IMG/VR virus record: IMGVR_UViG_3300021407_000008 | Reading direction: 5' to 3' (one strand) | Length of the DNA stretch: 64,000 nt | Source of the DNA: a virus | Taxonomy: Duplodnaviria > Heunggongvirae > Uroviricota > Caudoviricetes | Shown: positions 1 to 64,000 of the stretch, piece after piece | Position numbering within the stretch: the first letter of the stretch is position 1 | How the letters are laid out: each line of letters begins with the position of its first letter | The notes under the pieces: generated by a model | What the model was told of the DNA's origin: nothing | Databases searched by the model: none | What the model saw: the letters and a program-made list of their open reading frames with translations, nothing else | Translations under genes and position numbers: made by a program

Positions 1-24
1 GCAGGATCGGCAACAGACGGTTCC
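1..24 (-). CDS. Putative downstream exon (exon 3) of the major capsid gene; continues beyond the window start
   Basis: Follows the predicted 3' splice site ...AAACTG^ at plus position 25. Intron 1 ends the same way (...TTAACTG^ at position 983). Confidence 0.3.
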
Positions 25-226
25 CAGTTTCTTCGCTTTGTTACGCGATTGCTCGCGGTTAGGTCGTTTCCGCCTAACTCTACATGTCGCCATGCAGGCC
101 GGACTATATCTTCTCCGTTGTCTAGAGTCTCGCGTGTAGTCTCTACGGACTCGCCGCTTTCGCGGATTGCCTCGGTATTGTCCACTTGGGATGTCCACCG
201 ATATAGCGAGATTTTATAATCGCAAG
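25..226 (-). mobile_element. Group I intron 2 (3' portion, P7-P9) in the major capsid gene; 5' splice site probably lies inside the 3' end of ORF 227..970
   Basis: The minus strand carries the R element GTAGAGACTACA (plus about 139-150) and the S element GAAGATATAGTCCGG (plus 100-115), matching the consensus R CAGAGACTA and S AAGATATAGTC. P9-like hairpins follow (GTTAGGCGGAAACGACCTAAC and CGCGAGCAATCGCG). A terminal G sits at position 25. Confidence 0.55.
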
Positions 227-982
227 TCATGCTGCTTTCACGATTAGCTGATAGTTACGTTGCTCTGGGATTTCTGTAGCTCCAAGAGAAACGCTAAATA
301 CAGCGTCTTGTCCGACAACATAGGTTCCGTAGCCGGTTTTGGTGCCGGATGGGAAGGCTGCGAAAGTTGATGCAGTGGTAGTCTCAATGAAACGAGCACC
401 CGCAACATCAATTACTCGATAGCCCTGTACGCCGCGCATCAATTCCTCGCTGCCTTCTTTGTGGTATTTCAAAATGTCAATAACGCCACCGGCGGTATTA
501 TCATTTAGTAAATCAAAGGCGGCAAAGGGGTGAATGATCCCGGCGAACAACCCATCCGTCTGCGGTCTAACGTCTGCGCCACGAAGGCTCATAACGGCCT
601 GACGTGTCAACGAAGCGCTAAGGAATTCGTTGTCGGTACAGGAAATTACGATGGTGGAATCGGCGGTAGCCTCAGCTTCAAACTCGGTACGGGCTAGGGT
701 GTTTGCTGTTAGAGCAGCACGGTAGCCCATCTCGGCAGCGGTATTTTCGACGATAGGATCAATTGCGGTTTCAACGAGAATGTCAGAGAACGAAGCGAAG
801 TCAAAATATTGGTTGACAGCGACGTTTCTGATAGAAGTCGTTGGGTTGATACCAGTTCCAACGGTACCTTCGGTACCGGGAGTGGTATTAGCCGCAAATA
901 GATCGTAACCGTACAACTGAATAACGCGACCGTTACGGTCTGGAAGCTTACGACGGCTGGTTACGGCCACGAACGGGAGATT
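227..982 (-). CDS. Major capsid protein, internal exon (HK97-fold-like). The exon begins at position 982 directly after the intron's terminal G. The frame stays open to the stop at 227, which probably lies inside intron 2.
   Basis: 247-aa ORF with an HK97-family-like ...IIHPFAAFDLL... motif. It is too short for a complete major capsid protein. It is flanked by group I intron cores. An in-frame stop lies 5 codons upstream of the GTG, consistent with an intron 3' end. Confidence 0.5.
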   Translation of the reverse strand, partial: NLPFVAVTSRRKLPDRNGRVIQLYGYDLFAANTTPGTEGTVGTGINPTTSIRNVAVNQYFDFASFSDILVETAIDPIVENTAAEMGYRAALTANTLARTEFEAEATADSTIVISCTDNEFLSASLTRQAVMSLRGADVRPQTDGLFAGIIHPFAAFDLLNDNTAGGVIDILKYHKEGSEELMRGVQGYRVIDVAGARFIETTTASTFAAFPSGTKTGYGTYVVGQDAVFSVSLGATEIPEQRNYQLIVKAA

Positions 983-1581
983 CAGTTAATCCCAACGGTT
1001 TCCCGATGGGCTGGACTATATCTTCCAAGACTTCTAATCTCGGCCAAGCTCTTAGTCTCTGAGGACTCGCCAAATCGTTCCTTCTCTGCCACGATAGCTA
1101 AATCTTCTTCGGTATATCGCCTCGCCTCGTTACCGCCTTTCGTATATTTCATACGATTGACGATAAACCTGCGAAGGATCGCCGCTTCTGCTATCTTGCG
1201 ACCTATTAGATTCTTTTCTACTAGGTCAAGGAGTTTGAGCATGTCTTCGTGGTGATGAACTACTACTTGGAAACATCCATTGGAGTTTTCGCGGATATGG
1301 TTTCTTATTCCGTTCTCGTCTTGAATGTTTACCACGTACCAGATTAAAGCTGGATCGCTATTACTGAATCCAATCTCTGATCTGAGTTCAAATTTGCCAT
1401 TTTTTCTTGGATTTCTCCAAAGACTAAAATGGCCCTCACCACTATACAAACCGCCCAACATAATTCGGATTGCCTGCTGATTGTCTAATTCCACAGATTT
1501 TCCCTTTTTAGGACTGTAGACTCTAAAGATGTTCCAGCATACCGCTTGGTTTATATTAAGGCCAATTCCTGTTCGGTTCAA
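982..1581 (-). CDS. LAGLIDADG homing endonuclease (intron-encoded; C-terminus overlaps the intron P7-P9 core)
   Basis: Motif ...IMLGGLYSGEGHFSL... matches LAGLIDADG. TTG start. The stop TGA overlaps the intron's terminal G. Confidence 0.7.
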   Translation of the reverse strand: MNRTGIGLNINQAVCWNIFRVYSPKKGKSVELDNQQAIRIMLGGLYSGEGHFSLWRNPRKNGKFELRSEIGFSNSDPALIWYVVNIQDENGIRNHIRENSNGCFQVVVHHHEDMLKLLDLVEKNLIGRKIAEAAILRRFIVNRMKYTKGGNEARRYTEEDLAIVAEKERFGESSETKSLAEIRSLGRYSPAHRETVGIN

Positions 1582-1700
1582 GCCTTAAGATTCTCGACTG
1601 CGACCCGCAAAACGTGGGTCAAGAATCAATCTACGACCGGGTCAATTAATCGTAGTAAATGCTAGCTAAATGCGTTAGTCCTGCTGTAGTCGTTAAAACT
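983..1700 (-). mobile_element. Group I intron 1 in the major capsid gene, carrying a LAGLIDADG homing endonuclease ORF (5' boundary uncertain, somewhere in 1582..1917)
   Basis: Minus strand has R TCAGAGACTAAG (plus about 1041-1052), S GAAGATATAGTCCAGCC (plus 1008-1024), then a P9-like GNRA hairpin and a terminal G at 983. There is a 336-nt ORF-free region 5' of the homing endonuclease gene. The segment is homologous to the intron 2 core. Confidence 0.55.
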
Positions 1701-1917
1701 GAAGCTGGCTGATACGACATTTAGTTCACCTATTGCTGATGAGATGACAAGCTCCTATAGCCGCGCTATCTTGTGTTGCGGGATCGCCGCTCAAAGTAAG
1801 ATTGGCCAATGTGCTTGCACTAACACTCCCAACGGGCTATTGCTTCATATACTGGGCAATTTTGGTTTGGTCGGCCAAAATGCCTAATAAACTAGGCAAC
1901 CTATCCGTGTTCTGGAG

Positions 1918-3084
1918 TTACCGACTGGCAGCAGAACCGCGCTTCAACGAGGACGCAATACGCGCCCGCATTTCGTGAAGTGGCAGGTTTTGCCATCCAG
2001 TGACATCGACCCCTCCCTCGGGTTCAGGCGCAGGAGGCCGCTGACCAGAGCGGTCTGAGAGCATGACGGGTGGAGGCGGTGCTGGCGGTGCGGGAGGCAC
2101 CGGAACTGGTGTAGGAACTGGCGCGACTACAACTGGCGCTGGCGCTGGAGCAGGCGTACTCACAATAGGAACGGTTGTACTCGTAACGGGTACAGGTTCC
2201 GGCTGTTTGGTAGTGAACTTCGTGCCTTGCTCCGATAAAGTCTCAAAAGCGTATTCCAAGTTATTCTTTGTGGTCTGCATTGGTTCATCGTGAATCTTGC
2301 CGCAACGCTTGCAATTAAATCCGCCAACGGTTACGGGCCTAGAACATCCAGCCAAGAAAGAATAAATGGCATTGCCGCTTTGTGGGGTACAGTCAAAATC
2401 TTCTAAGTGGTCTGCGATGAATTCGGCTTCGGCTCTTTGGGCAGCTTCTTTTTGGCCAATAAGTTGTGTTTCATAGACTGTTCTGGCCACTGCGTCTGGC
2501 TTCGTGCCCGTAGACGCTTCGTAAACTTGCCGCCACGCTTCGTATGGGTTGGTTTTAAAGAGTTCGTTGATTTGGGCAACTTCGGTGTCATTTAATGTAC
2601 GTGGCTGAAAAGCTAGCGCTTCTGGTGCTTTGGAATTGTCTGGCTTAGCTTTAGCCTTTTCTTTCAGTTGACGGATACGCAAGGTAGCGTTCTTTTGGGC
2701 CTCTACTAACTTATCAATAACCCCTTGCTGGCTATCTGCCTTAAAAACTTGTGGTCCAGTCCCATCCCCAAGGTCAACCGTAGCCGTAAACTCTTTAGGC
2801 GGCTCCGGTGTAGCGTTAGGAGCGGCTACAGGAGCAGGCGCAGGGGTTGGGGTGGGTTCGGGAGCGGGAACAGGTGGAACGACCGCTGGCGGGGCTGTAA
2901 TAGGCGCGGGCGCTAGTTCTGGTGGCGCTGGCGGCATGAAGTCGTCCGATAACTGCATAGCGCGGGAAATTGGCGGTTTACCTTGTTTCGCCTCAACGGA
3001 TGGCGTGCCGTACAAGGTATCCAAAACTGGATCAGTTTGCAGAATGCTAGGAACTGCTGGGGGTGCTTCGGAAGTTGTTGGCAT
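1918..3084 (-). CDS. Pro/Ala-rich protein with a central coiled-coil-like region (possible scaffolding or head-associated protein)
   Basis: 388-aa ORF with PAPAPEP low-complexity tracts. It lies between the putative portal/protease genes and the capsid gene. Confidence 0.4.
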   Translation of the reverse strand: MPTTSEAPPAVPSILQTDPVLDTLYGTPSVEAKQGKPPISRAMQLSDDFMPPAPPELAPAPITAPPAVVPPVPAPEPTPTPAPAPVAAPNATPEPPKEFTATVDLGDGTGPQVFKADSQQGVIDKLVEAQKNATLRIRQLKEKAKAKPDNSKAPEALAFQPRTLNDTEVAQINELFKTNPYEAWRQVYEASTGTKPDAVARTVYETQLIGQKEAAQRAEAEFIADHLEDFDCTPQSGNAIYSFLAGCSRPVTVGGFNCKRCGKIHDEPMQTTKNNLEYAFETLSEQGTKFTTKQPEPVPVTSTTVPIVSTPAPAPAPVVVAPVPTPVPVPPAPPAPPPPVMLSDRSGQRPPAPEPEGGVDVTGWQNLPLHEMRARIASSLKRGSAASR

Positions 3085-3146
3085 TAATTAGGCCGTGTAA
3101 ATAATATGGCTAAGGTGGCAGAGACAATGCAACCACTAGGCTTAAA

Positions 3147-3725
3147 TTGTCATCTGATATGATAGCTGGGAGGATAAAAATGAAAGCATTGAATGTGGTT
3201 TTAGCTTGTGTTCTTTTCGCGGTATCGGCCCTTGCTCAACAACAAAACCAAGACGAAATGGTTACGGTAACCGTTCCTAAGTCTAGCCTGTCCGTACAAC
3301 AGCAAGCCTCAATCCAACAAGAGCACGCCAAGACTTGGATTGGTATCGGAAAAGAATTTGGCGATGCAGTTAATTCTGGCTTAGCTGCGGTTACTACTCA
3401 GTCCAACAATTTTGCACAAACCCCAGTGGGCAAAATAACCGTTTTCCTGATTGCATGGAAGATACTAGGCGACCAAATCACCCACTTTATCGGCGGAACA
3501 CTTGAAATACTTATATTTCTACCACTGTGGATTTGGTCGTATCGCCGCATTTGCCTACCAAAGACATTGTTGGTCAGGGAAACAATTGGACAAGATAAAC
3601 AGAAAATCAAGGAATGGAAAGTGGTCAACGATGATGACCGCGATACGGAAGGATGGCGGCAAGGTCATTGGGCAATTGCCGTGGCGATGTTGGTGGTTAT
3701 TCTAGTGACGGTGTTTTCTTACTAA
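3147..3725 (+). CDS. Plus-strand membrane protein with an N-terminal signal peptide (moron-like)
   Basis: Signal peptide MKALNVVLACVLFAVSALA and hydrophobic C-terminal segments. Opposite orientation to the surrounding operon. Confidence 0.45.
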   Translation: MSSDMIAGRIKMKALNVVLACVLFAVSALAQQQNQDEMVTVTVPKSSLSVQQQASIQQEHAKTWIGIGKEFGDAVNSGLAAVTTQSNNFAQTPVGKITVFLIAWKILGDQITHFIGGTLEILIFLPLWIWSYRRICLPKTLLVRETIGQDKQKIKEWKVVNDDDRDTEGWRQGHWAIAVAMLVVILVTVFSY

Positions 3726-4060
3726 TCCACGCCCGTAAACGCAACCACAACCCAATCGTTCTCGACTACGCCCGTTTGCATGTTGAAATGAACGTTCTTT
3801 CCGTTTAACGTGGCACTACCGCCAGAGTTTGAGTTAGCCACTGGCGGCTGAAACCAGTAGTCGCCAGTTTTGGTGTTGGTCATCACAAAAAGGCCAGCAT
3901 CTACGTCGTAAGTAAGCGCCCATAGTATCCTGCCCTTTTGTTCGCAGTACACCGTAGTGGTCGGGTACGTTAAATGTACTTGGCCACTCGCGGAGCATGT
4001 GCGACCAAAGGAAAATGTTGAGGCGAAAATAACGGCGGCTGCTATTAGCGTTTTAATCAT
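3722..4060 (-). CDS. Small secreted protein
   Basis: True start is probably MIKTLIAAAVIFAS... (signal peptide). ATGA overlap with the upstream gene. Confidence 0.45.
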   Translation of the reverse strand: MIKTLIAAAVIFASTFSFGRTCSASGQVHLTYPTTTVYCEQKGRILWALTYDVDAGLFVMTNTKTGDYWFQPPVANSNSGGSATLNGKNVHFNMQTGVVENDWVVVAFTGVD

Positions 4061-4407
4061 CCAATTATCCCCACGTAATCTCCGTCTGTGTCGGCGGGAT
4101 TTAGCTGCACGTTTTCTAGAATTCTCTGTACCGATTCCGGCTCCAGTGTTTCTACGGCATTCATTATTCCTTCGTGCCACGTCTCGGCAAATGAAACGAT
4201 GCCAGAAAGTCTAATCTGTGCGGCCCATAGCGCATCCTTTTCCATGGGTGTGCTCATAAATTGTTCTTTAAGCTGGGCTATGCGATGGTTCCGGAGGTCT
4301 AGGTAAACGGCCCATCCCGGAGAACGAATCAAGTCTGCTAAATGTCTAGCTTTTTCAAACTCACGGATTATCGCTAATTCTGTTTCGCTTAGTTGCGTGT
4401 CTGACAT
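4057..4407 (-). CDS. Hypothetical protein
   Basis: 116-aa ORF translationally coupled to its neighbour. Confidence 0.45.
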   Translation of the reverse strand: MSDTQLSETELAIIREFEKARHLADLIRSPGWAVYLDLRNHRIAQLKEQFMSTPMEKDALWAAQIRLSGIVSFAETWHEGIMNAVETLEPESVQRILENVQLNPADTDGDYVGIIG

Positions 4408-4421
4408 TGGACTATTTTAAC

Positions 4422-5345
4422 CTATTGGCTATTTGGTTTGTGGCCGGTTTCTAGAGCTAGACGCAAACCGTTCGGGCCTACGTGTTGAGCGTATTCTGGA
4501 TGCTTGTGCAAAAGTGCGGCTATAACTTTTCCGTCAGACACGCCGCGATAGGCCGGAAATTTAGTTCTAAGATTTTCCAGAACTACGTTATGGTCGCCAG
4601 ATTTAGACATGCTAGGTTTAAGTATATTGCCTTCCCTCCATCCGGTTGGCGTACTTGAATCCACTACAGAGAAAGCACCCTTGCGAAACATGGAATTAAG
4701 TTTGGCTGGATCATTCGTATTGTCTTTTACAGCATCGCGGCTATAACGACTACGAACAGAATCAAGAAAGGCCATATCGCCAGCGGGCGGTCTACTGCCA
4801 GCATGGCTCTGTACAAACGCCCTAGCGGAGTCTTCGTTGTTCTTGACCATCTCCGCTTGCTGTTCGGTTCCATATGCAGTGAATGGTTTCGTGCTCCCTT
4901 TGTCGTAAGAATATTGTGCTGGTCTGTTGGGGTCTAGCGATTTAGCCGGAACGCCGCTTCCAGTAAATTTATCATTTGTCAGGTTTTGCCAAACGTGCGT
5001 GGCTTCATGTAGTTCGTTTTCAGAAAGTTCTTTTGTGCTGGAATCGGTTGCTAGGAAAACTACGGTTGGAAGGTGTTTTGACAAGACATATCCGCGAAGA
5101 TTGGTCCCGGAAGCACCGTTGTCGAAAGCAATTCTTATGTCGGATGGGCTGATGCTATCCCCAAATGTTTTCTTGATCGCGTTCGCTTCATTGTCTGTAA
5201 GCGGACGAGATTGAAGCGCGATACTCTTTATTGTTTCTGGACCAAGACGAGCAAGCGGAGAACCTATGTGTGGCGCAGTTGTGTCTATGGAATTATCGTC
5301 TGGCATTGTCACCGCCAGAATATACAAGGCTAAAGATTGGCTCAT
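4422..5345 (-). CDS. HExxH-motif protein (possible zinc metallopeptidase or head maturation protein)
   Basis: LHEATHVWQ contains HExxH. Located in the head module between the portal and scaffold-like genes. Confidence 0.4.
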   Translation of the reverse strand: MSQSLALYILAVTMPDDNSIDTTAPHIGSPLARLGPETIKSIALQSRPLTDNEANAIKKTFGDSISPSDIRIAFDNGASGTNLRGYVLSKHLPTVVFLATDSSTKELSENELHEATHVWQNLTNDKFTGSGVPAKSLDPNRPAQYSYDKGSTKPFTAYGTEQQAEMVKNNEDSARAFVQSHAGSRPPAGDMAFLDSVRSRYSRDAVKDNTNDPAKLNSMFRKGAFSVVDSSTPTGWREGNILKPSMSKSGDHNVVLENLRTKFPAYRGVSDGKVIAALLHKHPEYAQHVGPNGLRLALETGHKPNSQ

Positions 5346-6102
5346 CCCAGCCCGCAGCCGTATCGTTGAATTGCAGTAGATATTTTGGGTTGGAGTGCGC
5401 GTTTATTTTGGCAATTTGCAGCAAGAAATCTTCTCGTCTTAAATCAAGCTTCATTCTGTTGCATACTCCACAACACGGAACAACATTATCAGGCGTGTAT
5501 CCTTTGTCGGAGTCAATTCTATCTATTCCGTTGTACTTGAACTTATGAAAGGCTCCCTTAAAGAGATTCGACGGCGGGGAATCACAATAATAGCAATTCT
5601 TTTCTAGGAGGGAATGAAATAGCTCATCAGACAATTCCCAACACAAGTTTCTGTGTTTGGCTCCTTTTACGTAGTGGCGTTTGGCGGCTCTGCGACCACC
5701 CTCTTTAGGCGGAAGAAAGGTTTTGAATTTGTAACATCCGCAACTTCTAACGTTATCCATCACTAAATTGTTGCACGATACGGTTGTTTCTTTGCCGCAA
5801 ACACACATACAAAGCCACCTAGAATGGTGGGTTCTATCTAATCCGGCGTAGGCAATAACGGTCAAATCTCCGAATGTTTGTCCTGATAGGTTTTTAACGC
5901 GAGAAGGAATTTCTGGCAATGGAAACCTCTCCCACCGCTTTAATTTAATACGAAGGTTGTTGCACTCCTTGCAAAGTTGTCGCTGTCTATAGGAATAGAA
6001 ATACTTAATCGGCATCCACAGACCTTCGCCATTATTGTGAGCGGAACACCATTGCATTTCTCCACTCGGAGTTTTAAGTATTGGTATCGGGGGAGTTGGC
6101 AT
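5293..6102 (-). CDS. HNH homing endonuclease
   Basis: ...NGIDRIDSDKGYTPDNVVPCCGVCNRMK... matches the HNH motif, plus an N-terminal Cys cluster. Abuts the portal gene. Confidence 0.65.
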   Translation of the reverse strand: MPTPPIPILKTPSGEMQWCSAHNNGEGLWMPIKYFYSYRQRQLCKECNNLRIKLKRWERFPLPEIPSRVKNLSGQTFGDLTVIAYAGLDRTHHSRWLCMCVCGKETTVSCNNLVMDNVRSCGCYKFKTFLPPKEGGRRAAKRHYVKGAKHRNLCWELSDELFHSLLEKNCYYCDSPPSNLFKGAFHKFKYNGIDRIDSDKGYTPDNVVPCCGVCNRMKLDLRREDFLLQIAKINAHSNPKYLLQFNDTAAGWDEPIFSLVYSGGDNARR

Positions 6103-8234
6103 TATCCCTGCATTATACCAAGTGGATCGTTGTCTTGGCCTTGGTTTTGTTGCGACTGGCTACCACCCTGCGCATTTTGTTGTGCGTCCAGCAGTGTTTT
6201 CAATAAGTCGATTTTGTGGTCTGGTGTCATGCTGGTTTCTTCAAGCAGCGAGTGGATGATTTTTGTGCCCGATTGCGCCAAACCCTTAGCTTCAATCTCT
6301 CCAAGGTGGGCTTGGTGCTGCTGGTTAATTGTAGACATCTGTTGCGCGAATTCATTCTTCTGTGCCAAGCGTTGTTTATCCTCTGCGGTTAAGTCGGTAA
6401 TGATTTCTTGTTCTCCGGGCCATTCGGAAGCGTCAAATAACTGCTGCGCGAATTTGCCAAAGTTAACTTTTTTGCCTTGCTCTTGTAAAGATTCCAGAAC
6501 TGGCGACTGGCTCAAGAATTGCATAAGCGGCAGAGCTATTTGCATCATAGCTGACTTTGCCCGCATCTTGGTTCCGGCCTGCATACTAAACTTTACATTC
6601 GCGTTCTTAACTTCAATTGCATCCCCTTCGTAGGCTTTCTCTAGTTCTTCATCCAGAACTGCCCGCATGTCCTCAATCGGTAGCCAGCGAGAATTCATTT
6701 CGTGAACTAGTTCTAAGAATGGGACGATAAACAAGCGAGATACGAAATCTACAAAATAAGCCGACCTAGCACCTACGCCAGCGGCTAGAGTATTAATTCC
6801 TGACGCTGTTCTGCCGATAGACGACGGATGTGACATTGCTCCTTGTGTAACAATTTCATTTGCGCCAGAACGTCTTTGCGCTCGCGAATCAGATGCTTCA
6901 ACTTCGGTAAACGCATCTATAATCGCGGGCGGATACTGAATCATTTGCACGCCCTTGTCATCGTCGGAATCAATGATTCCACCCGGACGTAGGCGCAACT
7001 GCTGAGTTGGAGTATTCGCGCCACGCTTGCGCAGGAACGTACCGGATAAACGTAGGGCTAAGTCATCTAAGCGGGAATTGATTACGCCTTGCTGTAGCCG
7101 CTGCTCGCCAGAAAGTAACTTGGTAATCCCAATTCCGTACCAGCTATCCAGAACATCTATTGGCGGAACGGAGAAGTAATTAATACACCCAAATTCATTG
7201 ATATCGTTTTTTAGGCAAAGCTTGCGATTTAGAACCACAATAGAACGAGTCGCGGTGGTGTATTCCAAAAGTTCTAATGGTTGCAAGTTTGGGTCTTCTG
7301 AAGGCGACTGCCAGCGCGGCATTGCCTTGAATTCCATGTTGATATCGAGAGATGACACGCCAGTATTAAGAACTGATGTTGTAGAGCGGCCCTCTAGTAC
7401 AGAACGTTCTGCGGATTCTTTTGGCGGAGTGAACAACGATTGCAGGAATTCGGTAGATGGAATGTTGTACCCCGGCTGGTTGCGCAACTGTTCCAAATCT
7501 TCCAATGTTGGGTACATGCGGTGAATCACAAACTTTGCCTTACGGATATCTGGAATACGCAGGTCGGGAGAAACCAGAAGGTGCCTAATATGTATCTTTT
7601 CCAGACAAGGCGCGTTAACTTCGTATTCTTCTAGTTCCTCAATAACTTTTCGCGACTCTTCCGTTGGCGTGATAATCGACATGCCCATACCAACGTTGCG
7701 TTGTTCGGGCTGGCCAGCATATTTATAAACTCTGCGAAACCTTTTTTCGCGCTTCCATCCGGCCTTCCAAACACCCATGCCATACTGCAAAGATTCTTTC
7801 AGGCCAAGCCGCAACTCTTCCTCGAAATTCATGTCTTTGAGTTGCTTGCTGATTAACTGGGTAACCGCACGGGCTGCATCTATTTTCGTTTGTGCTCTAG
7901 GCGTGCAGGAAAATGGCGGGTCGTCACCGTAGAGCGCTTGCATGTATTGCGGGAGCAGGGATTCGATATGCTCAAGTGTTAATGGAATACCTAGTGAGGA
8001 GCGCGGTACACTGGACCCCTCCCAAAACGCGGTTGGCATTCTAAAGAGATATAATCTGTCGTCTCTATCCCACTCTACAGTTAATCCCTTGGAAAGCGTG
8101 TACCACTCTGATCTTTGTAGGTCTTTTAGAACAAGGTTTAACGCAACTACATCTTCGGGTAATTGTGGTGCCAAGGGCATTTGCTCTGGCAATATTTCAT
8201 GGGCGAGGGAAATTGGACTTTGGAGTAATCCCAA
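6102..8234 (-). CDS. Putative portal protein
   Basis: 710-aa ORF immediately downstream of the terminase/homing-endonuclease genes in the canonical head-module position. No motif was verified. Confidence 0.45.
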   Translation of the reverse strand: MGLLQSPISLAHEILPEQMPLAPQLPEDVVALNLVLKDLQRSEWYTLSKGLTVEWDRDDRLYLFRMPTAFWEGSSVPRSSLGIPLTLEHIESLLPQYMQALYGDDPPFSCTPRAQTKIDAARAVTQLISKQLKDMNFEEELRLGLKESLQYGMGVWKAGWKREKRFRRVYKYAGQPEQRNVGMGMSIITPTEESRKVIEELEEYEVNAPCLEKIHIRHLLVSPDLRIPDIRKAKFVIHRMYPTLEDLEQLRNQPGYNIPSTEFLQSLFTPPKESAERSVLEGRSTTSVLNTGVSSLDINMEFKAMPRWQSPSEDPNLQPLELLEYTTATRSIVVLNRKLCLKNDINEFGCINYFSVPPIDVLDSWYGIGITKLLSGEQRLQQGVINSRLDDLALRLSGTFLRKRGANTPTQQLRLRPGGIIDSDDDKGVQMIQYPPAIIDAFTEVEASDSRAQRRSGANEIVTQGAMSHPSSIGRTASGINTLAAGVGARSAYFVDFVSRLFIVPFLELVHEMNSRWLPIEDMRAVLDEELEKAYEGDAIEVKNANVKFSMQAGTKMRAKSAMMQIALPLMQFLSQSPVLESLQEQGKKVNFGKFAQQLFDASEWPGEQEIITDLTAEDKQRLAQKNEFAQQMSTINQQHQAHLGEIEAKGLAQSGTKIIHSLLEETSMTPDHKIDLLKTLLDAQQNAQGGSQSQQNQGQDNDPLGIMQG

Positions 8235-8264
8235 ACTAGTTCACGCTCGTTGTATTTTGGGCAG

Positions 8265-8291
8265 AAAAAAGCCGTGAGTGCTTCACGGCTT
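8265..8291 (-). terminator. Rho-independent terminator (minus strand)
   Basis: Hairpin AAGCCGTGA-AGCAC-TCACGGCTT followed by TTTTTT on the minus strand. Confidence 0.45.
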
Positions 8292-8315
8292 AAATTGTAG
8301 GGGAGTTGTAATTAA

Positions 8316-9053
8316 CTAAGCGACTTGGGTTCGCTTTTCTGCTGCCTTAACGCGCTTATATTCTAGGTGACAGTCCTTGCATCTGGTAGCGTAATGCCAG
8401 CGGCCCAGTTCTGGGAAGCGTTTGCTTTTAACCCACGATCTAACCATCTGGTCAATTGGTTTTGTAGCTCCACAAAAGGTACATGTTTTTTCTTCTGGTT
8501 GCGGCTTGGGAACATATGGCCCCATCTTGGCCAGTGCTGCATCACTGCCAATCTTGGCCAATGCCGACCTTTCCTCTGGAGACAGTTTTTCTTGACGCTT
8601 TTGGTTAGCCAATGCTGACAGCGCTGATTTATATTCTGGGGTTCTAGCGGCAGCAGCTTCGCGCATTCTCTGTTTGGTTTCCTCTGGCTTTGGTTTTCCC
8701 TTGGAAATGTTTCTAAGTTTTTCTTTTGTTGCTTCGCTGGTTACTCGCCCGAGTTGTCCGTCGCCGCCGATGGTTGCGTTGTATCCAAATTCTTTCATGC
8801 TGGATTTGTAGATAGCGACATAGTGTTTCTCTAATCTATTAAGGTCTTTCCTGTCTGCTACCCTTACTAGCGACTTAATCGTAAAGGCGCTCCTGCCGTA
8901 TTTCTTTATGGCAAGAAAAAGAGGAGCATGTATACCGGCATAGTGTTCAGCCTTCCAGAACTTATTCATCAAGTAATGATTGAGGTTTTCCTTTACAGTT
9001 TGGCCAACGTAGACCTTGCCGCTTACGGTACAGGTAATGAGATATATGTGCAT
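8316..9053 (-). CDS. GIY-YIG homing endonuclease (free-standing, between the terminase and portal genes)
   Basis: IYLITCTVSGKVYVGQT matches the GIY-YIG motif. NUMOD-like K-rich repeats and a C-terminal zinc ribbon are present. Confidence 0.75.
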   Translation of the reverse strand: MHIYLITCTVSGKVYVGQTVKENLNHYLMNKFWKAEHYAGIHAPLFLAIKKYGRSAFTIKSLVRVADRKDLNRLEKHYVAIYKSSMKEFGYNATIGGDGQLGRVTSEATKEKLRNISKGKPKPEETKQRMREAAAARTPEYKSALSALANQKRQEKLSPEERSALAKIGSDAALAKMGPYVPKPQPEEKTCTFCGATKPIDQMVRSWVKSKRFPELGRWHYATRCKDCHLEYKRVKAAEKRTQVA

Positions 9054-9151
9054 ATTTAGAAGTATAACATGGTTCCGCCTTATGGGAAGGAAAATCTGAT
9101 CCGTAATGCTCTCCGTGCAACTTTTGGTAATGGCGGAGCATCCAAATCAGC

Positions 9152-9727
9152 ATGGAAAATCAATCAGCAGAAAATCACATCATAGTTTGCGGCCAAGTGT
9201 TTCCGTGGAAAGCGAAAGCGCCATATGTAATGAGCGGCCATTCCATCCTTGGAGCGCTTGAGTACAACCAAGAACAAGAAGTAGTAAAGTGTCACGAATG
9301 CGGCGACTGGTTTAAGGAATTGGGGGTTCACGTATTCCGCGCTCATGGGATTAAAGCCGCAACCTACAAGGCGGAGCGCGGCATTTCTTTTGGTAGTTCA
9401 CTTTCTGCAATAGGATCACGCAAACTACGCGCTAAAAACCTACGTCGTCGTGGGTTAGTCGGCAAGCATACTTTCAAGAAGGGCCATCAACCGCACGGCA
9501 ATGGCAGCTTTTCGCCAGAAGTCAGGAACCTGCACATGACGTGCAAGGCTCAGCTAATGCAGAAAGCGAGAGATTTAGCTATGCAATTGGGGAGGACTCC
9601 AACGGCAGACGAACTACGCGCTGCCGGAATGCACCATGGGGTTATCAGAAAGATGTTCGGGTTAAGTATTCGCGATTATTTGCTTAGCCTTGGAATCAAG
9701 CCAAGGCCAAAAGGTGTACGGAAATGA
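9152..9727 (+). CDS. Ros/MucR-like C2H2 zinc-finger protein (plus-strand moron)
   Basis: VKCHECGDWFKELGVHVFRAHGI resembles the Ros/MucR CxxC...HxxxxH finger. Confidence 0.4.
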   Translation: MENQSAENHIIVCGQVFPWKAKAPYVMSGHSILGALEYNQEQEVVKCHECGDWFKELGVHVFRAHGIKAATYKAERGISFGSSLSAIGSRKLRAKNLRRRGLVGKHTFKKGHQPHGNGSFSPEVRNLHMTCKAQLMQKARDLAMQLGRTPTADELRAAGMHHGVIRKMFGLSIRDYLLSLGIKPRPKGVRK

Positions 9728-9879
9728 CCGATATAGACCATTGCCCAAGATGCGGAGAATATCTGTCAGATGAAATGGGCCATATGTGTCCTAGCGACAA
9801 ATTTGAGTCAGACAAATTCGCCTCGTTGCAAGAATGTTTAGAAACAATACGCGCCGCACTCGATTTCGCACTTCCATAA
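9724..9879 (+). CDS. Small zinc-ribbon protein
   Basis: MTDIDHCPRCGEY...HMCP. ATGA overlap with the upstream plus-strand gene. Confidence 0.3.
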   Translation: MTDIDHCPRCGEYLSDEMGHMCPSDKFESDKFASLQECLETIRAALDFALP

Positions 9880-9913
9880 ACCGACAATTATTAACAACGA
9901 CAAAGATTTTTCT

Positions 9914-10027
9914 ATGGGCAATAATCCGATTGTAATATGTGACCAATGCGTAGAAAGAATGAGGAAAGCATTGGGACTAGGTAAAGACGAATCGGTTCCT
10001 ACGTCGTTCCAGTTGTGGGGCCATTAA
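9914..10027 (+). CDS. Small zinc-ribbon protein
   Basis: MGNNPIVICDQCVERM...; 37 aa. Confidence 0.25.
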   Translation: MGNNPIVICDQCVERMRKALGLGKDESVPTSFQLWGH

Positions 10028-11748
10028 CCCACCAAGCCAGCGGAAAGCCCGTACTCATCCCCATACATCTGCGCTCCGCCAATCTCAACAGGGCCGTAGT
10101 TGTTGACTGTGGTTGTTACGCCCATGCCGTGGTATCTAAGCAGTAAACTGACAGCCCGAGGTATGTCGTCGTGTCCATACCCGCCGCCAAATCGCGAGAA
10201 CTCCGTGTACAGTTCCGCTAAAAATGGCAAATCTTGACAAAAGAATAGTTTTCCCATGGGCGGCAACGGTTGGTCGTGTTGCTGCAAATTGATAAGCGCC
10301 TGCTGCTGCGCTTGTAAACTGTTTTGTATAACTGGTGCTTGTACTTGCGGCTTACCCAACAGCGTAGCCAAAGACAGAATCTCGTTAACCGTAGCATCCT
10401 TTTTGTTGGATACTTTCAGCCAGTCAATCGGAATCATTAACCCCAACTCGCGTTGGCGCATGTTTAATCCCGGCCCTAACAGTGTAGCCCCTACCGCCTG
10501 CTCAATTCCCATACGCTGTATTGGCCACTTTTTCCATGCAGAAATGATGTTGTCTATGATCTGCGGCGGATTCCAGCGGCCACGGAATAAGTCAATGATG
10601 TAGATATTCTTAAGTTCGTCAAACGCCCCGATGGCACCTACCGTGTAATCATTCCTACTAGATTGCTTGTAAGCTAAGTCCCAGACACCAAAGATAACCG
10701 AGTTTAGTGGAACTTTCTGGCGCGGGATAGTTTGCTTCTGTAGTAACTCTATCGGGAAGTAATCGCGCTCTGTCCCGATAGGGTGGTTCATATATTGTGC
10801 ATTGAAGTGGGTAGGATTTTCTTCCCATGCGTCTTGCAGGTTAAACTTATCCGCGTTCTTTATTGCTTCTTCTGGGGTGTCAGAGTTAATGCAGAATTTT
10901 TCGGGAAATAGGATTCCATCTTTGTTAAATAGTTTACCGTTTCCATCGGGCATTACGGCTGGATAAACGGCGATCTTCCACCCTTTAATGACTTCATGTA
11001 ATTGCTGGCCAAAGCGCATCTGTTCTGACAGTCCTAGTCGATCCAAAATCTTTCCATAGAGACACGCGAAGTTGTAGAACGTGCCGATTATTTGCGTGTA
11101 TCCTCCGGGATTAAGCAATGGTCTAGTCGCCTGCCAATCGTCCGCAACTCTGTCATTTTGGTCTACCCGTTGATTTGGGTTAATGCGGCTGTTGACTTCT
11201 GTAATTACGTCGTCGCCAATTCGGATGTCGTAGTGCGTCGAAGCCTTCACGCTATCTAGGGTAGAAATGCTTAGCGTCGGTTCTCTGCGGATTCTTGTAC
11301 GCACGTTGCGCGGTAGCCAGAATTCACCCTTGGCTCCAAACTCTCTAACGTTATCGTTTGGGATGTAGTCGGGGTAGAGTGCGCGGAAATCTGTGCAGGA
11401 AAGAAATATCTGCTTCAATTCTTCCACCATTCTAGTTGCAACATCTTGCGAACCAGAAAGCATGAGAATGGTTACGTTGGGGAAATTCAACATCCACGAA
11501 ATGCAATCCACCAGATCAAGGCTAGTTTTAAAATGGCCGCGTGGAGCCATTAACAACCGATTTTTGATAATGTCTTGCTGTGAAAATGGCTTGTTGAAAT
11601 TCTTTTGGACGAAGAAATCGCAGAACGGCCTATGGGTACGTTCGGTTAAATCGGGATAAACCGCACCTAGGATTTGCGATGCGAGAAAGAAGTTGTCACG
11701 CTTGCCGCGTAAGGCTACATCGGAAAGGACAAGACCCACACTACTCAC
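10024..11748 (-). CDS. terL: Terminase large subunit
   Basis: Walker A-like APRGHFKTS. 574 aa. Sits at the head-module start. Confidence 0.8.
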   Translation of the reverse strand: MSSVGLVLSDVALRGKRDNFFLASQILGAVYPDLTERTHRPFCDFFVQKNFNKPFSQQDIIKNRLLMAPRGHFKTSLDLVDCISWMLNFPNVTILMLSGSQDVATRMVEELKQIFLSCTDFRALYPDYIPNDNVREFGAKGEFWLPRNVRTRIRREPTLSISTLDSVKASTHYDIRIGDDVITEVNSRINPNQRVDQNDRVADDWQATRPLLNPGGYTQIIGTFYNFACLYGKILDRLGLSEQMRFGQQLHEVIKGWKIAVYPAVMPDGNGKLFNKDGILFPEKFCINSDTPEEAIKNADKFNLQDAWEENPTHFNAQYMNHPIGTERDYFPIELLQKQTIPRQKVPLNSVIFGVWDLAYKQSSRNDYTVGAIGAFDELKNIYIIDLFRGRWNPPQIIDNIISAWKKWPIQRMGIEQAVGATLLGPGLNMRQRELGLMIPIDWLKVSNKKDATVNEILSLATLLGKPQVQAPVIQNSLQAQQQALINLQQHDQPLPPMGKLFFCQDLPFLAELYTEFSRFGGGYGHDDIPRAVSLLLRYHGMGVTTTVNNYGPVEIGGAQMYGDEYGLSAGLVG

Positions 11749-11913
11749 CTATCGCTTTTTTAGCTTCGGAGAGGGCTATAACTAGACGTTGGCTTTTCTT
11801 GGCTAGTGGCCCCTTCTTGGAGCCAGAATGAAGCTTGCCAGCCTTTCCCTCCCGCATCACCTTGGCGATTTTAGCCTTAGCTTTGGGGCTAGATAAAAGA
11901 CTGGCCATAATCT

Positions 11914-12195
11914 CTAACGATCAGAAACCTTCTGTGTATATTTCTGGGATTCAGGAAACCCGTCGCGGTAACTCTCTTGCAGAGTTTTTCCCGCCAAGGT
12001 AGCCATATCCGATAGTGATTGCTCCTTAGGGCCGCCGCCGTGCGAGTCGAAGTTTTCCAGAGAAATAACCGGACCAGAAGGAAATGCCAAATCCTTGGTC
12101 TTGTTGATTACTTCCTCTTGAACTCCGCCGCCAGCAGGACCGCCACCGGGGCCAAACAAGTTGTCTTTATTTCCTTCGTGATACATCGTAGCCAT
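11914..12195 (-). CDS. Hypothetical Gly-rich protein
   Basis: ORF in a co-directional array. Confidence 0.35.
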   Translation of the reverse strand: MATMYHEGNKDNLFGPGGGPAGGGVQEEVINKTKDLAFPSGPVISLENFDSHGGGPKEQSLSDMATLAGKTLQESYRDGFPESQKYTQKVSDR

Positions 12196-12210
12196 AGTAT
12201 TACTCCTTTG

Positions 12211-12600
12211 TTAAACGATTGGGCCTTTGCCCGCATTCTTAGCTGGATTCTTGCCGACCATCTTTGGTGCAATCATTTTTGAAGCCGTAGGCGCATTCTC
12301 GCGATGCGCGTTTTTGCTGCCTAGTGGATGCACGTAACTGCCGTTTTCCATTCCCATTGGGCTGGCTGCTGGCACTTTGTAAGACTGATTAAGTGCATGA
12401 CCACCAAGAAATGCCGCGTCTTGCGGATTATTTACATGGCTGGCAACTTCTTCTATGTTGCCGCCCTTGGTCATCTTGCGAGCGTAACCGTACTGGGCCT
12501 TCACATAAAGATTGTAGGGATTGTTTAGGAAGGGTGTAAAACCATGCAAGCGATTGCTATCGTGAATCGCTTGCAGCCGTTCATCGTTTGCGATTGACAC
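12211..12600 (-). CDS. Hypothetical protein
   Basis: ORF in a co-directional array. Confidence 0.35.
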   Translation of the reverse strand: MSIANDERLQAIHDSNRLHGFTPFLNNPYNLYVKAQYGYARKMTKGGNIEEVASHVNNPQDAAFLGGHALNQSYKVPAASPMGMENGSYVHPLGSKNAHRENAPTASKMIAPKMVGKNPAKNAGKGPIV

Positions 12601-12789
12601 ATCCTCGCGAAAGCCATCTGAGGCTGGAATTCCCGTTTCGCCTGAATCAACCCGATAGCCGGTTAACGATTCAGTGTCGGCACCCTTTACCCTCAGCCGC
12701 CTCGGGTGCGAAATCTCCGTTGATGCCTTCGCTCAGTCCTGCGTGTCTTTCTGTTGGGTGGAATGTATCTCTACGTTCCGTAGATACCG

Positions 12790-13080
12790 TTAACCAATGA
12801 GTTCATTTAATTCTTCCATGAAGCCTTCAAGTCGGCAAAGTTCAGAATTGGCGGAACCTAAATGTGCTAGTAGCGATGGTTCCGATGTCAACTTATCATT
12901 GCATCCATTTGGCGGCGCTGGCTGTACTCCGCGAATGCGATTCAAAACTTTAACTAATCGTTCATTGGCGCTGGCAATTCTGCACACAACTTGATTGGCG
13001 GTGTTATGTACACCATTGGGAACGGCTTGTGGAGCCGGACAAGATGCTTGCACTGACTGCATTCCAGCGGTGCCGTACAT
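12790..13080 (-). CDS. Hypothetical protein
   Basis: ORF; ATGA-type junction with the next gene. Confidence 0.35.
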   Translation of the reverse strand: MYGTAGMQSVQASCPAPQAVPNGVHNTANQVVCRIASANERLVKVLNRIRGVQPAPPNGCNDKLTSEPSLLAHLGSANSELCRLEGFMEELNELIG

Positions 13081-13580
13081 TACTTTTTCTCCTTGCTATC
13101 AGATGCCGGTTTGGCCGCTGGCGTTTCGTGAACTCTTTCCCAAATATAACCAACGCCTAAACGCCACTTAGTTTGGTCTACGCCTTTGTATATGGCGGTT
13201 AGCGAAGCCGAATAGTCGTCTGCTGCCTTAACGTATTCCTTGCCCTCTGGCGAGGCTAGAATCTTATTCTTGGCTATGTCTAAAGCGGCATCGGCCTTAC
13301 TTTTGGCGTTAAGCGCGTCCGAGTATTCCTTCCAAATTGGTTGCGCCTGAAGTTTGTTCAAGCTAGGATCAATCGCGTCACGCTGCGCGTAGAGCACTAG
13401 CTTTTGGTCGCGGCTAAGCGGTGCTGGAGTGTCTGATACCGCTTTGTTGGTTGGCAAGGTTAGGTCGCCAGCGGGAACCGTGGTTGAACCATTTTGGGCC
13501 AAGCAAGCTAAAGAAAAAAGCAGAACAAAGATTATATTTTTCATTGCGAGAATCCTAAACTGTGAGATTGGATTTGTCAA
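13080..13580 (-). CDS. Secreted protein (signal peptide)
   Basis: MKNIIFVLLFSLACLAQ signal peptide if the internal start is used. Confidence 0.4.
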   Translation of the reverse strand: MTNPISQFRILAMKNIIFVLLFSLACLAQNGSTTVPAGDLTLPTNKAVSDTPAPLSRDQKLVLYAQRDAIDPSLNKLQAQPIWKEYSDALNAKSKADAALDIAKNKILASPEGKEYVKAADDYSASLTAIYKGVDQTKWRLGVGYIWERVHETPAAKPASDSKEKK

Positions 13581-13581
13581 A

Positions 13582-13965
13582 CTAAATTGGGCATTCCTTA
13601 GTCGGCCCTACGTGTTGGTCGGCTCCGTAACCGCATTGTCTACATGGTGGACTAGCTACACGTTTACCGCGTATGTCCGCGTGCTGCTGCTTAAATTGCT
13701 GTTCGCTTACACAGATTTTACAGTTGGCTGCTGGCTGTATCTTGTGGTTTTTTTGGTGCCAATTGATATATTCCCAATTCTGTCTTTCGCTGGCAGTAGC
13801 GAATTCATCATTCGCGTCTACTGTAAATTCACGAAATATATTCCCTTTGCTATCGGCCCTTGTGCCCGAGAAGGAACTTTTCAAGCCCCTGATCGAGCCT
13901 GCTTGCCAAGCCTCTAGCTCTGCTTGTGTACACGGTCTAAGATTTTCAGTTTGATCGTCAGACAT
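13582..13965 (-). CDS. Cys-rich hypothetical protein
   Basis: C-terminal CxxC...CxxC cluster. Confidence 0.35.
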   Translation of the reverse strand: MSDDQTENLRPCTQAELEAWQAGSIRGLKSSFSGTRADSKGNIFREFTVDANDEFATASERQNWEYINWHQKNHKIQPAANCKICVSEQQFKQQHADIRGKRVASPPCRQCGYGADQHVGPTKECPI

Positions 13966-14096
13966 ACGTTAAACGTATTTTCATAAGAATAATCGGCGGG
14001 GCTGATTCATGGGGCCAAGAAAGAGGGAAACCACGTTTGCCCGTTTACGCATCTCGCGTAACACCACTTGCTCACCCGCCGAACGGTCAGTATAAA

Positions 14097-15365
14097 CTAC
14101 CAATCAACCAAAAGTCCACCGCTCGTTCCACCGCCGCCCGTTTGCGATGCACCAGTTTCGTTTCCGCCACCGCCGCCATCCCACCCGCTTTCTGGTTCCG
14201 AGTAGAGTATATTGCTTTTTGCCAACGCTTCCGTAACTGCATTTCCTTGCGACGTGGCGAGTCCCAATAGCCACGGAATATTCGGCGGCCCGCCCTCGCT
14301 AATCATCCCTTCCATGGCGGCTATCTCTTCATCTATGCCGGTAAATCCCGTGTGCCACCAGATCACGTCTGCCGTGGAATTACCGAAATCATTCTTACTG
14401 GTAGGCGGTGGGAGAGGTGCTGGCACTTCTACTATTTGGTTAATTGTTGGCGATGTGCTTGGGCCGTAGTTTGTATCGCCAGAATAAACACCAAAAACCG
14501 GATGTGTTCCAAGTCCCAAAATTGCGGTTGAATATTGCGCGGTTGCCATCCCTGCGCCAGCGGCGGATACGGCTACGGTTGTGACGTTAGAACCATCTAT
14601 GTTGAACGTAACCGTACCGGTGGGCGAACCAACGCCTCCGGGGCCGTTTACTGTAGCCGTAAATGTAACCAATTGCCCAAGGATTGACGGGTTGACGCTA
14701 CTAGTAATCGCAGTAGTAGTGGGGGTTATTACTGGCGCTGATTCATAAAAGAATATGCCTACGGCTGACAGGGTTTGCTGTGCGATACTTAGTGTGAATG
14801 TTGCTTGCTGTGTCCCGTTGCCTAGAAGGTAAGCGTTGCCACCACCATAGCTCCCAATAGGCGTGAATTTATCTAGCGTCCATCCAGAACTGACACTACA
14901 AACGGTTGCATTCGAAAAATTACCCCAACCCGGACCAGAAGCGTAAAAAGATGTTCCGGTTGCAGGCCCGACCAGAGATGGGCCAACCAAACTGCTAACG
15001 CTTCCACTGCTATTCGACGTTCCGTGAACTACGGTAAAAGCAAGATTGTTTCCACTTAACTCATAAACACCAGCGAAGAATAACTGGAGATTACCGCCTA
15101 CACTAGCAAACGTAATAGACGTACACGGCTTGGTGGTTTGCAGTATCCACCAAATTATCTCTATAGCTCCCGATGCTATCCCTGAAGGATTTTTAACCAA
15201 GACTTCGCCTTGGTCGGTAGTGAAGCTACCCTTCTGGCCGCCTTCTGCGCCAGTAGCTAGTAGCAACCAGTTACCAGCAGTAGAAGGCACAGAGAGATTA
15301 AACGTGCCAGAATTCGGCAAGCTAGCGTTTGTGTATATAGTTTTATTGACTAAGGAGACGGCCAT
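14097..15365 (-). CDS. Structural protein with a bacterial Ig-like domain and a Gly-rich C-terminus (tail fibre or virion-associated)
   Basis: The TVTFNIDGSNVTTVAV...YSGDTNYGPS segment is Ig-like. C-terminus carries GGGGNETGASQTGGGG. Confidence 0.4.
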   Translation of the reverse strand: MAVSLVNKTIYTNASLPNSGTFNLSVPSTAGNWLLLATGAEGGQKGSFTTDQGEVLVKNPSGIASGAIEIIWWILQTTKPCTSITFASVGGNLQLFFAGVYELSGNNLAFTVVHGTSNSSGSVSSLVGPSLVGPATGTSFYASGPGWGNFSNATVCSVSSGWTLDKFTPIGSYGGGNAYLLGNGTQQATFTLSIAQQTLSAVGIFFYESAPVITPTTTAITSSVNPSILGQLVTFTATVNGPGGVGSPTGTVTFNIDGSNVTTVAVSAAGAGMATAQYSTAILGLGTHPVFGVYSGDTNYGPSTSPTINQIVEVPAPLPPPTSKNDFGNSTADVIWWHTGFTGIDEEIAAMEGMISEGGPPNIPWLLGLATSQGNAVTEALAKSNILYSEPESGWDGGGGGNETGASQTGGGGTSGGLLVDW

Positions 15366-15750
15366 GCTGTGATTTTATGGGAAGTGTATTTGAAAGGATT
15401 TAGGCTGCGTCATTTCTGAGCAGGCTTCTCGCAAGGAGATGGCCGTAGCCGACCACCGTACCCGCCTAGTTTGCTCCTATTTCGGCAGCAGCCCTCGCAG
15501 CCTAAACTTGTTCGGCCTGTTTTATATCCCACAACGTTCTTGCGTGGAACTTGGCCGCCGCAATGCTCATCGGCGGCTCTGCTTTGCAAACCATTTCTAC
15601 GGCCTTACTGCGAATAAATTGCTGTCTGCCCGTTCGCTCACGTTTTCTCTTTGGAAGACAGCAAAACCTGCATGTCGGTTTTGCCGTTAAAAATGTGACG
15701 CTTGTATTGGACTCCATTGCGTAGGCACATTGACATGTAGCGATTATACT

Positions 15751-16029
15751 CTATCCCGAGTATCCGCTAGTCATTGTTTGCGGACCACCATCCATGGTTG
15801 GGTCTGTGCTTCCGGGAGCGGGAGATGATACTGATCCATTACCCATAGTTGCCGAGCGGCCTACTGTGTTGCCGCTACCTACGACCGCTTGTTGTGGTCG
15901 TGTGGCTGGTCTTTGGGCGGGACCAAAGAAACCAGGATTGCTAGAAAATACGTGAGGATTAGCTAGCGGCTCTAAACCCTTTGGGTTATCTGCCGATAAA
16001 TCGCTGAATTGCTTGTATGGTTCGCACAT
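15751..16029 (-). CDS. Hypothetical Gly/Pro-rich protein
   Basis: ORF in the array. Confidence 0.3.
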   Translation of the reverse strand: MCEPYKQFSDLSADNPKGLEPLANPHVFSSNPGFFGPAQRPATRPQQAVVGSGNTVGRSATMGNGSVSSPAPGSTDPTMDGGPQTMTSGYSG

Positions 16030-16031
16030 GA

Positions 16032-16229
16032 TTATGCTCCCTTGATTGGCTTAGTGGTATTCGGCACGCCGAATTTCAAATCTTCCTCGGTTTTTTCTGA
16101 TTCGATGTCGTTGTGCAACGCTTCCGCGCCATATTGCCAGTCGCAAGCCCGACGAAGATAGTTATCATATTGTGCAGCCGCATTACCCTGCCCACCCGGA
16201 GTGCCGCGTTTTTGTATAATATCCATCAC
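16032..16229 (-). CDS. Hypothetical small protein
   Basis: ORF in the array. Confidence 0.3.
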   Translation of the reverse strand: MMDIIQKRGTPGGQGNAAAQYDNYLRRACDWQYGAEALHNDIESEKTEEDLKFGVPNTTKPIKGA

Positions 16230-16546
16230 TTTTCTCCTAGCGAAGCTAAACGTTTTGCAAGTTCTGGCGTTATAACCGATTCTACCGCTTGCCCAGATTC
16301 CGCCTTAGCTTCGTGCTTTTTCTTTCTACGTTCGTTGACGGCTGCAAATCTTTGTTTCTTGCGAGCCAAATCTAGGTCCAGAAGGTATTTTACACTCATC
16401 TTACGTTCAACTTCAGAAGCTTCTACCTTGCCGGTAACAATGTCTTGGGCTAATTTCTCGCCAAACGTAATAGCAGAGCCACGTTCGCTGCGTGCGTCAT
16501 GTGCCTGTTTAATTCCTACTACTTTAGTTTCCGCCAATCTTAACAC
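16226..16546 (-). CDS. Hypothetical K/E-rich protein
   Basis: ORF; ATGA-type coupling. Confidence 0.35.
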   Translation of the reverse strand: MLRLAETKVVGIKQAHDARSERGSAITFGEKLAQDIVTGKVEASEVERKMSVKYLLDLDLARKKQRFAAVNERRKKKHEAKAESGQAVESVITPELAKRLASLGEK

Positions 16547-16796
16547 CGTCCTTGACTATATAATCAGCCGCTCCCATATAGAATCGCGACGGGTGATCGT
16601 AGACAAACAACTTTCTAACCACCGGAACCATGGGGTTGTGCCTAATACTGCCAGACTCGAATTCTTTTTGTCCTTGCGAGCATCCCGTATCACTACAGGA
16701 TGCCACGGAATCACCAAATCTATTATCCGCGCAAGCCATGGGTTTATTACATTCTCCGCAGTGTAATTGGCCATCTATGTAAATGGGATTCTTCAT
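16524..16796 (-). CDS. Cys-rich small protein
   Basis: CGECNKPMAC...CSDTGC. Confidence 0.3.
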   Translation of the reverse strand: MKNPIYIDGQLHCGECNKPMACADNRFGDSVASCSDTGCSQGQKEFESGSIRHNPMVPVVRKLFVYDHPSRFYMGAADYIVKDGVKIGGN

Positions 16797-17173
16797 AAAT
16801 TCTCTGTAGCTATAATTTTAATCCAGTAGTGTACGCCAACGCCAACCCACAGATATTGAGCGGTTACAAATTGGTCGCCAGTAGAAGGCGATTTTACTTT
16901 CCATAGTTGATGGCCGCTACCGCAGGTTGGACATTTTATACTCGTAAAAATTTCACCAGAATATAGCTTTGGAGCTTCTATTAAACATTGACCATTTACA
17001 GTGTGGTCGCATTTTATATCTAGTGTTATTACGTCGCCCTTATCTGCCCCTATGTTAATAAACAGCCCATAACCGCCATGGTTTTCGATATATATTTTGT
17101 TAGTGATAAGCGTGGATTGGGCTAAGCAAGTAGAAGCCAACAACACGAAGCTAGATAACCATTTCAATGGCAA
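16793..17173 (-). CDS. Secreted protein (signal peptide)
   Basis: Signal peptide MPLKWLSSFVLLASTCLAQS. Confidence 0.4.
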   Translation of the reverse strand: MPLKWLSSFVLLASTCLAQSTLITNKIYIENHGGYGLFINIGADKGDVITLDIKCDHTVNGQCLIEAPKLYSGEIFTSIKCPTCGSGHQLWKVKSPSTGDQFVTAQYLWVGVGVHYWIKIIATENL

Positions 17174-17541
17174 CCAGAACCGAATATCAATCCGGCATTT
17201 GTACCAGAACCAGATAAGACTGCGTTAGGGCAAGCGGTAAGCGCTGGTCCCGCTGGTCCTTGTGCGCCAGTGGCACCGGTTGGTCCTTGTGGACCGGCAA
17301 CAGCAAGTGCTACATAAGCCCCGCCAGCGAAACTGGTGTACCACTGATAGCTTGTTCCGCTACCAACCGCGCAGAGATATGCCTGATTCGATGGGCTGGG
17401 CGGGCACTGCGCTACCGTTGGGGCGATTGGACCAGAACCGATAGCGCCGAAGGACTGCGCCGAAACGGATGACACGCGGGAAATCCAGACCGCGAAGCCA
17501 ATTAAGATTACAACGAAACCGATTAACGACCGTTGCTTCAT
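17164..17541 (-). CDS. Collagen-like repeat protein with a signal peptide
   Basis: GPQGPTGATGAQGPAGP repeats in the GXY pattern. N-terminal signal peptide. Confidence 0.5.
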   Translation of the reverse strand: MKQRSLIGFVVILIGFAVWISRVSSVSAQSFGAIGSGPIAPTVAQCPPSPSNQAYLCAVGSGTSYQWYTSFAGGAYVALAVAGPQGPTGATGAQGPAGPALTACPNAVLSGSGTNAGLIFGSGCH

Positions 17542-19359
17542 TTAGTGAACTCCTACGTTTGCGCCTATGCCGATGTTGTTTCCGAAGGCTGCACCGGGGA
17601 ATACTACGGCTGAATACTGGTACGCTCCAATATCCCAGCACGGCAGACTACCTTGCGAAGTACAGGTTCCTGTAGCCGGACGAGCAATGGTGACCCGAGT
17701 GTTTCCTTTGGTCGTATCGTTGGCTAAGGTCGCCAGATTGCCGGTCGCAAAGCTACTAAGATCGGCCCCCTGAAGGATGATTGGAGAACCCGTCTGCGGC
17801 GATCCGTCTGAGTTCAACTGTATCGGCCACGATGAATAGACGTTCGCGGAAAATGATCCTCCAGCACTGGGGCTTACCGTGATAGAAGTTGGACTGTTGT
17901 AGGCCGTGACTGTGAATTCGTGGTAAGAACTAGTGAACAGGGAAAATGTATTCGTACCAACCATCGCAGGCACAAACTGTGGCCCAGAGGACCAAGTGAC
18001 GGCGGTGTTGTTTATGCTGGCCCTTCCCTCGTAGAGTGCACTGGAATGAGCATCACAGGAACACGCAGTCTGGAAGGCGGAGAAAGTTCCTTCCGAGGTT
18101 CCCTTCCAGTAGAAGCAATTGTTGCTGGCACCGCACGGTCCCCCGTAGATGTTGTAATCGAGTGTTGCCGTTGAACCGCCTGAGAATGTCCCGATATTAA
18201 TTCCCTGTGGACATTGCTGCTCCACATTATTCTCGAAAGTCAGGGCAGCGCCCTGCTGCTGGATCGACCAGCCAGCAGTGGTGTTGTCGAAAAAGTTAGG
18301 ACATAGCAAGGTGTTGTTGAATACTTGGGTCACTCCGCTCAGGCCGGAGAATAGTCCCACCCATCCGTTCGGATCAGCACCGTCTGCCTGGGAGGCATCG
18401 AATACGTTGTTCCACACGTAGGTATTACTGGCATTCGACATGGACGGCGAACCCTGCTCCATGAAGATGAACCCGGACGAACAAGCGCCGGACAGTAAAC
18501 CGTGAAACCAATTGTTGTAAATGTAGACGCCGTTCATGGTCGAACCTGCGACGCCGAAAGTGTGCAGACCATCGAGATGGTAGGTGCATCCCGAGGTTTC
18601 CCAATTCAGATTAGAGCCGAACTGGTTGTCATGCATGATGAAGCACGGAGCGGTGCAGGATATGGCGGAGCCGGTGGCGTATGCCGCCGCGTGATCCCAG
18701 TTCGTAATCACATTGTTAAAGATTTGGACGTTAGTGTCGCCGGAGCCGTAATTCGTATAAACGCACCATCCGCAGTCATGGATGACGTTGCCGGAAATTG
18801 TATTATTTTGCCCACTGTAGACGATGGCGTTCATTTGCGTTGCAGCCCCGCCGAGCGGGGAACCAAAGTTCTGAATGGCCACGTAGATGTTGGCAATCGT
18901 TAGGTTCTCAACAATGCAACTGGTGCATGGAGCCTCGAACACACCGATGGAAATATGTTGATTCGCCAACCCGTCGCCGTTAGCCGTGTTCTGAATCGTC
19001 CCCGTATTTTGCCCGTTGACAGTGATCCAACTTTGTCCGTGGATGTCCAGGCATCCGTTTGACCCGTTGCAGTAAGGGGCTTGAAGGATAGCTCCAGTGT
19101 CGAACAGTATCGTAATCGGACTGCCCGATGTGCCGCTGGCGTTCACGGTGACAATCGTTGCTCCCGCCGAGCCGGTGAACGTGCCGCATAGGTAATAGGT
19201 ATTGCCTGCCGTCCAAGTGACTGAACCCGGAGTGACGGCTGTCTGGCCGTTGCAGGCCGTGCCTCCGGTAAAGGTGCCAGCCGTGGCTGCGATGTAGACG
19301 GTCGCAGCGTGCCCGAGTGAGCATAGCAGCAGAACCGCGATGAGGTAGCGTCTTACCAT
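17542..19359 (-). CDS. Right-handed beta-helix protein (pectate-lyase fold; tailspike or depolymerase-like) with a signal peptide
   Basis: Repeating NNxI/GNVIHD parallel beta-helix rungs. N-terminal signal peptide MVRRYLIAVLLLCSLGHA. Confidence 0.5.
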   Translation of the reverse strand: MVRRYLIAVLLLCSLGHAATVYIAATAGTFTGGTACNGQTAVTPGSVTWTAGNTYYLCGTFTGSAGATIVTVNASGTSGSPITILFDTGAILQAPYCNGSNGCLDIHGQSWITVNGQNTGTIQNTANGDGLANQHISIGVFEAPCTSCIVENLTIANIYVAIQNFGSPLGGAATQMNAIVYSGQNNTISGNVIHDCGWCVYTNYGSGDTNVQIFNNVITNWDHAAAYATGSAISCTAPCFIMHDNQFGSNLNWETSGCTYHLDGLHTFGVAGSTMNGVYIYNNWFHGLLSGACSSGFIFMEQGSPSMSNASNTYVWNNVFDASQADGADPNGWVGLFSGLSGVTQVFNNTLLCPNFFDNTTAGWSIQQQGAALTFENNVEQQCPQGINIGTFSGGSTATLDYNIYGGPCGASNNCFYWKGTSEGTFSAFQTACSCDAHSSALYEGRASINNTAVTWSSGPQFVPAMVGTNTFSLFTSSYHEFTVTAYNSPTSITVSPSAGGSFSANVYSSWPIQLNSDGSPQTGSPIILQGADLSSFATGNLATLANDTTKGNTRVTIARPATGTCTSQGSLPCWDIGAYQYSAVVFPGAAFGNNIGIGANVGVH

Positions 19360-22300
19360 CCGAACACCGGAGTCAAAAGTTTTTCCTGCGCGAAGGCTCC
19401 CGCAGAACCGTAGCCGGAATTGTTCCGCAACTGTCCCGCGATGTCGTAAGGCAAAACGTTCGTCCCCGTGGGGAACATATTGATAGCTGGCGAATTGGAG
19501 AGCAGATCATAGTCTCCCCCGCCGCTGTTTCCGCTTGTCCCGTCGTAGGCTTTGCGATTCTTATAACTGGGAAGATTGATGGTCGTGTTCACGTTGCACG
19601 CTGGCGGCTGACCTCCGGTGAGCGTGGTGTCGGAAGTGTAGACGCCTGTGAACTCGGGGCAAAAGGTTCCCGTTGCTGGCCACCCAGTCGAACCTCCGCT
19701 GGCCTCGACAAAGAAATTCGACCGCATACCTGAGTTGTAAAGGCAGGCCCAAGCTCCGACACGTGCTCCGCTGGCTGTAGGGCCAGCGTATGTATCCTGC
19801 TTCGTCGCACGTTGGTCTATGATATTTCCGATGTAGCCGTGAGTCTGCCGGAAGGCGATTTGGTTCGTGACGTTCTGTCCGGAGTTATAGCACCAGTTCA
19901 TACGAGAGCCGACCATGTCGTTGTCCCACATCATCACGTTGTTAACCGGGGTCACGTTGTCGGTGTCGTCTGCGGAATTGATGACTATCGGGTTCGTGAT
20001 TGAAGTGAAGTCGTTCTCGAAAACATTTTGAACGACTGCAATCCCGATGGGGTTAGAGTTTGATTCACCCACGCTCACAGCATTGTTTGATGACTGATTC
20101 GCAAAATAAAGGGTGTTGAAGGCAAAAATCGGCATGATCGAAGCAGGGTTGCCCTGCGAGGCGAAAGCGTCTGCGAATGCGACGTTGGTATTTGACTTTA
20201 CCGTGTTGCCTACAGTCGTATATATGTTGGATAGCCCGGCACCAGTTACCGTGGTGACATCGTTGCCTCGAATGAGATAAAACCCCATGTTCGTCGTCGA
20301 GAATGCGCGGAGGCCGTTGCCAGCGAGTGTGCTGGGGATTACCGATTCCGTCAGATAAACATCGGTGACGTTAAAGATTGGAGCCGTCCCACCCGACGAG
20401 AGCGAGACGTTATCGAACCATAAGTATGTGCTCGAACTGAAGATGCTGGTCGGCGCGGTTGCCACGTTGATCGTGATATTCCGCATCCGAAACGGCGTGC
20501 CGCAGTTGGTCGAACCCGAGGTACAGCGTGACCCAAATCCCTGCGTATCCGAACCGTTGTACTGGTCAATAACGACCGATGATTGCGCCCCGCCGTTAAT
20601 CGGCGTGAAAGTCAGCCAGCACTTCCCGGTTGTATTCGAGTATGAAGTCGTTGATCCGGTGAAGTTGTAATACCCTGCTGCACCATAAACCCATCCACAG
20701 CCATCGGCGTGCGTCGGAGTTGCGCTGGCCGCATTGTAGGCTTCCACCTTGATCGCCGCGCCATTCAACGTGCGGCAAGCTGGCGGCGGGGAACTCTGAC
20801 TGAAGGATGAAGTCGCCACAGCGCAAGCGGCAGTGTCCACGCCTGCAAACGTCTGCGTCGTTGTCTGGGTGAATACCGCCCCGCTGGTCCCGCCCGTCAA
20901 GGTCAATCCAGTCGTAGTTGACCACGCTCCGCTAACGACCTGCCCTAGGTGAATTGGCCCTGCACCATTCGCTCCGGTCACGTCAATCAGGTAAGCGATT
21001 GCCCCGGAAGTCTGCTGCGTGACTTTCTCCCCGGCTTGAAATGTTCCTGACGTGTGGGAACCGCTCATCGTGAAGGAACTGTCCACGTAGGCTGAAGCCG
21101 TGTAAGCGTTGGTTGAGTCATAGAGATAGTATTGCGGCGAAGCCAAAGGCGAAGGTTGCGGATACACCAGGACCGGCGCGGCAGTCGGAGTAAACACGGC
21201 CCCGCTGGTCTGTCCAGTCCACGTATGCGAGGAGTCGGCAGCGGAGGACTGGCTTATGATCGAGCCGATAATCATGCTGGGCGCGTTGGTCCCCAAGGGC
21301 AGGTTATCGAGATAGGCGACTACGTTCGTGGTTCCCTGCTTCACCTGTTCATTTGCCACAAACGTTCCACTAGTCACCGATCCAGTTACCGTCTGGTCAC
21401 AGCTATCCATGACTGCCGTCTCGTCCCCAATCCACGGATAGGCCCGGTAGCACAGGGTCAACTGATCGTGGTTCGTGAACGTCGAAGTCGAAACATTTCC
21501 CACGTACTCAATGATCGGTGCCTGGTCCGTCGTGACCGTCTGGCCTCCGACAGTCACATCAATCGTCGGAAATCCCTGCGTTGAAGTCGCTACATTGCTA
21601 TGCGCGTCCTGTCCACTGAAGATTACGCAAGCAATCGGCAGCGAATATTGCGGAAGCTGAGAGAATCCCGTCCCGCGCACGTTCACCGAACTGCCGGTAA
21701 CTAACTGCCATCCAGGGTAAGTCCAGTTGAATATCGTTCTGGCGTTGGCATAAGTCAGCGTGGAATTGTTCGTTACCGAGGTTCCCGCCGCGACCGTACC
21801 AACCGTGTTGCTTGAGCCGTCTGTATAGAAACTGTTAGCCACTTGGACGGTGACAGTCTCACCGGCAAAGATTGCCACCATGCCATTGCTGCCGAGCGCC
21901 AGCCGGAAGGTCGTCGTCCCGCCATTGCTTACCGCGTCATAGGTGCTGGCGTTCGGATAAGGATCGCGTAGCGTATGCGTTGCCCAGAGCGTGCGTGTAT
22001 AGGTTGTCGTCGAGCCGCACGTGCCTCCATTCGCCGTTCCTTGGAATCCGGTGGAGGTCACAGTCAGAATCACCGATGGACTGGTGGGCTTGTTGTTGCT
22101 CGCCTGACTGAATCCAAAGTTGCCAAACGTCCCGCCTGTGTTGCCGATGGTCGGAACGTCGATCTCCAAGACCCAGCCGTTGCAGGCTTGCGTCACATAA
22201 CAGGCTGAGGAAATTACCGTGTAAGACTGAGACGTTGCCGCCGTGCAAGTCGGCGTTGAAGCCACGGTCACAGTCGTAGAATTGGTGAATGCTGAAATCG

Positions 22301-22523
22301 TGCAAACCTGGCCGTTGAATAGCACGCCCTCTTGAACCATGCCGGACGCGAAGCAATTGCCCGATGAAGATGTAAGCGTAGTGCCGCTCAGGGTTGCTGT
22401 TCCCGTACATGGGGCCGTCACAGTGCTCACGCCCATGATGCGAAAAGCTGTCGGAGTGTAGACTGTCGCGTGCGCCATGCTCGCGGCTCCGAGAAGTAGG
22501 AACCAGATCAGGCGTTTCATTGG
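19353..22523 (-). CDS. Large beta-helix/tailspike-like structural protein with a signal peptide
   Basis: Probable start MKRLIWFLLLGAASMAHA. C-terminal beta-helix-like NN repeats. About 1050 aa. Confidence 0.45.
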   Translation of the reverse strand, partial: PMKRLIWFLLLGAASMAHATVYTPTAFRIMGVSTVTAPCTGTATLSGTTLTSSSGNCFASGMVQEGVLFNGQVCTISAFTNSTTVTVASTPTCTAATSQSYTVISSACYVTQACNGWVLEIDVPTIGNTGGTFGNFGFSQASNNKPTSPSVILTVTSTGFQGTANGGTCGSTTTYTRTLWATHTLRDPYPNASTYDAVSNGGTTTFRLALGSNGMVAIFAGETVTVQVANSFYTDGSSNTVGTVAAGTSVTNNSTLTYANARTIFNWTYPGWQLVTGSSVNVRGTGFSQLPQYSLPIACVIFSGQDAHSNVATSTQGFPTIDVTVGGQTVTTDQAPIIEYVGNVSTSTFTNHDQLTLCYRAYPWIGDETAVMDSCDQTVTGSVTSGTFVANEQVKQGTTNVVAYLDNLPLGTNAPSMIIGSIISQSSAADSSHTWTGQTSGAVFTPTAAPVLVYPQPSPLASPQYYLYDSTNAYTASAYVDSSFTMSGSHTSGTFQAGEKVTQQTSGAIAYLIDVTGANGAGPIHLGQVVSGAWSTTTGLTLTGGTSGAVFTQTTTQTFAGVDTAACAVATSSFSQSSPPPACRTLNGAAIKVEAYNAASATPTHADGCGWVYGAAGYYNFTGSTTSYSNTTGKCWLTFTPINGGAQSSVVIDQYNGSDTQGFGSRCTSGSTNCGTPFRMRNITINVATAPTSIFSSSTYLWFDNVSLSSGGTAPIFNVTDVYLTESVIPSTLAGNGLRAFSTTNMGFYLIRGNDVTTVTGAGLSNIYTTVGNTVKSNTNVAFADAFASQGNPASIMPIFAFNTLYFANQSSNNAVSVGESNSNPIGIAVVQNVFENDFTSITNPIVINSADDTDNVTPVNNVMMWDNDMVGSRMNWCYNSGQNVTNQIAFRQTHGYIGNIIDQRATKQDTYAGPTASGARVGAWACLYNSGMRSNFFVEASGGSTGWPATGTFCPEFTGVYTSDTTLTGGQPPACNVNTTINLPSYKNRKAYDGTSGNSGGGDYDLLSNSPAINMFPTGTNVLPYDIAGQLRNNSGYGSAGAFAQEKLLTPVFGW

Positions 22524-25500
22524 AAGTTCTGCCCCGCCGTGCAGTAAGTGTTCGTGCCATCCAGTTTGCAGGAGTACCAATCCACGGCATTCGCCGCTGC
22601 GGTCATCACCGGAGCGATTCCACCGGGCCACTTCACCGAGGTCCAAGTCACCGTATCGCTGCCTCCCGCCGCCTGCGTGATCTTCAGATAGATCGTCGTG
22701 ATAAGACTAGTCGGCTGCGCAAAGGCAATGGTCAGGTTACCAGTCAGCGTAATCGACTGATACATCCCATTCGCAGGCGTAACCGTAATCGAGCCGGTTG
22801 TGGCGTTGCCAGTATTGTAGGTTGCATCGTAGACTTCTCCGCTCTTGTCCACGGCTAACTGGGTCGTGTTTCCGACTGCCAGATTCAAGAGGTTAGAAAA
22901 TGCCGCCGATGATGTATTAGTTACGTTCTCGTAGATTCCTTGACCCACAAGGCTGGAGTTGTTCCATGTACTTTCAAGCTGCAAAAGCGGCGGTCCGGTG
23001 GTTCCGGTTACTCCCGCTTGCTGAATTTCTATTGGCGTTGCCGTGGAACCAGAAGCCGTTCCGATTTGCACTACGGACTGATTAGCCAATTTATTCGTCA
23101 GGGTACCGCCAGTAGCAGCAGACGTTTCTCCGAAGCTCATCGCGTCTTGTGCATCGGTAGTTTGTGCCCAGTTCCAAAGAATCGGATTGTTCCCATTGGC
23201 AATAGTAGTAGTAGTAGTAGCTGCCGCAACTTGATCTAGTCTAACTGTAGAAGAACCCCCAAATTGAACATAGGTTAAGGAACTACCAGATGAACCAATA
23301 CTGGTAACCTGTGATGTCAACAGCCATCCGGTATCGGAGTTTGCCGTTCCTGACTGTACCGGTATTATCCCCGTATTATTAACATCCGAAGGTGTATCGT
23401 AGTCGAGCGCCCTTGTGAATACAGCCGAAACCCCGGTCGTACCAACTACTGTAGCGGTGTAGACTCCGTTCTGAGATGCGGTTGATTGGTTTTTAAATAA
23501 AACCCGTTGACCGATTGTGTTAATAGTTATTCCGTCGAGCGTAAACGTTCCAGTAGCAGTGATTGTAAAGGTGTCTCCAACGCCGCCGCCTACCTGAACA
23601 TAAGTTCCGGTTAGGTTGGCCGTGGATGCCGCGAGGACGGCTACTGCGGGATTGACACCAGCCAAAGCGTTAGCAACAGCTAGGTCTGTATAGGCAGTAG
23701 TGGCTACCTTTGTAGAATTATTGTTTTGTGATTGGGTAACAGCAACAACGTTTGTTCCCAGTGCCCCAGTGGTAATTGTTCCAGAAGAACTAACGGCGAA
23801 CTCAAGCGTTCCCCCAGATAACGTACCGTTAGTATTCGTGGCTCCAAGGTAAGCATCAAGCAAGTCCCCGGTATTTGTCCCTGATCCATCTTCGGCAATT
23901 ACTAATGGAACTTGGCTAGTACCAGTTCCGGTTGTAGCCACCAGTAAAGCTCCAGATGTGTTGTTTGAGTTAGAAGCATTTGTAAAGTAAAACGGGTAAT
24001 GTAGAGTTCCTGTTTCTACACCACCGAAACCATAGTTATTGCCTGCAGTAGTCTCCGTCCTCTGTACCTGCGAGGCAGAGCCGGTAACTTGATCCAGCGA
24101 TGGAGCAGAGCCAGAAGCGGTTAACGTGCTAGCTGAGTTCATGTCAATCAATGGCAGAGTTGTACTTATGGTTGCCGTAGAACCGTCGCCTAGGGTAAAC
24201 GTCCCAGAAACGGCTACAACTACTCCAACCGTGGCACCTTGAGAATTTGTGCAAGAAGAAGTTCCGCCGCTGTCGGTTACTTGCCCTGCCGTGCTACCAG
24301 CGCAAACCGTATCGCCTACCGTCACGGCAGCAGAAGCATTAATTGGTGATTGGCTTGGCGGAGAAAGAATTATATCCGTGTTCGAGTTGGCTGTTTCTAT
24401 AATCCCTAGCCAGTTTTGCGGAGAAGCGCCGCAATTCTTTACGGTCATAGCAGTAGTTGAAGAAATGCAGGCTAAATCCCACTGAGTAGAGGTTGCGGCT
24501 TTAATGTATTGTTTGCCGAAGCCAAGTATTCCCTGTAGTCCCTGCGTTGCTCCCGTACTTGCTCCGGGTTCGATTAGGACAGAACCAGCGGTAGATGAAG
24601 CATTGGTCGCAGCGTTTGAGCCTCCAGTGATTAATACTGGACCACCAGCGGAAGATGCACCGCCAGCGCCAGTCTCATTAGCTCCACGGAGAGTCAATCC
24701 ACCAAGAGCAGAGTTAGCGGAGGCGTCTTTTCCGCCAGTGATTGTTAATAGTTGTGTAGTAGTCGCATCGCTTAGCAAGTTGCTGGATTCTAGCAAGTCG
24801 GAAACAACCGTATTGCCATTGGAGTCGAACTTTATCAGGGCATTGGTTGTAGGGCTACCGGTAGATAGTTGCAACAAAGCACCATTGCCTTGTTCTCCAG
24901 TTACCCCCGAAATGGACAACGTATTGGTACTTAAAATTATTGGAGACGTGAATGTAGCGGTTAAGTCGCTAATCGCTGGCTGTGTCTGCGTAAGAACACC
25001 ATTGGTCCCAAGAGAGTTCAACCACTTGTGGGAAGAGTTAGCGAGAGCTACAACCGTAGTACCAATAGTTCCAGCGTTGCCAATTTCGTGAACTCTTAAA
25101 TCTGCTGAGTCGAACCAAATCAACGTACCAGAAGCAGGGGCACTAGGTGCCGCCGAAGAAGGTAAGGAAATTTCCCCCGTTCCTGGAACGGTTGCAGACC
25201 CAGAAGCGAATCCAGCGGCAAATATATTGCCGGTAGCCGCGCATGAACCGCCAGAGCTAACATCAACTTGCCCTGCTGCCCCACGGCACAACCCAGTATC
25301 GGCAACATTTCCAGAAGTGGTCCAGATTAAGCTTCCGCCTAGATATTCGTTTCTGAATCTAAGTGCTGCGGAACCAAGGTCGATAGCATTATCGGACGCT
25401 GGAATCAACGAGCTATTAAGCGCCACGGCAGACAAGTTAGAAAGTTGTTGGTTAGCTCCCGATGCACCAGAATTCAATTGTTGAGTAAACACGTTTGTAG

Positions 25501-28500
25501 TAGTGCAGAAATATAGATTCTGGCCAGCGGTAGCATCGGTTGCAAAATAAACATCGCCAACCGTACACGTAGCAGGTTTTGCTGCCGTCAGTCCGGTAGT
25601 TGCTGGCGAACTATGAGCAGTGCTACGGAAGTTAACGCTTGCCGTGCTGGTTAGTCCGGTAAAGGTTCCTAATCCAGCGGTGCTTACACTATAAACGGAA
25701 GAACCACCTACCATCATGGTGATATATCCACCATAATTAGATATGCCGTTTGAGATACCGCCAGCAACCGCCGCTGGGCCTGCTGCTGGTGGGCAGTCAG
25801 TAGTTACGCTTCCATTGCCATCTAGACGGTAATAACCAATATGCGGACACGCTGCTTGGGTAACAACATTGGAGTTTCCGTCATCTACAATTACGTTTAC
25901 AGGAACGTTTGATCCTAGGCCACCATACCCACCAGCGGTTTCATCGTCGCTGTGCAGAATTTCTATTCCCACTGGAGTACCAAAACGGTTGCAGATATGG
26001 TATGCAGTAGAGTGGTTATTGCCAGTCGCGCCAGCGCTGATTCCGGTAGCGTTGCCACCTGTAGGTTGTCCGTTTTGCGTCCATCCAATATTTGAGTTAA
26101 TCCACAGATCATTGAATGTCCAGTTAGCCGTGGGACCATTACAACCGATTTCTACCGCCGCTAGTTTTGTAGACTCCAAGTGAGAATGCTCAAACGTCCC
26201 ACCCCAGCCGTTAGCAACGAAGTCATGTGCGGGGTACTCCGATCCAGCGGATTCCTTCAAGTTGGTGTTCGTAATAGTAAACTGCCGCCACGGCCTGAAA
26301 CCGGCAATTGTGTTAATTACGACTTCGTTTCCATAGGTGATTACCGTACCACCTGAACCAGCACTATCCCCTGCTCCGCCAAATCCATTTGTGGAAACTG
26401 CGTATTGGTTGGCGGCGGTGAATGGCGTACCAGCATAAGTCCATGGGTCAATTGTGTTGGCATAAGCAAGAGAACAAGTTGTTAATGTCGCAGATGTATG
26501 CCCGGCCGTAGAAGTGTTCAACCATCCGGTGATGGAACTGCTGCTAGATGAGTAGACCGTGAGAATCTTTCCGTTAGCAAAAGCATCTCCACCAGTACAA
26601 CCGCTGATGTAGACGAGTGCATTCATGGCGCATTTAGAAAAGCCAGCACCAGCAGCGGTTGTACAATTTGGACTACCAGTTTGTACCGTGTCTTGTGGAA
26701 AATCGTTAGTTGCCGTGATCGTAACTACGGCAGTGTTAGCTGCACCAGAAGCTATGGTTGCGCCAGTTACGGTCCCAGACATATCAGACATAGCCCCAAC
26801 CGTATATGTCCCAGAAATTGCTAGTCCGGTAATCCCGTTGGTTCCGTTGGCTGGGGTAGACAAACAACCATTGCCAGCGCACGGCGGAGTCCCGCCAGCG
26901 GTATGTGCAATACCTGAATCTGTTCCAATCAATACTTCTAACCCTGGATACGGAGAACATGTTGTGGTACCTGCTGCGCTGCAAGCTCCGCCGCTTACCG
27001 TAAAAATCATCACACAAGGAACGGTAGCGTTAGCACCGCACCCTTGCTGATTGAAGGCTGGAACTGACCAAGATGCCAGTGTAAATGGGGCCGCTCCGTC
27101 GCCAGCATTTGGATCGTTCGCAATTCCAGATGTTGCATTGCTGTGAACAATGTAAGCGCCTTCCCACGCTGTTCCGTTCTGTGTGGCACGAGAACCAGCA
27201 ACAATGCCAACAGGACAATCGTTGATCCCGATATAAGAAATCTTTGTATTATCTTGGCCAGACATGACGCTTGCGGCATAAGTAGGCCAGCTAGAAGCGC
27301 ACCCCAACTGCATTAGGCCAGCGTGAGTGTTATATGGACCGTAAACTCCAGCACCGTTAGCGGCTCCAGTTTGGCTTAGAGGCTGCCCCCAAGAAAATAA
27401 AGCGGGAGCGAATGTCGCGCCAGAACCAGCATTAAACGATACCGGCTTTAGTCCAGTAGGACCGTTGACGTTGTTGTTGCCAATAGCCGTTCCCCACATT
27501 TCGGCAGAGTTTTGCGGGTTAAAGTTTCCCGATGCAGCGAGTGGGATAATTCCAGCAGGAAGATATAGGGTACCGCTATTACCGGCGTCGGTAGATATTA
27601 CAAATGGGTTAGAAGAACACGAGATGTTGCCAGCACCTTGGATTTCTCCTCTGGCATCTGTAACTCCACCAGTATTGCTGTTGACCAAAGAAGTTGAAGC
27701 AGTATGGATAGCCGCGCAACGGTCTGCTCCAGAAAAAGCTACTGTCCATATTGGGTTAGCATTAGCTACGGGAGCGCTCGCACCATTGCCAACTGCTAGC
27801 TGTCCTTGTGGAACGGTGAGTCCGGCGATGTTGGTTGCGGTTGTAAAATAGGCAAACTGACTAGCCGTTGGTGGACCTGTGCTTGTAACCGTTCCCGTCC
27901 CAGAAGCATTGCAACTAACAGTAGTGGCACCGTTAGAAGCGTCTATGCAAAGCAGCGTTCCTGCTGCGCCAGTAATTGTTCCAGAAGTCAATATATTCGC
28001 ATCTGTACCCTGAAGCGGAACCGTGCTAGGTGTTCCGGTACCGGTTGCGATCTTAAGCATTCCAGTGGACAATCCGGCAAGATTGACTCCGTTGATGCCG
28101 GAATTGGTCATCACGCCGCCAGCGGTCATAGAAGAGTCGCCGCTAATAGCTGTTGCTACTGGAAGGTTTGAGGCGCTTCCAATCCAAATATCCGTGTTAG
28201 TCAAAGACGCTGCCGTAAGCTGATTGCTGGAATTTGTCGCGGCTACGGTTGCCGAAGTTGGGAAAGACCCGCCATTAACCTTGCTTGTGGTTGTTGAGCA
28301 GTTCCCGGCAGATGTAGTCGTGTCACCAGTAAGTGCTGGGGTTTGCGTACACGATAAAGAACCCGTCAAATCGCCAAACCCCGGCTGCGATTGTGTAAAC
28401 ACGCCCGTAGTATTGGTATAGCTTGTTAACCAATTGTGAGCCGAAGAAGCTATTGTTGATGGCCAAGTTAGCGTGCTTCCATTAGAACCGAATACGGGAA

Positions 28501-28906
28501 GATGGTTGGTTGTATTGAAAGCTATGACTGCATCGGTTGTAGGCGCTGCGCCCGCACCGTTGGGGAGAACTACGCCAGCCGTTACCGAAGCAGCAGACAT
28601 GTTAAATATGCCGGTAGAGCCAAGCGTTAGAGTATGGCTGGAATAAGACAAGTCAGTAAGCGTGGTTCCGCCGAATACCGCCGAACTGTTGTACTGAATA
28701 GCCCCGCTAGAACCTCCTGGACTTGAACCTGTACCGCCGCAAGTTCCGCCCGCATCTTCGATAACTGTTGCCGAAGCAAACGCTACGCAATGGCCTACGG
28801 TAATCGCTCCGGTAGTAGTAACTCCGCCACCGCCGCTAATCTGGGCGGACATGGCACACTGAAATGCCAGTAAGGCCAAAAATACTTTTAATGTATGTCT
28901 TAGCAT
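22517..28906 (-). CDS. Giant (2129 aa) Thr/Ser/Gly/Ala/Asn-rich fibre or adhesin-like protein with a signal peptide
   Basis: Uninterrupted 6.4-kb ORF. Signal peptide MLRHTLKVFLALLAFQCAMSA. Low-complexity repetitive composition. Confidence 0.55.
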   Translation of the reverse strand: MLRHTLKVFLALLAFQCAMSAQISGGGGVTTTGAITVGHCVAFASATVIEDAGGTCGGTGSSPGGSSGAIQYNSSAVFGGTTLTDLSYSSHTLTLGSTGIFNMSAASVTAGVVLPNGAGAAPTTDAVIAFNTTNHLPVFGSNGSTLTWPSTIASSAHNWLTSYTNTTGVFTQSQPGFGDLTGSLSCTQTPALTGDTTTSAGNCSTTTSKVNGGSFPTSATVAATNSSNQLTAASLTNTDIWIGSASNLPVATAISGDSSMTAGGVMTNSGINGVNLAGLSTGMLKIATGTGTPSTVPLQGTDANILTSGTITGAAGTLLCIDASNGATTVSCNASGTGTVTSTGPPTASQFAYFTTATNIAGLTVPQGQLAVGNGASAPVANANPIWTVAFSGADRCAAIHTASTSLVNSNTGGVTDARGEIQGAGNISCSSNPFVISTDAGNSGTLYLPAGIIPLAASGNFNPQNSAEMWGTAIGNNNVNGPTGLKPVSFNAGSGATFAPALFSWGQPLSQTGAANGAGVYGPYNTHAGLMQLGCASSWPTYAASVMSGQDNTKISYIGINDCPVGIVAGSRATQNGTAWEGAYIVHSNATSGIANDPNAGDGAAPFTLASWSVPAFNQQGCGANATVPCVMIFTVSGGACSAAGTTTCSPYPGLEVLIGTDSGIAHTAGGTPPCAGNGCLSTPANGTNGITGLAISGTYTVGAMSDMSGTVTGATIASGAANTAVVTITATNDFPQDTVQTGSPNCTTAAGAGFSKCAMNALVYISGCTGGDAFANGKILTVYSSSSSSITGWLNTSTAGHTSATLTTCSLAYANTIDPWTYAGTPFTAANQYAVSTNGFGGAGDSAGSGGTVITYGNEVVINTIAGFRPWRQFTITNTNLKESAGSEYPAHDFVANGWGGTFEHSHLESTKLAAVEIGCNGPTANWTFNDLWINSNIGWTQNGQPTGGNATGISAGATGNNHSTAYHICNRFGTPVGIEILHSDDETAGGYGGLGSNVPVNVIVDDGNSNVVTQAACPHIGYYRLDGNGSVTTDCPPAAGPAAVAGGISNGISNYGGYITMMVGGSSVYSVSTAGLGTFTGLTSTASVNFRSTAHSSPATTGLTAAKPATCTVGDVYFATDATAGQNLYFCTTTNVFTQQLNSGASGANQQLSNLSAVALNSSLIPASDNAIDLGSAALRFRNEYLGGSLIWTTSGNVADTGLCRGAAGQVDVSSGGSCAATGNIFAAGFASGSATVPGTGEISLPSSAAPSAPASGTLIWFDSADLRVHEIGNAGTIGTTVVALANSSHKWLNSLGTNGVLTQTQPAISDLTATFTSPIILSTNTLSISGVTGEQGNGALLQLSTGSPTTNALIKFDSNGNTVVSDLLESSNLLSDATTTQLLTITGGKDASANSALGGLTLRGANETGAGGASSAGGPVLITGGSNAATNASSTAGSVLIEPGASTGATQGLQGILGFGKQYIKAATSTQWDLACISSTTAMTVKNCGASPQNWLGIIETANSNTDIILSPPSQSPINASAAVTVGDTVCAGSTAGQVTDSGGTSSCTNSQGATVGVVVAVSGTFTLGDGSTATISTTLPLIDMNSASTLTASGSAPSLDQVTGSASQVQRTETTAGNNYGFGGVETGTLHYPFYFTNASNSNNTSGALLVATTGTGTSQVPLVIAEDGSGTNTGDLLDAYLGATNTNGTLSGGTLEFAVSSSGTITTGALGTNVVAVTQSQNNNSTKVATTAYTDLAVANALAGVNPAVAVLAASTANLTGTYVQVGGGVGDTFTITATGTFTLDGITINTIGQRVLFKNQSTASQNGVYTATVVGTTGVSAVFTRALDYDTPSDVNNTGIIPVQSGTANSDTGWLLTSQVTSIGSSGSSLTYVQFGGSSTVRLDQVAAATTTTTIANGNNPILWNWAQTTDAQDAMSFGETSAATGGTLTNKLANQSVVQIGTASGSTATPIEIQQAGVTGTTGPPLLQLESTWNNSSLVGQGIYENVTNTSSAAFSNLLNLAVGNTTQLAVDKSGEVYDATYNTGNATTGSITVTPANGMYQSITLTGNLTIAFAQPTSLITTIYLKITQAAGGSDTVTWTSVKWPGGIAPVMTAAANAVDWYSCKLDGTNTYCTAGQNFQ

Positions 28907-29304
28907 TATCCTGCCACCCTACCCGGTGCCCATGTTACTGAATATTCAACAAATACTTGGCAAGTTTGTGCTGCATTTAGGTTTAACGTCAGATCAAAAC
29001 CAAGGTTGCTGCTTGTATTTCTGGTTGTCTCAAACAAGAATCCCGGAGGGCTGGCACGTTCCGTCCAATTACCCGGAACGGCTGGAATGTAGAACGGTCC
29101 AGCTAGATTGCTAAAATTTGAATCCTGCCAAGTAACCAGCAGTGGATTTGTGGCGTTCTGATTTTGAACGTTGTAACTGTGGACGCGGACTACCGCCCCG
29201 CGCTGGTTACCGTGGGCCGGACCAGTCTTATAGGGATTCGTAACTACGGTCGTGGAATTAGCCGAACTGACAGTAACGTTCGCCGTTTGCACAAAAGGGG
29301 CCAT
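28906..29304 (-). CDS. Hypothetical structural protein
   Basis: 132-aa ORF directly upstream of the giant gene, with an ATGA-like junction. Confidence 0.35.
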   Translation of the reverse strand: MAPFVQTANVTVSSANSTTVVTNPYKTGPAHGNQRGAVVRVHSYNVQNQNATNPLLVTWQDSNFSNLAGPFYIPAVPGNWTERASPPGFLFETTRNTSSNLGFDLTLNLNAAQTCQVFVEYSVTWAPGRVAG

Positions 29305-29387
29305 AATTTATATTTCTCCGCGCTTACAGACCAAGACATTCTTCAACGTCAAAATTAATATCCCTTACAAGGGAATCATCAATGTAG

Positions 29388-29783
29388 TCACCGGCATGAT
29401 TCCTCTTTCCCTTCCCCGTTTTCATAATCGCGCTGAATGGTCAGAGTAAGCAGGCTGACCGCAAGCATTAGCTTGCCAAATTTTTCTTCCACGTTGCCGC
29501 GAAACTCGGCTGAATCTTTTTGCAAGTCTGGTAATCGGAAGCTTTCGTCGAACACGGTCAACCGCTTCAGGACTTCAAACATTTCATCTACGTGGTTTCC
29601 GGTCCATGCCGCATTCCACGATTCTTGCGCCAAGTCTTTTTGTTCCTTGGTTAACTCACGCTTTTCTGCCCAACGATTAAACGATCCAACGCGAGATAGT
29701 TGCATCTTCGCTAAGCGGCGAAAGCGCTCAAGCCTATCCTCTGTGGGCAATGCTTCTGCTGTAACCGTTTCTAATACTTGCAA
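29388..29783 (-). CDS. Hypothetical protein
   Basis: ORF in the array. Confidence 0.35.
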   Translation of the reverse strand: MQVLETVTAEALPTEDRLERFRRLAKMQLSRVGSFNRWAEKRELTKEQKDLAQESWNAAWTGNHVDEMFEVLKRLTVFDESFRLPDLQKDSAEFRGNVEEKFGKLMLAVSLLTLTIQRDYENGEGKEESCR

Positions 29784-30167
29784 TTAATTAACTCCTAGGT
29801 AATCAGCCATGGCATTCGACACTGGCTTCATTAGACTTTCCTGTGCGTTCTCGTCGAACCAATGAGTGCGGCAGCGATTTTCTTTGTAGCTAGGAAATGG
29901 ACAGGCTTTTACGCAACAATACCCGTCTACGATTATTTCTACGCGGCGCTTAGGTCCGAACTGGTTGCGAAATGAGCAGGTTCCAGAGTGTCCGAATGGA
30001 CGCTTACATGGACAGTCTGGAAGTTTCATCTTGCCAACCGATTTTCGGATAGACTCGGCGCATAGGTTGAAATGGATGGAAGCATCAGCGAATGTGTTGC
30101 CGGGGATAGCTACGAAGGCACGTATAGCTTCTCTTTGAGAATCTTGTAAGGCGTGAGCCATTCTCAA
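29784..30167 (-). CDS. Cys-rich hypothetical protein
   Basis: Multiple CxxC pairs. Confidence 0.35.
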   Translation of the reverse strand: MRMAHALQDSQREAIRAFVAIPGNTFADASIHFNLCAESIRKSVGKMKLPDCPCKRPFGHSGTCSFRNQFGPKRRVEIIVDGYCCVKACPFPSYKENRCRTHWFDENAQESLMKPVSNAMADYLGVN

Positions 30168-30368
30168 ACGACTATATCTTTTTTGTTGGATGATTTACTA
30201 CGGGCAGGAGTTAGGAGGCTATGCCAATGCGTGCTTTGGCTATGTGTACTTTGCGGAAATGCTCTTCTAGTTCTTCCAATGTCAAAAAAGGCTTCCCGCC
30301 GCCCTCGCAAAGATGACAGTATGCGCGATATGGCGGCGGGATTATGAAATCAAGTTTTGGTTCTTTAC

Positions 30369-40443: not shown

Positions 40444-40551
40444 GCCTGTGCATCGCTAGCCAATGTACATCTCGCCAGTCAATGTTTTCTCCTTCCCAAA
40501 AATTGAGAATAGTAGTCGCAATCCATGCGAGTATTTTGTGGAAAGTAATAT

Positions 40552-41385
40552 TCACAGTATCCTCCGTTTATTCTCTACCAATGGGCGACCGTACTCGTTT
40601 AAAGGACCACCTCGGTAGCTGGTTAAGTGGGCAATTATCTTTCTTGGTCGATCTGCGGGGTTTATATTCTCGGAATAAGCATAATTCAATAACCATTCGC
40701 GGAACTGTTCTACGGTTGGTTTAATGTTGCTATCTAGGAATTTAGATAGTACAGCAGAATCGCTAGCATCCCAATTTGGCTCTACATCTGGAGCTAGATA
40801 CTTACAGCAATTAAGTAAGATTTCCTTACACCGAGAGAACTTACTCCTTACGTCGTCTAATGGTATTAAAACTAAATTCTCCGCCGAAGGCGTAGGATTA
40901 TTACTTAGTCTTGTTAATTGAGTCTTGTTAGTAGGCATCTGAGAAGGGATTAACCCGTCTGTGGGAAGGGATTCCAATCCCGTCTGTGGGAATGGATTCC
41001 CCGTAGAAGGGGTTTTTTTTACTGGTAAAACGGTGTAAATAGTCTTGGCCGTACATCCCACTCCATCTCTTTTGAAGCTTATCAATCCAGTATCTAGTAA
41101 AGCCTTAACGCTTCGCCGTATGCTACTTATTGAAATACCTAGTTTTTCAGCCATCAAGGATTGAGAAGGAAAACAGTTTCCGGTTTTATTGTCGGCATGA
41201 CGACAAAGAACAGCGTAAACCGCCAAGGCTATAGCTCCCACCTTTTTTGCGTGTTGGTCAACAACCTCGTTGTCAATCCAAAGGAAATTTCCGCGTACAT
41301 CCCTAACTTCAAATACTTCATCTTGTTTTTCTTTCACCCACAGACACCATCCCATGCGCTCAAAAGAGCTACGAATTTTAACCAA
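40552..41385 (-). CDS. Replication initiator-like HTH protein with internal iterons
   Basis: HTH segment MAEKLGISISSIRRSVKALLDTGLI. Direct repeats lie inside the coding region. Confidence 0.45.
   Translation of the reverse strand: MVKIRSSFERMGWCLWVKEKQDEVFEVRDVRGNFLWIDNEVVDQHAKKVGAIALAVYAVLCRHADNKTGNCFPSQSLMAEKLGISISSIRRSVKALLDTGLISFKRDGVGCTAKTIYTVLPVKKTPSTGNPFPQTGLESLPTDGLIPSQMPTNKTQLTRLSNNPTPSAENLVLIPLDDVRSKFSRCKEILLNCCKYLAPDVEPNWDASDSAVLSKFLDSNIKPTVEQFREWLLNYAYSENINPADRPRKIIAHLTSYRGGPLNEYGRPLVENKRRIL
40941..41030. repeat. Iteron-like direct repeats (putative replication origin) followed by an A/T tract
   Basis: gaaGGGATTaaCCCGTCTGTGGGAAgGGATTccaatCCCGTCTGTGGGAAtGGATTcccc then ggggtttttttt. 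Confidence 0.45.
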
Positions 41386-41514
41386 ATAATCAGCGATTAT
41401 CCCCTATTAGAAGTATAGACGGGGCGGGTTCGGAATAGGGGTACCGAGAAACCCGCCACGCATCTAAATACTTCAGAGAAAACTATAAGCCCACGCCAAA
41501 AGAAATTGCAAGCA

Positions 41515-43089
41515 CTAAAACACCCCTTCTTGCGACTCGTCCTCTACTGCAATAGATTCTATGCTCTGCCACACTCTGCCATTAGCGTCGGTTGAAACCG
41601 AGTAATCCCACGATAACTTGTTACCAACGCCTGCTTTCAGTGAAGTAAATAACGCTTCTTTGAAGCACTGAAAAGTCGAATGTGGATCGTGTTTTGGGTC
41701 GGATTCCAGATGTTTTACCTTAACTGTGCAAAAAGGTTTACCGCTCTTGGTTTTAAGCGGCGCACCGTCCACTGAATCCTTGTCGTTGTAACTGGCTATT
41801 TCAGCGGAAATTGAACGCATGTTAGCCCCCAACGGAAAAGCGGTTTGCGTAAATGCTGGCACCATGGTTTGTGATGGCGTTTCCTGCGTATTAGAAGCCG
41901 CTGGCTGCGCGTTTATAACCTTTTCCGTGCTGGCCAATAGGTCGGCTGGTATAGCCTCTTTGGTGATGGGGTCGCGGGCAAACTTATTCCCGTCTATATG
42001 GACGATTTCTTTGATGCTCAACAATCCTTTCGCGCCCCGCTGGACCATGAAACCAGCCTTTTTCTTACCTTTGGACATTAGCACGGCGCGGAATAAATGC
42101 TGATCGTAGAGGTAAAGCGTGGTATCTCCGATACATTTGACGCGAAAGAATTGCGCTCCTAGATGCTTCTTTTCCTCTGGAAGTGACTTGTTTTCTTCTA
42201 TTTGCTTTGGAGATAGGCGCGTCATACCAGTAACGTCTACATCCAAAACGGCAGTTTCCAGTGGAGTAAGTTCTGGAGATGGTTTGTCCGACTTCGGGCG
42301 GGCACGCTCGGCTTCGCGTTCATTGAATTCCGGCGTGCTTGCTTGCGCTACCCTGTCGTCTACACTTTGTAACAAAACCCCCTCTTTCGGGGAGTTTTGT
42401 GCAACTTCCGCGTCGATAAAAGCACGATCATGCCCGCGATTTGGCTCTTTGCTGACTTCCAGTGTGGCGCGTTCTACCTCGCGGCGAGATTGGCGCAGCG
42501 ATTCACGCACATTATCGTCCACTGTAGGCGGAATATCGGCAGCCTCTTCTGCTGTAATCAAACCACGCAAAGCATCGGAAAACTTGTCGCGCATTCCGAA
42601 TCCACGGGCGCGTTGTTGCAACATGCGATCTGGGTAGGTTTGCCATGGCCCTTCCTTACCCCAAAGCCTAGCTTTCTTGGCATCCGAAACGCTGAATCTG
42701 GTTTCGTGCCACTCTTGTCCTTTACGCTTAATCTGGAATACAGCCACACGCCCATCGCCAGAGCCCTCAAAGAATTCTTTATGGCTTTCATAGGATGGGT
42801 GGGACTGGACCACGCCTAGGGCCGCATCACCCCACAAGCACGGCCTGCCGTTGATTACGGCGATGTTCTGCAATGCCTGTAGTGGGGATAAACCGACTTC
42901 TGCCCCCATTTGCATAGCAATAAGAACATTTCCCGGCTTACCCTTGAAATCTCGCGGGGCAAGGTCGGACTTGGCAATCATGTCTGCAAAGGCGATTGCT
43001 TCGGTTAGGTTGGTTGGTGCGAATGTTTGCGCCTTTGGTACGATCATGTGGCGCGGTTCGGCTTTTACTACGGCGAGTTCTTCTGACAT
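41515..43089 (-). CDS. RecT-family single-strand annealing protein with an extended C-terminal domain
   Basis: GNVLIAMQMGAEVGLSPLQALQNIAVINGRPCLWGDA is RecT-like. Confidence 0.6.
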   Translation of the reverse strand: MSEELAVVKAEPRHMIVPKAQTFAPTNLTEAIAFADMIAKSDLAPRDFKGKPGNVLIAMQMGAEVGLSPLQALQNIAVINGRPCLWGDAALGVVQSHPSYESHKEFFEGSGDGRVAVFQIKRKGQEWHETRFSVSDAKKARLWGKEGPWQTYPDRMLQQRARGFGMRDKFSDALRGLITAEEAADIPPTVDDNVRESLRQSRREVERATLEVSKEPNRGHDRAFIDAEVAQNSPKEGVLLQSVDDRVAQASTPEFNEREAERARPKSDKPSPELTPLETAVLDVDVTGMTRLSPKQIEENKSLPEEKKHLGAQFFRVKCIGDTTLYLYDQHLFRAVLMSKGKKKAGFMVQRGAKGLLSIKEIVHIDGNKFARDPITKEAIPADLLASTEKVINAQPAASNTQETPSQTMVPAFTQTAFPLGANMRSISAEIASYNDKDSVDGAPLKTKSGKPFCTVKVKHLESDPKHDPHSTFQCFKEALFTSLKAGVGNKLSWDYSVSTDANGRVWQSIESIAVEDESQEGVF

Positions 43090-44078
43090 TTAGCTCCCTC
43101 AATTTGGATTAGAGATTTTTCAATCGTGCCCGTTAGATCAGACGGCAACGATATATCCGTTCTGCCGCGTCCACGCGCATATGGGCAGGTATTCCAGAAC
43201 GAACAATATTTTTCCGCGCAATACCATGCAACGTCCGGCGCTGGCACAAACATGCCACTGCGTATCGTGGCGATTCCATTCGCTAGGCGACTAAGGTAAT
43301 TGTCTATGTCGTCTAGATTGCGGACACTCTCAAGCGTAGTTGTGTTAACACCGCGCTTTAGATCAATGGTGTAGTCTAATTTAACCGCGTCTGGCAGTTT
43401 CCCATCTAGAACCTTAGATGCAAGACTGTACGCCGTGAGTTGGCTGCTTTCGTGCGCGATATCTGCGCTGGGGGTTTTCTTTGAGCTTTTTGTGTCCCTA
43501 ATGACCAGCCTTTCCCCAACAGATTCCACGATATCCTGCTCACCAACGAAATCGTAGCCCTCTCTAGCGGCTGCGTTCATTTGCGTGGCCTGATAATGCA
43601 GCACCTTGCGGGCATGGCTCAGCGTTTCCATTTCCGCTTGTTGGTGTAAAAACTTAGCCCTTGATCGTAAGAACTTGTCAAGATTTATGGAAAATTTACG
43701 GGCTACTTTAAACGGCTCAATATCTGGCGCAATTTCACAATGATGGGCCTTGGTTAAGCGCACCGCCTTATCTGCAACCGAATCGCGAATCTGTTCGATA
43801 GACTGGCCCTTTTCTTCATCCTCTGGCTCCAAATCGGTATAGTCGGCTTTTTGTGCCGAATCTCTGGCAACATCTAAAACTACCGACTCTTTCTCTAGGT
43901 CGCCCGTATCAATCTTGTGGTTAAGGTCTGTGCCAACGCCAGCATCTATGGCTGTACCGCTAATCAGGAAAGTTTTAGGACGGCGGCGCTTGTGCAGCAG
44001 GTAAATATTGGAAAATTGGATTCCACATTTACTCAGCGTTTCCATGCCGGATTGGTGAATCTGCTTACGCCACCCCAT
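43068..44078 (-). CDS. PD-(D/E)XK exonuclease (Cas4/RecB-like) partner of RecT
   Basis: C-terminal CxxxxC...C cluster (EKYCSFWNTCPY) and an IRDTK motif. Confidence 0.45.
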   Translation of the reverse strand: MGWRKQIHQSGMETLSKCGIQFSNIYLLHKRRRPKTFLISGTAIDAGVGTDLNHKIDTGDLEKESVVLDVARDSAQKADYTDLEPEDEEKGQSIEQIRDSVADKAVRLTKAHHCEIAPDIEPFKVARKFSINLDKFLRSRAKFLHQQAEMETLSHARKVLHYQATQMNAAAREGYDFVGEQDIVESVGERLVIRDTKSSKKTPSADIAHESSQLTAYSLASKVLDGKLPDAVKLDYTIDLKRGVNTTTLESVRNLDDIDNYLSRLANGIATIRSGMFVPAPDVAWYCAEKYCSFWNTCPYARGRGRTDISLPSDLTGTIEKSLIQIEGAKCQKNSP

Positions 44079-44578
44079 TAAAGTCCCGTTTCAATGTAAT
44101 AGTCGATGCGTTTACACGCTCGCTCTACTTGGCGTTTGGGGGTTAACTCCTCGAAACCATCGGAAAACCGATCCGGCCATTGGTCAACGAAGAATAGTAA
44201 ATTGTTGTCGCCTTCTGGTAATCCTAGATATTTAGTAGCGTTATCCTCGGTTTCATCCCCAAAGTCATAGACTGCCACTTGTTCCTCTCCCAAGGTTTTT
44301 ACAAAACGGGGCTTGATTTTTCCTGCCATCATTAGTGCGGAGCCAGCTAGGCAGGCCACCGTGCCACATGGGGGTTTTTGTGCCAAAAATGTCCGTACCG
44401 ACAAATCAAAATTTACATCTTGGTGCTGGTCGATTAGAACGGCAAGTGGGTTCGCGGCCAATTTTAGTGGTTCCTTGACGGCTGTTCCCCACCACGACAT
44501 ATCAAATCTGCGTGGTTCTTTACGAATAAATTCTTGTAGCTTGCGAAGCTTTTTAACTGTAGCTTTAGACGGTTTCAT
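44078..44578 (-). CDS. Hypothetical protein
   Basis: ORF. Confidence 0.35.
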   Translation of the reverse strand: MKPSKATVKKLRKLQEFIRKEPRRFDMSWWGTAVKEPLKLAANPLAVLIDQHQDVNFDLSVRTFLAQKPPCGTVACLAGSALMMAGKIKPRFVKTLGEEQVAVYDFGDETEDNATKYLGLPEGDNNLLFFVDQWPDRFSDGFEELTPKRQVERACKRIDYYIETGL

Positions 44579-44847
44579 TATGCGCTCCTTTTTTCGTTCG
44601 CAATATGTTCTGCCCGACTAATAAATATCGTGTTCTTGCGGCGCACGGCAGACCACTTGGAACCGTAGACATTGTTGCGGTTGAGGACTTGAAATACCCA
44701 CAACTGCAACTTCATGGCAGCTTTTGTGTCGTCACACTCTACCGGTAAAGCGTGCCCCGGATTTAGCGTAGACAGTTTCGCTAAAATTGGCGAGTAGTCT
44801 GCCTTGTAAGTAATTTCGGTTTTATTAACTGGCTTTAAGATTTTCAT
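44578..44847 (-). CDS. Hypothetical small protein
   Basis: ORF. Confidence 0.3.
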   Translation of the reverse strand: MKILKPVNKTEITYKADYSPILAKLSTLNPGHALPVECDDTKAAMKLQLWVFQVLNRNNVYGSKWSAVRRKNTIFISRAEHIANEKRSA

Positions 44848-45397
44848 GCTTCCCCTTTTCTAGTTGGTCCCATGCGTTGAGATAATTGAGATAGTCGTGA
44901 CGTGTGCTATATGACCCAGGTCGATTCATGCGGTTCTTTGGCTCTAATGAACAAACAGTTTGTAGCGGCATTAAAGCGTGCGGCATAATTAAAAACCCTT
45001 TTGGGTTTACGCCGATACAGAAATCGCATTCCACTTGCGGTGCCCGTATCACAAAATAAACGTGGTTACCAATCTTGTGCGGCGACATTTTAAAGATGTA
45101 GCACAAATATCCGTTGACGTAAACTTTGCGAGTAGACTTCCGAAAGCAATCGCTAACCAAGCTTTCTACCTTGAATCCTCGGGCAATGGCCGCTTTTACG
45201 AATGGATGGTCTGGCGGAGCAGCCAATCGCTCAATCCTTCGCGCTGTTTGTCTATCGTGGCCCGTGGTGCCAAAATACTTTGTCTCTAGTTGCCGCACCC
45301 TTTCCCGCGTGCAACCAACCCTGTCCGCAATGTGCGCTTGCGGTAAGTCTAATTGGATTAACCGCTTGATTTCTTCATGGTCAAAGCGTGGTTTCAA
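44825..45397 (-). CDS. HTH (sigma region-4-like) putative transcriptional regulator
   Basis: IADRVGCTRERVRQLETK. Confidence 0.35.
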   Translation of the reverse strand: MKPRFDHEEIKRLIQLDLPQAHIADRVGCTRERVRQLETKYFGTTGHDRQTARRIERLAAPPDHPFVKAAIARGFKVESLVSDCFRKSTRKVYVNGYLCYIFKMSPHKIGNHVYFVIRAPQVECDFCIGVNPKGFLIMPHALMPLQTVCSLEPKNRMNRPGSYSTRHDYLNYLNAWDQLEKGKHENLKAS

Positions 45398-45849
45398 AAT
45401 GCCTCCTCTTCCAAAAGCGGGTAGAAATTGACTCTGCCGTGTTCCAACTTGGCCTCAAAAACAAATACTTCCCAGAGTTTACGCTTACCGCGCTCTCCAA
45501 CTTGACCCCAGCCATGAACGTGAATACGATTTCCTGCCTGCAAGATGTTGGCTGCATCTGGCGAAGCCAGAATCTTATTACGCCTCGCTGACTGATTCCC
45601 GCGAGACGTTGTTTGCACGTAAAGAGTGCCTACCACGTCCGACTTCACGGCTACAAGATCAGCAAATCCAAAGCAATCTTGCCGCATTCGGATTATTTTG
45701 TTCCCGTTGGCCCTGTCTGGGAAGGAAATCCACTTTTCCACATTGGAAACACTGTAACCTCTATCCCTTAACCATTTGGTTGAACGAGTGGTTGTTGTTA
45801 CAGAATGTTTTTTGGGTGTCTCGATTGTAGGCATCAATGTTTTCCGCAA
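45394..45849 (-). CDS. Putative PD-(D/E)XK nuclease (Hjc/RecU-like resolvase)
   Basis: Spacing E...FADLVAV...LYVQTTS is Hjc-like. Weak call. Confidence 0.3.
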   Translation of the reverse strand: MRKTLMPTIETPKKHSVTTTTRSTKWLRDRGYSVSNVEKWISFPDRANGNKIIRMRQDCFGFADLVAVKSDVVGTLYVQTTSRGNQSARRNKILASPDAANILQAGNRIHVHGWGQVGERGKRKLWEVFVFEAKLEHGRVNFYPLLEEEAF

Positions 45850-46089
45850 ATCATAATTTCTTTTTTAATAGCTAGGCCAACGCCACCGGGGTCGTCTTTA
45901 ATCTTCCGCGCCCCTTCTTTGTCTTGATAATGATGAGCATTTGGAATGCGCGGATAGACAACTTCGTGCCGTTCGGTTGTGACGCGCCGCGCCTTTTCGC
46001 CAGCCTTGCTTGACCGCTTGCAAATACCGCAGATGAACATTGTTCCCCTCTGTTTAAAAATAGGGACGGCGTTGCACCGTCCCGCAGGT
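45834..46089 (-). CDS. Small zinc-ribbon protein
   Basis: MFICGICKRS... from an internal start. Confidence 0.3.
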
Positions 46090-46530
46090 TTAGGCAACTG
46101 TCGCGTAAGGCGACTGTACTTCTGGAACTGCTTCTGGTGCGAACGTGGAACGATATCGCTGCAAAAGTAGAACGGCATTCTTGAGTGTAGAAATTTGCTC
46201 GTAAAGTGAATTGATTTCGCCGTTCTTTTCGGAAATCATGCTATCAAGAACGGAAACAAATTCGGTTGGATTGTTGAGCATTGCCATGAGTGGGCTGACT
46301 TGCGGAGTACGTTTAATGTACTTGCGGGTGGTTGTGGCCGTCTTGTGAGATAACTTTCCGGTCTTATAAGCACGAGAACCGGTACTGGTGCCGCTAACTT
46401 CGTGAACCGAAAAGCGATGACTTCCTAATGCGCCACGTCCGTTAAACGTTGTTCGCGTACCTTCTGCTGCACATTCAGGACAGCCAAACGGCGGCCCTTG
46501 AATGTCTTTGTTTTGAATCGTTGTACTCAT
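46090..46530 (-). CDS. C2H2-like zinc-finger protein
   Basis: FGCPECAAEG...GSHRFSVH. Confidence 0.35.
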   Translation of the reverse strand: MSTTIQNKDIQGPPFGCPECAAEGTRTTFNGRGALGSHRFSVHEVSGTSTGSRAYKTGKLSHKTATTTRKYIKRTPQVSPLMAMLNNPTEFVSVLDSMISEKNGEINSLYEQISTLKNAVLLLQRYRSTFAPEAVPEVQSPYATVA

Positions 46531-46619
46531 TTTGGTTTCTCTCTCCTGTGTGAGTGTACTGCTTTCTCTAACTCAGATGACAAGAGTTTATAAAAGGATG
46601 CAAGGTGTGTCAAGAAATT

Positions 46620-46702
46620 TGGTGCCGCTGGGGAGATTTGAACTCCCATGCCCGAAGGCGCTGCATTCTAAATGCAGTATGTATGCGTTCCATCACAGCG
46701 GC
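46620..46702 (-). tRNA. tRNA-Leu(TAG), class II
   Basis: 7-bp acceptor GCCGCTG/CAGCGGC. Anticodon loop TTTAGAA. Long variable arm, T-loop TTCAAAT, CCA encoded. Confidence 0.55.
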
Positions 46703-46704
46703 AT

Positions 46705-46787
46705 TGGTGCCAATGGAGAGACTTGCACTCTCACGCCTTGCGGCAACGGGGCTTAAATCCGTCGCGTATTCATTCCGCCACATTGGC
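46705..46787 (-). tRNA. tRNA-Leu(TAA), class II
   Basis: Acceptor GCCAATG/CATTGGC. Anticodon loop TTTAAGC. GNRA variable arm. CCA encoded. Confidence 0.55.
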
Positions 46788-46793
46788 AAAACT

Positions 46794-46884
46794 TGGTGGG
46801 TGCGGATCGAATTGAACGACCGAGGCTCACATGGAAGCCACTGGTTTACAGCCAGTCCGAGATTCCCAACATCTCAACGCACCC
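46794..46884 (-). tRNA. tRNA-Tyr(GTA), class II
   Basis: Acceptor GGGTGCG/CGCACCC. Anticodon loop CTGTAAA. Long variable hairpin. CCA encoded. Confidence 0.5.
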
Positions 46885-46889
46885 AAAAA

Positions 46890-46978
46890 TGGCAGAGGGT
46901 GGAGCATCGAAGCCCTAGCCCATCCCTGAGCTACCCACGGGTTCAAACCGCGTCGCCAGCCACTCTAGCGGCACCCTC
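46890..46978 (-). tRNA. Class II tRNA, possibly Ser(TGA); fold partly unresolved
   Basis: Acceptor AGAGGGT/ACCCTCT plus CCA. Candidate anticodon loop TTTGAAC. T-arm is ambiguous. Confidence 0.35.
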
Positions 46979-46979
46979 T

Positions 46980-47070
46980 GTGGCGGAGAGAGCGTGTGCT
47001 GACCACGCGTGCCCCATTTCTGGAAGCTCATCTTTAGCAAAGATGCGGTTTTACCGTTCACCCATCTCTC
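46980..47070 (-). tRNA. tRNA-Ser(GCT), class II
   Basis: Acceptor GGAGAGA/TCTCTCC. Anticodon loop TTGCTAA. CCA encoded. Confidence 0.5.
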
Positions 47071-47100
47071 CGTTTTAAAATTGTCAAAGACCTTAAACTT

Positions 47101-47185
47101 TGGTAGGCCAGAACGGACTTGAACCGTTACGCCTCGCGGCAGCGCATTTTGAGTGCGCCGTGTCTGCCATTCCAACCACTGGCCT
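47101..47185 (-). tRNA. tRNA-Leu(CAA), class II
   Basis: Acceptor AGGCCAG/CTGGCCT. Anticodon loop CTCAAAA. GNRA variable arm. T-arm ACGG-TTCAAGT-CCGT. Confidence 0.55.
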
Positions 47186-47271
47186 AAATTTTTACAGGGA
47201 TAAATAATACGAGCGCAGCGCGTATAGGCTGCTACTGAGTCGCAATGAGAGTGATAGAGTCATTGAAGTTT

Positions 47272-47347
47272 TGGGAGCAAGCCTTGGAGTCGAACCAAGT
47301 ATCCTTGCGTTATGAGCGCAAGATGAATTCCGTTTCACCCTCTTGCT
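47272..47347 (-). tRNA. tRNA-Met(CAT) (or Ile2/fMet)
   Basis: T-arm CTTGG-TTCGACT-CCAAG. Anticodon loop CTCATAA. CCA encoded. Confidence 0.5.
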
Positions 47348-47354
47348 TTGATGA

Positions 47355-47543
47355 TTAGAGCACGGGCACTGAAGTTGTGTCAAGTTTTTTAGCAATAAAA
47401 CCTCTCTTGGCTACTAAATATTGTTGCAGTAATTCTCTATAGTGAACTTGGCTTCTGGCGGTTCCGTACTTTTTCTTGCAACCAAGAATATAGCGACGAT
47501 AGGCTAACATTACATGTTCTCGGTTTGGGTGTGGATGGCTCAT
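47355..47543 (-). CDS. Small basic protein
   Basis: 62-aa ORF between tRNA genes. Confidence 0.3.
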   Translation of the reverse strand: MSHPHPNREHVMLAYRRYILGCKKKYGTARSQVHYRELLQQYLVAKRGFIAKKLDTTSVPVL

Positions 47544-47708
47544 TAGTATTTGGCGGTTGGCGGCTTATTCCACGCTCTTGTGGGCGGTACCGCTGCCCGA
47601 ATTACCGGCTGCAACTAGTGGTCGATCTACCGGTAGGGTCATCCCGTTTTGTTCCCTTTAACGACCCATGCCACTATCGGTGAAACCCGCCGCCAAGAAG
47701 ATTAGATT

Positions 47709-47886
47709 ACTCTGGCCACTCTCGCGGTGCAAGTTCTATGTTGGATTGTTCTAGCCATTGGGCATATGGTAACGGTTCTTTTACGGTGCGACAATAACGC
47801 TTGTAGCGTCCAATGGCAATACGTTCTCGCAGAACTACCTTGCCTAGCTTCTTGCGCCATTCTTGCTGAATTGGACGTGCTCTCAT
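47709..47886 (-). CDS. Small basic protein (about 59 aa)
   Basis: Manual translation gives MRARPIQQEWRKKLGKVVLRERIAIGRYKRYCRTVKEP... Confidence 0.25.
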
Positions 47887-47907
47887 AAAGTTAAACGGGA
47901 TAGCTTT

Positions 47908-47975
47908 CTGGCATACGCGGAATCGAACCGCGAACTCGGGTATCTCCGAATGTTGCCATTAACACTATGCGCCCT
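47908..47975 (-). pseudogene. tRNA-like element, possibly a degenerate tRNA
   Basis: Canonical T-arm CGCGG-TTCGATT-CCGCG, but the acceptor is imperfect and the anticodon loop has 6 nt. Confidence 0.3.
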
Positions 47976-48014
47976 ACTCGCTATCCCTATCGCGATTCTA
48001 TAGCATCGCGAATA

Positions 48015-48088
48015 CTGGTCCGGGTGGACGGAATTAAACCGTCATCTTCTGATCCCAAATCAGAGGCTCGATCTTCCAGCTACACCCG
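48015..48088 (-). tRNA. tRNA-Pro(GGG)
   Basis: Acceptor CCGGGTG/CACCCGG. Anticodon loop TTTGGGA. T-arm GACGG-TTTAATT-CCGTC. CCA encoded. Confidence 0.5.
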
Positions 48089-48193
48089 GAAACTTTTCTA
48101 ACGGAAACGTCGCGGGCCGAATCCGCGCTTTTGTAAATCCAACTTCATGGCCAGCAAGCATACCGCGTCCGGTTTCTCGTTGTCCGTTAGTAT

Positions 48194-48271
48194 TGGTGAG
48201 CAGTCTCCGAGTCGAACGGAATTCTGGTCGGCTTCAGCGACCCGCTAAATGACCCCACTAGCTCACTGCTC
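48194..48271 (-). tRNA. tRNA-Phe(GAA)
   Basis: Acceptor GAGCAGT/ACTGCTC. Anticodon loop CTGAAGC. T-loop TTCGACT. CCA encoded. Confidence 0.55.
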
Positions 48272-48353
48272 AAATTTGGTGGACCTGGACGGTTATCCTC
48301 CGTCTGCCTCCGCATTGCAAGTGCGGCGCTCTCGTAAGTGAGCTACAGGCCCA

Positions 48354-48433
48354 TGGGGTGGACGGTCGAAGTTGCATCGACAAAAGCACGGTTCCACAGA
48401 CCGGCCCGACATTCTGATAGTCGGCACGTCCAC
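48354..48433 (-). tRNA. tRNA-His(GTG)
   Basis: Acceptor GTGGACG/CGTCCAC with discriminator C. Anticodon loop CTGTGGA. CCA encoded. Confidence 0.45.
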
Positions 48434-48436
48434 AAC

Positions 48437-48508
48437 TGGAGCCGACTGTGCGTGATGATCGCACTCCGCAATGGGTACAAGCCGCTGCGCCCTCCCGAGG
48501 GAGTCGGC
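48437..48508 (-). pseudogene. tRNA-like element with no resolvable anticodon arm
   Basis: Perfect acceptor GCCGACT/AGTCGGC plus CCA. T-arm GTGCG-ATCATCA-CGCAC. The middle region does not fold canonically. Confidence 0.3.
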
Positions 48509-48513
48509 AAAAC

Positions 48514-48588
48514 TGGAGCCGCGAGAATGAATCCAACATTCGTAGGTTGCTTACCGAGCAACTGAACTAAGCACTGTTCTATCGCGGC
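48514..48588 (-). tRNA. tRNA-Thr(GGT)
   Basis: Acceptor GCCGCGA/TCGCGGC. D-stem GAAC/GTTC. Anticodon loop TCGGTAA. CCA encoded. Confidence 0.55.
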
Positions 48589-48590
48589 GG

Positions 48591-48662
48591 AGCCGGTACG
48601 GCGAATTGAGCGCCGATAACGAGTTTACGAATCTCGCATTCTTCCACTTGAATTATACCGGC
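48591..48662 (-). tRNA. tRNA-Thr(CGT) (no CCA encoded)
   Basis: Acceptor GCCGGTA/TACCGGC. D-stem ATTC/GAAT. Anticodon loop TTCGTAA. Confidence 0.45.
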
Positions 48663-48669
48663 CAAAAAC

Positions 48670-48744
48670 TGGAGAGCCGTGAGTGAATTCAACACTCGTA
48701 TAAGGTTTTGCAGACCTCAGCCTAAAGCACTCGGCCAACGGCTC
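48670..48744 (-). tRNA. tRNA-Cys(GCA)
   Basis: Acceptor GAGCCGT/ACGGCTC. Anticodon loop CTGCAAA. CCA encoded. Confidence 0.5.
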
Positions 48745-48748
48745 AATA

Positions 48749-48823
48749 TGGAGCGGTCGGCGGGAATTGCACCCGCGACGTTCTGTCTGGCAGACAGACA
48801 TTCTCGCTGCTGAATTACGACCG
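48749..48823 (-). tRNA. tRNA-Gly(GCC)
   Basis: Acceptor GCGGTCG/CGACCGC. D-stem ATTC/GAAT. Anticodon loop CTGCCAG. CCA encoded. Confidence 0.55.
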
Positions 48824-48993
48824 CAATTCTTCCTGCGCTTGTTTGCGTGTTGCGCCCTCCTTAATTCTGCGCTGAATATATATCTCGCGCATATATTTCA
48901 TTGTTTGCGCATTGTCTATGGAGCGAACATCCGAATCTGCCTCGGAACCAAGAGAGTGGAAATCTCTGATGCTGCTAATTACACCATGCTCGC

Positions 48994-49338
48994 TCATTCG
49001 CAACAAACTCCTTCCCTGTTAGTCGCCGTGCATTCCAAGCAATATTCCACGGCATGTTTTATGCACGGATAACCTTTCCAACCCTCGCGAGCCATATATT
49101 TATCCCAATGGCTTGCTACCCAATAACGCGGGCGAGACAATGAACCACAACGGTCATCCCAGCATTCCTTGCAACGCGCAGAACCAGCACCTTGCTTTGT
49201 TTCCTGGCCGCAATCGATACAGTAAGTGGCGGGAGTGGACGGTAATGATCCGCCTTCGCGAGATTTGGAGGCTCGCCGCTCACCTTTTGCATCTTCACTC
49301 CCGAATACTAACTTTCTTGCGAATTCAAGATACTTAAA
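48994..49338 (-). CDS. Cys-rich zinc-finger small protein
   Basis: CIDCGQETKQGAGSARCKEC...CLECT. Confidence 0.35.
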   Translation of the reverse strand, partial: FKYLEFARKLVFGSEDAKGERRASKSREGGSLPSTPATYCIDCGQETKQGAGSARCKECWDDRCGSLSRPRYWVASHWDKYMAREGWKGYPCIKHAVEYCLECTATNREGVCCE

Positions 49339-49357
49339 CATTGTTTTCCTTTCAAAA

Positions 49358-49434
49358 TGGCGCTCCGTGCGGGAGTCCAACCCGCTGTTTCCGTCGTGAC
49401 AGGACGGCGGCTATAAGCGTTCGCCCAACGGAGC
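49358..49434 (-). tRNA. tRNA-Asp(GTC)
   Basis: Acceptor GCTCCGT/ACGGAGC. Anticodon loop CTGTCAC. T-arm GCGGG-TTGGACT-CCCGC. CCA encoded. Confidence 0.5.
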
Positions 49435-49439
49435 AAACT

Positions 49440-49514
49440 TGGCGAGCGGTGGATGAATCCAACATCCGTTACTGCTTTCAGAGAGCAGCGCCTAAAGCAC
49501 TCGGCCAACCGCCC
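49440..49514 (-). tRNA. tRNA-Gln(CTG)
   Basis: Acceptor GGGCGGT/ACCGCTC (one G-U pair). Anticodon loop CTCTGAA. CCA encoded. Confidence 0.5.
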
Positions 49515-49520
49515 AAAAAC

Positions 49521-49594
49521 TGGAACCCGGTGGATGAGTTGAACATCCATTGCTTGAGTCAAAGTCAAGTGCCTCAGCCGTTCGGCCAACCGGG
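49521..49594 (-). tRNA. tRNA-Gln(TTG)
   Basis: Acceptor GCCCGGT/ACCGGGT. Anticodon loop CTTTGAC. T-loop TTCAACT. CCA encoded. Confidence 0.45.
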
Positions 49595-49777
49595 CTAAAC
49601 CTTCAACGGTATCGCACGCACACATCTCGCGCAGATTACCGAACTTGAATCTATATCCTTTTCTAGCTTGCGCCGCGCTTCGCATGCTTCTTCCACAAGG
49701 GCATAATGGTCGGTTCCCCTAGCACAGTAATCTATCGTGCCATTCAAAACAATCGCGCCAAATAATTCGTGCTTCAT
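49595..49777 (-). CDS. Small Cys-containing protein
   Basis: ORF from the internal start MKHELFGAIVLNG... Confidence 0.25.
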   Translation of the reverse strand: MKHELFGAIVLNGTIDYCARGTDHYALVEEACEARRKLEKDIDSSSVICARCVRAIPLKV

Positions 49778-49784
49778 AAATCCT

Positions 49785-49861
49785 TGGTGGCGGCAGCGAG
49801 AATTGAACTCGCATTCTGTCTGTGAAAGAGACATGTCCTAAATCAATTAGACGATACCGCC
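49785..49861 (-). tRNA. tRNA-Glu(TTC)
   Basis: Acceptor GGCGGTA/TGCCGCC. Anticodon loop CTTTCAC. T-arm GCGAG-TTCAATT-CTCGC. CCA encoded. Confidence 0.5.
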
Positions 49862-50067
49862 CTTAGTTCTGCCATTCTTTTGTCGGATGCAACCTTACTC
49901 CATCCATAGCCGTCCCATATTTGCTTTGGTCTATTTGTGGCTCGGTTTTCGTAATGTTTGCGAGCTTTTTCTTCTGCCACGAAATCACGCGGTATTCCGT
50001 GTCGCGGCGATGATGAAACTAGTCTGTTTCCCATTGCTTGCCTCCTAAAAACGTTTAAGCCCCGCAT
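49843..50067 (-). CDS. Small basic protein
   Basis: 74-aa ORF, partly overlapping the tRNA-Glu 5' end. Confidence 0.25.
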   Translation of the reverse strand: MRGLNVFRRQAMGNRLVSSSPRHGIPRDFVAEEKARKHYENRATNRPKQIWDGYGWSKVASDKRMAELRAVSSN

Positions 50068-50070
50068 TGT

Positions 50071-50098
50071 TTTTCGGGGCTTAGTTGAACTACGTTAA
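50071..50098 (-). terminator. Rho-independent terminator (minus strand)
   Basis: AAGCCCCG-AAAAACAATG-CGGGGCTT followed by a T-run on the minus strand. Confidence 0.45.
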
Positions 50099-50260
50099 AT
50101 GTATTTCCCCGATTGTTTAAGGCGTACCAGTTTCTTGCCACGGTTGTGTGGCTGCTGGGAAACAATCGGCATGGAACAATGTATACATTTGGTTAATGGA
50201 GTAATACTAAACTAATGTTTTACAAAATGCAAGTTTGAATCCAAGCCGAGAGCCAGAGTT

Positions 50261-50593
50261 TCAGGGATATATCCTATTGAAGTACGCGTAGAACTCTTCT
50301 TGCGTCATACCTTTTACCTTATGGCAGTAGTTATAAACGCCCACCAGTTGATGATAACCAATGCCCAAGCCACTATAGGGGCGCACGGCTGGACGCCAGA
50401 AATGCTTGCACCGGAGTTGCTTCCACTTTTGTCCGCTTTCCAGTTCCTTGTCGCTTACGGTCATTTCTCCGTGCCCTCCTTGGGACTGATCTACGGCGCT
50501 GCCACAGTGATAAATAGTGCTATAGATGCTAAGTCGAATACGATTACGACCGGAACCCATAGCGCGTGACCACAGTTGTCCAACCAGTAGCAC
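50261..50593 (-). CDS. Hypothetical protein
   Basis: 110-aa ORF. Confidence 0.3.
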   Translation of the reverse strand: MLLVGQLWSRAMGSGRNRIRLSIYSTIYHCGSAVDQSQGGHGEMTVSDKELESGQKWKQLRCKHFWRPAVRPYSGLGIGYHQLVGVYNYCHKVKGMTQEEFYAYFNRIYP

Positions 50594-50680
50594 ACTCCAC
50601 CTGTCGCGAAGAAACTAAAAAGCCACAGAAGTTTTCCAAACCAACTCAACCAAGTTTTGATCACTGTCCATCCTTGGGCC

Positions 50681-50884
50681 TCAATGATTGCCAGCGTTTC
50701 TCAAGGCTCGTTCAAGATCGGCGATGGATACCGTTATGGAATGTCCTCGCCAGTCGAGAATCGCGAAATAGTTAAATATGCGGTGCGCCTTCACAATCAG
50801 GGCATCCGCCTCGTTAGGCAGTCCTTTGCGCTCGTTGCCGTCGATTTCGTAAGGGTCAAGACTAGTTTCTACAGTCTTAGCCAT
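50681..50884 (-). CDS. Hypothetical small protein
   Basis: 67-aa ORF adjacent to the next gene. Confidence 0.3.
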   Translation of the reverse strand: MAKTVETSLDPYEIDGNERKGLPNEADALIVKAHRIFNYFAILDWRGHSITVSIADLERALRNAGNH

Positions 50885-50885
50885 C

Positions 50886-52040
50886 TTACTTCTCCTTCTT
50901 CCCGGCGTCAGCCCCGAGAGCTTTCGCTGCTTCGATTTCCCATGCGTAGTGCTCCTTCATCCATCTCTCCTTGTTTCGGCCGCAGTTTTGGATGCTGGGA
51001 GCCGATTGGATGAGGACCTTGAGCTTGGCAATCTCGGCCTCTTTCTCCGCGACTCGGGCAGCGGCGTATCGGCGCATGGATTCCTGTGAGACTTTCATTA
51101 TCGTCAAACCGTCAAGCAGTCGGCAGGTTGTGCAGAATAACGATTCGTTGCCTCCAGTTAACTCAGCGGTCACAGCGGATAGCAACTGGCCTTCGGGAGT
51201 ACTGGCTAGTTCACGTTCTTGTCGAGTCAATACTGCATCTTGATTGTCTCGCTCGGGGAGCGATAAGCCGTCTCCAGCTTCGGAGGGATTGACCTCGGGA
51301 AAGGTAGACCGCTCCGGCTCCCCGAACTTTATTAGCGGCTCCGTACCCGCTGACCCGCCAGCATTCGTTTCCGCTCGCTTGTCGTCGAGAAGTTTAGTGC
51401 AGACTTCTACGCACTGGTCGCAGATGTAGGCACGCTCCTTAAAATCGTTGGGTGTAACAATAAGCCAGTTCACCTCGGCCTGTGTTTTGTGACAAAAGTA
51501 GCATATCGGCCCTCCGACTACTTGAGCGTGCTGATGCACGCCGATTTGACTTGATAAAGCCTTTCGTGATGACTGCGGACAGTTCCCACACTGTAAGCCC
51601 TGGAATGGCACACGCCGACCGCAACCGTGGATACAAAACGATTGTCCAGAGGAAGATAACTGCATGGGAGCGGACTGCCGTTCGCTGGGCAAGGCTGCAT
51701 CGGATTCTTTGCTAAATAGGTCGTCACAATTGGGACACTTACCTCGATTATTTTCCCATGATGCCAGATAGTTCTCGCGCTTACATTGAGGACATTTCTT
51801 GAATTCAGGTTCTACTCCGGGACAGTATCGCATCGGTCGGCCTCCAAATGTGTGCGCCGAATGAGGCGCTTCATAACAGCATCGCTCGCCCTGCGCTGGT
51901 GCTGGAAGTTGATGCGCAACCCATCCTCGACATGCAGACGTTTTCTGGTGCAAATATCCGCCCGCATAAGGGTGCCCTTGATCGAACGCTGTTTCACAAA
52001 GTCCGACCTCGCCCTGCGCTGGTGCTTCCTTCTCGCTCAC
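50886..52040 (-). CDS. Multi-zinc-ribbon protein with a ClpX-type C4 zinc finger
   Basis: ICYFCHKTQAEVNWLIVTPNDFKERAYICDQCVEVCTKLL resembles the ClpX N-terminal zinc finger. Several CPxC motifs. GTG start after AAGCG. Confidence 0.4.
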   Translation of the reverse strand: MSEKEAPAQGEVGLCETAFDQGHPYAGGYLHQKTSACRGWVAHQLPAPAQGERCCYEAPHSAHTFGGRPMRYCPGVEPEFKKCPQCKRENYLASWENNRGKCPNCDDLFSKESDAALPSERQSAPMQLSSSGQSFCIHGCGRRVPFQGLQCGNCPQSSRKALSSQIGVHQHAQVVGGPICYFCHKTQAEVNWLIVTPNDFKERAYICDQCVEVCTKLLDDKRAETNAGGSAGTEPLIKFGEPERSTFPEVNPSEAGDGLSLPERDNQDAVLTRQERELASTPEGQLLSAVTAELTGGNESLFCTTCRLLDGLTIMKVSQESMRRYAAARVAEKEAEIAKLKVLIQSAPSIQNCGRNKERWMKEHYAWEIEAAKALGADAGKKEK

Positions 52041-52044
52041 AGAA

Positions 52045-52419
52045 TTACCTCCCGTATGCGGACAATTGGACTACCCAACTGTTCGTGGATTTGTTCCATT
52101 CTTCCGCGACCCATCCAAGTGTGCCTTCTGCCCAGTCTGGGCCAATATCTACACACTTTCCAGCGGCTACCTTGCTCGGCGCAACCGCGTCACCGATCTT
52201 GGCCGTGGTACCTTCAAACGTACATATAGCTAGTACGTTGAGATTAGCTTCCTTGCTGGCCCGAAGCGGTTTGGTGTTCGGTACTGTGTCCGATTGGACA
52301 CCAATAAAGACGCCGAAAAACAGAGCGCCCATACACGTGAATATCCAAGTAAACGGCACCCACGAAGGTAGCTTTGGCTCAGTAGTTTCAGTTTCTATTG
52401 TGGCTTCCTTCTCGCTCAT
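52045..52419 (-). CDS. Membrane protein (paralogous MSEKEA N-terminus)
   Basis: Transmembrane segment FTWIFTCMGALFFGVFIGV. Shared start cassette. Confidence 0.4.
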   Translation of the reverse strand: MSEKEATIETETTEPKLPSWVPFTWIFTCMGALFFGVFIGVQSDTVPNTKPLRASKEANLNVLAICTFEGTTAKIGDAVAPSKVAAGKCVDIGPDWAEGTLGWVAEEWNKSTNSWVVQLSAYGR

Positions 52420-52703
52420 GGCTTCTTAGCTCCTAACTGAAAGTGGTTGCGAATTTCGGATGCCCGACAATGGACGGCCACATCACGTCCCAAATCATGT
52501 AGCCATTTGCCCTCTGGCCGCTGGAATATAGGTTCCCCACCTTCGCAATCCGCACAAAGCACTTTACAGCACTGCTCCGCGATCTCGCGGCCGAAGTCCG
52601 CCACGCGCTGATCCGCCCAGCCAACCTCTCCGCTTTGCTCTCGAAAGTGACCCGCTGCCTGCGCCAGTTTGGCCGGCGGTGCTTCCTTTCTGTCTCCGCT
52701 CAT
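52416..52703 (-). CDS. Cys-containing small protein (MSGDRKEA N-terminus)
   Basis: Shared start cassette. CCKVLCADCEGG. Confidence 0.35.
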   Translation of the reverse strand: MSGDRKEAPPAKLAQAAGHFREQSGEVGWADQRVADFGREIAEQCCKVLCADCEGGEPIFQRPEGKWLHDLGRDVAVHCRASEIRNHFQLGAKKP

Positions 52704-52886
52704 CGCTTCGGCTTCTCCAATCTGAAATGCTTAGGGCATAGATGGACGATTACCTTGTCAGGAACCTTCAGAATCGTTCCTTGTTGAGTTGTCAAAGCGC
52801 AGGATGTCAACTGAGCCGTTGCCTTACATTGTTGACCATCCCACGCACCGCATCTAAACCTTGGCTTCCTGTCTCCGCTCACAAGT
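52700..52886 (-). CDS. Small protein (VSGDRKPR N-terminus, GTG start)
   Basis: Shared start cassette GTGAGCGGAGACAGGAAG. Confidence 0.3.
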
Positions 52887-53115
52887 CCTCCGTCGCCTTC
52901 TTGGCTCCGAGAATCCGCTTCATCTCCGCCGCGATGCAACGCTTGGCAAGACCGTCAAATGGCCTGCCCAGAAACATCTCAACTGCCTCGACCGTAACAT
53001 GGATGGCACGCTCAATCGTTCCCTTTGGATGGATGATCATTGCGCCATTCTTGCAAAAGTGCTCGGCAATTGATCGGAACGGTGATTCCTCTTTCGTCTC
53101 AGCCCCCGCACTCAT
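52879..53115 (-). CDS. Small protein (MSAGAETKEE N-terminus)
   Basis: Shared AAGCG-ATGAG start context. Confidence 0.35.
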   Translation of the reverse strand: MSAGAETKEESPFRSIAEHFCKNGAMIIHPKGTIERAIHVTVEAVEMFLGRPFDGLAKRCIAAEMKRILGAKKATEDL

Positions 53116-53171
53116 CGCTTCTGTCCTCTCTGATTAAGAGATTATATAGCACGGGAAAAGATTCAAGAAAA

Positions 53172-53247
53172 TGGTGCCAGCACCGAGAATCCAACTCGGA
53201 TTTGCTCTTTAGGGGAGAGCCGTGTTCGTGCGTTACACTATGCCAGC
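53172..53247 (-). tRNA. Possible tRNA-Arg(CCT) (acceptor has two G-U pairs)
   Basis: T-arm CCGAG-TTGGATT-CTCGG plus CCA. Anticodon arm GCTCT-CCCCTAA-AGAGC. Confidence 0.35.
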
Positions 53248-53555
53248 AAAATCGGCCATCAGGAGAAACCGCAAACCTTCGCCAGCTACTTCGTCCTTCT
53301 GTGTTGGGTCACTCGAAACGATTAAGCTTAATCTATCCCAACCTTCTGCCCGCGCTTTCCACGGGATTAGGAGCGTTTCCTTCCAGACTTTTTGCCAACT
53401 TCGGTTGTTCCACTAGAACCATTACTGGACTGCATCTAACTTCGCAACCGCGACTCTAGATCGACTTTTCGGCTTCGGTCCAAGCGAACAGCCCAAGCAA
53501 GTCGTCCAACTTGTGCGTCAGTTTTTTCGTGGCCAAAATAAATATAGCATGAAAA

Positions 53556-53631
53556 TGGTAGGGCCATGAGGACTTGAACCCCAATCGCTCGTTCCGTAGA
53601 CGAGTGCCTTAATCCGGTTAGACGATGGCCC
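53556..53631 (-). tRNA. tRNA-Arg(ACG)
   Basis: Acceptor GGGCCAT/ATGGCCC. Anticodon loop CTACGGA. T-arm TGGGG-TTCAAGT-CCTCA. CCA encoded. Confidence 0.5.
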
Positions 53632-53634
53632 CGT

Positions 53635-53709
53635 TGGGACTCGCTGGCAGGCTCGAACTGCCGTTCCACGGGTAGAAGCCGTGATCCTTTCCTGTTGGAC
53701 GAAGCGAGC
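53635..53709 (-). tRNA. tRNA-Arg(TCT)
   Basis: Acceptor GCTCGCT/AGCGAGT. Anticodon loop CTTCTAC. T-arm GGCAG-TTCGAGC-CTGCC. CCA encoded. Confidence 0.5.
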
Positions 53710-53716
53710 ATAAAAT

Positions 53717-53792
53717 TGGTCGGGGCCAAGGGATTCCCACCCTTATCGGCTCGCTTAAAAGGCGAGGGTACTCAGTGTTGTACTAGACCCCG
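53717..53792 (-). tRNA. tRNA-Lys(TTT)
   Basis: D-stem GTAC/GTAC. Anticodon loop CTTTTAA. CCA encoded. Confidence 0.55.
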
Positions 53793-53793
53793 T

Positions 53794-53872
53794 TGGTGGG
53801 TGCGGCCCGAGTCGAACGGGCATGATCCAAATTAAGAGTTTGGAGCGCTTTCCATTACTCCGCCACGCACCC
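53794..53872 (-). tRNA. tRNA-Lys(CTT)
   Basis: Acceptor GGGTGCG/CGCACCC. Anticodon loop CTCTTAA. T-arm GCCCG-TTCGACT-CGGGC. CCA encoded. Confidence 0.45.
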
Positions 53873-53873
53873 A

Positions 53874-53947
53874 TGGTTCTCCGAGAAAGAGTCGAACTTT
53901 CGTAACGTGCTTATCAGACACGCGAACTACCGTTGTTCTATCGGAGA
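53874..53947 (-). tRNA. tRNA-Ile(GAT)
   Basis: Acceptor TCTCCGA/TCGGAGA. D-stem GAAC/GTTC. Anticodon loop CTGATAA. CCA encoded. Confidence 0.55.
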
Positions 53948-53953
53948 AAAATC

Positions 53954-54027
53954 TGGTACCGGATGATTGAGTCGAACAATCGTAAGTGGTGTGTAGGACC
54001 ACGGCTTTACCCTTAAGCTAATCCGGC
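53954..54027 (-). tRNA. tRNA-Val(TAC)
   Basis: D-stem GCTT/AAGC. Anticodon loop CCTACAC. T-arm GATTG-TTCGACT-CAATC. CCA encoded. Confidence 0.55.
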
Positions 54028-54029
54028 GC

Positions 54030-54104
54030 TGGTGGGCGATGGACGAATCGAACGTCCGACCAGAAGTTTATAAGACTTCCCATCTGCCACTGATGTAATC
54101 GCCC
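54030..54104 (-). tRNA. tRNA-Ile(TAT) (AUA-reading)
   Basis: Acceptor GGGCGAT/ATCGCCC. D-stem CATC/GATG. Anticodon loop CTTATAA. CCA encoded. Confidence 0.5.
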
Positions 54105-54111
54105 TAAAAAT

Positions 54112-54185
54112 TGGTCGCTCATTTCCGAGTCGAACGGAAGTAGGTGGGATATGAAGCCACTGCACTGCCCTTGTGCTAATGAGCG
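54112..54185 (-). tRNA. tRNA-Met(CAT) (second copy; possible initiator or Ile2)
   Basis: Acceptor CGCTCAT/ATGAGCG. D-stem GCAC/GTGC. Anticodon loop TTCATAT. CCA encoded. Confidence 0.45.
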
Positions 54186-54187
54186 GG

Positions 54188-54262
54188 CTGGCCGAGTAGG
54201 AATCGAACCTACGCATGGCGAAATTAACAGTTTCGTGCCTTACCAACTTGGCTACCGGCCAA
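54188..54262 (-). tRNA. tRNA-Asn(GTT) (no CCA encoded)
   Basis: Anticodon arm CGAAA-CTGTTAA-TTTCG. T-arm GTAGG-TTCGATT-CCTAC. Confidence 0.45.
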
Positions 54263-54275
54263 TCTCTCCGCCAAA

Positions 54276-54298
54276 CAAAAATGCCAGCGATTTTATTT
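54276..54298 (-). terminator. Rho-independent terminator upstream of the tRNA array (minus strand)
   Basis: GCCAGCGA-AAATAAAA-TCGCTGGC followed by a T-run on the minus strand. Confidence 0.45.
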
Positions 54299-54707
54299 TC
54301 GCTGGCATCTCTGGAAAGGAGGAGGTATGAAGTGAACTTATTCCAGACGCACGCCAGCGATTCGCATAATGCGATTTCGTCTTATGGCGCCGCGTTTGGT
54401 AATGAAGCTCATTGGTGAAATACTACAGCAGCACAAGTGGAATTGCAAGTTTTTATTTATCCCAAAGACGCCGCACAGTAACTCACGGATTGATTGGTTG
54501 GCTGCGACGTTGTGTAGACCATTCCGTAAGCGTTACCAGAAGCAACGAGTTTGTTCTGTTGATACTCCCAAAACGGATTAGTTTGCACGTTAGAACCGCC
54601 AGCGTTTGCGGCGCGGATAAATGCACCAAGCTGGGTTAGCGATACATCATCTAATTTGGCATTGATTGTCCCTTGTTTCGCCCGCTCCTGCTTCTCGGCT
54701 GGAGGGG

Positions 54708-54932
54708 CTAGAAAGGGCGGATAACGATCTCCACGTCGTCTAGTTTATCGGAATATTCCTCGGGGATAGATTTTGCTGCTAACATTCCAACTTCTTTATC
54801 GCTAACCGCAAGAACGCGGGTTACGTCGGTTACGACGATGGATTTCTTGTGTTCAAGAGGATTTCCGGCAGCGTCTTTCTTTTCCTTTGGATGGAAAATA
54901 ACCGCGTACTCAAACAGTTTTCCTTTGGCCAT
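54708..54932 (-). CDS. Hypothetical small protein
   Basis: 74-aa ORF. Confidence 0.35.
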   Translation of the reverse strand: MAKGKLFEYAVIFHPKEKKDAAGNPLEHKKSIVVTDVTRVLAVSDKEVGMLAAKSIPEEYSDKLDDVEIVIRPF

Positions 54933-54993
54933 TTGTTTCTCTCTTTTGTGTGGATTTTGTACAACGAGGTAATTATAACATGCGTGTCAAGTT

Positions 54994-55728
54994 TTAGAGA
55001 AGTTTTATATCGGCTTCAAGCGTGGCTAGATCAATTCCGCTAGGGGTTTTCTGTGTAGCTTGGTTAAACCAGTCTTGGGTGATAATAACGAATTCTTCGT
55101 CTATGTATTGGGCGCTCCAAGCGGCAGACGCTTTTTGGTCCCATTTGGCCCACGTAACGTAATCATCGCCCAACGAACCATATCCGGGATGCAAGATTGC
55201 ATGGCCACCATCGATGCCGGTAGGTACAACTTCCCAAGATTCGCTATTCGCGAATTGCGATTGGGCGCTGGCTGGTAACTGAACACCAACAAGCGTGGCA
55301 CCAAATAAATCAACACCCAATTGGCGATGAACTAAATTCGTATGGTCAATCTTGGCCCAAGCCAGAATCTTGTGGCCAGCCATTCCGGTGTTGTGTAGGT
55401 AGTCTAGCGCGTCCGTGATGGCTGTTCCGTTATCGTTGGCTCCCGTGACAGGATTGAAGCCAGTAACCGCGCTGTATGCGCCAAGAACGTCTTGCGGTGT
55501 GGGAATAACTACGGTGCCAGTGTGGCAAGTTGCAAGTATTAAAGCATTAGCCGCCATGGCCCAAACGCAACAACCGTATTGATCGTTGCCGTACATAAGT
55601 TTTGCATTGTCTGGGGTGGCGTACTCGCGATAAACCTTAGTAGCAGGAGACGGCAACTCTCCAGTGAGATATTTGCTCAACTGGAGAGTGCGCGGGTGAG
55701 ACTTTGGGGCTAGTTTGCCAAGTTTCAA
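54994..55728 (-). CDS. Papain-like (C1 family) cysteine peptidase
   Basis: QYGCCVWAMA matches the Gln...Cys-Trp-Ala active-site block. GGHAILHPGYG matches the His block. DDYVTWAKW follows. Confidence 0.5.
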   Translation of the reverse strand: MKLGKLAPKSHPRTLQLSKYLTGELPSPATKVYREYATPDNAKLMYGNDQYGCCVWAMAANALILATCHTGTVVIPTPQDVLGAYSAVTGFNPVTGANDNGTAITDALDYLHNTGMAGHKILAWAKIDHTNLVHRQLGVDLFGATLVGVQLPASAQSQFANSESWEVVPTGIDGGHAILHPGYGSLGDDYVTWAKWDQKASAAWSAQYIDEEFVIITQDWFNQATQKTPSGIDLATLEADIKLL

Positions 55729-55729
55729 G

Positions 55730-56329
55730 TTATTTCAAGATTCCCAAACTGGCGTAATGGGCCAACTTGCCATGCTTGTGATAAACAACCAAGCCAGAAC
55801 ACTTCTTCTCGCCTTGGCATACTTCGGCCACCCATCGCGCCTGTAAACCTTCTGGCGTAAGCGCTACGGGAGACGCAGCCGCGAGCTTTGCAGCCTTGGC
55901 ATCGGTTGCACTGGTTACTTGCGGTAGCAGGGCTAGAATCGCTTCTGTGGTTGATGTAAGCACGGCATCCCACTTGGTTACGGTTTGAACCGCAACGGGG
56001 CTAGATATGTGTGCAGCTTTCATTTCTGCCGCTAGATTGCTGTTAAATGTCGCAATGGCAGCTTGCAGCTTTTGCAAGTCAGTTGTTGCGCCAGAAGCCT
56101 TCCACTGGTCGTAGTCAGCCTTGATTACATTGATCCCCTCGGAGCCAACAGAAACCAACACGCCGACCGCAGCCGCGTCAGGTGGGCTAACCAATGCAAC
56201 CGCTGGTGCCAGCGCGTTGACCATTTGCAAGATAACGTTAATATCAGCCAGCACTTGATCGACACTGCACGCGATCATAGAGAAGCAAAGCGCGAAAACG
56301 AGAGTGAAAGAAAAAAGTTTTTTAAGCAT
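55730..56329 (-). CDS. Lipoprotein (possible outer spanin or lysis-associated)
   Basis: Lipoprotein signal MLKKLFSFTLVFALCFSMIAC. Ala-rich. Confidence 0.4.
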   Translation of the reverse strand: MLKKLFSFTLVFALCFSMIACSVDQVLADINVILQMVNALAPAVALVSPPDAAAVGVLVSVGSEGINVIKADYDQWKASGATTDLQKLQAAIATFNSNLAAEMKAAHISSPVAVQTVTKWDAVLTSTTEAILALLPQVTSATDAKAAKLAAASPVALTPEGLQARWVAEVCQGEKKCSGLVVYHKHGKLAHYASLGILK

Positions 56330-56331
56330 GG

Positions 56332-56607
56332 TTAGATTTTACCTACGTTATCGGATTTTGTGTTGGGATTTTCGCTAACCGGTGAAACTACGGCACTTTT
56401 TGATGGCTGCATGTAGAATGCTCTCAATGCAACCGCTGCCGTGATAACCGCAGTCCTCGCATAATGGCGCAGACAAAGTGTTGTAAAACACCCGCCTTCG
56501 TCTACCGCATGAGCAAATGTAGCCACAAACGTTGCGGCAAAAGTTGTGATAGCGGCCTGCCAGCCAGCGGGAAGCGAAGCCCAGAACTTCTTAAGTTTAG
56601 CGACCAT
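56332..56607 (-). CDS. Small membrane protein (holin-like)
   Basis: Two hydrophobic segments. Lies within the lysis cassette. Confidence 0.35.
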   Translation of the reverse strand: MVAKLKKFWASLPAGWQAAITTFAATFVATFAHAVDEGGCFTTLCLRHYARTAVITAAVALRAFYMQPSKSAVVSPVSENPNTKSDNVGKI

Positions 56608-56657
56608 TCGCGCCTCCTAGAATCAGATTAGATACTAGCGAAGTTGCGGAATGGTTT

Positions 56658-56882
56658 TCAGAGAAATGACTGAATTCGTTGATTACACGCTGGTTGCCAG
56701 CGGTCGTATTCCCACGGAGAACAGTTGTTGTTTGGCGAGGTTTCTAGCCGTTCGTTTGGGGAGTCGTATGGTTCAAAAATAATATCTTCACCCTCGAACA
56801 TGTTTATCTCTTGAACGGGAGTTAGCTTTATTAGCAGGAGAGAGAATAACGCGATAATGAGCGTCCCGCACAGCAACCGCAT
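56658..56882 (-). CDS. Small protein with an N-terminal transmembrane segment (spanin or holin-like)
   Basis: MRLLCGTLIIALFSLLLIKL. Confidence 0.35.
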   Translation of the reverse strand: MRLLCGTLIIALFSLLLIKLTPVQEINMFEGEDIIFEPYDSPNERLETSPNNNCSPWEYDRWQPACNQRIQSFL

Positions 56883-56973
56883 AAATTAGAGGGCTGGCGA
56901 TGGAGGATTTTTAGAGAGAGTCGCCAGCCCGTGCCTTGTCGGCTATGTTGATGGAAAGAGTATGGCACAAACG

Positions 56974-57435
56974 CTAGTAATATTTGGGCATTAAATCTTT
57001 AACTAAGTCTGGGTAGGACGCATCGCCGCCGCCATTGTATCGCAACATCGCCTTTGTGGAGTCGCCGCCCGATTCGGTTAAGCAGTTGCCAAACTTCTTG
57101 CAACCCAAATCCAACCCTACGTCTGGGTCGCAAAGCTCACTGAGATATTTTCCGGTGAACCCCAATTCTCTAGCCGTCTGCCCCATGATCTGCATCAACC
57201 CCCACGATGTTGCTCGGGCATTGGCTTCACTCATGGTGTGAACTACGCCCGTGTTGACTAACGGTTGCACGTACTTGTCAAAGAAAAGCGGTTCATATCT
57301 CGTGGCCCACGGTATCCATCCACCCGATTCATGGTCGGCAATGGCGCACACCAGCGCCGTATCGAGCAGATACTTGGTTGCATACTTGCGAGCTAGTGTT
57401 ACGCGGGCTTCGATAGTGGAGAAGTCGTAACCCAA
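56974..57435 (-). CDS. Endolysin, lytic transglycosylase (SLT domain)
   Basis: AIADHESGGW...SWGLMQIMGQTA is the SLT catalytic signature. TTG start with a strong SD. Confidence 0.7.
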   Translation of the reverse strand: MGYDFSTIEARVTLARKYATKYLLDTALVCAIADHESGGWIPWATRYEPLFFDKYVQPLVNTGVVHTMSEANARATSWGLMQIMGQTARELGFTGKYLSELCDPDVGLDLGCKKFGNCLTESGGDSTKAMLRYNGGGDASYPDLVKDLMPKYY

Positions 57436-57462
57436 TTTTCCCTCCTTTTAGGTTGGCATGGT

Positions 57463-57648
57463 TTATCGCAAATTGGTTCTGCCCAATCGTTGATTTGATA
57501 CATTTGTTGTTTTTTGATTACCGCGCCGCAGTTGGCGCAGCGTTGGTTGCTTACCGCTATTAGAGACGGCCCATTTACAAACATGCAGGAAATACTCCCG
57601 ACAAGATAACTCGTCAATTTCGTCAATTTCGTTCAAGGGGAGAAACAT
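57463..57648 (-). CDS. Small protein
   Basis: GGAGG SD sits 5 nt upstream of the ATG. Contains an EIDEIDE tract from a 9-bp tandem repeat. Confidence 0.35.
   Translation of the reverse strand: MFLPLNEIDEIDELSCREYFLHVCKWAVSNSGKQPTLRQLRRGNQKTTNVSNQRLGRTNLR

Positions 57649-64000: not shown

What the first reader, a model, noticed from the sequence alone, without database searches (positions are those of the whole stretch)
1..1917. Major capsid gene split by two homologous group I introns, one carrying a LAGLIDADG homing endonuclease
On the minus strand, two about 70-nt segments (plus 100-160 and 1008-1060) are homologous to each other. Each contains the group I core elements R (GTAGAGACTACA and TCAGAGACTAAG) and S (GAAGATATAGTCC), followed by P9-like hairpins and a terminal ...ACTG^.

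The capsid-like ORF 227..970 begins exactly after the predicted terminal G at 983, in phase. It has an in-frame stop only 5 codons upstream. It is too short (247 aa) for a complete HK97-fold capsid protein, and it terminates inside the second intron core.

The LAGLIDADG ORF (982..1581) is embedded in intron 1 and reads through P7-P9. A 336-nt ORF-free stretch (1582..1917) 5' of it would supply P1-P6. A short SD-preceded ORF starting at ATG 1730 (MSYQPASVL...) is a candidate exon 1.
Basis: partly seen in the sequence, partly recalled or inferred. Interest (0 to 1): 0.8.

Follow-up and report, generated by a model that had tools for sequence, protein, structure and literature searches.

The report
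Phage capsid gene with mini-intron
A phage major capsid gene is interrupted by self-splicing group I introns, one carrying a homing endonuclease, and by a conserved 41-base mini-intron that has splice-site guide sequences but no ribozyme of its own, so it probably borrows its neighbour's.

Summary
On the minus strand of window 1-1720 lies an N4-gp56-type major capsid gene interrupted by group I introns.

Corrected anatomy:
- exon 1: 1720-1649
- 41-nt mini-intron: 1648-1608
- 27-nt mini-exon: 1607-1581 (RVAVENLKA)
- intron 1: 1580-983 (598 nt, LAGLIDADG ORF)
- exon: 982-240
- intron 2: 239-34 (206 nt)
- exon: 33-1, continuing off the window. A 230-nt intron 3 follows there.

Removing all four gives a 330-aa protein. 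That exact protein exists as an uninterrupted ORF in public data.

The mini-intron is new. It has a 13-nt internal guide. Seven nt pair with the 5' exon, with U.G at the junction (P1). Six nt pair with the mini-exon (P10). It ends in G and has no room for a catalytic core.

Four other diverged contigs carry the same arrangement, with mini-introns of 46-53 nt. P10, a 10-bp intron/mini-exon helix and intron 1's P1 are kept by compensatory changes. The flanking exons are under purifying selection.

Best reading: a core-less group I intron spliced using a neighbouring core, most likely intron 1 in cis. This is inferred, not shown. Ribosomal bypass, artefact and pseudogene readings fit poorly.

The parts
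1649..1720 (-). Capsid exon 1 (ATG 1720; MSYQPASVLTTTAGLTHLASIYYD), preceded by the Shine-Dalgarno sequence AGGTGA at 1731-1726. The last 7 nt, CUACGAU (1655-1649), are the exon strand of P1a.
   Evidence: It aligns to residues 1-24 of intron-less homologues. Among loci that carry the mini-intron it is under purifying selection, for example 15 synonymous and 0 non-synonymous codon differences between L046 and L047.
1608..1648 (-). 41-nt mini-intron, TAATTGACCCGGTCGTAGATTGATTCTTGACCCACGTTTTG. Elements: P10a guide GACCCG (1643-1638); P1a guide GUCGUAG (1637-1631, with G1637.U1649 at the junction); helix X 5' strand GAUUCUUGAC (1627-1618); 10-nt linker; terminal G1608. It has no P3-P9.
   Evidence: It is absent from intron-less homologues. 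Its length is not a multiple of 3 and a TAA follows GAT directly. The same element (46-53 nt) sits at the same site in L046, L047, L048 and L059. Covariation is shown and MFE folds.
1581..1607 (-). 27-nt mini-exon, CGGGTCGCAGTCGAGAATCTTAAGGCT = RVAVENLKA. Nt 1-6 pair with the P10a guide, nt 10-19 (1598-1589) form the 3' strand of helix X, and nt 20-27 (1588-1581) form the exon strand of intron 1's P1.
   Evidence: It encodes exactly residues 25-33 of the homologues. Among the five loci every difference is synonymous except A33P in L059.
983..1580 (-). Intron 1, a 598-nt group I intron. It follows U1581 and ends in G983. Elements: guide GGCCUUAA 1563-1556 (P1b); P3 1549-1544 / 1049-1044; P4 1539-1534 / 1480-1475; P6 from 1474, closing at 1075-1063 around the ORF; R/P7 1062-1050; P8 1043-1025; S/P7' 1025-1013; P9 1010-991.
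   Evidence: Its removal restores ...LKA|NLPF.... The P1b guide covaries with the exon in 5 loci. RNAalifold on 7 homologues recovers P3, P4, P5 and P9, with 16 of 40 pairs compensatory.
982..1494 (-). LAGLIDADG homing-endonuclease ORF inside intron 1. The likely start is GTG 1494 (170 aa, VELDNQQAI...), with ATG 1461 as an alternative (159 aa). The motif is LGGLYSGEG. The stop TGA (984-982) spans the 3' splice site.
   Evidence: Pfam LAGLIDADG_3 scores 24.3 bits against a gathering score of 22.5. There is weak similarity to I-CreI-derived and I-PnoMI chains. Gene callers elsewhere called the 159-aa and 170-aa forms (P0121, P0142). Relatives start at ATG GAC AAT CAG, giving MDNQQAI.
240..982 (-). 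Capsid exon 3 (NLPFVAV...NYQLI plus GT of Val281). AAUCGU (245-240) is the exon strand of intron 2's P1.
   Evidence: It is 90% identical in DNA, without gaps, to the intron-less L001 671-1414.
34..239 (-). Intron 2, a 206-nt ORF-less group I intron. It follows U240 and ends in G34. Elements: guide GCGAUU 223-218; P3 211-206 / 133-128; R 146-135; S 113-101; P9 97-80; P9.1 78-58; P9.2 57-44.
   Evidence: RF00028 scores 39.5 bits, E 5e-8, over the full model length. It is 81% identical to an L002 intron that scores 55.8 bits. The same-site intron in L019 has a compensatory P1 change, UGAUCGU with GCGAUCA.
1..33 (-). Start of capsid exon 4: A AGA AAC TGG GAA CCG... = (V)RNWEPSVADP. It runs off the window start.
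   Evidence: It continues in L043, which is 100% identical to window 1-2000, through ...HPRFRL. A 230-nt intron 3 follows (RF00028 50.0 bits), then IKAEASIS*.

Best explanation
Shown: the minus strand of window 1-1720 encodes the first four coding segments of a five-segment N4-gp56-type major capsid gene of a phage with a genome of about 103 kb.

Introns 1 and 2, and intron 3 just outside the window, are ordinary self-splicing group I introns of one family. Intron 1 carries a single-motif LAGLIDADG homing endonuclease whose reading frame overlaps most of the ribozyme core.

Twenty-seven nucleotides upstream of intron 1 sits a 41-nt intervening sequence. It is a group I intron reduced to its substrate-recognition parts:
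- a contiguous 13-nt internal guide that pairs with the last 7 nt of exon 1 (P1, with U.G at the cleavage site) and with the first 6 nt of the mini-exon (P10);
- a terminal G;
- a 10-bp helix (X) between the segment just 3' of the guide and the middle of the mini-exon.

In the RNA, P1a, helix X and intron 1's own P1 form three abutting hairpins directly upstream of P3. Seen from the upstream splice site, helix X and P1b occupy the place of P2 and P2.1.

Inferred mechanism: the catalytic core of intron 1 acts twice in cis.
1. It docks P1a. GTP cleaves after U1649.
2. P10a places G1608 and the mini-exon in the active site, and exon 1 is ligated to the mini-exon. The 41-mer is released, which opens helix X.
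3. The core then docks P1b and splices intron 1 normally.

The LAGLIDADG protein may also act as a maturase. This is speculation.

The mini-intron probably descends from a full LAGLIDADG intron at that site, as still seen in L044 and L045, that lost its core once a homologous core lay 27 nt downstream.
For: Junctions:
- Intron-less homologues define every junction.
- The predicted 330-aa spliced protein exists exactly as an uninterrupted ORF (P0127).

Group I identity of the full introns:
- RF00028 scores 39.5 bits (intron 2), 50.0 (intron 3) and 53.6-68.3 in sister introns of relatives.
- The intron 1 family has covarying P3, P5 and P9.

The mini-intron is real and conserved:
- The window sequence is 100% identical over 2,000 nt to an independent ENA contig.
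- The same architecture occurs in four other contigs from different samples, with about 66% DNA identity and 63-67% HE protein identity.
- Mini-intron lengths are 41, 46, 49, 50 and 53 nt. All follow U and all end in G.

It must be removed:
- None of the five lengths is a multiple of 3, and in the window TAA follows GAT directly.
- Exon 1 and the mini-exon evolve almost only synonymously.

Group I logic:
- P1a is invariant, with U.G at the junction.
- The P10a guide tracks the Arg25 codon with four Watson-Crick states across six loci: CGG/CCG, CGA/UCG, CGC/GCG, CGU/ACG.
- Helix X has 4 of 10 pairs with double changes, and one pair shows 4 pair types.
- P1b has 3 of 8 pairs with double changes.
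- Overall, 96.8% of cells are paired, 8 pairs are compensatory and 0 of 500 shuffles reach this. Slid controls give 33-43% paired and 0-1 compensatory pairs.
- Unconstrained single-sequence folds give the same three abutting hairpins in all five loci, z -2.8 to -3.7.

Link to intron 1:
- All five mini-introns have the LAGLIDADG intron 27 nt downstream.
- The two loci with a full intron at the mini-intron's site have none downstream.

Feasibility from the literature:
- An engineered Tetrahymena ribozyme excises a core-less intervening sequence in trans in E. coli (PMC4094466).
- A core can use a guide supplied on another strand (PMC2709566, title and abstract).
Against: - No RNA evidence: nothing here shows that the 41-mer is excised, or by what.
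- Intron 1's own P1 is tethered much more closely to P3 than P1a is. Kinetically, intron 1 might splice first and leave the mini-intron without a core in cis.
- No P9.0-like pairing before the terminal G is conserved.
- The five loci descend from one origin. Their strict association with intron 1 is therefore one evolutionary event, not five.
- The covariation alignment (A3) was registered by hand on the proposed helices and omits the loops. Only five sequences were used, two of them close relatives.
- P0127 could be an intron-free allele rather than cDNA. I could not fetch its contig.
Confidence: 0.4

Rival explanations
1. The mini-intron is removed by group I chemistry, but in trans. A free ribozyme does the work: excised intron 1, or intron 2 or 3 of the same transcript. 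Helix X only pre-organises the substrate.
For: - P1, P10 and the terminal G are all the substrate needs.
- Three homologous cores are made from the same late transcript.
- Trans excision by an engineered group I ribozyme works in E. coli (PMC4094466).
- Intron 1's own P1 should out-compete P1a in cis.
Against: - Docking of an untethered P1 helix is weak (own knowledge).
- Helix X abuts P1b with a 0-2 nt linker in all five loci. This looks like a tether to intron 1.
- The mini-intron is never seen away from intron 1, although relatives carry many other introns of the family.
Confidence: 0.25
2. The mini-intron is self-sufficient, or is processed with protein help. It might fold with exon sequences into a minimal catalytic unit like the reported 67-nt fungal PaSSU intron. 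Alternatively, the guide might act as a splint for a nuclease plus an RNA ligase, or for the LAGLIDADG protein acting as maturase.
For: - Fungal small introns (56-81 nt) share P1, P10 and an intron/3'-exon pairing ('PM'). One was reported to self-splice when long exon context was present (PMC3160393).
- P1a and P10a hold the two exon ends side by side on one guide strand.
Against: - No P7-like hairpin or any other conserved element exists in the 10-29 nt linker; it is variable in sequence and length.
- 41 nt leaves no G-binding site.
- No candidate nuclease/ligase pair was examined.
Confidence: 0.12
3. Translational bypassing of the T4 gene 60 type. Ribosomes take off at GAU (Asp24), skip the 41 nt and resume at CGG.
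For: - It is a short non-coding gap in an essential phage gene next to a homing endonuclease.
- The take-off codon lies in a hairpin.
- In the window a stop codon (UAA) follows it directly.
Against: - No matched landing codon exists. The codon before the resume codon is UUG, GAG, CAG, AAG or AUG in the five loci, never GAU or GAC.
- The codon after take-off is UAA, UAC, ACU, UAC or AGA, so a stop is not conserved.
- What is conserved instead is pairing of the gap to both exon ends, plus a terminal G. Bypassing does not need either.
- The defining features of bypassing are taken from bioRxiv 10.1101/2022.08.31.505936.
Confidence: 0.03
4. The 41 nt is an assembly artefact, or a decaying scar in a dead capsid gene.
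For: Homologous introns form repeats that can confuse assemblers. A frameshifting insert looks like a pseudogene.
Against: - The sequence is identical in an independent assembly.
- A JGI contig of 103,216 nt carries the same ORFs.
- Four further diverged examples come from other samples.
- Compensatory changes keep three helices.
- The flanking exons are under purifying selection.
Confidence: 0.03

Closest known systems
Multiple group I introns in phage late or structural genes (Staphylococcus phage Twort orf142, with a 23-nt exon between two IA2 introns; Cluster J mycobacteriophage capsid intron)
   Same: A phage gene is interrupted by several homologous self-splicing group I introns. A very short internal exon lies between two intervening sequences. 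Homing endonuclease genes are present in some of them (PMC10136302 introduction; PMC3706429 title and abstract).
   Different: In Twort both introns flanking the short exon are full-size ribozymes. Here the upstream element is 41-53 nt with no core. The endonuclease here is LAGLIDADG. The review PMC3984707 describes that family as having a wide host range (organelles, bacteria, archaea) and lists the other families separately.
Small 'degenerate' group I introns of fungal SSU rDNA (Phialophora PaSSU 67 nt; Porpidia and Arthonia; 56-81 nt)
   Same: [quoted passage not shown] Most of the core is missing. They are thought to derive from a full intron by deletion or unequal crossover (PMC3160393).
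   Different: They sit in rRNA, not in a protein-coding phage gene. They keep a putative P7, and PaSSU uses a terminal U. No full intron lies next to them. The elements here are smaller (41-53 nt), end in G, have no P7, and always sit 27 nt upstream of a complete homologous ribozyme.
T4 gene 60 50-nt bypass cassette with the MobA homing endonuclease
   Same: A short, untranslatable insert in an essential phage gene, associated with a homing endonuclease and probably inherited with it as one mobile unit.
   Different: Matched take-off and landing codons, and a conserved stop or 'hungry' codon, are not met here. Instead there is guide pairing to both exon ends and a terminal G.
Engineered group I 'spliceozyme' and split or trans group I systems
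   Same: One group I core removes an intervening sequence that has no core of its own (PMC4094466). A guide or P1 can be supplied on a separate strand (PMC2709566).
   Different: These are laboratory constructs. There the guide sits on the ribozyme. Here it sits in the excised element, and the proposed core is in cis, inside another intron.
Euglena plastid group III introns and twintrons (abbreviated group II introns thought to rely on other introns' parts)
   Same: The concept is the same: a self-splicing intron lineage reduced to splice-site elements and dependent on catalytic parts encoded elsewhere (own knowledge, not checked here).
   Different: A different intron class (group II) and a different system (a eukaryotic organelle). 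No homology.

Membership tests
Group I intron (Rfam RF00028): introns 1 and 2 | Covariance-model match at or above the curated gathering score (50 bits) | tested here: inconclusive
   Intron 2 scores 39.5 bits over the full model length, E 5e-8 in the 2.4-kb search and 1.4e-6 in the whole-window search, below the gathering score. Intron 1 scores 16.8 bits because the ORF splits it. Sister copies pass: intron 3 of the same gene scores 50.0, the L002 intron that is 81% identical to intron 2 scores 55.8, and others score up to 68.3.
Group I intron (Rfam RF00028): introns 1 and 2 | 5' splice site after a U that forms a U.G pair with an internal guide (P1), and a 3'-terminal G | tested here: met
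   Intron 1: U1581, with UUAAGGCU paired to GGCCUUAA, and G983. Intron 2: U240, with AAUCGU paired to GCGAUU, and G34. The junctions are fixed by intron-less homologues. Both P1 helices covary in relatives.
Group I intron (Rfam RF00028): introns 1 and 2 | Conserved core helices P3-P9 with the R/S (P7) sequences | tested here: met
   The cmscan alignment of intron 2 covers P3-P9. For intron 1, RNAalifold on 7 homologues finds P3, P4, P5 and P9, with 16 compensatory pairs. P7 and P8 were seen by inspection; P7 is invariant.
Group I intron (Rfam RF00028): introns 1 and 2 | Self-splicing with a guanosine cofactor | not testable with these tools
   This needs in vitro transcription and splicing. 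Indirect support: the exact spliced protein exists as an uninterrupted ORF, P0127.
Group I intron: the 41-nt mini-intron | P1 with U.G at the 5' splice site, P10 to the 3' exon from a contiguous guide, and a terminal G | tested here: met
   Window: CUACGAU pairs with GUCGUAG, GACCCG pairs with CGGGUC, and the last base is G1608. These features are conserved or covary in 5 mini-introns and in 2 full introns at the same site.
Group I intron: the 41-nt mini-intron | Its own catalytic core (P3-P9, with the G-binding site in P7) | tested here: not met
   After the guide, only helix X's 5' strand and a variable linker of 10-29 nt remain. No RF00028 match is centred on it. It is therefore not a self-contained member of the family, although it appears to work through the family's chemistry.
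LAGLIDADG homing endonuclease | Pfam LAGLIDADG domain above the gathering score, and a LAGLIDADG motif ending in an acidic residue followed by Gly | tested here: met
   PF14528 LAGLIDADG_3 scores 24.3 bits against 22.5. There is one motif, LGGLYSGEG, in a protein of 159-170 aa, so it is the single-motif type and presumably a homodimer. Similarity to I-CreI variants is weak, E 0.04.
LAGLIDADG homing endonuclease | Site-specific cleavage of the intron-less allele | not testable with these tools
   Indirect support only. Near-identical capsid genes exist with and without the element (P0140 and P0127 against the window). Identity to the intron-less L001 drops sharply from about 90% to 67-70% exactly at intron 1's insertion site.
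T4 gene 60-type translational bypass | Matched take-off and landing codons | tested here: not met
   The take-off codon is GAU in all five loci. The codon before the resume point is UUG, GAG, CAG, AAG or AUG.
T4 gene 60-type translational bypass | A conserved stop or poorly decoded codon right after take-off | tested here: not met
   The next codon is UAA only in the window. In the others it is UAC, ACU, UAC and AGA.
Fungal small degenerate group I introns (PaSSU type) | P1, P10 and PM (intron-middle to 3'-exon pairing), plus a P7 remnant | tested here: inconclusive
   P1, P10 and a PM-like helix X are met. A P7 remnant is not found. Homology was not tested and is unlikely, given the different host gene and kingdom.
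N4-gp56 family major capsid protein (TIGR04387) | HMM score above the curated cut-off for the complete protein | tested here: met
   P0001 is 98% identical to the window's exon 3 ORF and scores 74.6 bits against a cut-off of 60. The window fragment hits phrog_1357, major head protein, at E 2.6e-15.

The most novel reading that the evidence does not exclude
This is a natural 'one ribozyme, two introns' arrangement. The 41-53-nt element is a group I intron that has lost its entire catalytic core, and it is excised by the core of the intron 27 nt downstream. Helix X and that intron's P1 serve as a makeshift P2 and P2.1. One side-effect follows: intron 1 can no longer be lost without killing the capsid gene, so the mini-intron acts as an addiction device for the mobile element. 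It would be the smallest group-I-type intervening sequence known. It would also be the first natural case of a group I core serving a separate, core-less intron.
Probability: 0.4. Interest if true: 0.9.

Novelty: new variant of a known kind. Interest (0 to 1): 0.75.

Why it matters
Group I introns with homing endonucleases in phage structural genes are well known. That part of the finding is ordinary.

The mini-intron is not ordinary.
- It is a protein-coding gene's intervening sequence of 41-53 nt that keeps only P1, P10, a terminal G and one tethering helix.
- These elements have been maintained by compensatory evolution across diverged phages.

If a neighbouring core splices it, this would be a natural precedent for engineered 'spliceozymes'. 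It would also be a group I counterpart of the route proposed for group II introns, from self-splicing introns to introns that depend on catalytic RNA encoded elsewhere. It makes a direct question testable with a construct of about 800 nt: can one ribozyme core process two substrates in cis?

It also suggests a way for a selfish intron to become impossible to lose.

There is a practical consequence. Such elements make essential phage genes look like frameshifted fragments. Here gene callers gave a 247-aa 'capsid' protein, so similar elements are probably overlooked in metagenomes.

Tried and rejected
- The Rfam gathering-threshold scan of the whole window found only tRNAs. The permissive scan was needed to see the introns.
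- A global MAFFT alignment of the window against the intron-less locus was unusable because of the long gaps. It was replaced by BLAST and explicit splicing.
- The exact-protein look-up of the 199-aa ORF found nothing, because its TTG start is an artefact of the ORF list.
- The IMG/VR search with the LAGLIDADG protein found nothing.
- The IMG/VR scan for the guide pattern gave only chance matches in giant-virus RNA polymerase genes.
- Six of the seven metagenome pattern hits were chance matches.
- MAFFT alignment A2 put helix X's 5' strand out of register. I therefore used a hand-registered element alignment (A3) and say so.
- P0028's 'VAVENLK...' start suggested another intron at site a, but it was a gene-caller artefact.
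- An alternative hairpin, GACCCAC with GCGGGUC, spanning the 3' junction was considered. It was dropped in favour of helix X, which is longer and covaries.
- A direct-repeat or 'duplication scar' reading of the 41-mer was dropped once the complementarity to the mini-exon and its covariation became clear.
- Alternative initiation at the mini-exon was rejected. An in-frame ATG exists only in L059, and exon 1 is under purifying selection.


Full report
**Observation.**
- Two related core segments carry R (GTAGAGACTACA at 146-135; TCAGAGACTAAG at 1062-1051) and S (GAAGATATAGTCC at 113-101 and 1025-1013).
- A 247-aa ORF (970-227) matches the phage major head protein family phrog_1357 over profile positions 55-293 of 356. 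It therefore lacks both ends.
- A LAGLIDADG ORF is present (Pfam LAGLIDADG_3, 24.3 bits against a gathering score of 22.5).
- Rfam's group I model finds nothing at the gathering threshold. The permissive search gives a full-length match at 298-80(-) with 39.5 bits, E 5e-8. It gives a weak, ORF-interrupted match at 1355-992(-).

**Exon-intron structure.**
A protein search with the 247-aa ORF returned about 150 relatives, most of them 325-332 aa.
- The closest is P0001: 330 aa, 98% identical, and a member of the N4-gp56 major capsid family (TIGR04387, 74.6 bits against a cut-off of 60).
- Its contig L001 is uninterrupted. Comparison with the window fixes every junction.

Segments on the minus strand:

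| Segment | Window coordinates | Notes |
|---|---|---|
| Exon 1 | 1720-1649 | MSYQ...IYYD |
| Insert | 1648-1608 | 41 nt |
| Mini-exon | 1607-1581 | 27 nt, encodes exactly RVAVENLKA |
| Intron 1 | 1580-983 | 598 nt |
| Exon 3 | 982-240 | |
| Intron 2 | 239-34 | 206 nt |
| Exon 4 | 33-1 | runs off the window |

- L043 is an independently assembled 103-kb ENA contig, 100% identical to window 1-2000. It continues the gene through ...HPRFRL, a 230-nt third intron (RF00028 50.0 bits, equal to the gathering score), and IKAEASIS*.
- Splicing out all four segments gives a 330-aa protein. That exact sequence is present in the public protein collection as an uninterrupted ORF on a 1,376-nt contig (P0127).

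**The full introns are ordinary group I introns.**
- Each follows a U that pairs with a G of an internal guide, and each ends in G.
  - Intron 1: UUAAGGCU pairs with GGCCUUAA; the last base is G983.
  - Intron 2: AAUCGU pairs with GCGAUU; the last base is G34.
- The same-site intron in L019 has a compensatory P1 change.
- Sister introns in relatives' capsid genes score 53.6-68.3 bits against RF00028. These include an L002 intron that is 81% identical to intron 2 and scores 55.8.
- For the LAGLIDADG intron family I took the ORF-free parts from seven loci. RNAalifold recovers P3, P4, P5 and P9, with 16 of 40 pairs showing compensatory changes.
- The ORF most likely starts at GTG 1494 and gives 170 aa. 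Relatives start at ATG GAC AAT CAG, and a gene caller elsewhere produced the same 170-aa product, P0142.
- The ORF overlaps P4', P6, P7, P3', P8, P7' and P9. Its TGA stop spans the 3' splice site.

**The 41-nt insert.**
It cannot be read through, because TAA follows GAT directly and 41 is not a multiple of 3. Yet exon 1 and the mini-exon are clearly coding.

Its sequence is TAATT GACCCG GTCGTAG ATT GATTCTTGAC CCACGTTTT G.
- GUCGUAG pairs with the last 7 nt of exon 1 (CUACGAU). A U.G pair sits exactly at the junction.
- GACCCG lies immediately 5' of that guide. It pairs perfectly with the first 6 nt of the mini-exon (CGGGUC).
- The last base is G.

This is the textbook group I internal guide (P1 plus P10) and terminal G, but there is no room for P3-P9.

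**Conservation of the insert.**
A search with the LAGLIDADG protein, contig look-ups and one metagenome pattern scan gave two kinds of relatives.

Four further loci have the same architecture: L046, L047, L048 and L059.
- Their HE proteins are 63-67% identical to the window's, and DNA identity is about 66%.
- Their inserts are 50, 49, 53 and 46 nt.
- Each has the same 27-nt mini-exon, and the LAGLIDADG intron follows directly after it.

Two loci, L044 and L045, are different.
- A full-size homologous LAGLIDADG intron sits at the insert's site (D24|R25), with the same guide.
- Nothing is inserted at A33|N34.

All five inserts follow U and end in G, and none of the five lengths is a multiple of 3.

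Purifying selection acts on the flanking exons. For example, L046 and L047 differ by 15 synonymous and 0 non-synonymous codons in exon 1, and by 3 and 0 in the mini-exon. The insert therefore has to be removed or skipped.

**Covariation.**
- The P10 guide tracks the third base of Arg25 through all four states: CGG/CCG, CGA/UCG, CGC/GCG and CGU/ACG.
- A further helix, X, pairs the segment just 3' of the guide with mini-exon nt 10-19. In the window this is GAUUCUUGAC with GUCGAGAAUC. In the others it is 8-12 bp in the same register.
- Intron 1's own P1 pairs mini-exon nt 20-27 with its guide.

I built an alignment of the elements (A3). It is hand-registered and leaves out the loops, which is a bias I acknowledge. 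The pair counts are:

| Measure | Proposed structure | Controls |
|---|---|---|
| Cells paired (31 pairs) | 96.8% | 33-43% (slid registers) |
| Pairs with changes on both sides | 8 | 0-1 (slid registers) |
| Shuffles reaching the observed values | n/a | 0 of 500 |

The compensatory pairs are distributed as 4 in helix X, 3 in P1b and 1 in P10a.

As a check independent of my registration, unconstrained single-sequence folding gives the same three abutting hairpins in all five loci: P1a, X, then P1b. The z-scores are -2.8 to -3.7.

The remainder of the insert is a linker of 10-29 nt with no conserved sequence or hairpin.

**Mechanism.**
What is shown is the anatomy, its conservation and the need for removal. 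How it is removed is inferred.
- The element has exactly what a group I substrate needs and nothing a catalyst needs. The simplest reading is that a neighbouring core does the chemistry.
- Helix X and P1b sit between P1a and P3 of intron 1. That is where P2 and P2.1 sit in larger group I introns, so P1a is tethered to intron 1's core.
- I therefore favour cis use of that core before intron 1 splices itself (0.40).
- Trans action by any of the three cores comes next (0.25).
- A self-sufficient or protein-assisted route follows (0.12). The fungal 56-81-nt rDNA introns share P1, P10 and an intron/3'-exon pairing, and one was reported to self-splice (PMC3160393).
- Bypassing of the T4 gene 60 type fails its defining tests. 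There is no matched landing codon, and no stop is conserved after the take-off codon (features from bioRxiv 10.1101/2022.08.31.505936).
- The artefact and pseudogene readings are contradicted by independent assemblies, five diverged copies, covariation and purifying selection.

**Origin.**
- L044 and L045 show a full intron at the same site. The mini-intron is therefore most simply a deletion derivative that survived because a homologous core lay 27 nt away.
- Near-identical capsid genes lack the whole unit (P0140 and P0127).
- Identity to the intron-less L001 falls from about 90% downstream of intron 1 to 67-70% upstream of it.
- These two points suggest that exon 1, the mini-intron, the mini-exon and intron 1 move together by homing and co-conversion.

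**Comparison and novelty.**
- Phage capsid or late genes with several group I introns and very short internal exons are known. Twort orf142 has a 23-nt exon (PMC10136302), and Cluster J mycobacteriophages have a capsid intron (PMC3706429).
- A core-less, covariation-supported group-I-type intervening sequence in a protein-coding gene, tied to an adjacent full intron, did not turn up in my literature searches.
- The nearest things are the fungal small rDNA introns and engineered spliceozymes (PMC4094466).
- I rate it a new variant of a known kind, with the mechanism still to be shown.

Noticed in passing
L043 6552-6781 (just beyond the window start; same phage): A third full-size group I intron (230 nt) splits the capsid gene at RFRL|IKAE. 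It scores RF00028 50.0 bits, exactly the gathering score. The gene therefore has four intervening sequences in all.
   Followed up: yes
Capsid genes of relatives: L002, L019, L026, L034, L036, L038, L049; proteins P0002, P0013, P0015, P0050-55, P0076, P0109: This capsid family is a hotspot for group I introns. Across close relatives there are at least ten different insertion sites, at about residues 24, 33, 191, 204, 276, 281, 301, 320, 322 and 327. Copies of the same intron family sit at different sites; for example, window intron 2 is 81% identical to an L002 intron located at SCAY|NFKY. Several of these introns are read through in frame by gene callers.
   Followed up: partly
window 167-214 (core of intron 2): This stretch is 87.5% identical over 48 nt to a segment in Erwinia phages phiEa1H and phiEa100. 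There it is annotated under 'DNA polymerase A, part A', so it is probably a related intron core splitting the polymerase gene.
   Followed up: no
window 1581-1720 compared with 240-982 (against L001): DNA identity to the closest intron-less relative changes abruptly at intron 1's insertion site. It is 67-70% upstream (exon 1 and the mini-exon) and about 90% downstream. This looks like a recombination or co-conversion boundary.
   Followed up: partly
window 46623-54261, minus strand: Two clusters contain 21 tRNA genes (18 in the default gathering-threshold scan; all 21 score above the 29-bit gathering score in the permissive scan). That is a large set for a phage of about 103 kb.
   Followed up: no
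window 34425-34534, minus strand: A sub-threshold match to the Y RNA-like family YrlA (RF02553): 35.6 bits against a gathering score of 69, E 4e-4. It could be chance or a tRNA-like or Y-like RNA.
   Followed up: no
window 1918-3084, minus strand: A 388-aa ORF lies directly upstream of the capsid gene. It has long Pro/Ala/Val-rich low-complexity stretches and no Pfam or PHROG match. By position it may be a scaffolding or decoration protein. An SU10-type portal gene lies further upstream in L043.
   Followed up: no
L071, L080, L086, L088, L092, L098, L099, L102, L103, L110, L111 (genome contigs): The P4'-P6 motif of intron 1 (GACAATCAGCAGGCAATC) recurs, together with the R and S elements, in about a dozen MAGs. 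Most are Patescibacteria/CPR (Saccharibacteria, Doudnabacteria, Uhrbacteria), plus one Bathyarchaeota MAG. The capsid LAGLIDADG intron therefore has core relatives in cellular genomes.
   Followed up: partly

What the first reader, a model, noticed from the sequence alone, without database searches (positions are those of the whole stretch)
5293..9053. Homing-endonuclease hot spot around the portal and terminase genes, and unusual homing-endonuclease density overall
A free-standing GIY-YIG endonuclease (8316..9053) sits between terminase and portal. An HNH endonuclease (5293..6102) abuts the portal 3' end. The window also holds the intron-borne LAGLIDADG gene, HNH genes at 30369, 35521 and 60856, and an HNH-AP2 fusion at 59694. 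That makes at least seven homing-type nucleases from four families in 64 kb. The ORF ends near 5293-5345 overlap, suggesting a recent insertion.
Basis: partly seen in the sequence, partly recalled or inferred. Interest (0 to 1): 0.5.

Follow-up and report, generated by a model that had tools for sequence, protein, structure and literature searches.

The report
Homing-endonuclease hot spot in phage head genes
An uncultured ~103-kb soil phage carries several selfish "homing" nuclease genes wedged between its DNA-packaging, portal and capsid genes; this is a well-known kind of phage parasite, but the capsid gene also holds an odd 41-base insert that looks like an intron without its own catalytic core.

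Summary
The core observation holds. Profile searches and comparison with related phage contigs show real, insertion-polymorphic homing-type nuclease genes on both sides of the portal gene. A GIY-YIG gene (8316..9053) lies between terminase and portal. A PacI-like HNH gene (5293..6102) starts on the portal stop codon. Relatives have this junction empty, or holding the same GIY-YIG gene, decayed remnants of it, a different NUMOD3 gene, or an HNH-AP2 gene. It is therefore a true hot spot.

Of the seven claimed nucleases:
- Five are well supported: LAGLIDADG, PacI-like HNH, GIY-YIG, HNH_3 and HNH_3-AP2.
- One (35521) is a probable small HNH. It is syntenic in the nearest relative, so it is not shown to be mobile.
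- One (60446..60859) has no support.

The nucleases belong to three superfamilies, not four. The claimed 53-nt ORF overlap is really 14 nt, and nothing shows the insertion is recent. The density, one gene per 11-13 kb, equals that of phage T4 and is below that of phage CB7. This makes the window a new member of a known kind.

One unexpected extra concerns the capsid gene. Besides three group I introns, it carries a 41-nt coding gap with its own covarying P1/P10 guide and a terminal G but no catalytic core. The gap is conserved in three lineages.

The parts
10024..11748 (-). Large terminase subunit gene (terL)
   Evidence: phrog_38 2e-44. tblastn matches annotated terL genes, with Tunturiibacter phage Tunturi_3 the best at 25%. 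32-79% identical in 14 related loci.
9724..10027 (+). Decaying small zinc-ribbon ORF, convergent with terL. It reads as a 51-aa ORF (9724..9879), and the rest of the homologue continues in another frame.
   Evidence: The intact homologue is 115 aa in L001 (6763..7110, -) and 93 aa in L063. The window has a frameshift and a small insertion relative to these. No family match.
9152..9727 (+). 191-aa DNA-binding protein (MucR/Ros zinc finger plus homing-endonuclease-associated repeat). No nuclease domain. Transcribed divergently from the GIY-YIG gene.
   Evidence: Pfam ROS_MUCR 23.7 bits and HNH_repeat 24.4 bits, both just below their cutoffs. Homologues carry PF05443 and PF18780. Absent in L001 and present in L063. 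Copies 79% identical lie in otherwise unrelated phage contigs L051 (next to an HNH_3 gene) and L052.
8316..9053 (-). Free-standing GIY-YIG homing-type endonuclease (245 aa) with a NUMOD3-like middle part and a C-terminal zinc-finger region
   Evidence: Family matches. Alignment A5 keeps Y4, Y15, H37, E75 and N92, but the I-TevI R27 column is F or L in this subclade. Present in L001 (66% aa) and L063 (76%); remnants in L002 and L003; absent elsewhere.
8269..8291 (-). Terminator-like hairpin plus T-run between the GIY-YIG stop codon and the portal start
   Evidence: The hairpin is alignable in L003 and in part in L001. This is a consensus match only; function is inferred.
6102..8234 (-). Portal protein gene (SU10 type)
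   Evidence: Pfam SU10_portal 1e-32. 52-94% identical in 18 IMG/VR loci.
5293..6102 (-). Free-standing PacI-like HNH (beta-beta-alpha-metal) endonuclease, 269 aa. It has an N-terminal Cys-rich repeat module.
   Evidence: Invariant pattern CxxC...NGIDRxD...GY...N...CCxxCNxxK. It replaces about 220 bp of unrelated spacer present in L001. Absent from 18 relatives. Present at the same site in L064. GC 0.436 against an ORF mean of 0.485.
4422..5306 (-). Accessory 294-aa gene with an HExxH motif seen by eye. Its true start is the ATG at 5306, not 5345.
   Evidence: Homology with L001 begins at M14. Gene callers give 294 aa. Present only in the L001/L013 subclade; in other relatives the portal is followed directly by the 4057..4407 homologue. 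No family hit.
983..1580 (-). Group I intron in the major capsid gene. It carries a single-motif (I-CreI-like) LAGLIDADG gene (ORF 982..1491).
   Evidence: LAGLIDADG_3 24.9 bits against a cutoff of 22.5. 30 of 41 homologues match LAGLIDADG_3. The profile against the PDB hits the I-CreI/I-MsoI class at 4.5e-14. P1 has a U.G pair and the intron ends in G. P1 covaries across three lineages. P3, P8 and P9 covary by eye. Rfam gives only 16.8 bits because the ORF splits the core. Absent from 18 relatives.
1608..1648 (-). 41-nt coding gap ('mini-intron') between capsid exon 1 (1649..1720) and a 27-nt micro-exon (1581..1607)
   Evidence: Stop codons in all three frames. Contains a contiguous 13-nt P10-P1 guide complementary to the ligated exons, and ends in G. 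Homologous inserts of 53 nt (L055) and 46 nt (L056-58) keep the guide. P10 shows three different Watson-Crick pairs at one position. The sequence is identical in two assemblies.
34..239 (-). Small group I intron without an ORF in the capsid gene
   Evidence: Rfam Intron_gpI 39.5 bits, E 9.5e-9. In-silico splicing restores colinearity with the L015 capsid protein. A further intron (50 bits) lies just beyond the window start, at L053 13183-13369.
30369..30833 (-). Free-standing HNH_3 endonuclease (154 aa)
   Evidence: Pfam HNH_3 8e-12 and phrog_826 7e-47. A clean insertion between the stop codon of 30817..31092 and a conserved hairpin. Absent at this site in L020.
35521..35865 (-). Small probable HNH-domain protein (114 aa). 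Not shown to be mobile.
   Evidence: Motif CCICG...FEH...N...AHLRCNSIKG seen by eye. phrog_5718 7e-4. PDB matches at E about 0.07 to HNH-domain proteins. Conserved at 75% in the same position in L020. GC equals the genome average.
59694..60263 (-). Free-standing HNH_3-AP2 endonuclease (189 aa)
   Evidence: Pfam HNH_3 27.6 bits plus AP2 31.1 bits, and phrog_99 7e-33. Absent between the same neighbours in L026. Paralogues (31-44%) lie at other sites in L003, L008, L013, L018, L027, L030 and L047.
60446..60859 (-). ORF claimed as HNH ('60856'); not supported
   Evidence: No hit in Pfam, PHROGs, NCBIfam or the PDB. No homologue in any fetched locus.

Best explanation
The window comes from an uncultured ~103-kb phage with 27 tRNA genes, whose nearest isolate is an Acidobacteria phage. 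The intergenic junctions around its most conserved late genes (terL, portal, capsid) are landing sites for free-standing homing endonuclease genes.

Each nuclease gene is a compact insert packed between a neighbour's stop codon and the next gene or terminator, so it rides on the host operon's transcription.

The likely mechanism is the 'intronless homing' described for the T4 seg and mob genes. In a mixed infection, the nuclease cuts a site in or near the adjacent conserved gene of a relative that lacks it. Recombinational repair then copies the nuclease gene, and flanking markers, from the carrier genome.

Over time the copies degenerate and are lost, which leaves the patchwork seen among relatives: empty, intact, remnant, or replaced by another family.

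Shown here: nuclease-family membership, exact insertion boundaries, and presence/absence and replacement at the same sites. Inferred: cleavage activity, target sites and biased inheritance.
For: FAMILY ASSIGNMENTS
- GIY-YIG.
- PacI-like HNH.
- HNH_3 and HNH_3-AP2.
- LAGLIDADG.

INSERTION MAPPING
- The HNH gene replaces a 220-bp spacer of L001, with TAATG and 14-nt overlaps at its two ends.
- The HNH_3 gene sits between a stop codon and a conserved hairpin.
- The terL-portal junction exists in at least six states among relatives.
- The same HNH family recurs at the same portal-3' site in L064, a relative whose portal segment is 72% identical.
- HNH-AP2 paralogues are scattered at different sites in relatives.

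DECAY STAGES: the L002 and L003 remnants.

SELECTION: the intact GIY-YIG ORF is kept although dS against L001 is saturated, and its dN of 0.26 is about 5 times that of the portal.

COMPOSITION: the four insertion-polymorphic genes have GC 0.435-0.447, against an ORF mean of 0.485 with sd 0.036.

PRECEDENT: T4 free-standing endonucleases lie in intergenic regions between conserved genes and cut at a distance (PMC2988022).
Against: - No cleavage site, co-conversion tract or near-identical transferred copy was found. All relatives are 72-79% identical or less at the DNA level, so no recent homing event is documented.
- The GIY-YIG subclade lacks the arginine equivalent to I-TevI R27, so it may be catalytically altered.
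- The 9152 gene has no nuclease domain.
- 35521 is syntenic and may be a resident gene.
- The clustering of 3 of 5 nucleases in the first 10 kb is only modestly unlikely by chance. My own binomial estimate is about 0.03, and it was made after seeing the data.
Confidence: 0.8

Rival explanations
1. The HNH gene next to the portal is a packaging accessory, like HK97 gp74, which stimulates terminase cleavage. On this reading it is not a homing element.
For: HNH genes adjacent to terminase and portal genes are a known component of some packaging machines (Kala et al. 2014, as cited in PMC7344957). The gene is co-oriented with the portal and translationally coupled to it.
Against: It is absent from 18 relatives that share the same terL and portal, including the closest one (94% portal identity). 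It therefore cannot be an essential part of this packaging machine. It belongs to a PacI-like family with N-terminal repeated Cys-rich modules that occurs in many contexts. It is AT-richer than its neighbours.
Confidence: 0.05
2. Some of these genes are no longer nucleases. They would be decayed or domesticated DNA-binding proteins. Candidates are the GIY-YIG gene lacking the catalytic arginine, the MucR/HNH_repeat gene and the small HNH at 35521, retained for regulation or another host benefit.
For: The R27 column is F or L in all four members of the GIY-YIG subclade. The 9152 family never carries a nuclease domain in 29 homologues. 35521 is syntenic with normal GC. Truncated remnants exist in L002 and L003.
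Against: Five of the six conserved GIY-YIG active-site positions are intact. A conserved lysine sits next to the missing arginine. The whole N-terminal domain is kept across saturated synonymous divergence.
Confidence: 0.3
3. The nucleases are kept mainly because they help the phage compete with co-infecting relatives or satellites (marker exclusion, interference), rather than as pure parasites. This is compatible with the main explanation and differs only in who benefits.
For: T4 endonucleases drive marker exclusion of T2 (PMC2988022). An intron endonuclease of phage PhiPA3 interferes with a co-infecting phage (PMC11620839, abstract). In this window the nucleases flank essential late genes.
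Against: Nothing in the sequence separates benefit from selfish spread. The remnants and losses in relatives fit neutral or parasitic turnover.
Confidence: 0.3
4. The ORFs are chance reading frames or artefacts of assembly.
For: The window is a metagenome assembly. Two of the seven claimed genes lack good support.
Against: Five genes have significant profile matches. Their homologues exist in independent samples. Two assemblies of the region, one in ENA and one in Logan, are identical.
Confidence: 0.02

Closest known systems
Free-standing seg (GIY-YIG) and mob (HNH) homing endonucleases of phage T4 (Edgell, Gibb & Belfort 2010, PMC2988022)
   Same: The nuclease genes sit in intergenic regions between genes conserved among relatives, with presence/absence polymorphism. 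Density is similar: T4 has 15 in 169 kb, and the window has 5-6 in 64 kb. T4 segD also lies next to the capsid gene (between genes 23 and 24).
   Different: The phage lineage is unrelated (SU10-type portal; nearest isolate an Acidobacteria phage at 25% aa). No cleavage or inheritance data exist. The HNH here is PacI-like rather than mob-like. The GIY-YIG subclade lacks the R27 arginine.
I-TevI / TIGR01453 'group I intron endonuclease' family
   Same: The N-terminal GIY-YIG domain scores above the NCBIfam cutoff. The layout is modular, with a NUMOD3-like linker and a C-terminal zinc-finger DNA-binding region. The length is 245 aa.
   Different: It is free-standing, not intron-borne. The R27 equivalent is missing, and there is a 6-residue insertion in that loop.
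PacI restriction endonuclease (PDB 3LDY)
   Same: The HNH beta-beta-alpha-metal core is flanked by two CxxC pairs. The motif GxDRxDSxxGYxPxN...CxxCNxxK aligns over residues 29-122 of PacI (E 2.8e-9).
   Different: The protein has extra N-terminal Cys-rich repeats. No partner methylase is evident. The context is a phage intergenic insertion. Similarity is limited to the catalytic core.
Cluster J mycobacteriophages (Pope et al. 2013, PMC3706429) and Pectobacterium phage CB7 (PMC7344957)
   Same: In the Cluster J phages the structural-gene operon is interrupted by many free-standing HNH genes. LittleE has a capsid-gene group I intron carrying an I-CreI-like LAGLIDADG gene. CB7 has 23 homing endonucleases, including one in a terL intron.
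   Different: Here the capsid gene holds three group I introns plus a core-less mini-insert. The nucleases flank terL and portal rather than interrupting them.
Phage Twort orf142 (three group I introns in one gene, with exon skipping; Landthaler & Shub 1999, listed in the references of PMC11878797) and the T4 gene 60 50-nt coding gap next to mobA (recalled from memory; PMC2988022 lists mobA at 60.1/39)
   Same: One phage gene carries several self-splicing introns. A short untranslatable gap lies inside an essential gene, next to a homing-endonuclease element.
   Different: The 41-53-nt gap here has a group I-type guide (P1 with U.G, P10, terminal G). It lacks the matched take-off and landing codons that gene 60 bypassing uses. 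I found no report of a core-less group I intron in one full-text search plus a check of one paper it returned.

Membership tests
GIY-YIG homing endonuclease (I-TevI-like) | Profile match to the GIY-YIG catalytic domain above the curated cutoffs | tested here: met
   TIGR01453 58.8 bits against 56.05. Pfam PF01541 23.0 against 22.6, which is marginal. phrog_314 1e-28.
GIY-YIG homing endonuclease (I-TevI-like) | The two tyrosine motifs (GIY...YIG) and the conserved His, Glu and Asn | tested here: met
   The motifs read HIY...YVG. H37 is nearly invariant, and E75 and N92 are invariant, in alignment A5, which includes I-TevI typed in from memory.
GIY-YIG homing endonuclease (I-TevI-like) | Conserved catalytic arginine (I-TevI R27) | tested here: not met
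   The column is F or L in the window, P0122, P0123 and P0124. A conserved Lys precedes it, and the loop is 6 residues longer. The I-TevI sequence and residue numbering are from memory.
HNH / His-Me finger nuclease (PacI-like branch) | Beta-beta-alpha-metal core motif with flanking zinc-binding Cys pairs, supported by a profile match to solved HNH nucleases | tested here: met
   C170, C173, N191, G192, D194, R195, N206, C211, C214 and K218 are invariant in 33 sequences. The profile hits PacI (3LDY) at 2.8e-9 and the HNH endonuclease 4H9D at 1.3e-4.
HNH / His-Me finger nuclease (PacI-like branch) | Match to a Pfam or NCBIfam HNH model | tested here: not met
   No Pfam or NCBIfam hit at E <= 0.01. 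None of 120 listed homologues carries a precomputed Pfam domain. The family is simply not covered by these libraries; PHROGs does annotate it as HNH.
LAGLIDADG homing endonuclease (single-motif, I-CreI class) | LAGLIDADG motif and domain profile match; similarity to homodimeric I-CreI-type enzymes | tested here: met
   The motif reads MLGGLYSGEGHF. LAGLIDADG_3 scores 24.9 against 22.5 for the trimmed ORF. 30 of 41 homologues match LAGLIDADG_3. The PDB profile hits reach 4.5e-14 and include I-CreI and I-MsoI.
Free-standing homing endonuclease gene (functional definition) | The gene is present or absent at the same locus among otherwise colinear relatives | tested here: met
   GIY-YIG, PacI-like HNH, HNH_3 and HNH-AP2 all show this. 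It is not met for 35521.
Free-standing homing endonuclease gene (functional definition) | Site-specific cleavage of the endonuclease-free allele and super-Mendelian inheritance with co-conversion of flanks | not testable with these tools
   This needs enzyme assays or mixed infections. No co-conversion tract is visible because all relatives are 79% or less identical at the DNA level.
Group I intron (the LAGLIDADG-bearing insert 983..1580) | P1 with a U.G pair at the 5' splice site, terminal G, P10, and core helices P3, P7, P8 and P9 supported by covariation | tested here: met
   P1 is 8 of 8 paired in three lineages, with compensatory changes. P3, P8 and P9 covary and P7 is invariant; these were read by eye. 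The 3' core matches the Rfam consensus GAAGAUAUAGUC.
Group I intron (the LAGLIDADG-bearing insert 983..1580) | Rfam RF00028 score at or above gathering | tested here: not met
   16.8 bits against 50. The roughly 450-nt ORF splits the core. The two ORF-less introns in the same gene score 39.5 and 50 bits.
Group I intron (the 41-nt insert 1608..1648) | Own catalytic core (P3-P9) | tested here: not met
   The insert is only 41-53 nt. Apart from the guide, its interior is not conserved in sequence or length.
Group I intron (the 41-nt insert 1608..1648) | Guide pairing with both exons (P1 with U.G, and P10) and a terminal G | tested here: met
   P1 is 7 of 7 paired in all lineages. P10 is 5-6 of 6 paired, with G-C, A-U and C-G at the same position in the three lineages. 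All copies end in G.

The most novel reading that the evidence does not exclude
The major capsid gene contains a core-less group I 'mini-intron'. It is a 41-nt insert here, and 46 or 53 nt in two other lineages.

The insert keeps only three intron features: an internal guide (P1 with a U.G pair at the splice site), a contiguous P10 that covaries with the third base of the next Arg codon, and a terminal G.

A translated 27-nt micro-exon follows it. After the micro-exon comes a complete LAGLIDADG-bearing group I intron.

The reading is that the mini-insert is excised by group I chemistry, borrowing the catalytic core of the neighbouring intron: one ribozyme core serving two guides in tandem. It could have arisen by deletion of the core of an older intron.

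Alternatives not excluded are ribosomal bypassing of the gap, as in T4 gene 60, and skipping or separate translation of the first exons.
Probability: 0.4. Interest if true: 0.8.

Novelty: new member of a known kind. Interest (0 to 1): 0.4.

Why it matters
The hot spot itself adds a well-resolved natural example of the homing-endonuclease life cycle: invasion, maintenance, decay, and replacement by another family at one site. It comes from a poorly known clade of ~100-kb soil phages. It also flags a PacI-like HNH family of more than 200 proteins that Pfam and NCBIfam do not cover.

These nucleases are candidate rare-cutting enzymes. Their targets would lie in conserved terL, portal or capsid sequences.

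The capsid-gene mini-insert, if it is spliced, would matter more. It would show that a group I intron can survive losing its ribozyme core by depending on a neighbour, a form of intron hyper-parasitism. The same arrangement would be a natural case of one ribozyme processing two splice-site pairs.

Tried and rejected
- Megablast of 4400-12000 against INPHARED phages found no match. Relatives had to be found through proteins instead.
- Rfam at gathering threshold on the whole window found only tRNAs. The introns appeared only in local E-value searches.
- My regular expressions for LAGLIDADG and GIY-YIG motifs found nothing, because both motifs are variant here.
- A Pfam scan of about 65 further ORFs, run as concatenated packs, found no additional homing-type nuclease. 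PHROGs on ten small Cys-rich or unknown ORFs found nothing.
- dN/dS could not be estimated because dS is saturated. Only dN was used.
- A metagenome scan with the LAGLIDADG protein confirmed no relatives. An exact search for the mini-insert in IMG/VR found none. Relatives came instead from the representative-protein search plus contig look-ups.
- More distant LAGLIDADG-intron copies (L059-L062) sit a few codons away in a divergent capsid gene. I could not place their splice sites consistently, since no terminal G fits, so I left them out.
- I first read the 9152 gene as having 'decapitated' the small ORF. L063 shows a 93-aa version starting at the same MTDIDHCP that is intact. The window copy is therefore frameshifted, not beheaded.
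- Ribosomal bypass of the 41-nt gap was considered. A stop codon follows the take-off codon, as in T4 gene 60, but no matching GAU or GAC landing codon precedes the micro-exon.


Full report
CONTEXT

The window is almost entirely transcribed on the minus strand and carries 27 tRNA genes. It has no near DNA match among 50,697 deposited phage genomes. Its terL and portal are only about 25% identical to the nearest isolate, Tunturiibacter phage Tunturi_3, where the two genes lie side by side. The same sequence occurs in two public assemblies: a 103,165-bp ENA contig and a 36-kb Logan contig. These two are identical to each other and differ from the window at one base. IMG/VR holds 18 related portal loci at 52-94% amino-acid identity, three of them from ~100-kb contigs.

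THE TWO GENES IN THE FLAGGED INTERVAL

The gene at 8316..9053 is a GIY-YIG endonuclease. It passes the NCBIfam 'group I intron endonuclease' model (58.8 bits against 56.05). It just passes Pfam GIY-YIG (23.0 against 22.6) and matches PHROG homing-endonuclease families at 1e-28. An alignment with 16 homologues, the L013 NUMOD3 ORF and I-TevI retains both tyrosines, the histidine, the glutamate and the asparagine. The column of I-TevI R27 is F or L in the four closest members, next to a conserved lysine. Activity is therefore likely but not certain.

The gene at 5293..6102 has no Pfam or NCBIfam hit. It belongs to a family of more than 200 unannotated proteins. Their invariant pattern, CxxC...NGIDRxD...GY...N...CCxxCNxxK, gives a profile that matches the PacI restriction endonuclease at E 2.8e-9 and a solved HNH endonuclease at 1e-4. 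PHROGs also labels the family HNH. It is thus a PacI-like HNH nuclease.

INSERTION MAPPING AROUND THE PORTAL

Downstream of the portal, homology between the window and its closest relative L001 runs to the portal stop codon. It resumes exactly at ATGCCAGACGAT, the start of the next gene. L001 has 220 bp of unrelated spacer in between, where the window has the 810-bp HNH gene. The HNH ATG overlaps the portal stop codon (TAATG). The HNH stop codon lies 14 nt inside the next gene, whose true start is at 5306. Two gene callers agree on 294 aa. None of the 18 relatives has this HNH gene. A short contig, L064, from a relative whose portal segment is 72% identical, has a full-length copy (61% identical) at the same place, again overlapping the portal stop codon.

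Upstream of the portal, the terL-portal junction takes the following states in relatives:
- A spacer of 3-32 bp, effectively empty, in eight loci.
- A spacer of about 190 bp in two loci.
- A small unknown ORF in L004.
- The same GIY-YIG gene in L001 (66%) and L063 (76%).
- Truncated remnants in L002 and L003. In L003 only the C-terminal half survives, behind a PAPS-reductase-like fragment.
- A different 230-aa NUMOD3 gene in L013, with a GIY-YIG-like N-terminus seen by eye.
- An HNH_3-AP2 gene immediately upstream of the portal in L008 and L018.

This is the pattern expected of a homing-endonuclease cycle at a hot spot. Synonymous divergence between the window and L001 is saturated for every gene. 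The GIY-YIG gene has dN 0.26 against 0.047 for the portal, yet it stays intact. It has been maintained for a long time and was not recently acquired.

WHAT ELSE LIES BETWEEN terL AND THE GIY-YIG GENE

It encodes a MucR/Ros-type zinc finger plus a 'homing endonuclease associated repeat'. Both score just below their Pfam cutoffs, but both domains are annotated on homologues. No member of the family has a nuclease domain. The gene is absent from L001 and present in L063. Copies 79% identical occur in otherwise unrelated phage contigs, once right after an HNH_3 gene. It is therefore itself horizontally mobile. A small zinc-ribbon ORF follows it. That ORF is intact in L001 (115 aa) and L063 (93 aa) but frameshifted in the window.

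THE OTHER CLAIMED NUCLEASES

- 30369..30833 is a clear HNH_3 gene. It is inserted between a stop codon and a conserved hairpin, and it is absent at that site in L020, which belongs to the closest relative's contig.
- 59694..60263 is an HNH_3-AP2 gene. It is absent between the same neighbours in L026, while paralogues lie at other sites in seven related loci.
- 35521..35865 has a plausible HNH motif but only weak statistical support. It is conserved in synteny at 75% in L020 and has average GC content. It may be a resident HNH protein.
- 60446..60859 has no support of any kind.
- A Pfam scan of the remaining ORFs found no further homing-type nuclease.

The tally is five solid genes plus one probable gene, from three nuclease superfamilies. 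Together they occupy 4.8-5.4% of the window, or one gene per 11-13 kb. T4 has 15 in 169 kb, 11% of its coding potential (PMC2988022). Pectobacterium phage CB7 has 23 in 143 kb (PMC7344957). The density is high but not exceptional.

MECHANISM AND RIVALS

The best explanation is intronless homing, as described for the T4 seg and mob genes (PMC2988022). The nuclease cuts a conserved neighbouring gene in a co-infecting relative that lacks it, and repair copies the nuclease gene across. Family membership, insertion boundaries and sporadic distribution are shown here. Cleavage and biased inheritance are inferred.

A packaging role for the portal-adjacent HNH gene, in the manner of HK97 gp74, is unlikely. 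The closest relatives have the same terL and portal and lack the gene. Partial loss of nuclease function, and a benefit in competition between phages, both remain open. Neither conflicts with the main reading.

THE CAPSID GENE (outside the flagged interval, but cited in the finding)

The LAGLIDADG gene is confirmed as an I-CreI-class enzyme. It sits in a 598-nt group I intron (983..1580). The intron's P1, with a U.G pair at the splice site, covaries across three lineages. Its P3, P8 and P9 also covary, and it ends in G.

The same gene has a 206-nt ORF-less group I intron at 34..239. Another lies just beyond the window start. Joining the exons in silico gives a protein colinear, without gaps, with intron-free capsid proteins over 321 residues.

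The surprise is a 41-nt insert (1608..1648), located 27 nt upstream of the LAGLIDADG intron:
- It has stop codons in all three frames.
- The 27-nt stretch after it encodes RVAVENLKA. This matches the relatives exactly, and every nucleotide difference is synonymous. That stretch is therefore translated.
- The insert begins with a contiguous 13-nt guide, GACCCG-GUCGUAG. The guide pairs with the ligated exon junction CUACGAU|CGGGUC, with a U.G pair at the 5' junction. The insert ends in G.
- Two further lineages have inserts of 53 and 46 nt at the same place (L055, and L056-58 from three samples). Their interiors are unrelated, but they keep the same guide and the terminal G.
- The P10 part tracks the third base of the following Arg codon. 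The exon reads CGG, CGA or CGC, and the guide reads C, U or G.

These are the hallmarks of a group I 5' end and 3' end with nothing in between. I propose that the neighbouring intron's core excises it. Ribosomal bypassing is less likely because there is no matching landing codon. One full-text literature search and a check of one paper it returned turned up no precedent for a core-less group I intron. This part needs RNA evidence.

VERDICT

The hot-spot interpretation is supported by comparative data. The details on nuclease count, family count, the ORF overlap, recency and exceptional density need correction. As a homing-endonuclease hot spot, the window is a new member of a well-known kind. 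The capsid mini-insert is the item that deserves follow-up.

Noticed in passing
window 1608..1648 (-), with exon 1 at 1649..1720 and the micro-exon at 1581..1607; also L055 82-134 and L056 239-284: A 41-nt untranslatable gap in the major capsid gene has a group I-type P1/P10 guide and a terminal G but no catalytic core. It is conserved, with covariation, in three lineages at 41, 53 and 46 nt.
   Followed up: partly
window 34..239 (-), 983..1580 (-), and L053 13183-13369 (just beyond the window start): The capsid gene carries three group I introns in about 330 codons. Relatives carry introns or inserts at other positions: L047 has a LAGLIDADG ORF near residue 165, L043 has an Rfam group I intron at 68 bits, and L043 and L032 have in-frame inserts of about 62-64 aa.
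   Followed up: partly
window 9152..9727 (+); L051 6001-6588; L052 940-1437; L063 709-1284: A MucR-zinc-finger plus HNH_repeat protein without any nuclease domain is shared at 79-90% identity by otherwise unrelated phage contigs. In L051 it directly follows an HNH_3 gene, so it may be the DNA-binding partner of a two-gene endonuclease, or a mobile regulator.
   Followed up: partly
window 32981..34387 (-) and 34776..35573 (-): A Ro60/TROVE-vWA homologue (TROVE 1.8e-12, vWA_Ro60 5e-7) and a DUF5131 protein (8e-56) lie here. tblastn finds no homologue of either in the closest relative, L020, which has a shorter (about 1.5 kb) stretch between the same flanking genes.
   Followed up: no
window 4422..5306 (-); L001 10339-11232; L013 10135-11097; L003 10143-11108: An accessory 294-320-aa protein with an HExxH...EQQ motif, reminiscent of DUF4157 by eye with no profile hit, follows the portal only in one subclade. 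Its C-terminal ~55 residues are duplicated as a separate ORF in L003 and L013.
   Followed up: no
window 46620..54262 (-): There are 27 tRNA genes in two arrays, covering most amino acids.
   Followed up: no
L003 7178-7639: A PP-loop (PAPS-reductase-like, SFSGGRTSG) ORF fragment has replaced the catalytic half of the GIY-YIG gene. It runs out of frame into the retained C-terminal half.
   Followed up: no
window 5293..6102 and proteins P0002-P0120: The PacI-like HNH family has more than 200 members, some in Nocardia and Bacillus genomes. It has 1-3 copies of an N-terminal module, L.G..FG.LTV...W.C.C.CG...SCGC, and no Pfam or NCBIfam model.
   Followed up: partly

Follow-up and report, generated by a model that had tools for sequence, protein, structure and literature searches.

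In the textbook account, tailed phages are assembled wholly within the cytoplasm. A lack of signal peptides has been used as an argument for the phage origin of proteins (PMC6199706), and we found no report in the literature of signal peptides on tail fibres of tailed phages. The locus described here, within a stretch of 64,000 nucleotides of viral DNA (the window), raises the question of why a run of fibre- and spike-like phage proteins should begin with apparent Sec-type export signals, and where such proteins would act once exported. A sequence-only reading of the locus had suggested either secreted or cell-surface cargo, such as depolymerases or adhesins, or an unusual route of assembly. 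Its premise holds, in that signal conservation, paired and even-numbered cysteines, and periplasmic-type homologues from exopolysaccharide (EPS) clusters all indicate fibre- or spike-like proteins with real export signals; between cargo and assembly route, our preference for the latter is slight.

Genomic setting of the block

The window belongs to a 103-kb contig with an SU10-type portal (gene at 6102..8234, minus strand; 26% identity to Tunturi_3 gp2) and is, judging from sequence comparison, part of a podovirus of about 103 kb. Among isolated phages, its nearest relative is Tunturiibacter phage Tunturi_3. The terminase large subunit (10024..11748, minus strand; phrog_38, E 2.2e-44), encoded directly downstream of the block, likewise has its best GenBank phage match in Tunturi_3, at 25.5% identity. 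Because Tunturi_3 is the nearest isolated relative, the host is probably a member of the Terriglobales (Acidobacteriota), and further host links come from modules of the block that are common to Terriglobales prophage-like elements.

The block lies on the strand of the terminase gene, directly upstream of it and, by synteny with a sister phage (L063), far from the tail core, whose canonical genes are probably not contained in the window. Tail-core identity in the sister phage is defined here by BLASTP to Tunturi_3 gp12, gp13 and gp19, whose roles are annotation-level, and searches of PHROGs and PDB sequences returned nothing for these presumed tail-core proteins. By megablast, the block matched no GenBank phage. 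It might be supposed that the phage carries the block as a passenger acquired from a host, a moron or set of auxiliary genes that has no part in the lytic cycle, as the occurrence of its 605-aa protein family in host EPS clusters and of relatives of its giant protein in chromosomal prophage-like elements would allow. This seems most improbable, however: the genes share one orientation, are coupled in translation and belong to the late gene train that immediately precedes the terminase gene; analogous blocks are found at this position in several phage lineages that are not related; and the G+C content of the block is raised only slightly.

Export signals at six gene starts

The proposal that six ORFs begin with Sec-type signal peptides was borne out: in 6/6, a basic n-region is followed by a hydrophobic core and then by a small-x-small site. 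These N-termini were judged by our own feature heuristics together with conservation in orthologues and homologues, and all have the layout of type I signals, in which a short basic n-region precedes an uninterrupted h-region of about 8-15 hydrophobic residues and positions -3 and -1 are occupied by small ones. All six genes are on the minus strand. The 154-aa protein (13080..13544) starts at 13544 with MKNIIFVLLFSLACLA, then QN; the 124-aa protein (16793..17167) at 17167 with MKWLSSFVLLASTCLA, then QS; and the 125-aa protein (17164..17541) at 17541 with MKQRSLIGFVVILIGFAVWISRVSSVSA, then QS, its signal spanning approximately residues 1-28. Of the larger products, the 605-aa protein (17542..19359) starts at 19359 with MVRRYLIAVLLLCSLGHA, then AT, and the 1055-aa protein (19353..22520) at 22520 with MKRLIWFLLLGAASMAHA, then TV, the signal comprising residues 1-18 in both; the 2129-aa giant (22517..28906) starts at 28906 with MLRHTLKVFLALLAFQCAMSA, then QI, its signal occupying residues 1-21 (28906..28844). 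Some of these starts are corrected ones. The ORF at 13080..13580 begins at ATG 13544; the 1056-aa ORF begins instead at ATG 22520, overlapping the upstream stop (ATGA); and for the ORF at 16793..17173 the true start is most likely TTG 17167, which overlaps the upstream TGA (caTTGAaa), an arrangement also present in the relative L011 (use of TTG 17173 would give 126 aa).

The signal-like N-termini in the block are not a product of chance, because they are enriched there and persist in orthologues despite sequence drift. A strict signal pattern was found in 5/11 block genes and in 4/67 elsewhere (Fisher p=0.002); it misses the 2129-aa protein, which has one Gln inside its h-region and whose inclusion would bring the block to six. 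Comparison with related phages showed the signals to be kept in orthologues though the signal sequences themselves diverge. Thus orthologues of the 154-aa protein in L011 and L014 retain the signal peptide, and the L014 orthologue of the 125-aa protein retains both signal and A|Q site. A signal is also present in at least 103 of the 120 homologues listed for the 605-aa protein, in all 7 giants, and in almost every close, full-length homologue of the 1055-aa protein. The evolutionary signature is one of a variable signal sequence, a conserved cleavage region and a conserved mature N-terminus, the mature start in the 605-aa family being ATTRYIAQxAGTFSGGTACNG.

Cleavage is predicted to fall before Gln in 4/6 block proteins, and [AGS]Q follows the h-region in 84/88 signal-like members of the fibre-module family, against 16% expected. 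This resembles the Q-rule of Bacteroidetes, in which Gln occupies +1 after cleavage by signal peptidase I, with examples in Porphyromonas gingivalis prophages (PMC10367356, PMC5837995). A Bacteroidetes host, which the A|Q sites might suggest, was nonetheless rejected, as Shine-Dalgarno-like motifs are present in the window and all host links lead to Acidobacteriota; nor have the Porphyromonas prophage proteins been described as fibre-like.

Other readings of these N-termini were considered. They could be uncleaved inner-membrane anchors, serving exclusion or as an assembly scaffold, or propeptides cut by a phage protease from proteins that stay in the cytoplasm. Cleavage by a prohead protease has been invoked to account for signal-like N-termini of capsid proteins in other phages (PMC10367356), the h-region of the 125-aa protein is long, and the signal calls are purely heuristic. 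Against this, small-x-small sites stand directly before conserved mature N-termini in hundreds of homologues, the same signals occur on host-encoded relatives, and both the excess of [AGS]Q and the even-numbered, paired cysteines, the latter indicative of an oxidising compartment, argue for processing by export; retention in the cytoplasm or its membrane is accordingly very unlikely. By inspection, none of the six N-termini has a lipobox (L-x-x-C in register) or twin-arginine (RR) motif; lipoprotein signals were rejected, the Cys residues being out of lipobox register and not conserved in orthologues of the 154-aa protein. Dual translation starts yielding a cytoplasmic isoform were likewise rejected, the Met near the cleavage site in two proteins not being conserved in homologues. 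Pfam searches and inspection of the C-termini revealed no C-terminal sorting domain (T9SS, PEP-CTERM or autotransporter barrel) in block proteins, and a scan of the larger remaining ORFs turned up neither a phage-encoded DsbA nor a signal peptidase.

Proteins of the block and their cysteines

Pfam and PHROGs returned nothing for the three large block proteins. Predicted structures and fold matches confirmed the beta-helix assignment made from sequence in two cases, the 605-aa protein and the C-terminal half of the 1055-aa one. In the former, a right-handed beta-helix of polysaccharide lyase/hydrolase type begins at residue ~20, directly after the signal; the AF2 model (pLDDT 85.5) matches PL6/PL9 lyases, glycosidases and tailspikes in fold. 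The protein has 236 homologues, with homology over most of its length and invariant His, Asn and Asp columns in the family alignment, and those that are named come from Acidobacteriaceae and Terracidiphilus; tblastn gave no match to GenBank phages. It is 38-57% identical to two proteins (P0087, P0026) encoded inside acidobacterial EPS clusters, whereas its own gene lies in a phage late region and not in a polysaccharide biosynthesis cluster. In the 1055-aa protein the signal is followed by Ig-like beta-sandwich domains, including ~70-aa tandem repeats at 377-555, and by a C-terminal right-handed, depolymerase-like beta-helix that resembles VexL, WceF and RbmB as much as tailspikes. Both may be polysaccharide-degrading beta-helix proteins.

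The 2129-aa protein is fibre-like and mosaic, sharing modules in differing combinations with six other proteins (P0002-P0007), all of them signal-bearing. Residues 1684-2003 match the tail fibre orf22 of Legionella phage LME-1 (PDB 9EFK; E 2.6e-14) over its residues 188-518, a shaft module of a fibre resolved in the virion, and this module was found in 7765 cluster representatives. The sister phage has a conserved counterpart of the N-terminal 311 aa, whereas modules in the interior and at the C-terminus have been exchanged, in some cases with unrelated phages. Such a mosaic with a lineage-conserved N-terminus is the pattern of a candidate receptor-binding protein, and the conserved 311 aa may leave room for a novel anchor. 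The giant had no match among GTDB genomes, and its C-terminus none among GenBank phages by tblastn. The (CTA)6 run at 23205-23222, to which attention had been drawn, is real, yet gives no indication of a special role: it is read in frame as ACT x5 and merely encodes Thr5 (AAATTTTTIA), so that phase variation at this site was rejected.

The small proteins of the block are more heterogeneous. The 125-aa protein, described earlier as collagen-like, does contain a short Gly-X-Y stretch and shows weak matches to Collagen and tail-fibre families, but falls below the Pfam Collagen cut-off (16.8 vs 27.2 bits); its mature part has 4 Cys and no charged residue. Four Cys are conserved in the 124-aa protein (KCDH..C, CPTC). 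The mature 154-aa protein is charged, largely helical-looking and free of Cys. Two neighbouring genes, also on the minus strand, encode low-charge proteins without a signal. One, inside the block (14097..15365), specifies a 422-aa protein with a Big_3_5 Ig-like domain, which may be a conventional virion-surface protein; a homologue is present in L014 and absent from L011 and L012. The other (28906..29304), immediately upstream of the giant gene, encodes a 132-aa protein conserved at the same position in the relative L012; kinship with a signal-bearing 132-aa protein of L061, or with small proteins near the MCP, was rejected, these being unrelated.

Cysteine content sets the signal-bearing proteins apart from ordinary fibres. 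In the five Cys-containing block proteins the mature counts are 4, 4, 20, 20 (the latter two in the 605-aa and 1055-aa proteins) and 34 (in the giant, where charged residues make up 6.5%), arranged in near-neighbour pairs. Signal-bearing gp12, 13, 14 and 17 of Tunturi_2, an isolated Terriglobales podovirus, have 20, 10, 20 and 34 Cys, and the signal-less fibres of Tunturi_3 have 0-7, mostly in odd numbers. Paired, even-numbered cysteines point to an oxidising compartment, and in conjunction with the export signals this argues that the block proteins probably fold outside the cytoplasm.

We are thus rather confident of the following outline. The six products would be exported late in infection through the host Sec translocon, cut by signal peptidase I at small-x-small sites, mostly before Gln, and folded in the oxidising environment of the periplasm, where many consecutive disulfides would form, yielding very low-charge proteins suited to acidic soil. 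The exported set would comprise two putative polysaccharide-degrading beta-helix proteins, one giant mosaic fibre and three small accessory proteins.

Virion appendages or free proteins

Where these proteins act after export is less certain. That the block constitutes a host-recognition and envelope-degrading cassette of the ~103-kb Terriglobales podovirus is a proposition we hold at about even chances. We assign a comparably balanced probability to the more specific proposal that the large block proteins at least are receptor-binding and depolymerase appendages; the capsid-tail particle would be built in the cytoplasm and would meet the appendages, which then dock on it, once the holin opens the inner membrane or at lysis. 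The principal alternative is that the proteins are exported and never enter the virion, acting as enzymes and adhesins, free in the periplasm or released, by which the EPS or LPS of the infected cell and its neighbours is stripped or remodelled. Receptor destruction, avoidance of progeny trapping, superinfection exclusion and matrix loosening are conceivable uses, and true receptor binding would fall to a tail nozzle or to proteins not yet recognised. This alternative is a serious one, though we rate it somewhat improbable, and we lean slightly toward virion appendages.

Several observations favour free proteins. Members of the 605-aa family are, so far as their sequences indicate, periplasmic-type proteins of host EPS clusters, where no virion is involved, and the protein itself is a bare beta-helix. 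An N-terminal particle-binding domain was not found in the block proteins, nor did any of them match the gp15 anchor of Tunturi_3. In the 1055-aa protein the beta-helix is as close to the periplasmic or biofilm depolymerases VexL, WceF and RbmB as to tailspikes, and, going by synteny in the sister phage, the block is separated from the tail core. Tunturi_3, from the same host genus as Tunturi_2, manages with ordinary signal-less fibres, and L061 encodes a conventional gp15-like fibre besides its signal-bearing block, so that such blocks can be accessory. Moreover, the Q-rule signal proteins of the Porphyromonas prophages were read by the authors of that study as host-surface modifiers (PMC10367356).

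On the other side stand the giant's shaft module, shared with a tail fibre proven in the LME-1 virion, and its mosaic evolution behind a lineage-conserved N-terminus. A Sec signal by itself cannot, furthermore, carry a 2100-aa protein across the outer membrane. Gene order in other phages also argues for a virion role. In a P22-like contig, signal-bearing proteins of tail-fibre families are interleaved with MCP, adaptor, head-closure and ejection genes, within the core morphogenetic operon. Tunturi_2 (PP885685) encodes six consecutive signal-bearing proteins, gp12-gp17 (1190, 675, 918, 113, 149 and 1280 aa), in the late gene train, where genes for the MCP and a tail protein immediately precede them; charge is low in the four large proteins, most of the signals terminate in A|Q, and the depositors' annotations are tail fiber, pectin lyase and virion structural protein. 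These are the only large fibre candidates in Tunturi_2, no other fibre-sized gene is apparent there or in the sister phage, and a signal-less fibre gene is absent from the tail-core region of the latter.

The Tunturi_2 and window proteins have no similarity by BLASTP, and the paper describing Tunturi_2 does not mention signal peptides. Both genomes nevertheless have a signal-bearing, low-charge, Cys-paired block, which follows the MCP and a tail protein in Tunturi_2 and precedes the terminase gene in the window. Analogous signal-bearing blocks were found in several unrelated phage lineages, and over half of the nearest metagenomic relatives examined show the signature. It is conceivable, at a probability we place a little short of even, that tailed phages of Terriglobales practise a two-compartment virion assembly in which capsid and tail core form in the cytoplasm and Sec-exported, disulfide-folded appendages, trimmed by signal peptidase and often left with Gln at the N-terminus, are mounted after the holin breach, a route undescribed for Caudoviricetes.

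Relation to known systems and implications

The block proteins resemble phage tailspikes and fibres such as P22 gp9, the HK620 tailspike, T7 gp17 and LME-1 orf22 in their beta-helix or fibre-shaft modules, in module exchange and in late-gene location. The known proteins of that type, however, lack a signal peptide, contain few disulfides or none, bind the particle through an N-terminal domain and are assembled in the cytoplasm, whereas the block proteins combine a Sec-type signal with no recognisable anchor and, in five of six, paired cysteines. The combination of signal peptide and beta-helix in the 605-aa protein is instead that of periplasmic beta-helix enzymes of EPS and capsule clusters; fold matches among enzymes of this kind include VexL (6FI2), WceF (6TGF), RbmB (9OZD) and an alginate epimerase/lyase (8JA4). 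Judging from their PDB titles, VexL and WceF are presumably periplasmic or secreted enzymes of polysaccharide clusters. The setting differs, in that the genes described here lie by the packaging genes of a lytic phage genome, alongside fibre-like giants.

Exported proteins of tailed phages include endolysins of the fOg44 Lys44 type, spanin lipoproteins, T5 Llp and lambda Bor/Lom. Like the block proteins, these are phage-encoded users of host Sec in infection or lysogeny, but all are small proteins for lysis or exclusion, or morons; they are not fibre- or spike-like products of 600-2100 aa, and are not known to form conserved multi-gene blocks. Virion proteins with Sec signal peptides that are incorporated outside the cytoplasm occur in filamentous phages (pIII/pVIII). 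Those phages, unlike the present one, are extruded at the membrane and have no capsid, portal or terminase. Phage endolysins that carry signal peptides have been described (PMC8878798).

The class defined by predicted export signals and a disulfide signature is represented in several unrelated lineages among the phages of an abundant soil phylum, and the apparent trait is general for these phages, cultured Tunturi_2 included, which makes the question of virion versus free proteins directly testable. Either reading affects the prediction of receptor-binding proteins in soil viromes, the expression of such proteins, for which oxidative folding is needed, and the way signal peptides are read in phage annotation. 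If the proteins are free enzymes, they would represent a widespread phage strategy in which the host polysaccharide envelope is dismantled from the periplasm. If they are virion parts, they would define a new assembly pathway, one that would explain the stability of phage appendages in acidic soil.

Phage affiliation and genome features

The window is part of a tailed phage whose genes in this region all lie on the minus strand; it encodes a terminase large subunit (10024-11748, minus strand, phrog_38), a portal protein (6102-8234, minus strand, Pfam SU10_portal), a primase/helicase and a RecT-like protein. A 103,165-bp metagenomic contig encodes the giant protein in identical form. No nucleotide similarity to GenBank phages was found; at the protein level the nearest isolate is Tunturiibacter phage Tunturi_3 (TerL 25.5%, portal 26% and MCP 35% identity), a 97.6-kb podovirus of Terriglobales (PMC11924767), and three ~100-kb IMG/VR contigs are closer (TerL identity 62-79%).

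The major capsid gene (227-1720, minus strand) is interrupted. Exon 1a (1720..1649, minus strand; MSYQPASVLTTTAGLTHLASIYYD, then TAA) is followed by a gap of 41 nt (1648..1608), not a multiple of three, then by exon 1b (1607..1581, minus strand; RVAVENLKA), an insertion of ~600 nt carrying a LAGLIDADG-like ORF (982-1581), and exon 2 (~982 to 227, minus strand). Rfam returned no group I intron in this gene at gathering score, and the gene of a related phage (L012) has no interruption. Homing-endonuclease genes are dispersed over the late region: GIY-YIG between terminase and portal genes (8316-9053), HNH after the portal (5293-6102) and HNH upstream of the block (30369-30833); at the first two of these sites the relatives carry other ORFs. 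Genes next to the block on its upstream side (31092-34387) encode a membrane-anchored SPFH/Band_7 protein of 600 aa and a 468-aa homologue of the Ro60/TROVE RNA-binding protein; Rfam gave no Y-RNA-like family at gathering score. Clustered on the minus strand are 27 tRNA genes (46620-49861 and 53172-54262), covering 19 of the 20 amino acids, with none for His or Trp; G+C is ~48%, versus 55-60% in presumed hosts. Genes at 55730-57435 probably form a lysis cluster: 56974-57435 encodes a protein with an SLT domain, 56332-56882 small membrane proteins, and 55730-56329 a lipoprotein-like product (MLKKLFSFTLVFALCFSMIAC), a candidate outer-membrane spanin.

Signal peptides and their conservation

The six ORFs to which the sequence-only reading had assigned Sec-type signal peptides are real, and each starts with a basic n-region, hydrophobic core and small-x-small site; three of the six starts needed correction. 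The first protein (154 aa, 13080..13544) begins at ATG 13544 and the 1055-aa protein (19353..22520) at ATG 22520, overlapping the stop of the giant gene (2129 aa, 22517..28906), while the ORF first read as 126 aa (16793..17167) most likely begins with TTG at 17167, overlapping the upstream TGA, as in the related contig L011. The 125-aa (17164..17541) and 605-aa (17542..19359) proteins complete the set. Cleavage is predicted between Ala and Gln in four of the six, and at HA/A or HA/T in two. Under a strict pattern, signal-like N-termini occur in 5 of 11 block genes (6 with the giant) versus 4 of 67 elsewhere (p=0.002), the latter including one lipoprotein-like and one holin-like ORF near an SLT-domain lysis-like gene; our signal calls combine N-terminal features with evolutionary evidence. 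Another small ORF with a signal-like N-terminus (3722-4060; MIKTLIAAAVIFASTFSFG) lies between portal-proximal genes and a 388-aa ORF (1918-3084) upstream of the capsid gene. Tat-like N-termini are found on small ORFs of related phages, namely 5229-5597 of L011 (MNRREFFAALFG) and 3897-4382 of the sister phage L063 (VNRRRFLQLAAGAG), the latter also weakly similar to major capsid protein fragments.

Comparison with related phages, proposed earlier as a check, bore out the signals: orthologues retain them despite sequence divergence, and the mature N-terminus is conserved. In the 605-aa family the signal directly precedes a conserved ATTRYIAQxAGTFSGGTACNG in at least 103 of the 120 best homologues; in the 1055-aa family it precedes ATVYTPTAFRIDG in nearly all full-length close homologues, and all seven giant relatives possess one. 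As independent evidence, the five Cys-containing proteins have 4, 4, 20, 20 and 34 mature cysteines, spaced as near-neighbour pairs; in the 125-aa protein and the three large ones, charged residues make up only 0-8%. Tunturi_3 fibre proteins that lack signals are likewise low in charge, but their cysteines number 0-7, mostly odd counts. Paired cysteines track the signal peptide, the pattern expected of proteins folding in an oxidising periplasm. That these N-termini serve some purpose other than export is unlikely in view of this pattern and of the conserved cleavage site; export of the block proteins into the periplasm is well supported and highly probable.

Among signal-like N-termini of the fibre-module family (P0173-P0321), 84 of 88 have [AGS]Q directly behind the hydrophobic core, versus 16% expected, and giants encoded in Terriglobales MAGs show the same pattern. 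A Q-rule is known in Bacteroidetes (PMC5837995), and prophages of P. gingivalis carry genes for Q-rule signal proteins whose function is unknown (PMC10367356). A Bacteroidetes host, which the Ala-Gln sites might imply, does not fit: Shine-Dalgarno-like motifs are present, and nothing found connects the phage with that phylum. Such a Q-rule-like pattern, seen here outside Bacteroidetes, suggests that these exported proteins carry N-terminal pyroglutamate.

Fibre, lyase and host relationships

Sequence comparison shows the giant to be a mosaic: its counterpart in the sister phage shares residues 1-311 and 1003-1709, giants of Terriglobales prophage-like elements share 327-824, other giants share 1713-1882, and the final 118 residues recur in an unrelated phage of 53 kb, in a signal-bearing protein of 474 aa. 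Its description as fibre-like was upheld, residues 1684-2003 matching residues 188-518 of PDB 9EFK orf22 (E 2.6e-14), a chain whose 18 copies fit the six tail-fibre trimers described from cryo-EM of Legionella podophage LME-1. This module is widespread, with 7765 cluster representatives at E<=1e-3; among the 150 best matches, at least 88 of 149 new representatives bear signals, and members without them resemble ordinary tail fibres or are fragments. The 125-aa protein, called collagen-like, does contain a short Gly-X-Y run but falls under the Pfam Collagen cut-off.

The proposed beta-helix of the 605-aa protein was recovered as a confidently modelled right-handed beta-helix (pLDDT 85.5) that begins at ~residue 20 and has no docking domain at its N-terminus; PL6/PL9 polysaccharide lyases, glycosidases and tailspikes have similar folds. 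Two bacterial members of the family lie in exopolysaccharide-type gene clusters of Acidobacteriaceae-like contigs, amid an initiating transferase, DegT aminotransferase, deacetylase, Wzx-type flippase and glycosyl-/methyltransferases.

Relatives of P0003, the giant of a Terriglobales element, number 34 in Acidobacteriota/Terriglobales MAGs, within syntenic prophage-like elements ordered S24 repressor, small ORFs, signal-bearing giant, signal-bearing ~750-aa protein, terminase and portal. These relatives, the named homologues and kinship with the Tunturi phages point to a probable Terriglobales host. In many Terriglobales genomes the elements (L023-L056, e.g. L024 6457-21890) lie next to an SLT/LysM lipoprotein gene that is itself conserved; their short early region encodes a dual-specificity phosphatase, and their giants span 1000-2400 aa. 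Site conservation across genomes suggests that the element is old or domesticated.

Virion appendages or free enzymes

Signal-bearing fibre/spike blocks occur in other phage lineages. An 87-kb phage has one just upstream of terminase, several 36-50-kb contigs carry them, and in a P22-like contig genes for signal-bearing proteins, one of which matches tail-fibre PHROGs, are interspersed among the MCP, adaptor, head-closure and ejection genes. Unlike Tunturi_3, which has ordinary fibres, the isolated podovirus Tunturi_2 encodes gp12-gp17 (1190, 675, 918, 113, 149 and 1280 aa) all with signals, mostly ending at Ala-Gln; mature cysteines number 20, 10, 20 and 34 in the four large proteins. Its depositors named gp13 tail fiber protein, gp14 pectin lyase and gp17 virion structural protein, and signal peptides go unmentioned in its paper (PMC11924767).

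Tens of kb downstream of MCP the sister phage encodes homologues of Tunturi_3 gp12/gp13, gp19 (1136 aa, nozzle-sized) and gp23, with Gly/Gln-rich internal-protein-like genes, a transglycosylase-like gene and an additional 546-aa protein with a hydrophobic N-terminus; no fibre gene lacking a signal lies in this tail-core region. None of the tail-core proteins was annotated by searches against PHROGs and PDB sequences, so their roles are inferred; by synteny, the corresponding genes would fall outside the window. Between capsid and tail genes, in a stretch of L017 beyond window position 1 (12562-17878), a sugar-modifying set (histidine phosphatase, methyltransferases, NAD-dependent epimerase/dehydratase) might serve DNA modification or glycosylation of virion or exported proteins.

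The exported proteins could act as free enzymes or adhesins, a reading to which we give about one chance in three: the 605-aa protein is akin to host EPS-cluster proteins, an anchor domain is missing, the block is distant from tail genes, and in a 53-kb phage, whose tail is Tunturi_3-like and whose signal-bearing block abuts the tail genes, that block coexists with a conventional gp15-like fibre. We slightly favour, at about even chance, signal-bearing appendages that join the virion, because of the homology to a real fibre, the receptor-binding-protein-like mosaicism with a lineage-conserved N-terminus, the signal-bearing genes inside structural operons of other phages, and the lack of an alternative fibre gene in Tunturi_2 or the sister phage.

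Known exports of tailed phages include endolysins, spanins, exclusion lipoproteins and morons. In our literature searches no paper described a signal peptide on a tail fibre or spike of a tailed phage, a provisional result given incomplete literature coverage, and a lack of signal peptides has been cited in support of a phage origin of proteins (PMC6199706). Exported appendages would meet the particle after holin opens the inner membrane, a step that is physically plausible and so far undescribed; there is a substantial chance that these phages use a truly new assembly route.

Follow-up and report, generated by a model that had tools for sequence, protein, structure and literature searches.

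A candidate replication origin embedded in the initiator gene of an uncultivated phage of about 100 kb

The origin of phage lambda comprises four iterons of about 19 bp with dyad symmetry, which lie in the linker-coding part of the O gene with an AT-rich region after them; O binds these iterons through its N-terminal domain and uses its C-terminal domain to recruit the helicase complex. Lambdoid phages differ in their iterons and, together with these, in the N-terminal domain of O. In Bacillus phage SPP1, gene 38 contains oriL, which is made up of AB boxes bound by G38P and an adjoining AT-rich DNA unwinding element (DUE) (PMC5737612). The origin of plasmid pSK41 is central within the rep gene, and the linker encoded there is dispensable; the N-terminal domain of pSK41 Rep binds the Rep boxes, the C-terminal domain is host- or machinery-specific, and the Rep protein of pPR9 carries a phage-type pfam13730 (HTH_36) N-terminal domain (PMC5703833). 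The DUEs of oriC and RK2 contain repeated 13-mers, the sequence of which matters beyond its composition; Rep proteins bind the single-stranded DNA of the DUE sequence-specifically, with initiators binding one strand (PMC10797057).

Here we describe a locus which, judged from its sequence, is of the same known type as lambda O/ori, SPP1 G38P/oriL, and pSK41 Rep. It was found in a window of 64 kb (the whole stretch of DNA analysed, 64,000 nucleotides) from an uncultivated phage of about 100 kb. The phage has no cultured relative: a BLAST search revealed no DNA match among phage GenBank records, and no close relatives were found in single-protein scans of viral and genome contigs. An array of repeats and an adjoining conserved block, both lying within the phage's own initiator gene, probably constitute its replication origin.

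The initiator gene and its surroundings

The initiator and the neighbouring replication and recombination genes are arranged as follows:

40552..41337, minus strand: replication initiator gene, 261 aa from a GTG at 41337
41020..41337, minus strand: N-terminal winged-helix DNA-binding domain (aa 1-106), matching HTH_36
40555..40845, minus strand: helical C-terminal domain, kept in proteins P0002-P0006, with model helices at aa 166-238
37149..38801, minus strand: primase-helicase gene (Pfam Zn_ribbon_DnaG, Toprim_2 (weak), and AAA_25; PHROG 239, DNA primase/helicase)
41515-43089: RecT-like gene, directly adjoining the initiator gene
43068-44078: PD-(D/E)XK exonuclease gene, directly adjoining as well

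The original prediction had placed the repeats inside an open reading frame for an HTH protein at 40552..41385. This is correct, with the gene on the minus strand; the open frame upstream of the GTG at 41337 runs up to a TTG at 41385 in the ORF list and its translation, while the identical database protein (P0001, 261 aa, carrying PF13730) starts at the GTG. The N-terminal domain was assigned to the Pfam family HTH_36 (PF13730) with an E-value of 8.6e-14 and 51.5 bits against a gathering threshold of 25, and 3503 homologues of this domain were found at E<=1e-3. Replication-initiation families of PHROG matched the initiator with E-values of 1e-14 to 1e-9, including 270 and 428 ('replication initiation protein') and 678 ('replication initiation O-like'), with the 'O-like' families 678, 391, and 345 matching weakly (2e-9 to 3e-5). 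No match to Phage_rep_O (Pfam, E<=0.01), RepA_N (PF06970, Pfam) or Phg_2220_C (PF09524, the SPP1 G38P family, Pfam) was detected. By analogy, the protein would work like lambda O, yet it is not filed as O.

An AlphaFold2 model of the initiator, of low confidence overall (mean pLDDT 49.7), contains helices and strands over aa 27-103 with pLDDT values of 62-79, and the N-terminal winged-helix domain is presumed to be the iteron binder. The linker between the two domains is hypervariable and indel-rich in the alignment of homologues (A1) and predicted to be disordered at aa 106-164 (pLDDT about 30 in this low-confidence model). No Pfam family matched the C-terminal domain, which is presumed to recruit the replication machinery.

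The RecT-like and exonuclease genes were correctly predicted to be adjacent to the initiator gene, while the primase-helicase gene, placed next to it as well, is separated from it by 1.7 kb containing small ORFs. The latter gene is syntenic in the closest complete relative (L001) and likely encodes the enzyme loaded at the origin, a partner that we infer.

Candidate iterons and a conserved block inside the gene

The elements of the candidate origin, listed in the direction of transcription, are as follows:

41013..41020, minus strand: A8 tract (T8 on the plus strand) just upstream of the repeats, encoding the Lys-Lys of 'PVKK'
40999..41012, minus strand: r0, a degenerate palindromic iteron-like copy (gene strand CCCCTTCTACGGGG; plus strand CCCCGTAGAAGGGG)
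40979..40998, minus strand: iteron r1 (gene strand AATCCATTCCCACAGACGGG; plus strand CCCGTCTGTGGGAATGGATT)
40954..40973, minus strand: iteron r2, 25 bp from r1 (gene strand AATCCCTTCCCACAGACGGG; plus strand CCCGTCTGTGGGAAGGGATT)
40932..40951, minus strand: r3, a degenerate iteron 22 bp from r2 (AATCCCTTCTCAGATGCCTA; plus strand TAGGCATCTGAGAAGGGATT)
40867..40932, minus strand: conserved 66-bp block, near-invariant in four homologous genes (alignment A2)
40903..40930, minus strand: tandem 14-mers TAACAAGACTCAAT and TAACAAGACTAAGT, the proposed core of a DNA unwinding element
40881..40893, minus strand: small GC palindrome ACGCC-TTC-GGCGG inside the conserved block

The array occupies positions 40932-41012 of the window and contains two near-identical 20-nt repeats and two degenerate ones with a spacing of 22-25 bp, so that what had been noticed at first, a 20-25 bp unit present three to four times and then ggggtttttttt, is accurate when taken as two strong and two weak copies. 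It corresponds to aa 109-136, in the part of the gene coding for the disordered linker. Iterons r1 and r2 share 19 of 20 bases, and the exact 14-mer CCCGTCTGTGGGAA occurs only in these two repeats within 64 kb. On the gene strand, the iteron core reads ACAGACGGG followed by (A/T)T, and the period is about two helical turns. The Tandem Repeats Finder (TRF) detected the array at 40943-41000 (period 25, 2.5 copies) with a score of 86, the top tandem repeat of the window, and a separate repeat search reported it as well. When the window was simulated 200 times with a third-order Markov model, the highest TRF score per simulation for repeats with a period of at least 10 averaged 43 and did not exceed 70, none of the 200 reaching 86. 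The 14-mer TTCCCACAGACGGG is read in two frames, as FPQTG and LPTDG, and is therefore a feature of the DNA rather than a peptide repeat. The A8 tract is partly conserved in the homologues, where the Lys-Lys is conserved; its coding role is the probable reason for its retention, and bending may be another.

Three homologous genes (L001-L003) bear repeats at the same place. In L003, the palindrome GTGCTCAAAATCTGAGCAC is present three times with a spacing of 22-23 bp at the same position; L002 has the core AGACGGG in common with the iterons of the window, as well as a homologous copy of r3; and in L001 ACGTTTC occurs three times at the repeat site, the repeats of this closest complete relative being weak. 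The repeats of the homologues have a helical-turn period and internal dyad symmetry. The recognition helices SISSIRRSVK in the window and SISTIRRSVK in L002 accompany the shared iteron core, while SIPTVRKSIK (L001) and SRNTVKRGLV (L003) accompany different repeats. The iteron sequence appears to covary with the recognition helix, while the layout is kept (three repeat types and three helix types, n = 4). Lack of the repeats, or of their conservation, in related phages had been named in advance as grounds for abandoning the original prediction; homologues carry repeats at the same site.

The 66-bp block is located directly 3' of the repeats and opens with two 14-mers (TAACAAGACTnAnT), and it also contains GTAATAAT, the small GC palindrome, and AATTTAGTTTTA. 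Among same-residue pairs in the four homologous genes, which are not phylogenetically independent, identical codons were used in 92 of 108 cases (85%) within the block and in 355 of 818 (43%) outside it (Fisher p=3e-17); all four codons were identical in 11 of the 15 columns of the block versus 8 of 91 elsewhere. In L003, the palindrome reads CTGCC-TGC-GGCAG, where a double change from C:G to T:A keeps the pairing (a single case). The tandem pair of the 14-mer motif occurs once in 64 kb, and no 40-bp window of the gene region is less stable than 40893-40933, which is at the 99.9th percentile of the 64 kb. Since the block starts with the 14-mers and the least stable DNA of the gene, we infer that it is the unwinding element, on the basis of its position, low helix stability, and conservation at the DNA level. 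The candidate origin had been placed at 40941-41030; the repeats there are real, but the functional unit would reach further left, to about 40867.

One could suppose that the repeats are merely a by-product of slippage or duplication in the linker and that the block reflects protein constraint or recent recombination, neither having a function in cis. Disordered linkers do tolerate insertions and repeats, the linker in question is indel-rich, and the block encodes a conserved peptide, TNKTQLTRLSNNPTPSAENLVL. However, the repeat units are 22 and 25 nt long and the copies are therefore read in different frames; unrelated repeats with a helical-turn period and dyad symmetry recur at the same site in the homologues; conservation at synonymous sites is roughly twice as frequent in the block as in the rest of the gene; and the motif AACAAGACT persists whichever of the three frames it is read in, and beyond the coding region too. 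We consider such an origin of the repeats and the block very improbable.

Several other readings of the locus were set aside. An internal promoter at the 14-mers was rejected, the sigma-70 scan being empty there and the -10 matches found by hand being poor. An intrinsic terminator on the plus strand, formed by CCCCGTAGAAGGGG and the following T8, would have a stem of only 4 bp and is unlisted in the scan, and the A-run codes for the conserved Lys-Lys. The z-score of -1.9 for single-stranded DNA folding was unconvincing for a structured RNA or single-stranded DNA, and no Rfam family was found at the locus.

Origin model and comparison with known systems

The following model is proposed, in which 40867-41020 would be a theta-type origin situated where the initiator gene (40552-41337) codes for the linker. 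The initiator's own N-terminal winged-helix domain would, by analogy with lambda O, SPP1 G38P, and pSK41 Rep, bind r0-r3, and the resulting nucleoprotein complex would destabilise the adjoining A+T-rich block, which begins with the two 14-mers TAACAAGACTnAnT and would act as the unwinding element. Once this DNA has melted, the C-terminal domain, judging only from the domain layout, would bring in the primase-helicase (37149-38801). At the protein level, the origin would encode the disordered linker, the sequence of which is free to suit the needs of the DNA; the hypervariability of the linker among relatives would follow from this. The candidate status of an initiator binding iterons in its own gene is thus retained, all computationally testable predictions having been borne out, and the proposed likeness to lambda O/ori holds in that a winged-helix initiator, repeats in the linker, and a conserved meltable A+T-rich block next to them are found in the same order.

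The order and logic of the origin parts are the same as in lambda, although lambda has four iterons, while the phage studied here has two strong and two weak ones, and its unwinding region contains a specific tandem 14-mer. SPP1 oriL likewise lies in the initiator gene, where the DNA-binding N-terminal part gives way to the C-terminal domain; along the direction of transcription, its tandem initiator-binding repeats precede an A-rich, AT-rich DUE (PMC5737612). Inspection of the sequence revealed that the end of the SPP1 DUE, TAACAAAACTAATAT, is one mismatch away from the 14-mer found here, and the two phages share the gene order exonuclease, RecT-like, initiator, helicase. On the other hand, the iteron sequences are unrelated, G38P has a Phg_2220_C (pfam09524) domain while the C-terminal domain of the initiator described here is unrelated to it, and SPP1 encodes G39P as a separate loader and G40P as a DnaB-type helicase instead of a fused primase-helicase. 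Rep of pSK41 is a RepA_N protein of a plasmid, whereas the initiator described here is an HTH_36 protein of a phage. Short tandem A+T-rich repeats of 13-14 bp beside initiator-binding sites are a feature shared with E. coli oriC and RK2 oriV, but the 13-mers of oriC and RK2 differ between replicons, while the AACAAGACT core is common to phages of several phyla.

Alternatively, the repeats could be binding sites of the winged-helix protein serving autoregulation, a roadblock or a secondary site, with the true origin located elsewhere. Winged-helix proteins are often regulators, and a PDB sequence search with the initiator found only MarR/GntR/SlyA-type regulators with weak E-values. The cumulative GC skew of the window has no inflection at 41 kb and gives no signal at the array; GC skew in phages is dominated by transcription direction, and we set it aside as uninformative about the origin. 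A precedent is provided by SPP1 oriR, which binds G38P without early firing; a second G38P-binding region in SPP1 is described in PMC3485210. However, the iteron motif is absent elsewhere in the 64 kb, and therefore the window offers no better candidate site; the array is positioned mid-gene and not at the gene's promoter; it adjoins a conserved block that melts very readily, a feature for which a pure operator would have no need; and the layout fits SPP1 oriL, which is a firing origin. A role of the repeats as binding sites other than an origin therefore appears unlikely.

The shorter motif CCCGTCTRT occurs four times in the window versus 0.78 expected, the copies including 41415-41423 on the minus strand, in the leader of the gene, and 41989-41997. 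An iteron-like operator at the former site was rejected because the site belongs to a leader, consisting of a promoter plus a GC hairpin, that is conserved in L001-L003 whatever their iterons.

Tandem 14-mers in other initiator genes

The layout of iterons followed by tandem AACAAGACT was also found in initiator genes of Clostridium, Streptococcus, and Bacillus phages and of a Chloroflexia genome. Carriers include gp41 of phiCD6356, the replication protein of Javan367, an HTH protein of a B. mycoides plasmid, and a Chloroflexia MAG, along with about ten IMG/VR lineages (viral contigs), and the tandem was detected elsewhere in about 18 lineages in all. The proteins have an N-terminal HTH_36 or RepA_N domain (the latter in Javan367, L023, and L030) and varied C-terminal domains that fall into four or more unrelated types: Phg_2220_C (in phiCD6356 gp41 and L023), DnaB_2, an IstB-like AAA+ fusion, and the novel domain described here. 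In lineages chosen by protein similarity alone, the layout was present in three of three, and peptide footprints of the motif were found in 30 of 116 full-length representatives versus 0.55 expected. Across the carriers, AACAAGACT is read in all three frames, and in L010 and L012 the iterons and 14-mers lie just past the stop codon of the winged-helix ORF. A Salinibacter phage has A-rich variants of the tandem.

A BLAST search against plasmids with the 14-mer tandem matched phage-like plasmids of Bacillus and Clostridioides, while no match to staphylococcal RepA_N plasmids was obtained. Matches of the DNA pattern in L015 (Muribaculaceae), L017 (a marine virus), L020 (a Tolypothrix plasmid), L022 and L029/L038 (giant-virus low complexity), L025/L035, L039, L047, and L048 were set aside as chance or unrelated. 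The literature, searched by sequence string only (TAACAAGACT, AGTCTTGTTA, and ACAAGACTAA), yielded primers and unrelated papers, and no description of the cross-phylum 14-mer was found in this way. In the related viral contigs L005 and L006, of about 100 kb, the C-terminal domain exists as a stand-alone protein, and neither a winged-helix gene nor 14-mers adjoin its gene; this type of origin is therefore not universal in the phage group.

The block with the 14-mers could also be a module junction favouring homologous exchange between N-terminal domains with their iterons and C-terminal modules, without a role in unwinding. Its position coincides exactly with the boundary that separates the variable N-terminal domain and iterons from the unrelated C-terminal types, and a natural chimera joined at this boundary, pPR9, has been documented (PMC5703833). 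Against this, 25-40 bp is short for efficient homologous recombination, and selection for exchange is second-order. Moreover, a tandem that is A-rich on one strand and minimally stable fits the DUE 13-mers of oriC and RK2 (PMC10797057), and the position of the block matches the AT-rich DUE of SPP1 oriL (PMC5737612). A junction lacking any role in unwinding seems quite unlikely, although the two roles are not mutually exclusive.

The 14-mers might go beyond generic AT-richness: one could tentatively hypothesise, at less than even confidence, that the tandem 14-mer tAACAAGACTnAnt is a sequence-specific origin-opening or loading element common to a large part of the HTH_36/RepA_N initiator superfamily, which extends over Bacillota, Chloroflexota, and the host of the phage described here, in phages, prophages, and phage-plasmids. 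Such an element may be recognised as duplex or as one single strand, and its reader may be a conserved surface of the winged-helix N-terminal domain or a universally available factor, e.g., a DnaG-type primase. If so, the 14-mer would be the plasmid and phage counterpart of the DnaA-trio or the 13-mers, and a compact searchable signature by which origins and their polarity could be located in thousands of uncultivated mobile elements.

For this phage, a concrete candidate origin (40867-41020) can be assigned along with its initiator, iterons, unwinding element, and likely helicase partner, an assignment that annotation could not supply, as the phage lacks cultured relatives. More generally, the comparison indicates that sequence alone can reveal origins hidden in initiator genes. 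The signs are three: a hypervariable linker containing repeats specific to the lineage, reduced variation at synonymous sites, and a tandem of the AACAAGACT type. How initiators of the RepA_N/HTH_36 group open DNA is still unknown according to a paper on PLE RepA (PMC7145576). If the tandem is a specific recognition element, it would offer a handle on this process and could aid the prediction of origins in viromes and the design of replicons for non-model bacteria.

Iteron array within the initiator gene

The repeats lie within a minus-strand ORF (40552..41385), the product of which, read from the GTG at 41337 (261 aa), is identical to the database protein P0001. A Pfam search assigned residues 37-86 (53-102 when counted from the TTG at 41385) to HTH_36 with a value of 8.6e-14, and not to Phage_rep_O, RepA_N or Phg_2220_C. 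Among PHROG families, the best matches were 270 and 428 ('replication initiation protein'), 186 ('DnaD-like helicase loader') and 678 ('replication initiation O-like'). The following genes are located on the same strand.

Genes neighbouring the initiator gene
37149-38801, minus strand, primase-helicase gene (Zn_ribbon_DnaG and AAA_25), 1.7 kb downstream
41515-43089, minus strand, RecT-like annealing protein gene
43068-44078, minus strand, PD-(D/E)XK exonuclease gene

The phage is uncultivated and about 103 kb in size (the longest contig with P0001 is 103,165 nt); 27 tRNA genes covering most amino acids are present in three clusters on the minus strand of the window (46620-54262).

The array consists of a near-identical 20-nt pair 25 bp apart, with a third, degenerate copy 22 bp beyond, and was read from the sequence as follows.

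Components of the array (plus-strand reading)
40932-40951, third, degenerate copy (r3), TAGGCATCTGAGAAGGGATT
between r3 and r2, spacer AA
40954-40973, iteron (r2), CCCGTCTGTGGGAAGGGATT
between r2 and r1, spacer CCAAT
40979-40998, iteron (r1), CCCGTCTGTGGGAATGGATT
40999-41012, degenerate palindromic fourth copy (r0), CCCCGTAGAAGGGG
41013-41020, T8

Both a repeat search and Tandem Repeats Finder (TRF) detected the array, which is the top tandem repeat of the 64 kb with a TRF score of 86, while the best score in 200 simulated windows (third-order Markov) was 43 on average and 70 at most. The exact 14-mer CCCGTCTGTGGGAA occurs at only two places in the 64 kb, namely the two strong iterons. The direct repeats of the original prediction are thus real, being visible on reading, recovered by both repeat finders and scoring beyond all simulations.

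The AlphaFold model of the initiator was built from only six sequences, and its confidence is low overall (mean pLDDT 49.7). In this model, residues 27-103 adopt a winged-helix fold (pLDDT 62-79), residues 106-164 are unstructured (pLDDT about 30), and the C-terminal domain is helical. Since the repeats encode residues 109-136, they fall within the linker. On the gene strand, the 14-mer TTCCCACAGACGGG is translated as FPQTG in one copy and, one frame over, as LPTDG in the other; therefore, the repetition belongs to the DNA and not to the peptide.

All four copies of CCCGTCTRT in the 64 kb lie inside 1.05 kb (0.78 expected per whole window), the fourth being located within the RecT-like gene (41989-41997, plus strand). 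The GC skew of the window was uninformative about the origin. An apparent extra iteron core at 41415-41423 was discarded, since it is part of a promoter-plus-hairpin gene leader conserved whatever the iterons. This leader (41386-41514, minus strand) comprises a promoter-like TTGCAA-18-TATAGT (41511-41482), followed by TCTGAAGTATTTAGATGCG and a GC-rich hairpin GGCGGGTT...AACCCGCC (41420-41460); all three elements are conserved in the homologous contigs L001 (9815-10000), L002 (100-231) and L003 (400-541), and the leader is possibly regulatory.

Homologous genes and the recognition helix

No DNA match to the window was found among 50,697 GenBank phage records, and single-protein scans revealed no close relative. 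A protein search with the initiator yielded five homologues, and the DNA of three distinct genes was compared: L001 (73% identity, on an 86-kb syntenic contig; the gene is identical in the IMG/VR and JGI contigs L004 and L008), L002 (70%) and L003 (52%). The protein alignment is good across both domains and collapses with indels exactly in the linker. The original prediction depended on the repeats persisting in related phages, and repeats are indeed present at the linker site of all three genes: ACGTTTC three times in L001, with one copy inverted and two 22 bp apart; copies with the AGACGGG(A/T)T core of the window in L002, one of them inverted; and a 19-bp palindrome GTGCTCAAAATCTGAGCAC three times in L003, at a spacing of 22-23 bp.

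The predicted recognition helices of the window (SISSIRRSVK) and L002 (SISTIRRSVK) go with a common repeat core, and those of L001 (SIPTVRKSIK) and L003 (SRNTVKRGLV) go with repeats that differ from those of the window. Considered together, these helices and repeats suggest that, among the four sequences, the architecture is kept while specificity shifts along with the DNA-binding domain. In lambdoid O/ori pairs, specificity likewise changes together with the DNA-binding domain and the architecture is kept. Such co-change, albeit in four sequences, is what iterons should show, and the reading of the array as a neutral linker repeat appears less likely.

The relatives also differ in gene content. 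L001, the closest of them, carries an HNH endonuclease gene (7334-7894) between the exonuclease and RecT-like genes, which is absent at the corresponding place of the window. In the related IMG/VR contigs L005 (2872-3345) and L006 (2947-3327), each of about 100 kb, the C-terminal domain is a stand-alone protein of 126-157 aa, and is thus an autonomous module, with no wHTH domain, iterons or 14-mers adjoining; about 800 bp without long ORFs precede this gene in L005. The origin of these phages must be organised differently.

The meltable block and its tandem 14-mer

Directly 3' of the repeats, in gene direction, a 66-bp stretch (40867-40932, ACTAACAAGACTCAATTAACAAGACTAAGTAATAATCCTACGCCTTCGGCGGAGAATTTAGTTTTA) is near invariant in the four genes. 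In the codon alignment, same-residue pairs shared their codon in 92 of 108 cases within the block versus 355 of 818 elsewhere (Fisher p=3e-17), a large contrast, although the pairs are phylogenetically non-independent; columns with one and the same codon in all four genes made up 11 of 15 within the block and 8 of 91 elsewhere. This pattern points to selection on the nucleotides. The block is not explained by a promoter, a terminator, an Rfam family or any convincing single-strand structure, and a recombination junction is a less likely explanation of its conservation than an unwinding element.

The block begins with the 14-mers TAACAAGACTCAAT and TAACAAGACTAAGT, the only tandem pair of this motif in the window; owing to the period of 14, the two copies fall in different reading frames (NKT and TRL). 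By nearest-neighbour energies, 40893-40933 is the least stable 40-bp window of the gene region and less stable than 99.9% of such windows across the 64 kb. The order along the gene is N-terminal domain, iterons, and meltable A+T-rich block, the same as in lambda ori and in SPP1 oriL. With the meltable block next to the repeats, a pure operator or roadblock role seems less likely than an origin. Inside the block, the GC palindrome ACGCC-TTC-GGCGG (40881-40893) is kept in L003 as CTGCC-TGC-GGCAG via a C:G to T:A double change, a single compensatory case.

Scanning of public collections with the 14-mer DNA pattern revealed the same tandem, in 2-4 copies and with a period of 14 or 15, in genomes of very different kinds, each time directly after other, lineage-specific repeats.

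Tandems inside genes with an HTH_36 or RepA_N N-terminal domain
L013, viral contig
L014, Chloroflexia MAG (HTH_36)
Clostridium phage phiCD6356 gp41, 'replication initiation protein', GTAGTGAATGTGATGCACAACAG four times, then TAACAAGACTAATATTAACAAGACTAAATTAACTAATAATATATATAG
Streptococcus phage Javan367, replication protein
Bacillus mycoides plasmid
About ten further IMG/VR lineages, G+C 26 to 53%

The C-terminal domains of these genes vary (Phg_2220_C, DnaB_2, a fused AAA+ domain of the IstB/DnaC-like type, or no domain that could be recognised). The fusion, in the high-G+C genome of L014 (78-1682, CAWEMM010000012.1; 534 aa), has GGTCAAG-type repeats and a AACAAGACT tandem in its linker and is a predicted one-polypeptide initiator-loader. 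In the AT-rich viral contigs L010 (230-340, minus strand) and L012 (9990-10100, minus strand), the tandem lies just past the stop (…NLKQNM*) of a short ORF judged by eye to be a putative wHTH gene, with a pair of palindromic iterons (GTAGGACTATAATAGTCC) and three copies of TAACAAGACTAAAT beyond the stop codon; the same cis-element thus also occurs outside coding sequence and is kept without coding constraint. From locus to locus, the core AACAAGACT is translated as NKT, TRL or (E)QD, with all three frames within one L026 array, and an A two bases past it is invariant in 43 copies, though not demanded by the search pattern.

Two checks did not involve motif-based selection. A tblastn search of GenBank phages with the N-terminal domain of the window protein returned 194 records, mostly Salinibacter phages and a few Bacillus-group phages; in 3 of 3 records, one from each of three groups, iterons were followed by an A-rich tandem of 14-15 bp.

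A-rich tandems after iterons
Bacillus phage vB_BceS_LY4, TAACAATACTAATCTTAACAATACTAATT
Parageobacillus phage JGon-2020a, AACTATACTCATTTAACTATACTCATT
Salinibacter phage 2_3, AACAAAGAGAGAAGTAAACAAAGAGAGAG

Among the best 147 of 3503 N-terminal-domain homologues (search of 1.84 billion representatives), 30 of 116 full-length proteins show the tandem as a peptide footprint, in one of three frames, nearly all at residues 127-173, versus 0.55 on average and at most 3 in shuffled sequences.

Likeness to known origins and proposed mechanism

SPP1 oriL, inside gene 38, combines G38P-bound AB boxes with an adjacent AT-rich DNA unwinding element (DUE), and a 356-bp fragment is enough for reconstituted theta replication (PMC5737612). 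Inspection of gene 38 revealed boxes GAAACGACAC and GAAAAAGACAC, then AAACAACAATGATAACAATGAAAACAATGATAACAAAACTAATATT, a stretch with an A-rich coding strand and with an end that has one mismatch to the 14-mer of the window; the SPP1 gene order (exonuclease, RecT-like protein, gene 38, loader, helicase) also resembles that of the window. In pSK41, ori is central in rep and its four Rep boxes are bound by the N-terminal domain; the central domain, encoded by ori, is a linker that the protein can do without, the C-terminal domain is host-specific, and a chimeric pPR9 Rep has a phage-type pfam13730 N-terminal domain (PMC5703833). In RepA_N systems, the iterons are as a rule direct repeats with a semi-palindromic sequence (PMC7145576). 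Repeated 13-mers, the sequence of which matters and which are bound single-stranded by initiators, are part of the oriC and RK2 DUEs (PMC10797057). By analogy, the feature in the window would work like these systems.

Initiator dimers would bind r0-r3 via the winged helix, as family precedent and helix-iteron covariation suggest; the complex would then open the adjoining 14-mer block, in view of its position, stability and DNA-level conservation; and, by domain logic only, the C-terminal domain could bring the phage primase-helicase. Helicase systems and C-terminal domains differ among the 14-mer loci, the only constant partner being the HTH_36/RepA_N-type N-terminal domain, and a DnaG-type primase, host or phage, is plausibly available in all of them.

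As far as sequence analysis goes, the original reading of an initiator binding iterons in its own gene is supported, and the feature is a predicted origin of an already known kind. A sequence-string search across a literature set of 8 million papers, with figures and subscription journals beyond its reach, found no description of the tandem 14-mer, a weak sign of novelty. That a sequence-conserved tandem 14-mer marks the putative unwinding side of such predicted origins across phyla may be a new observation.
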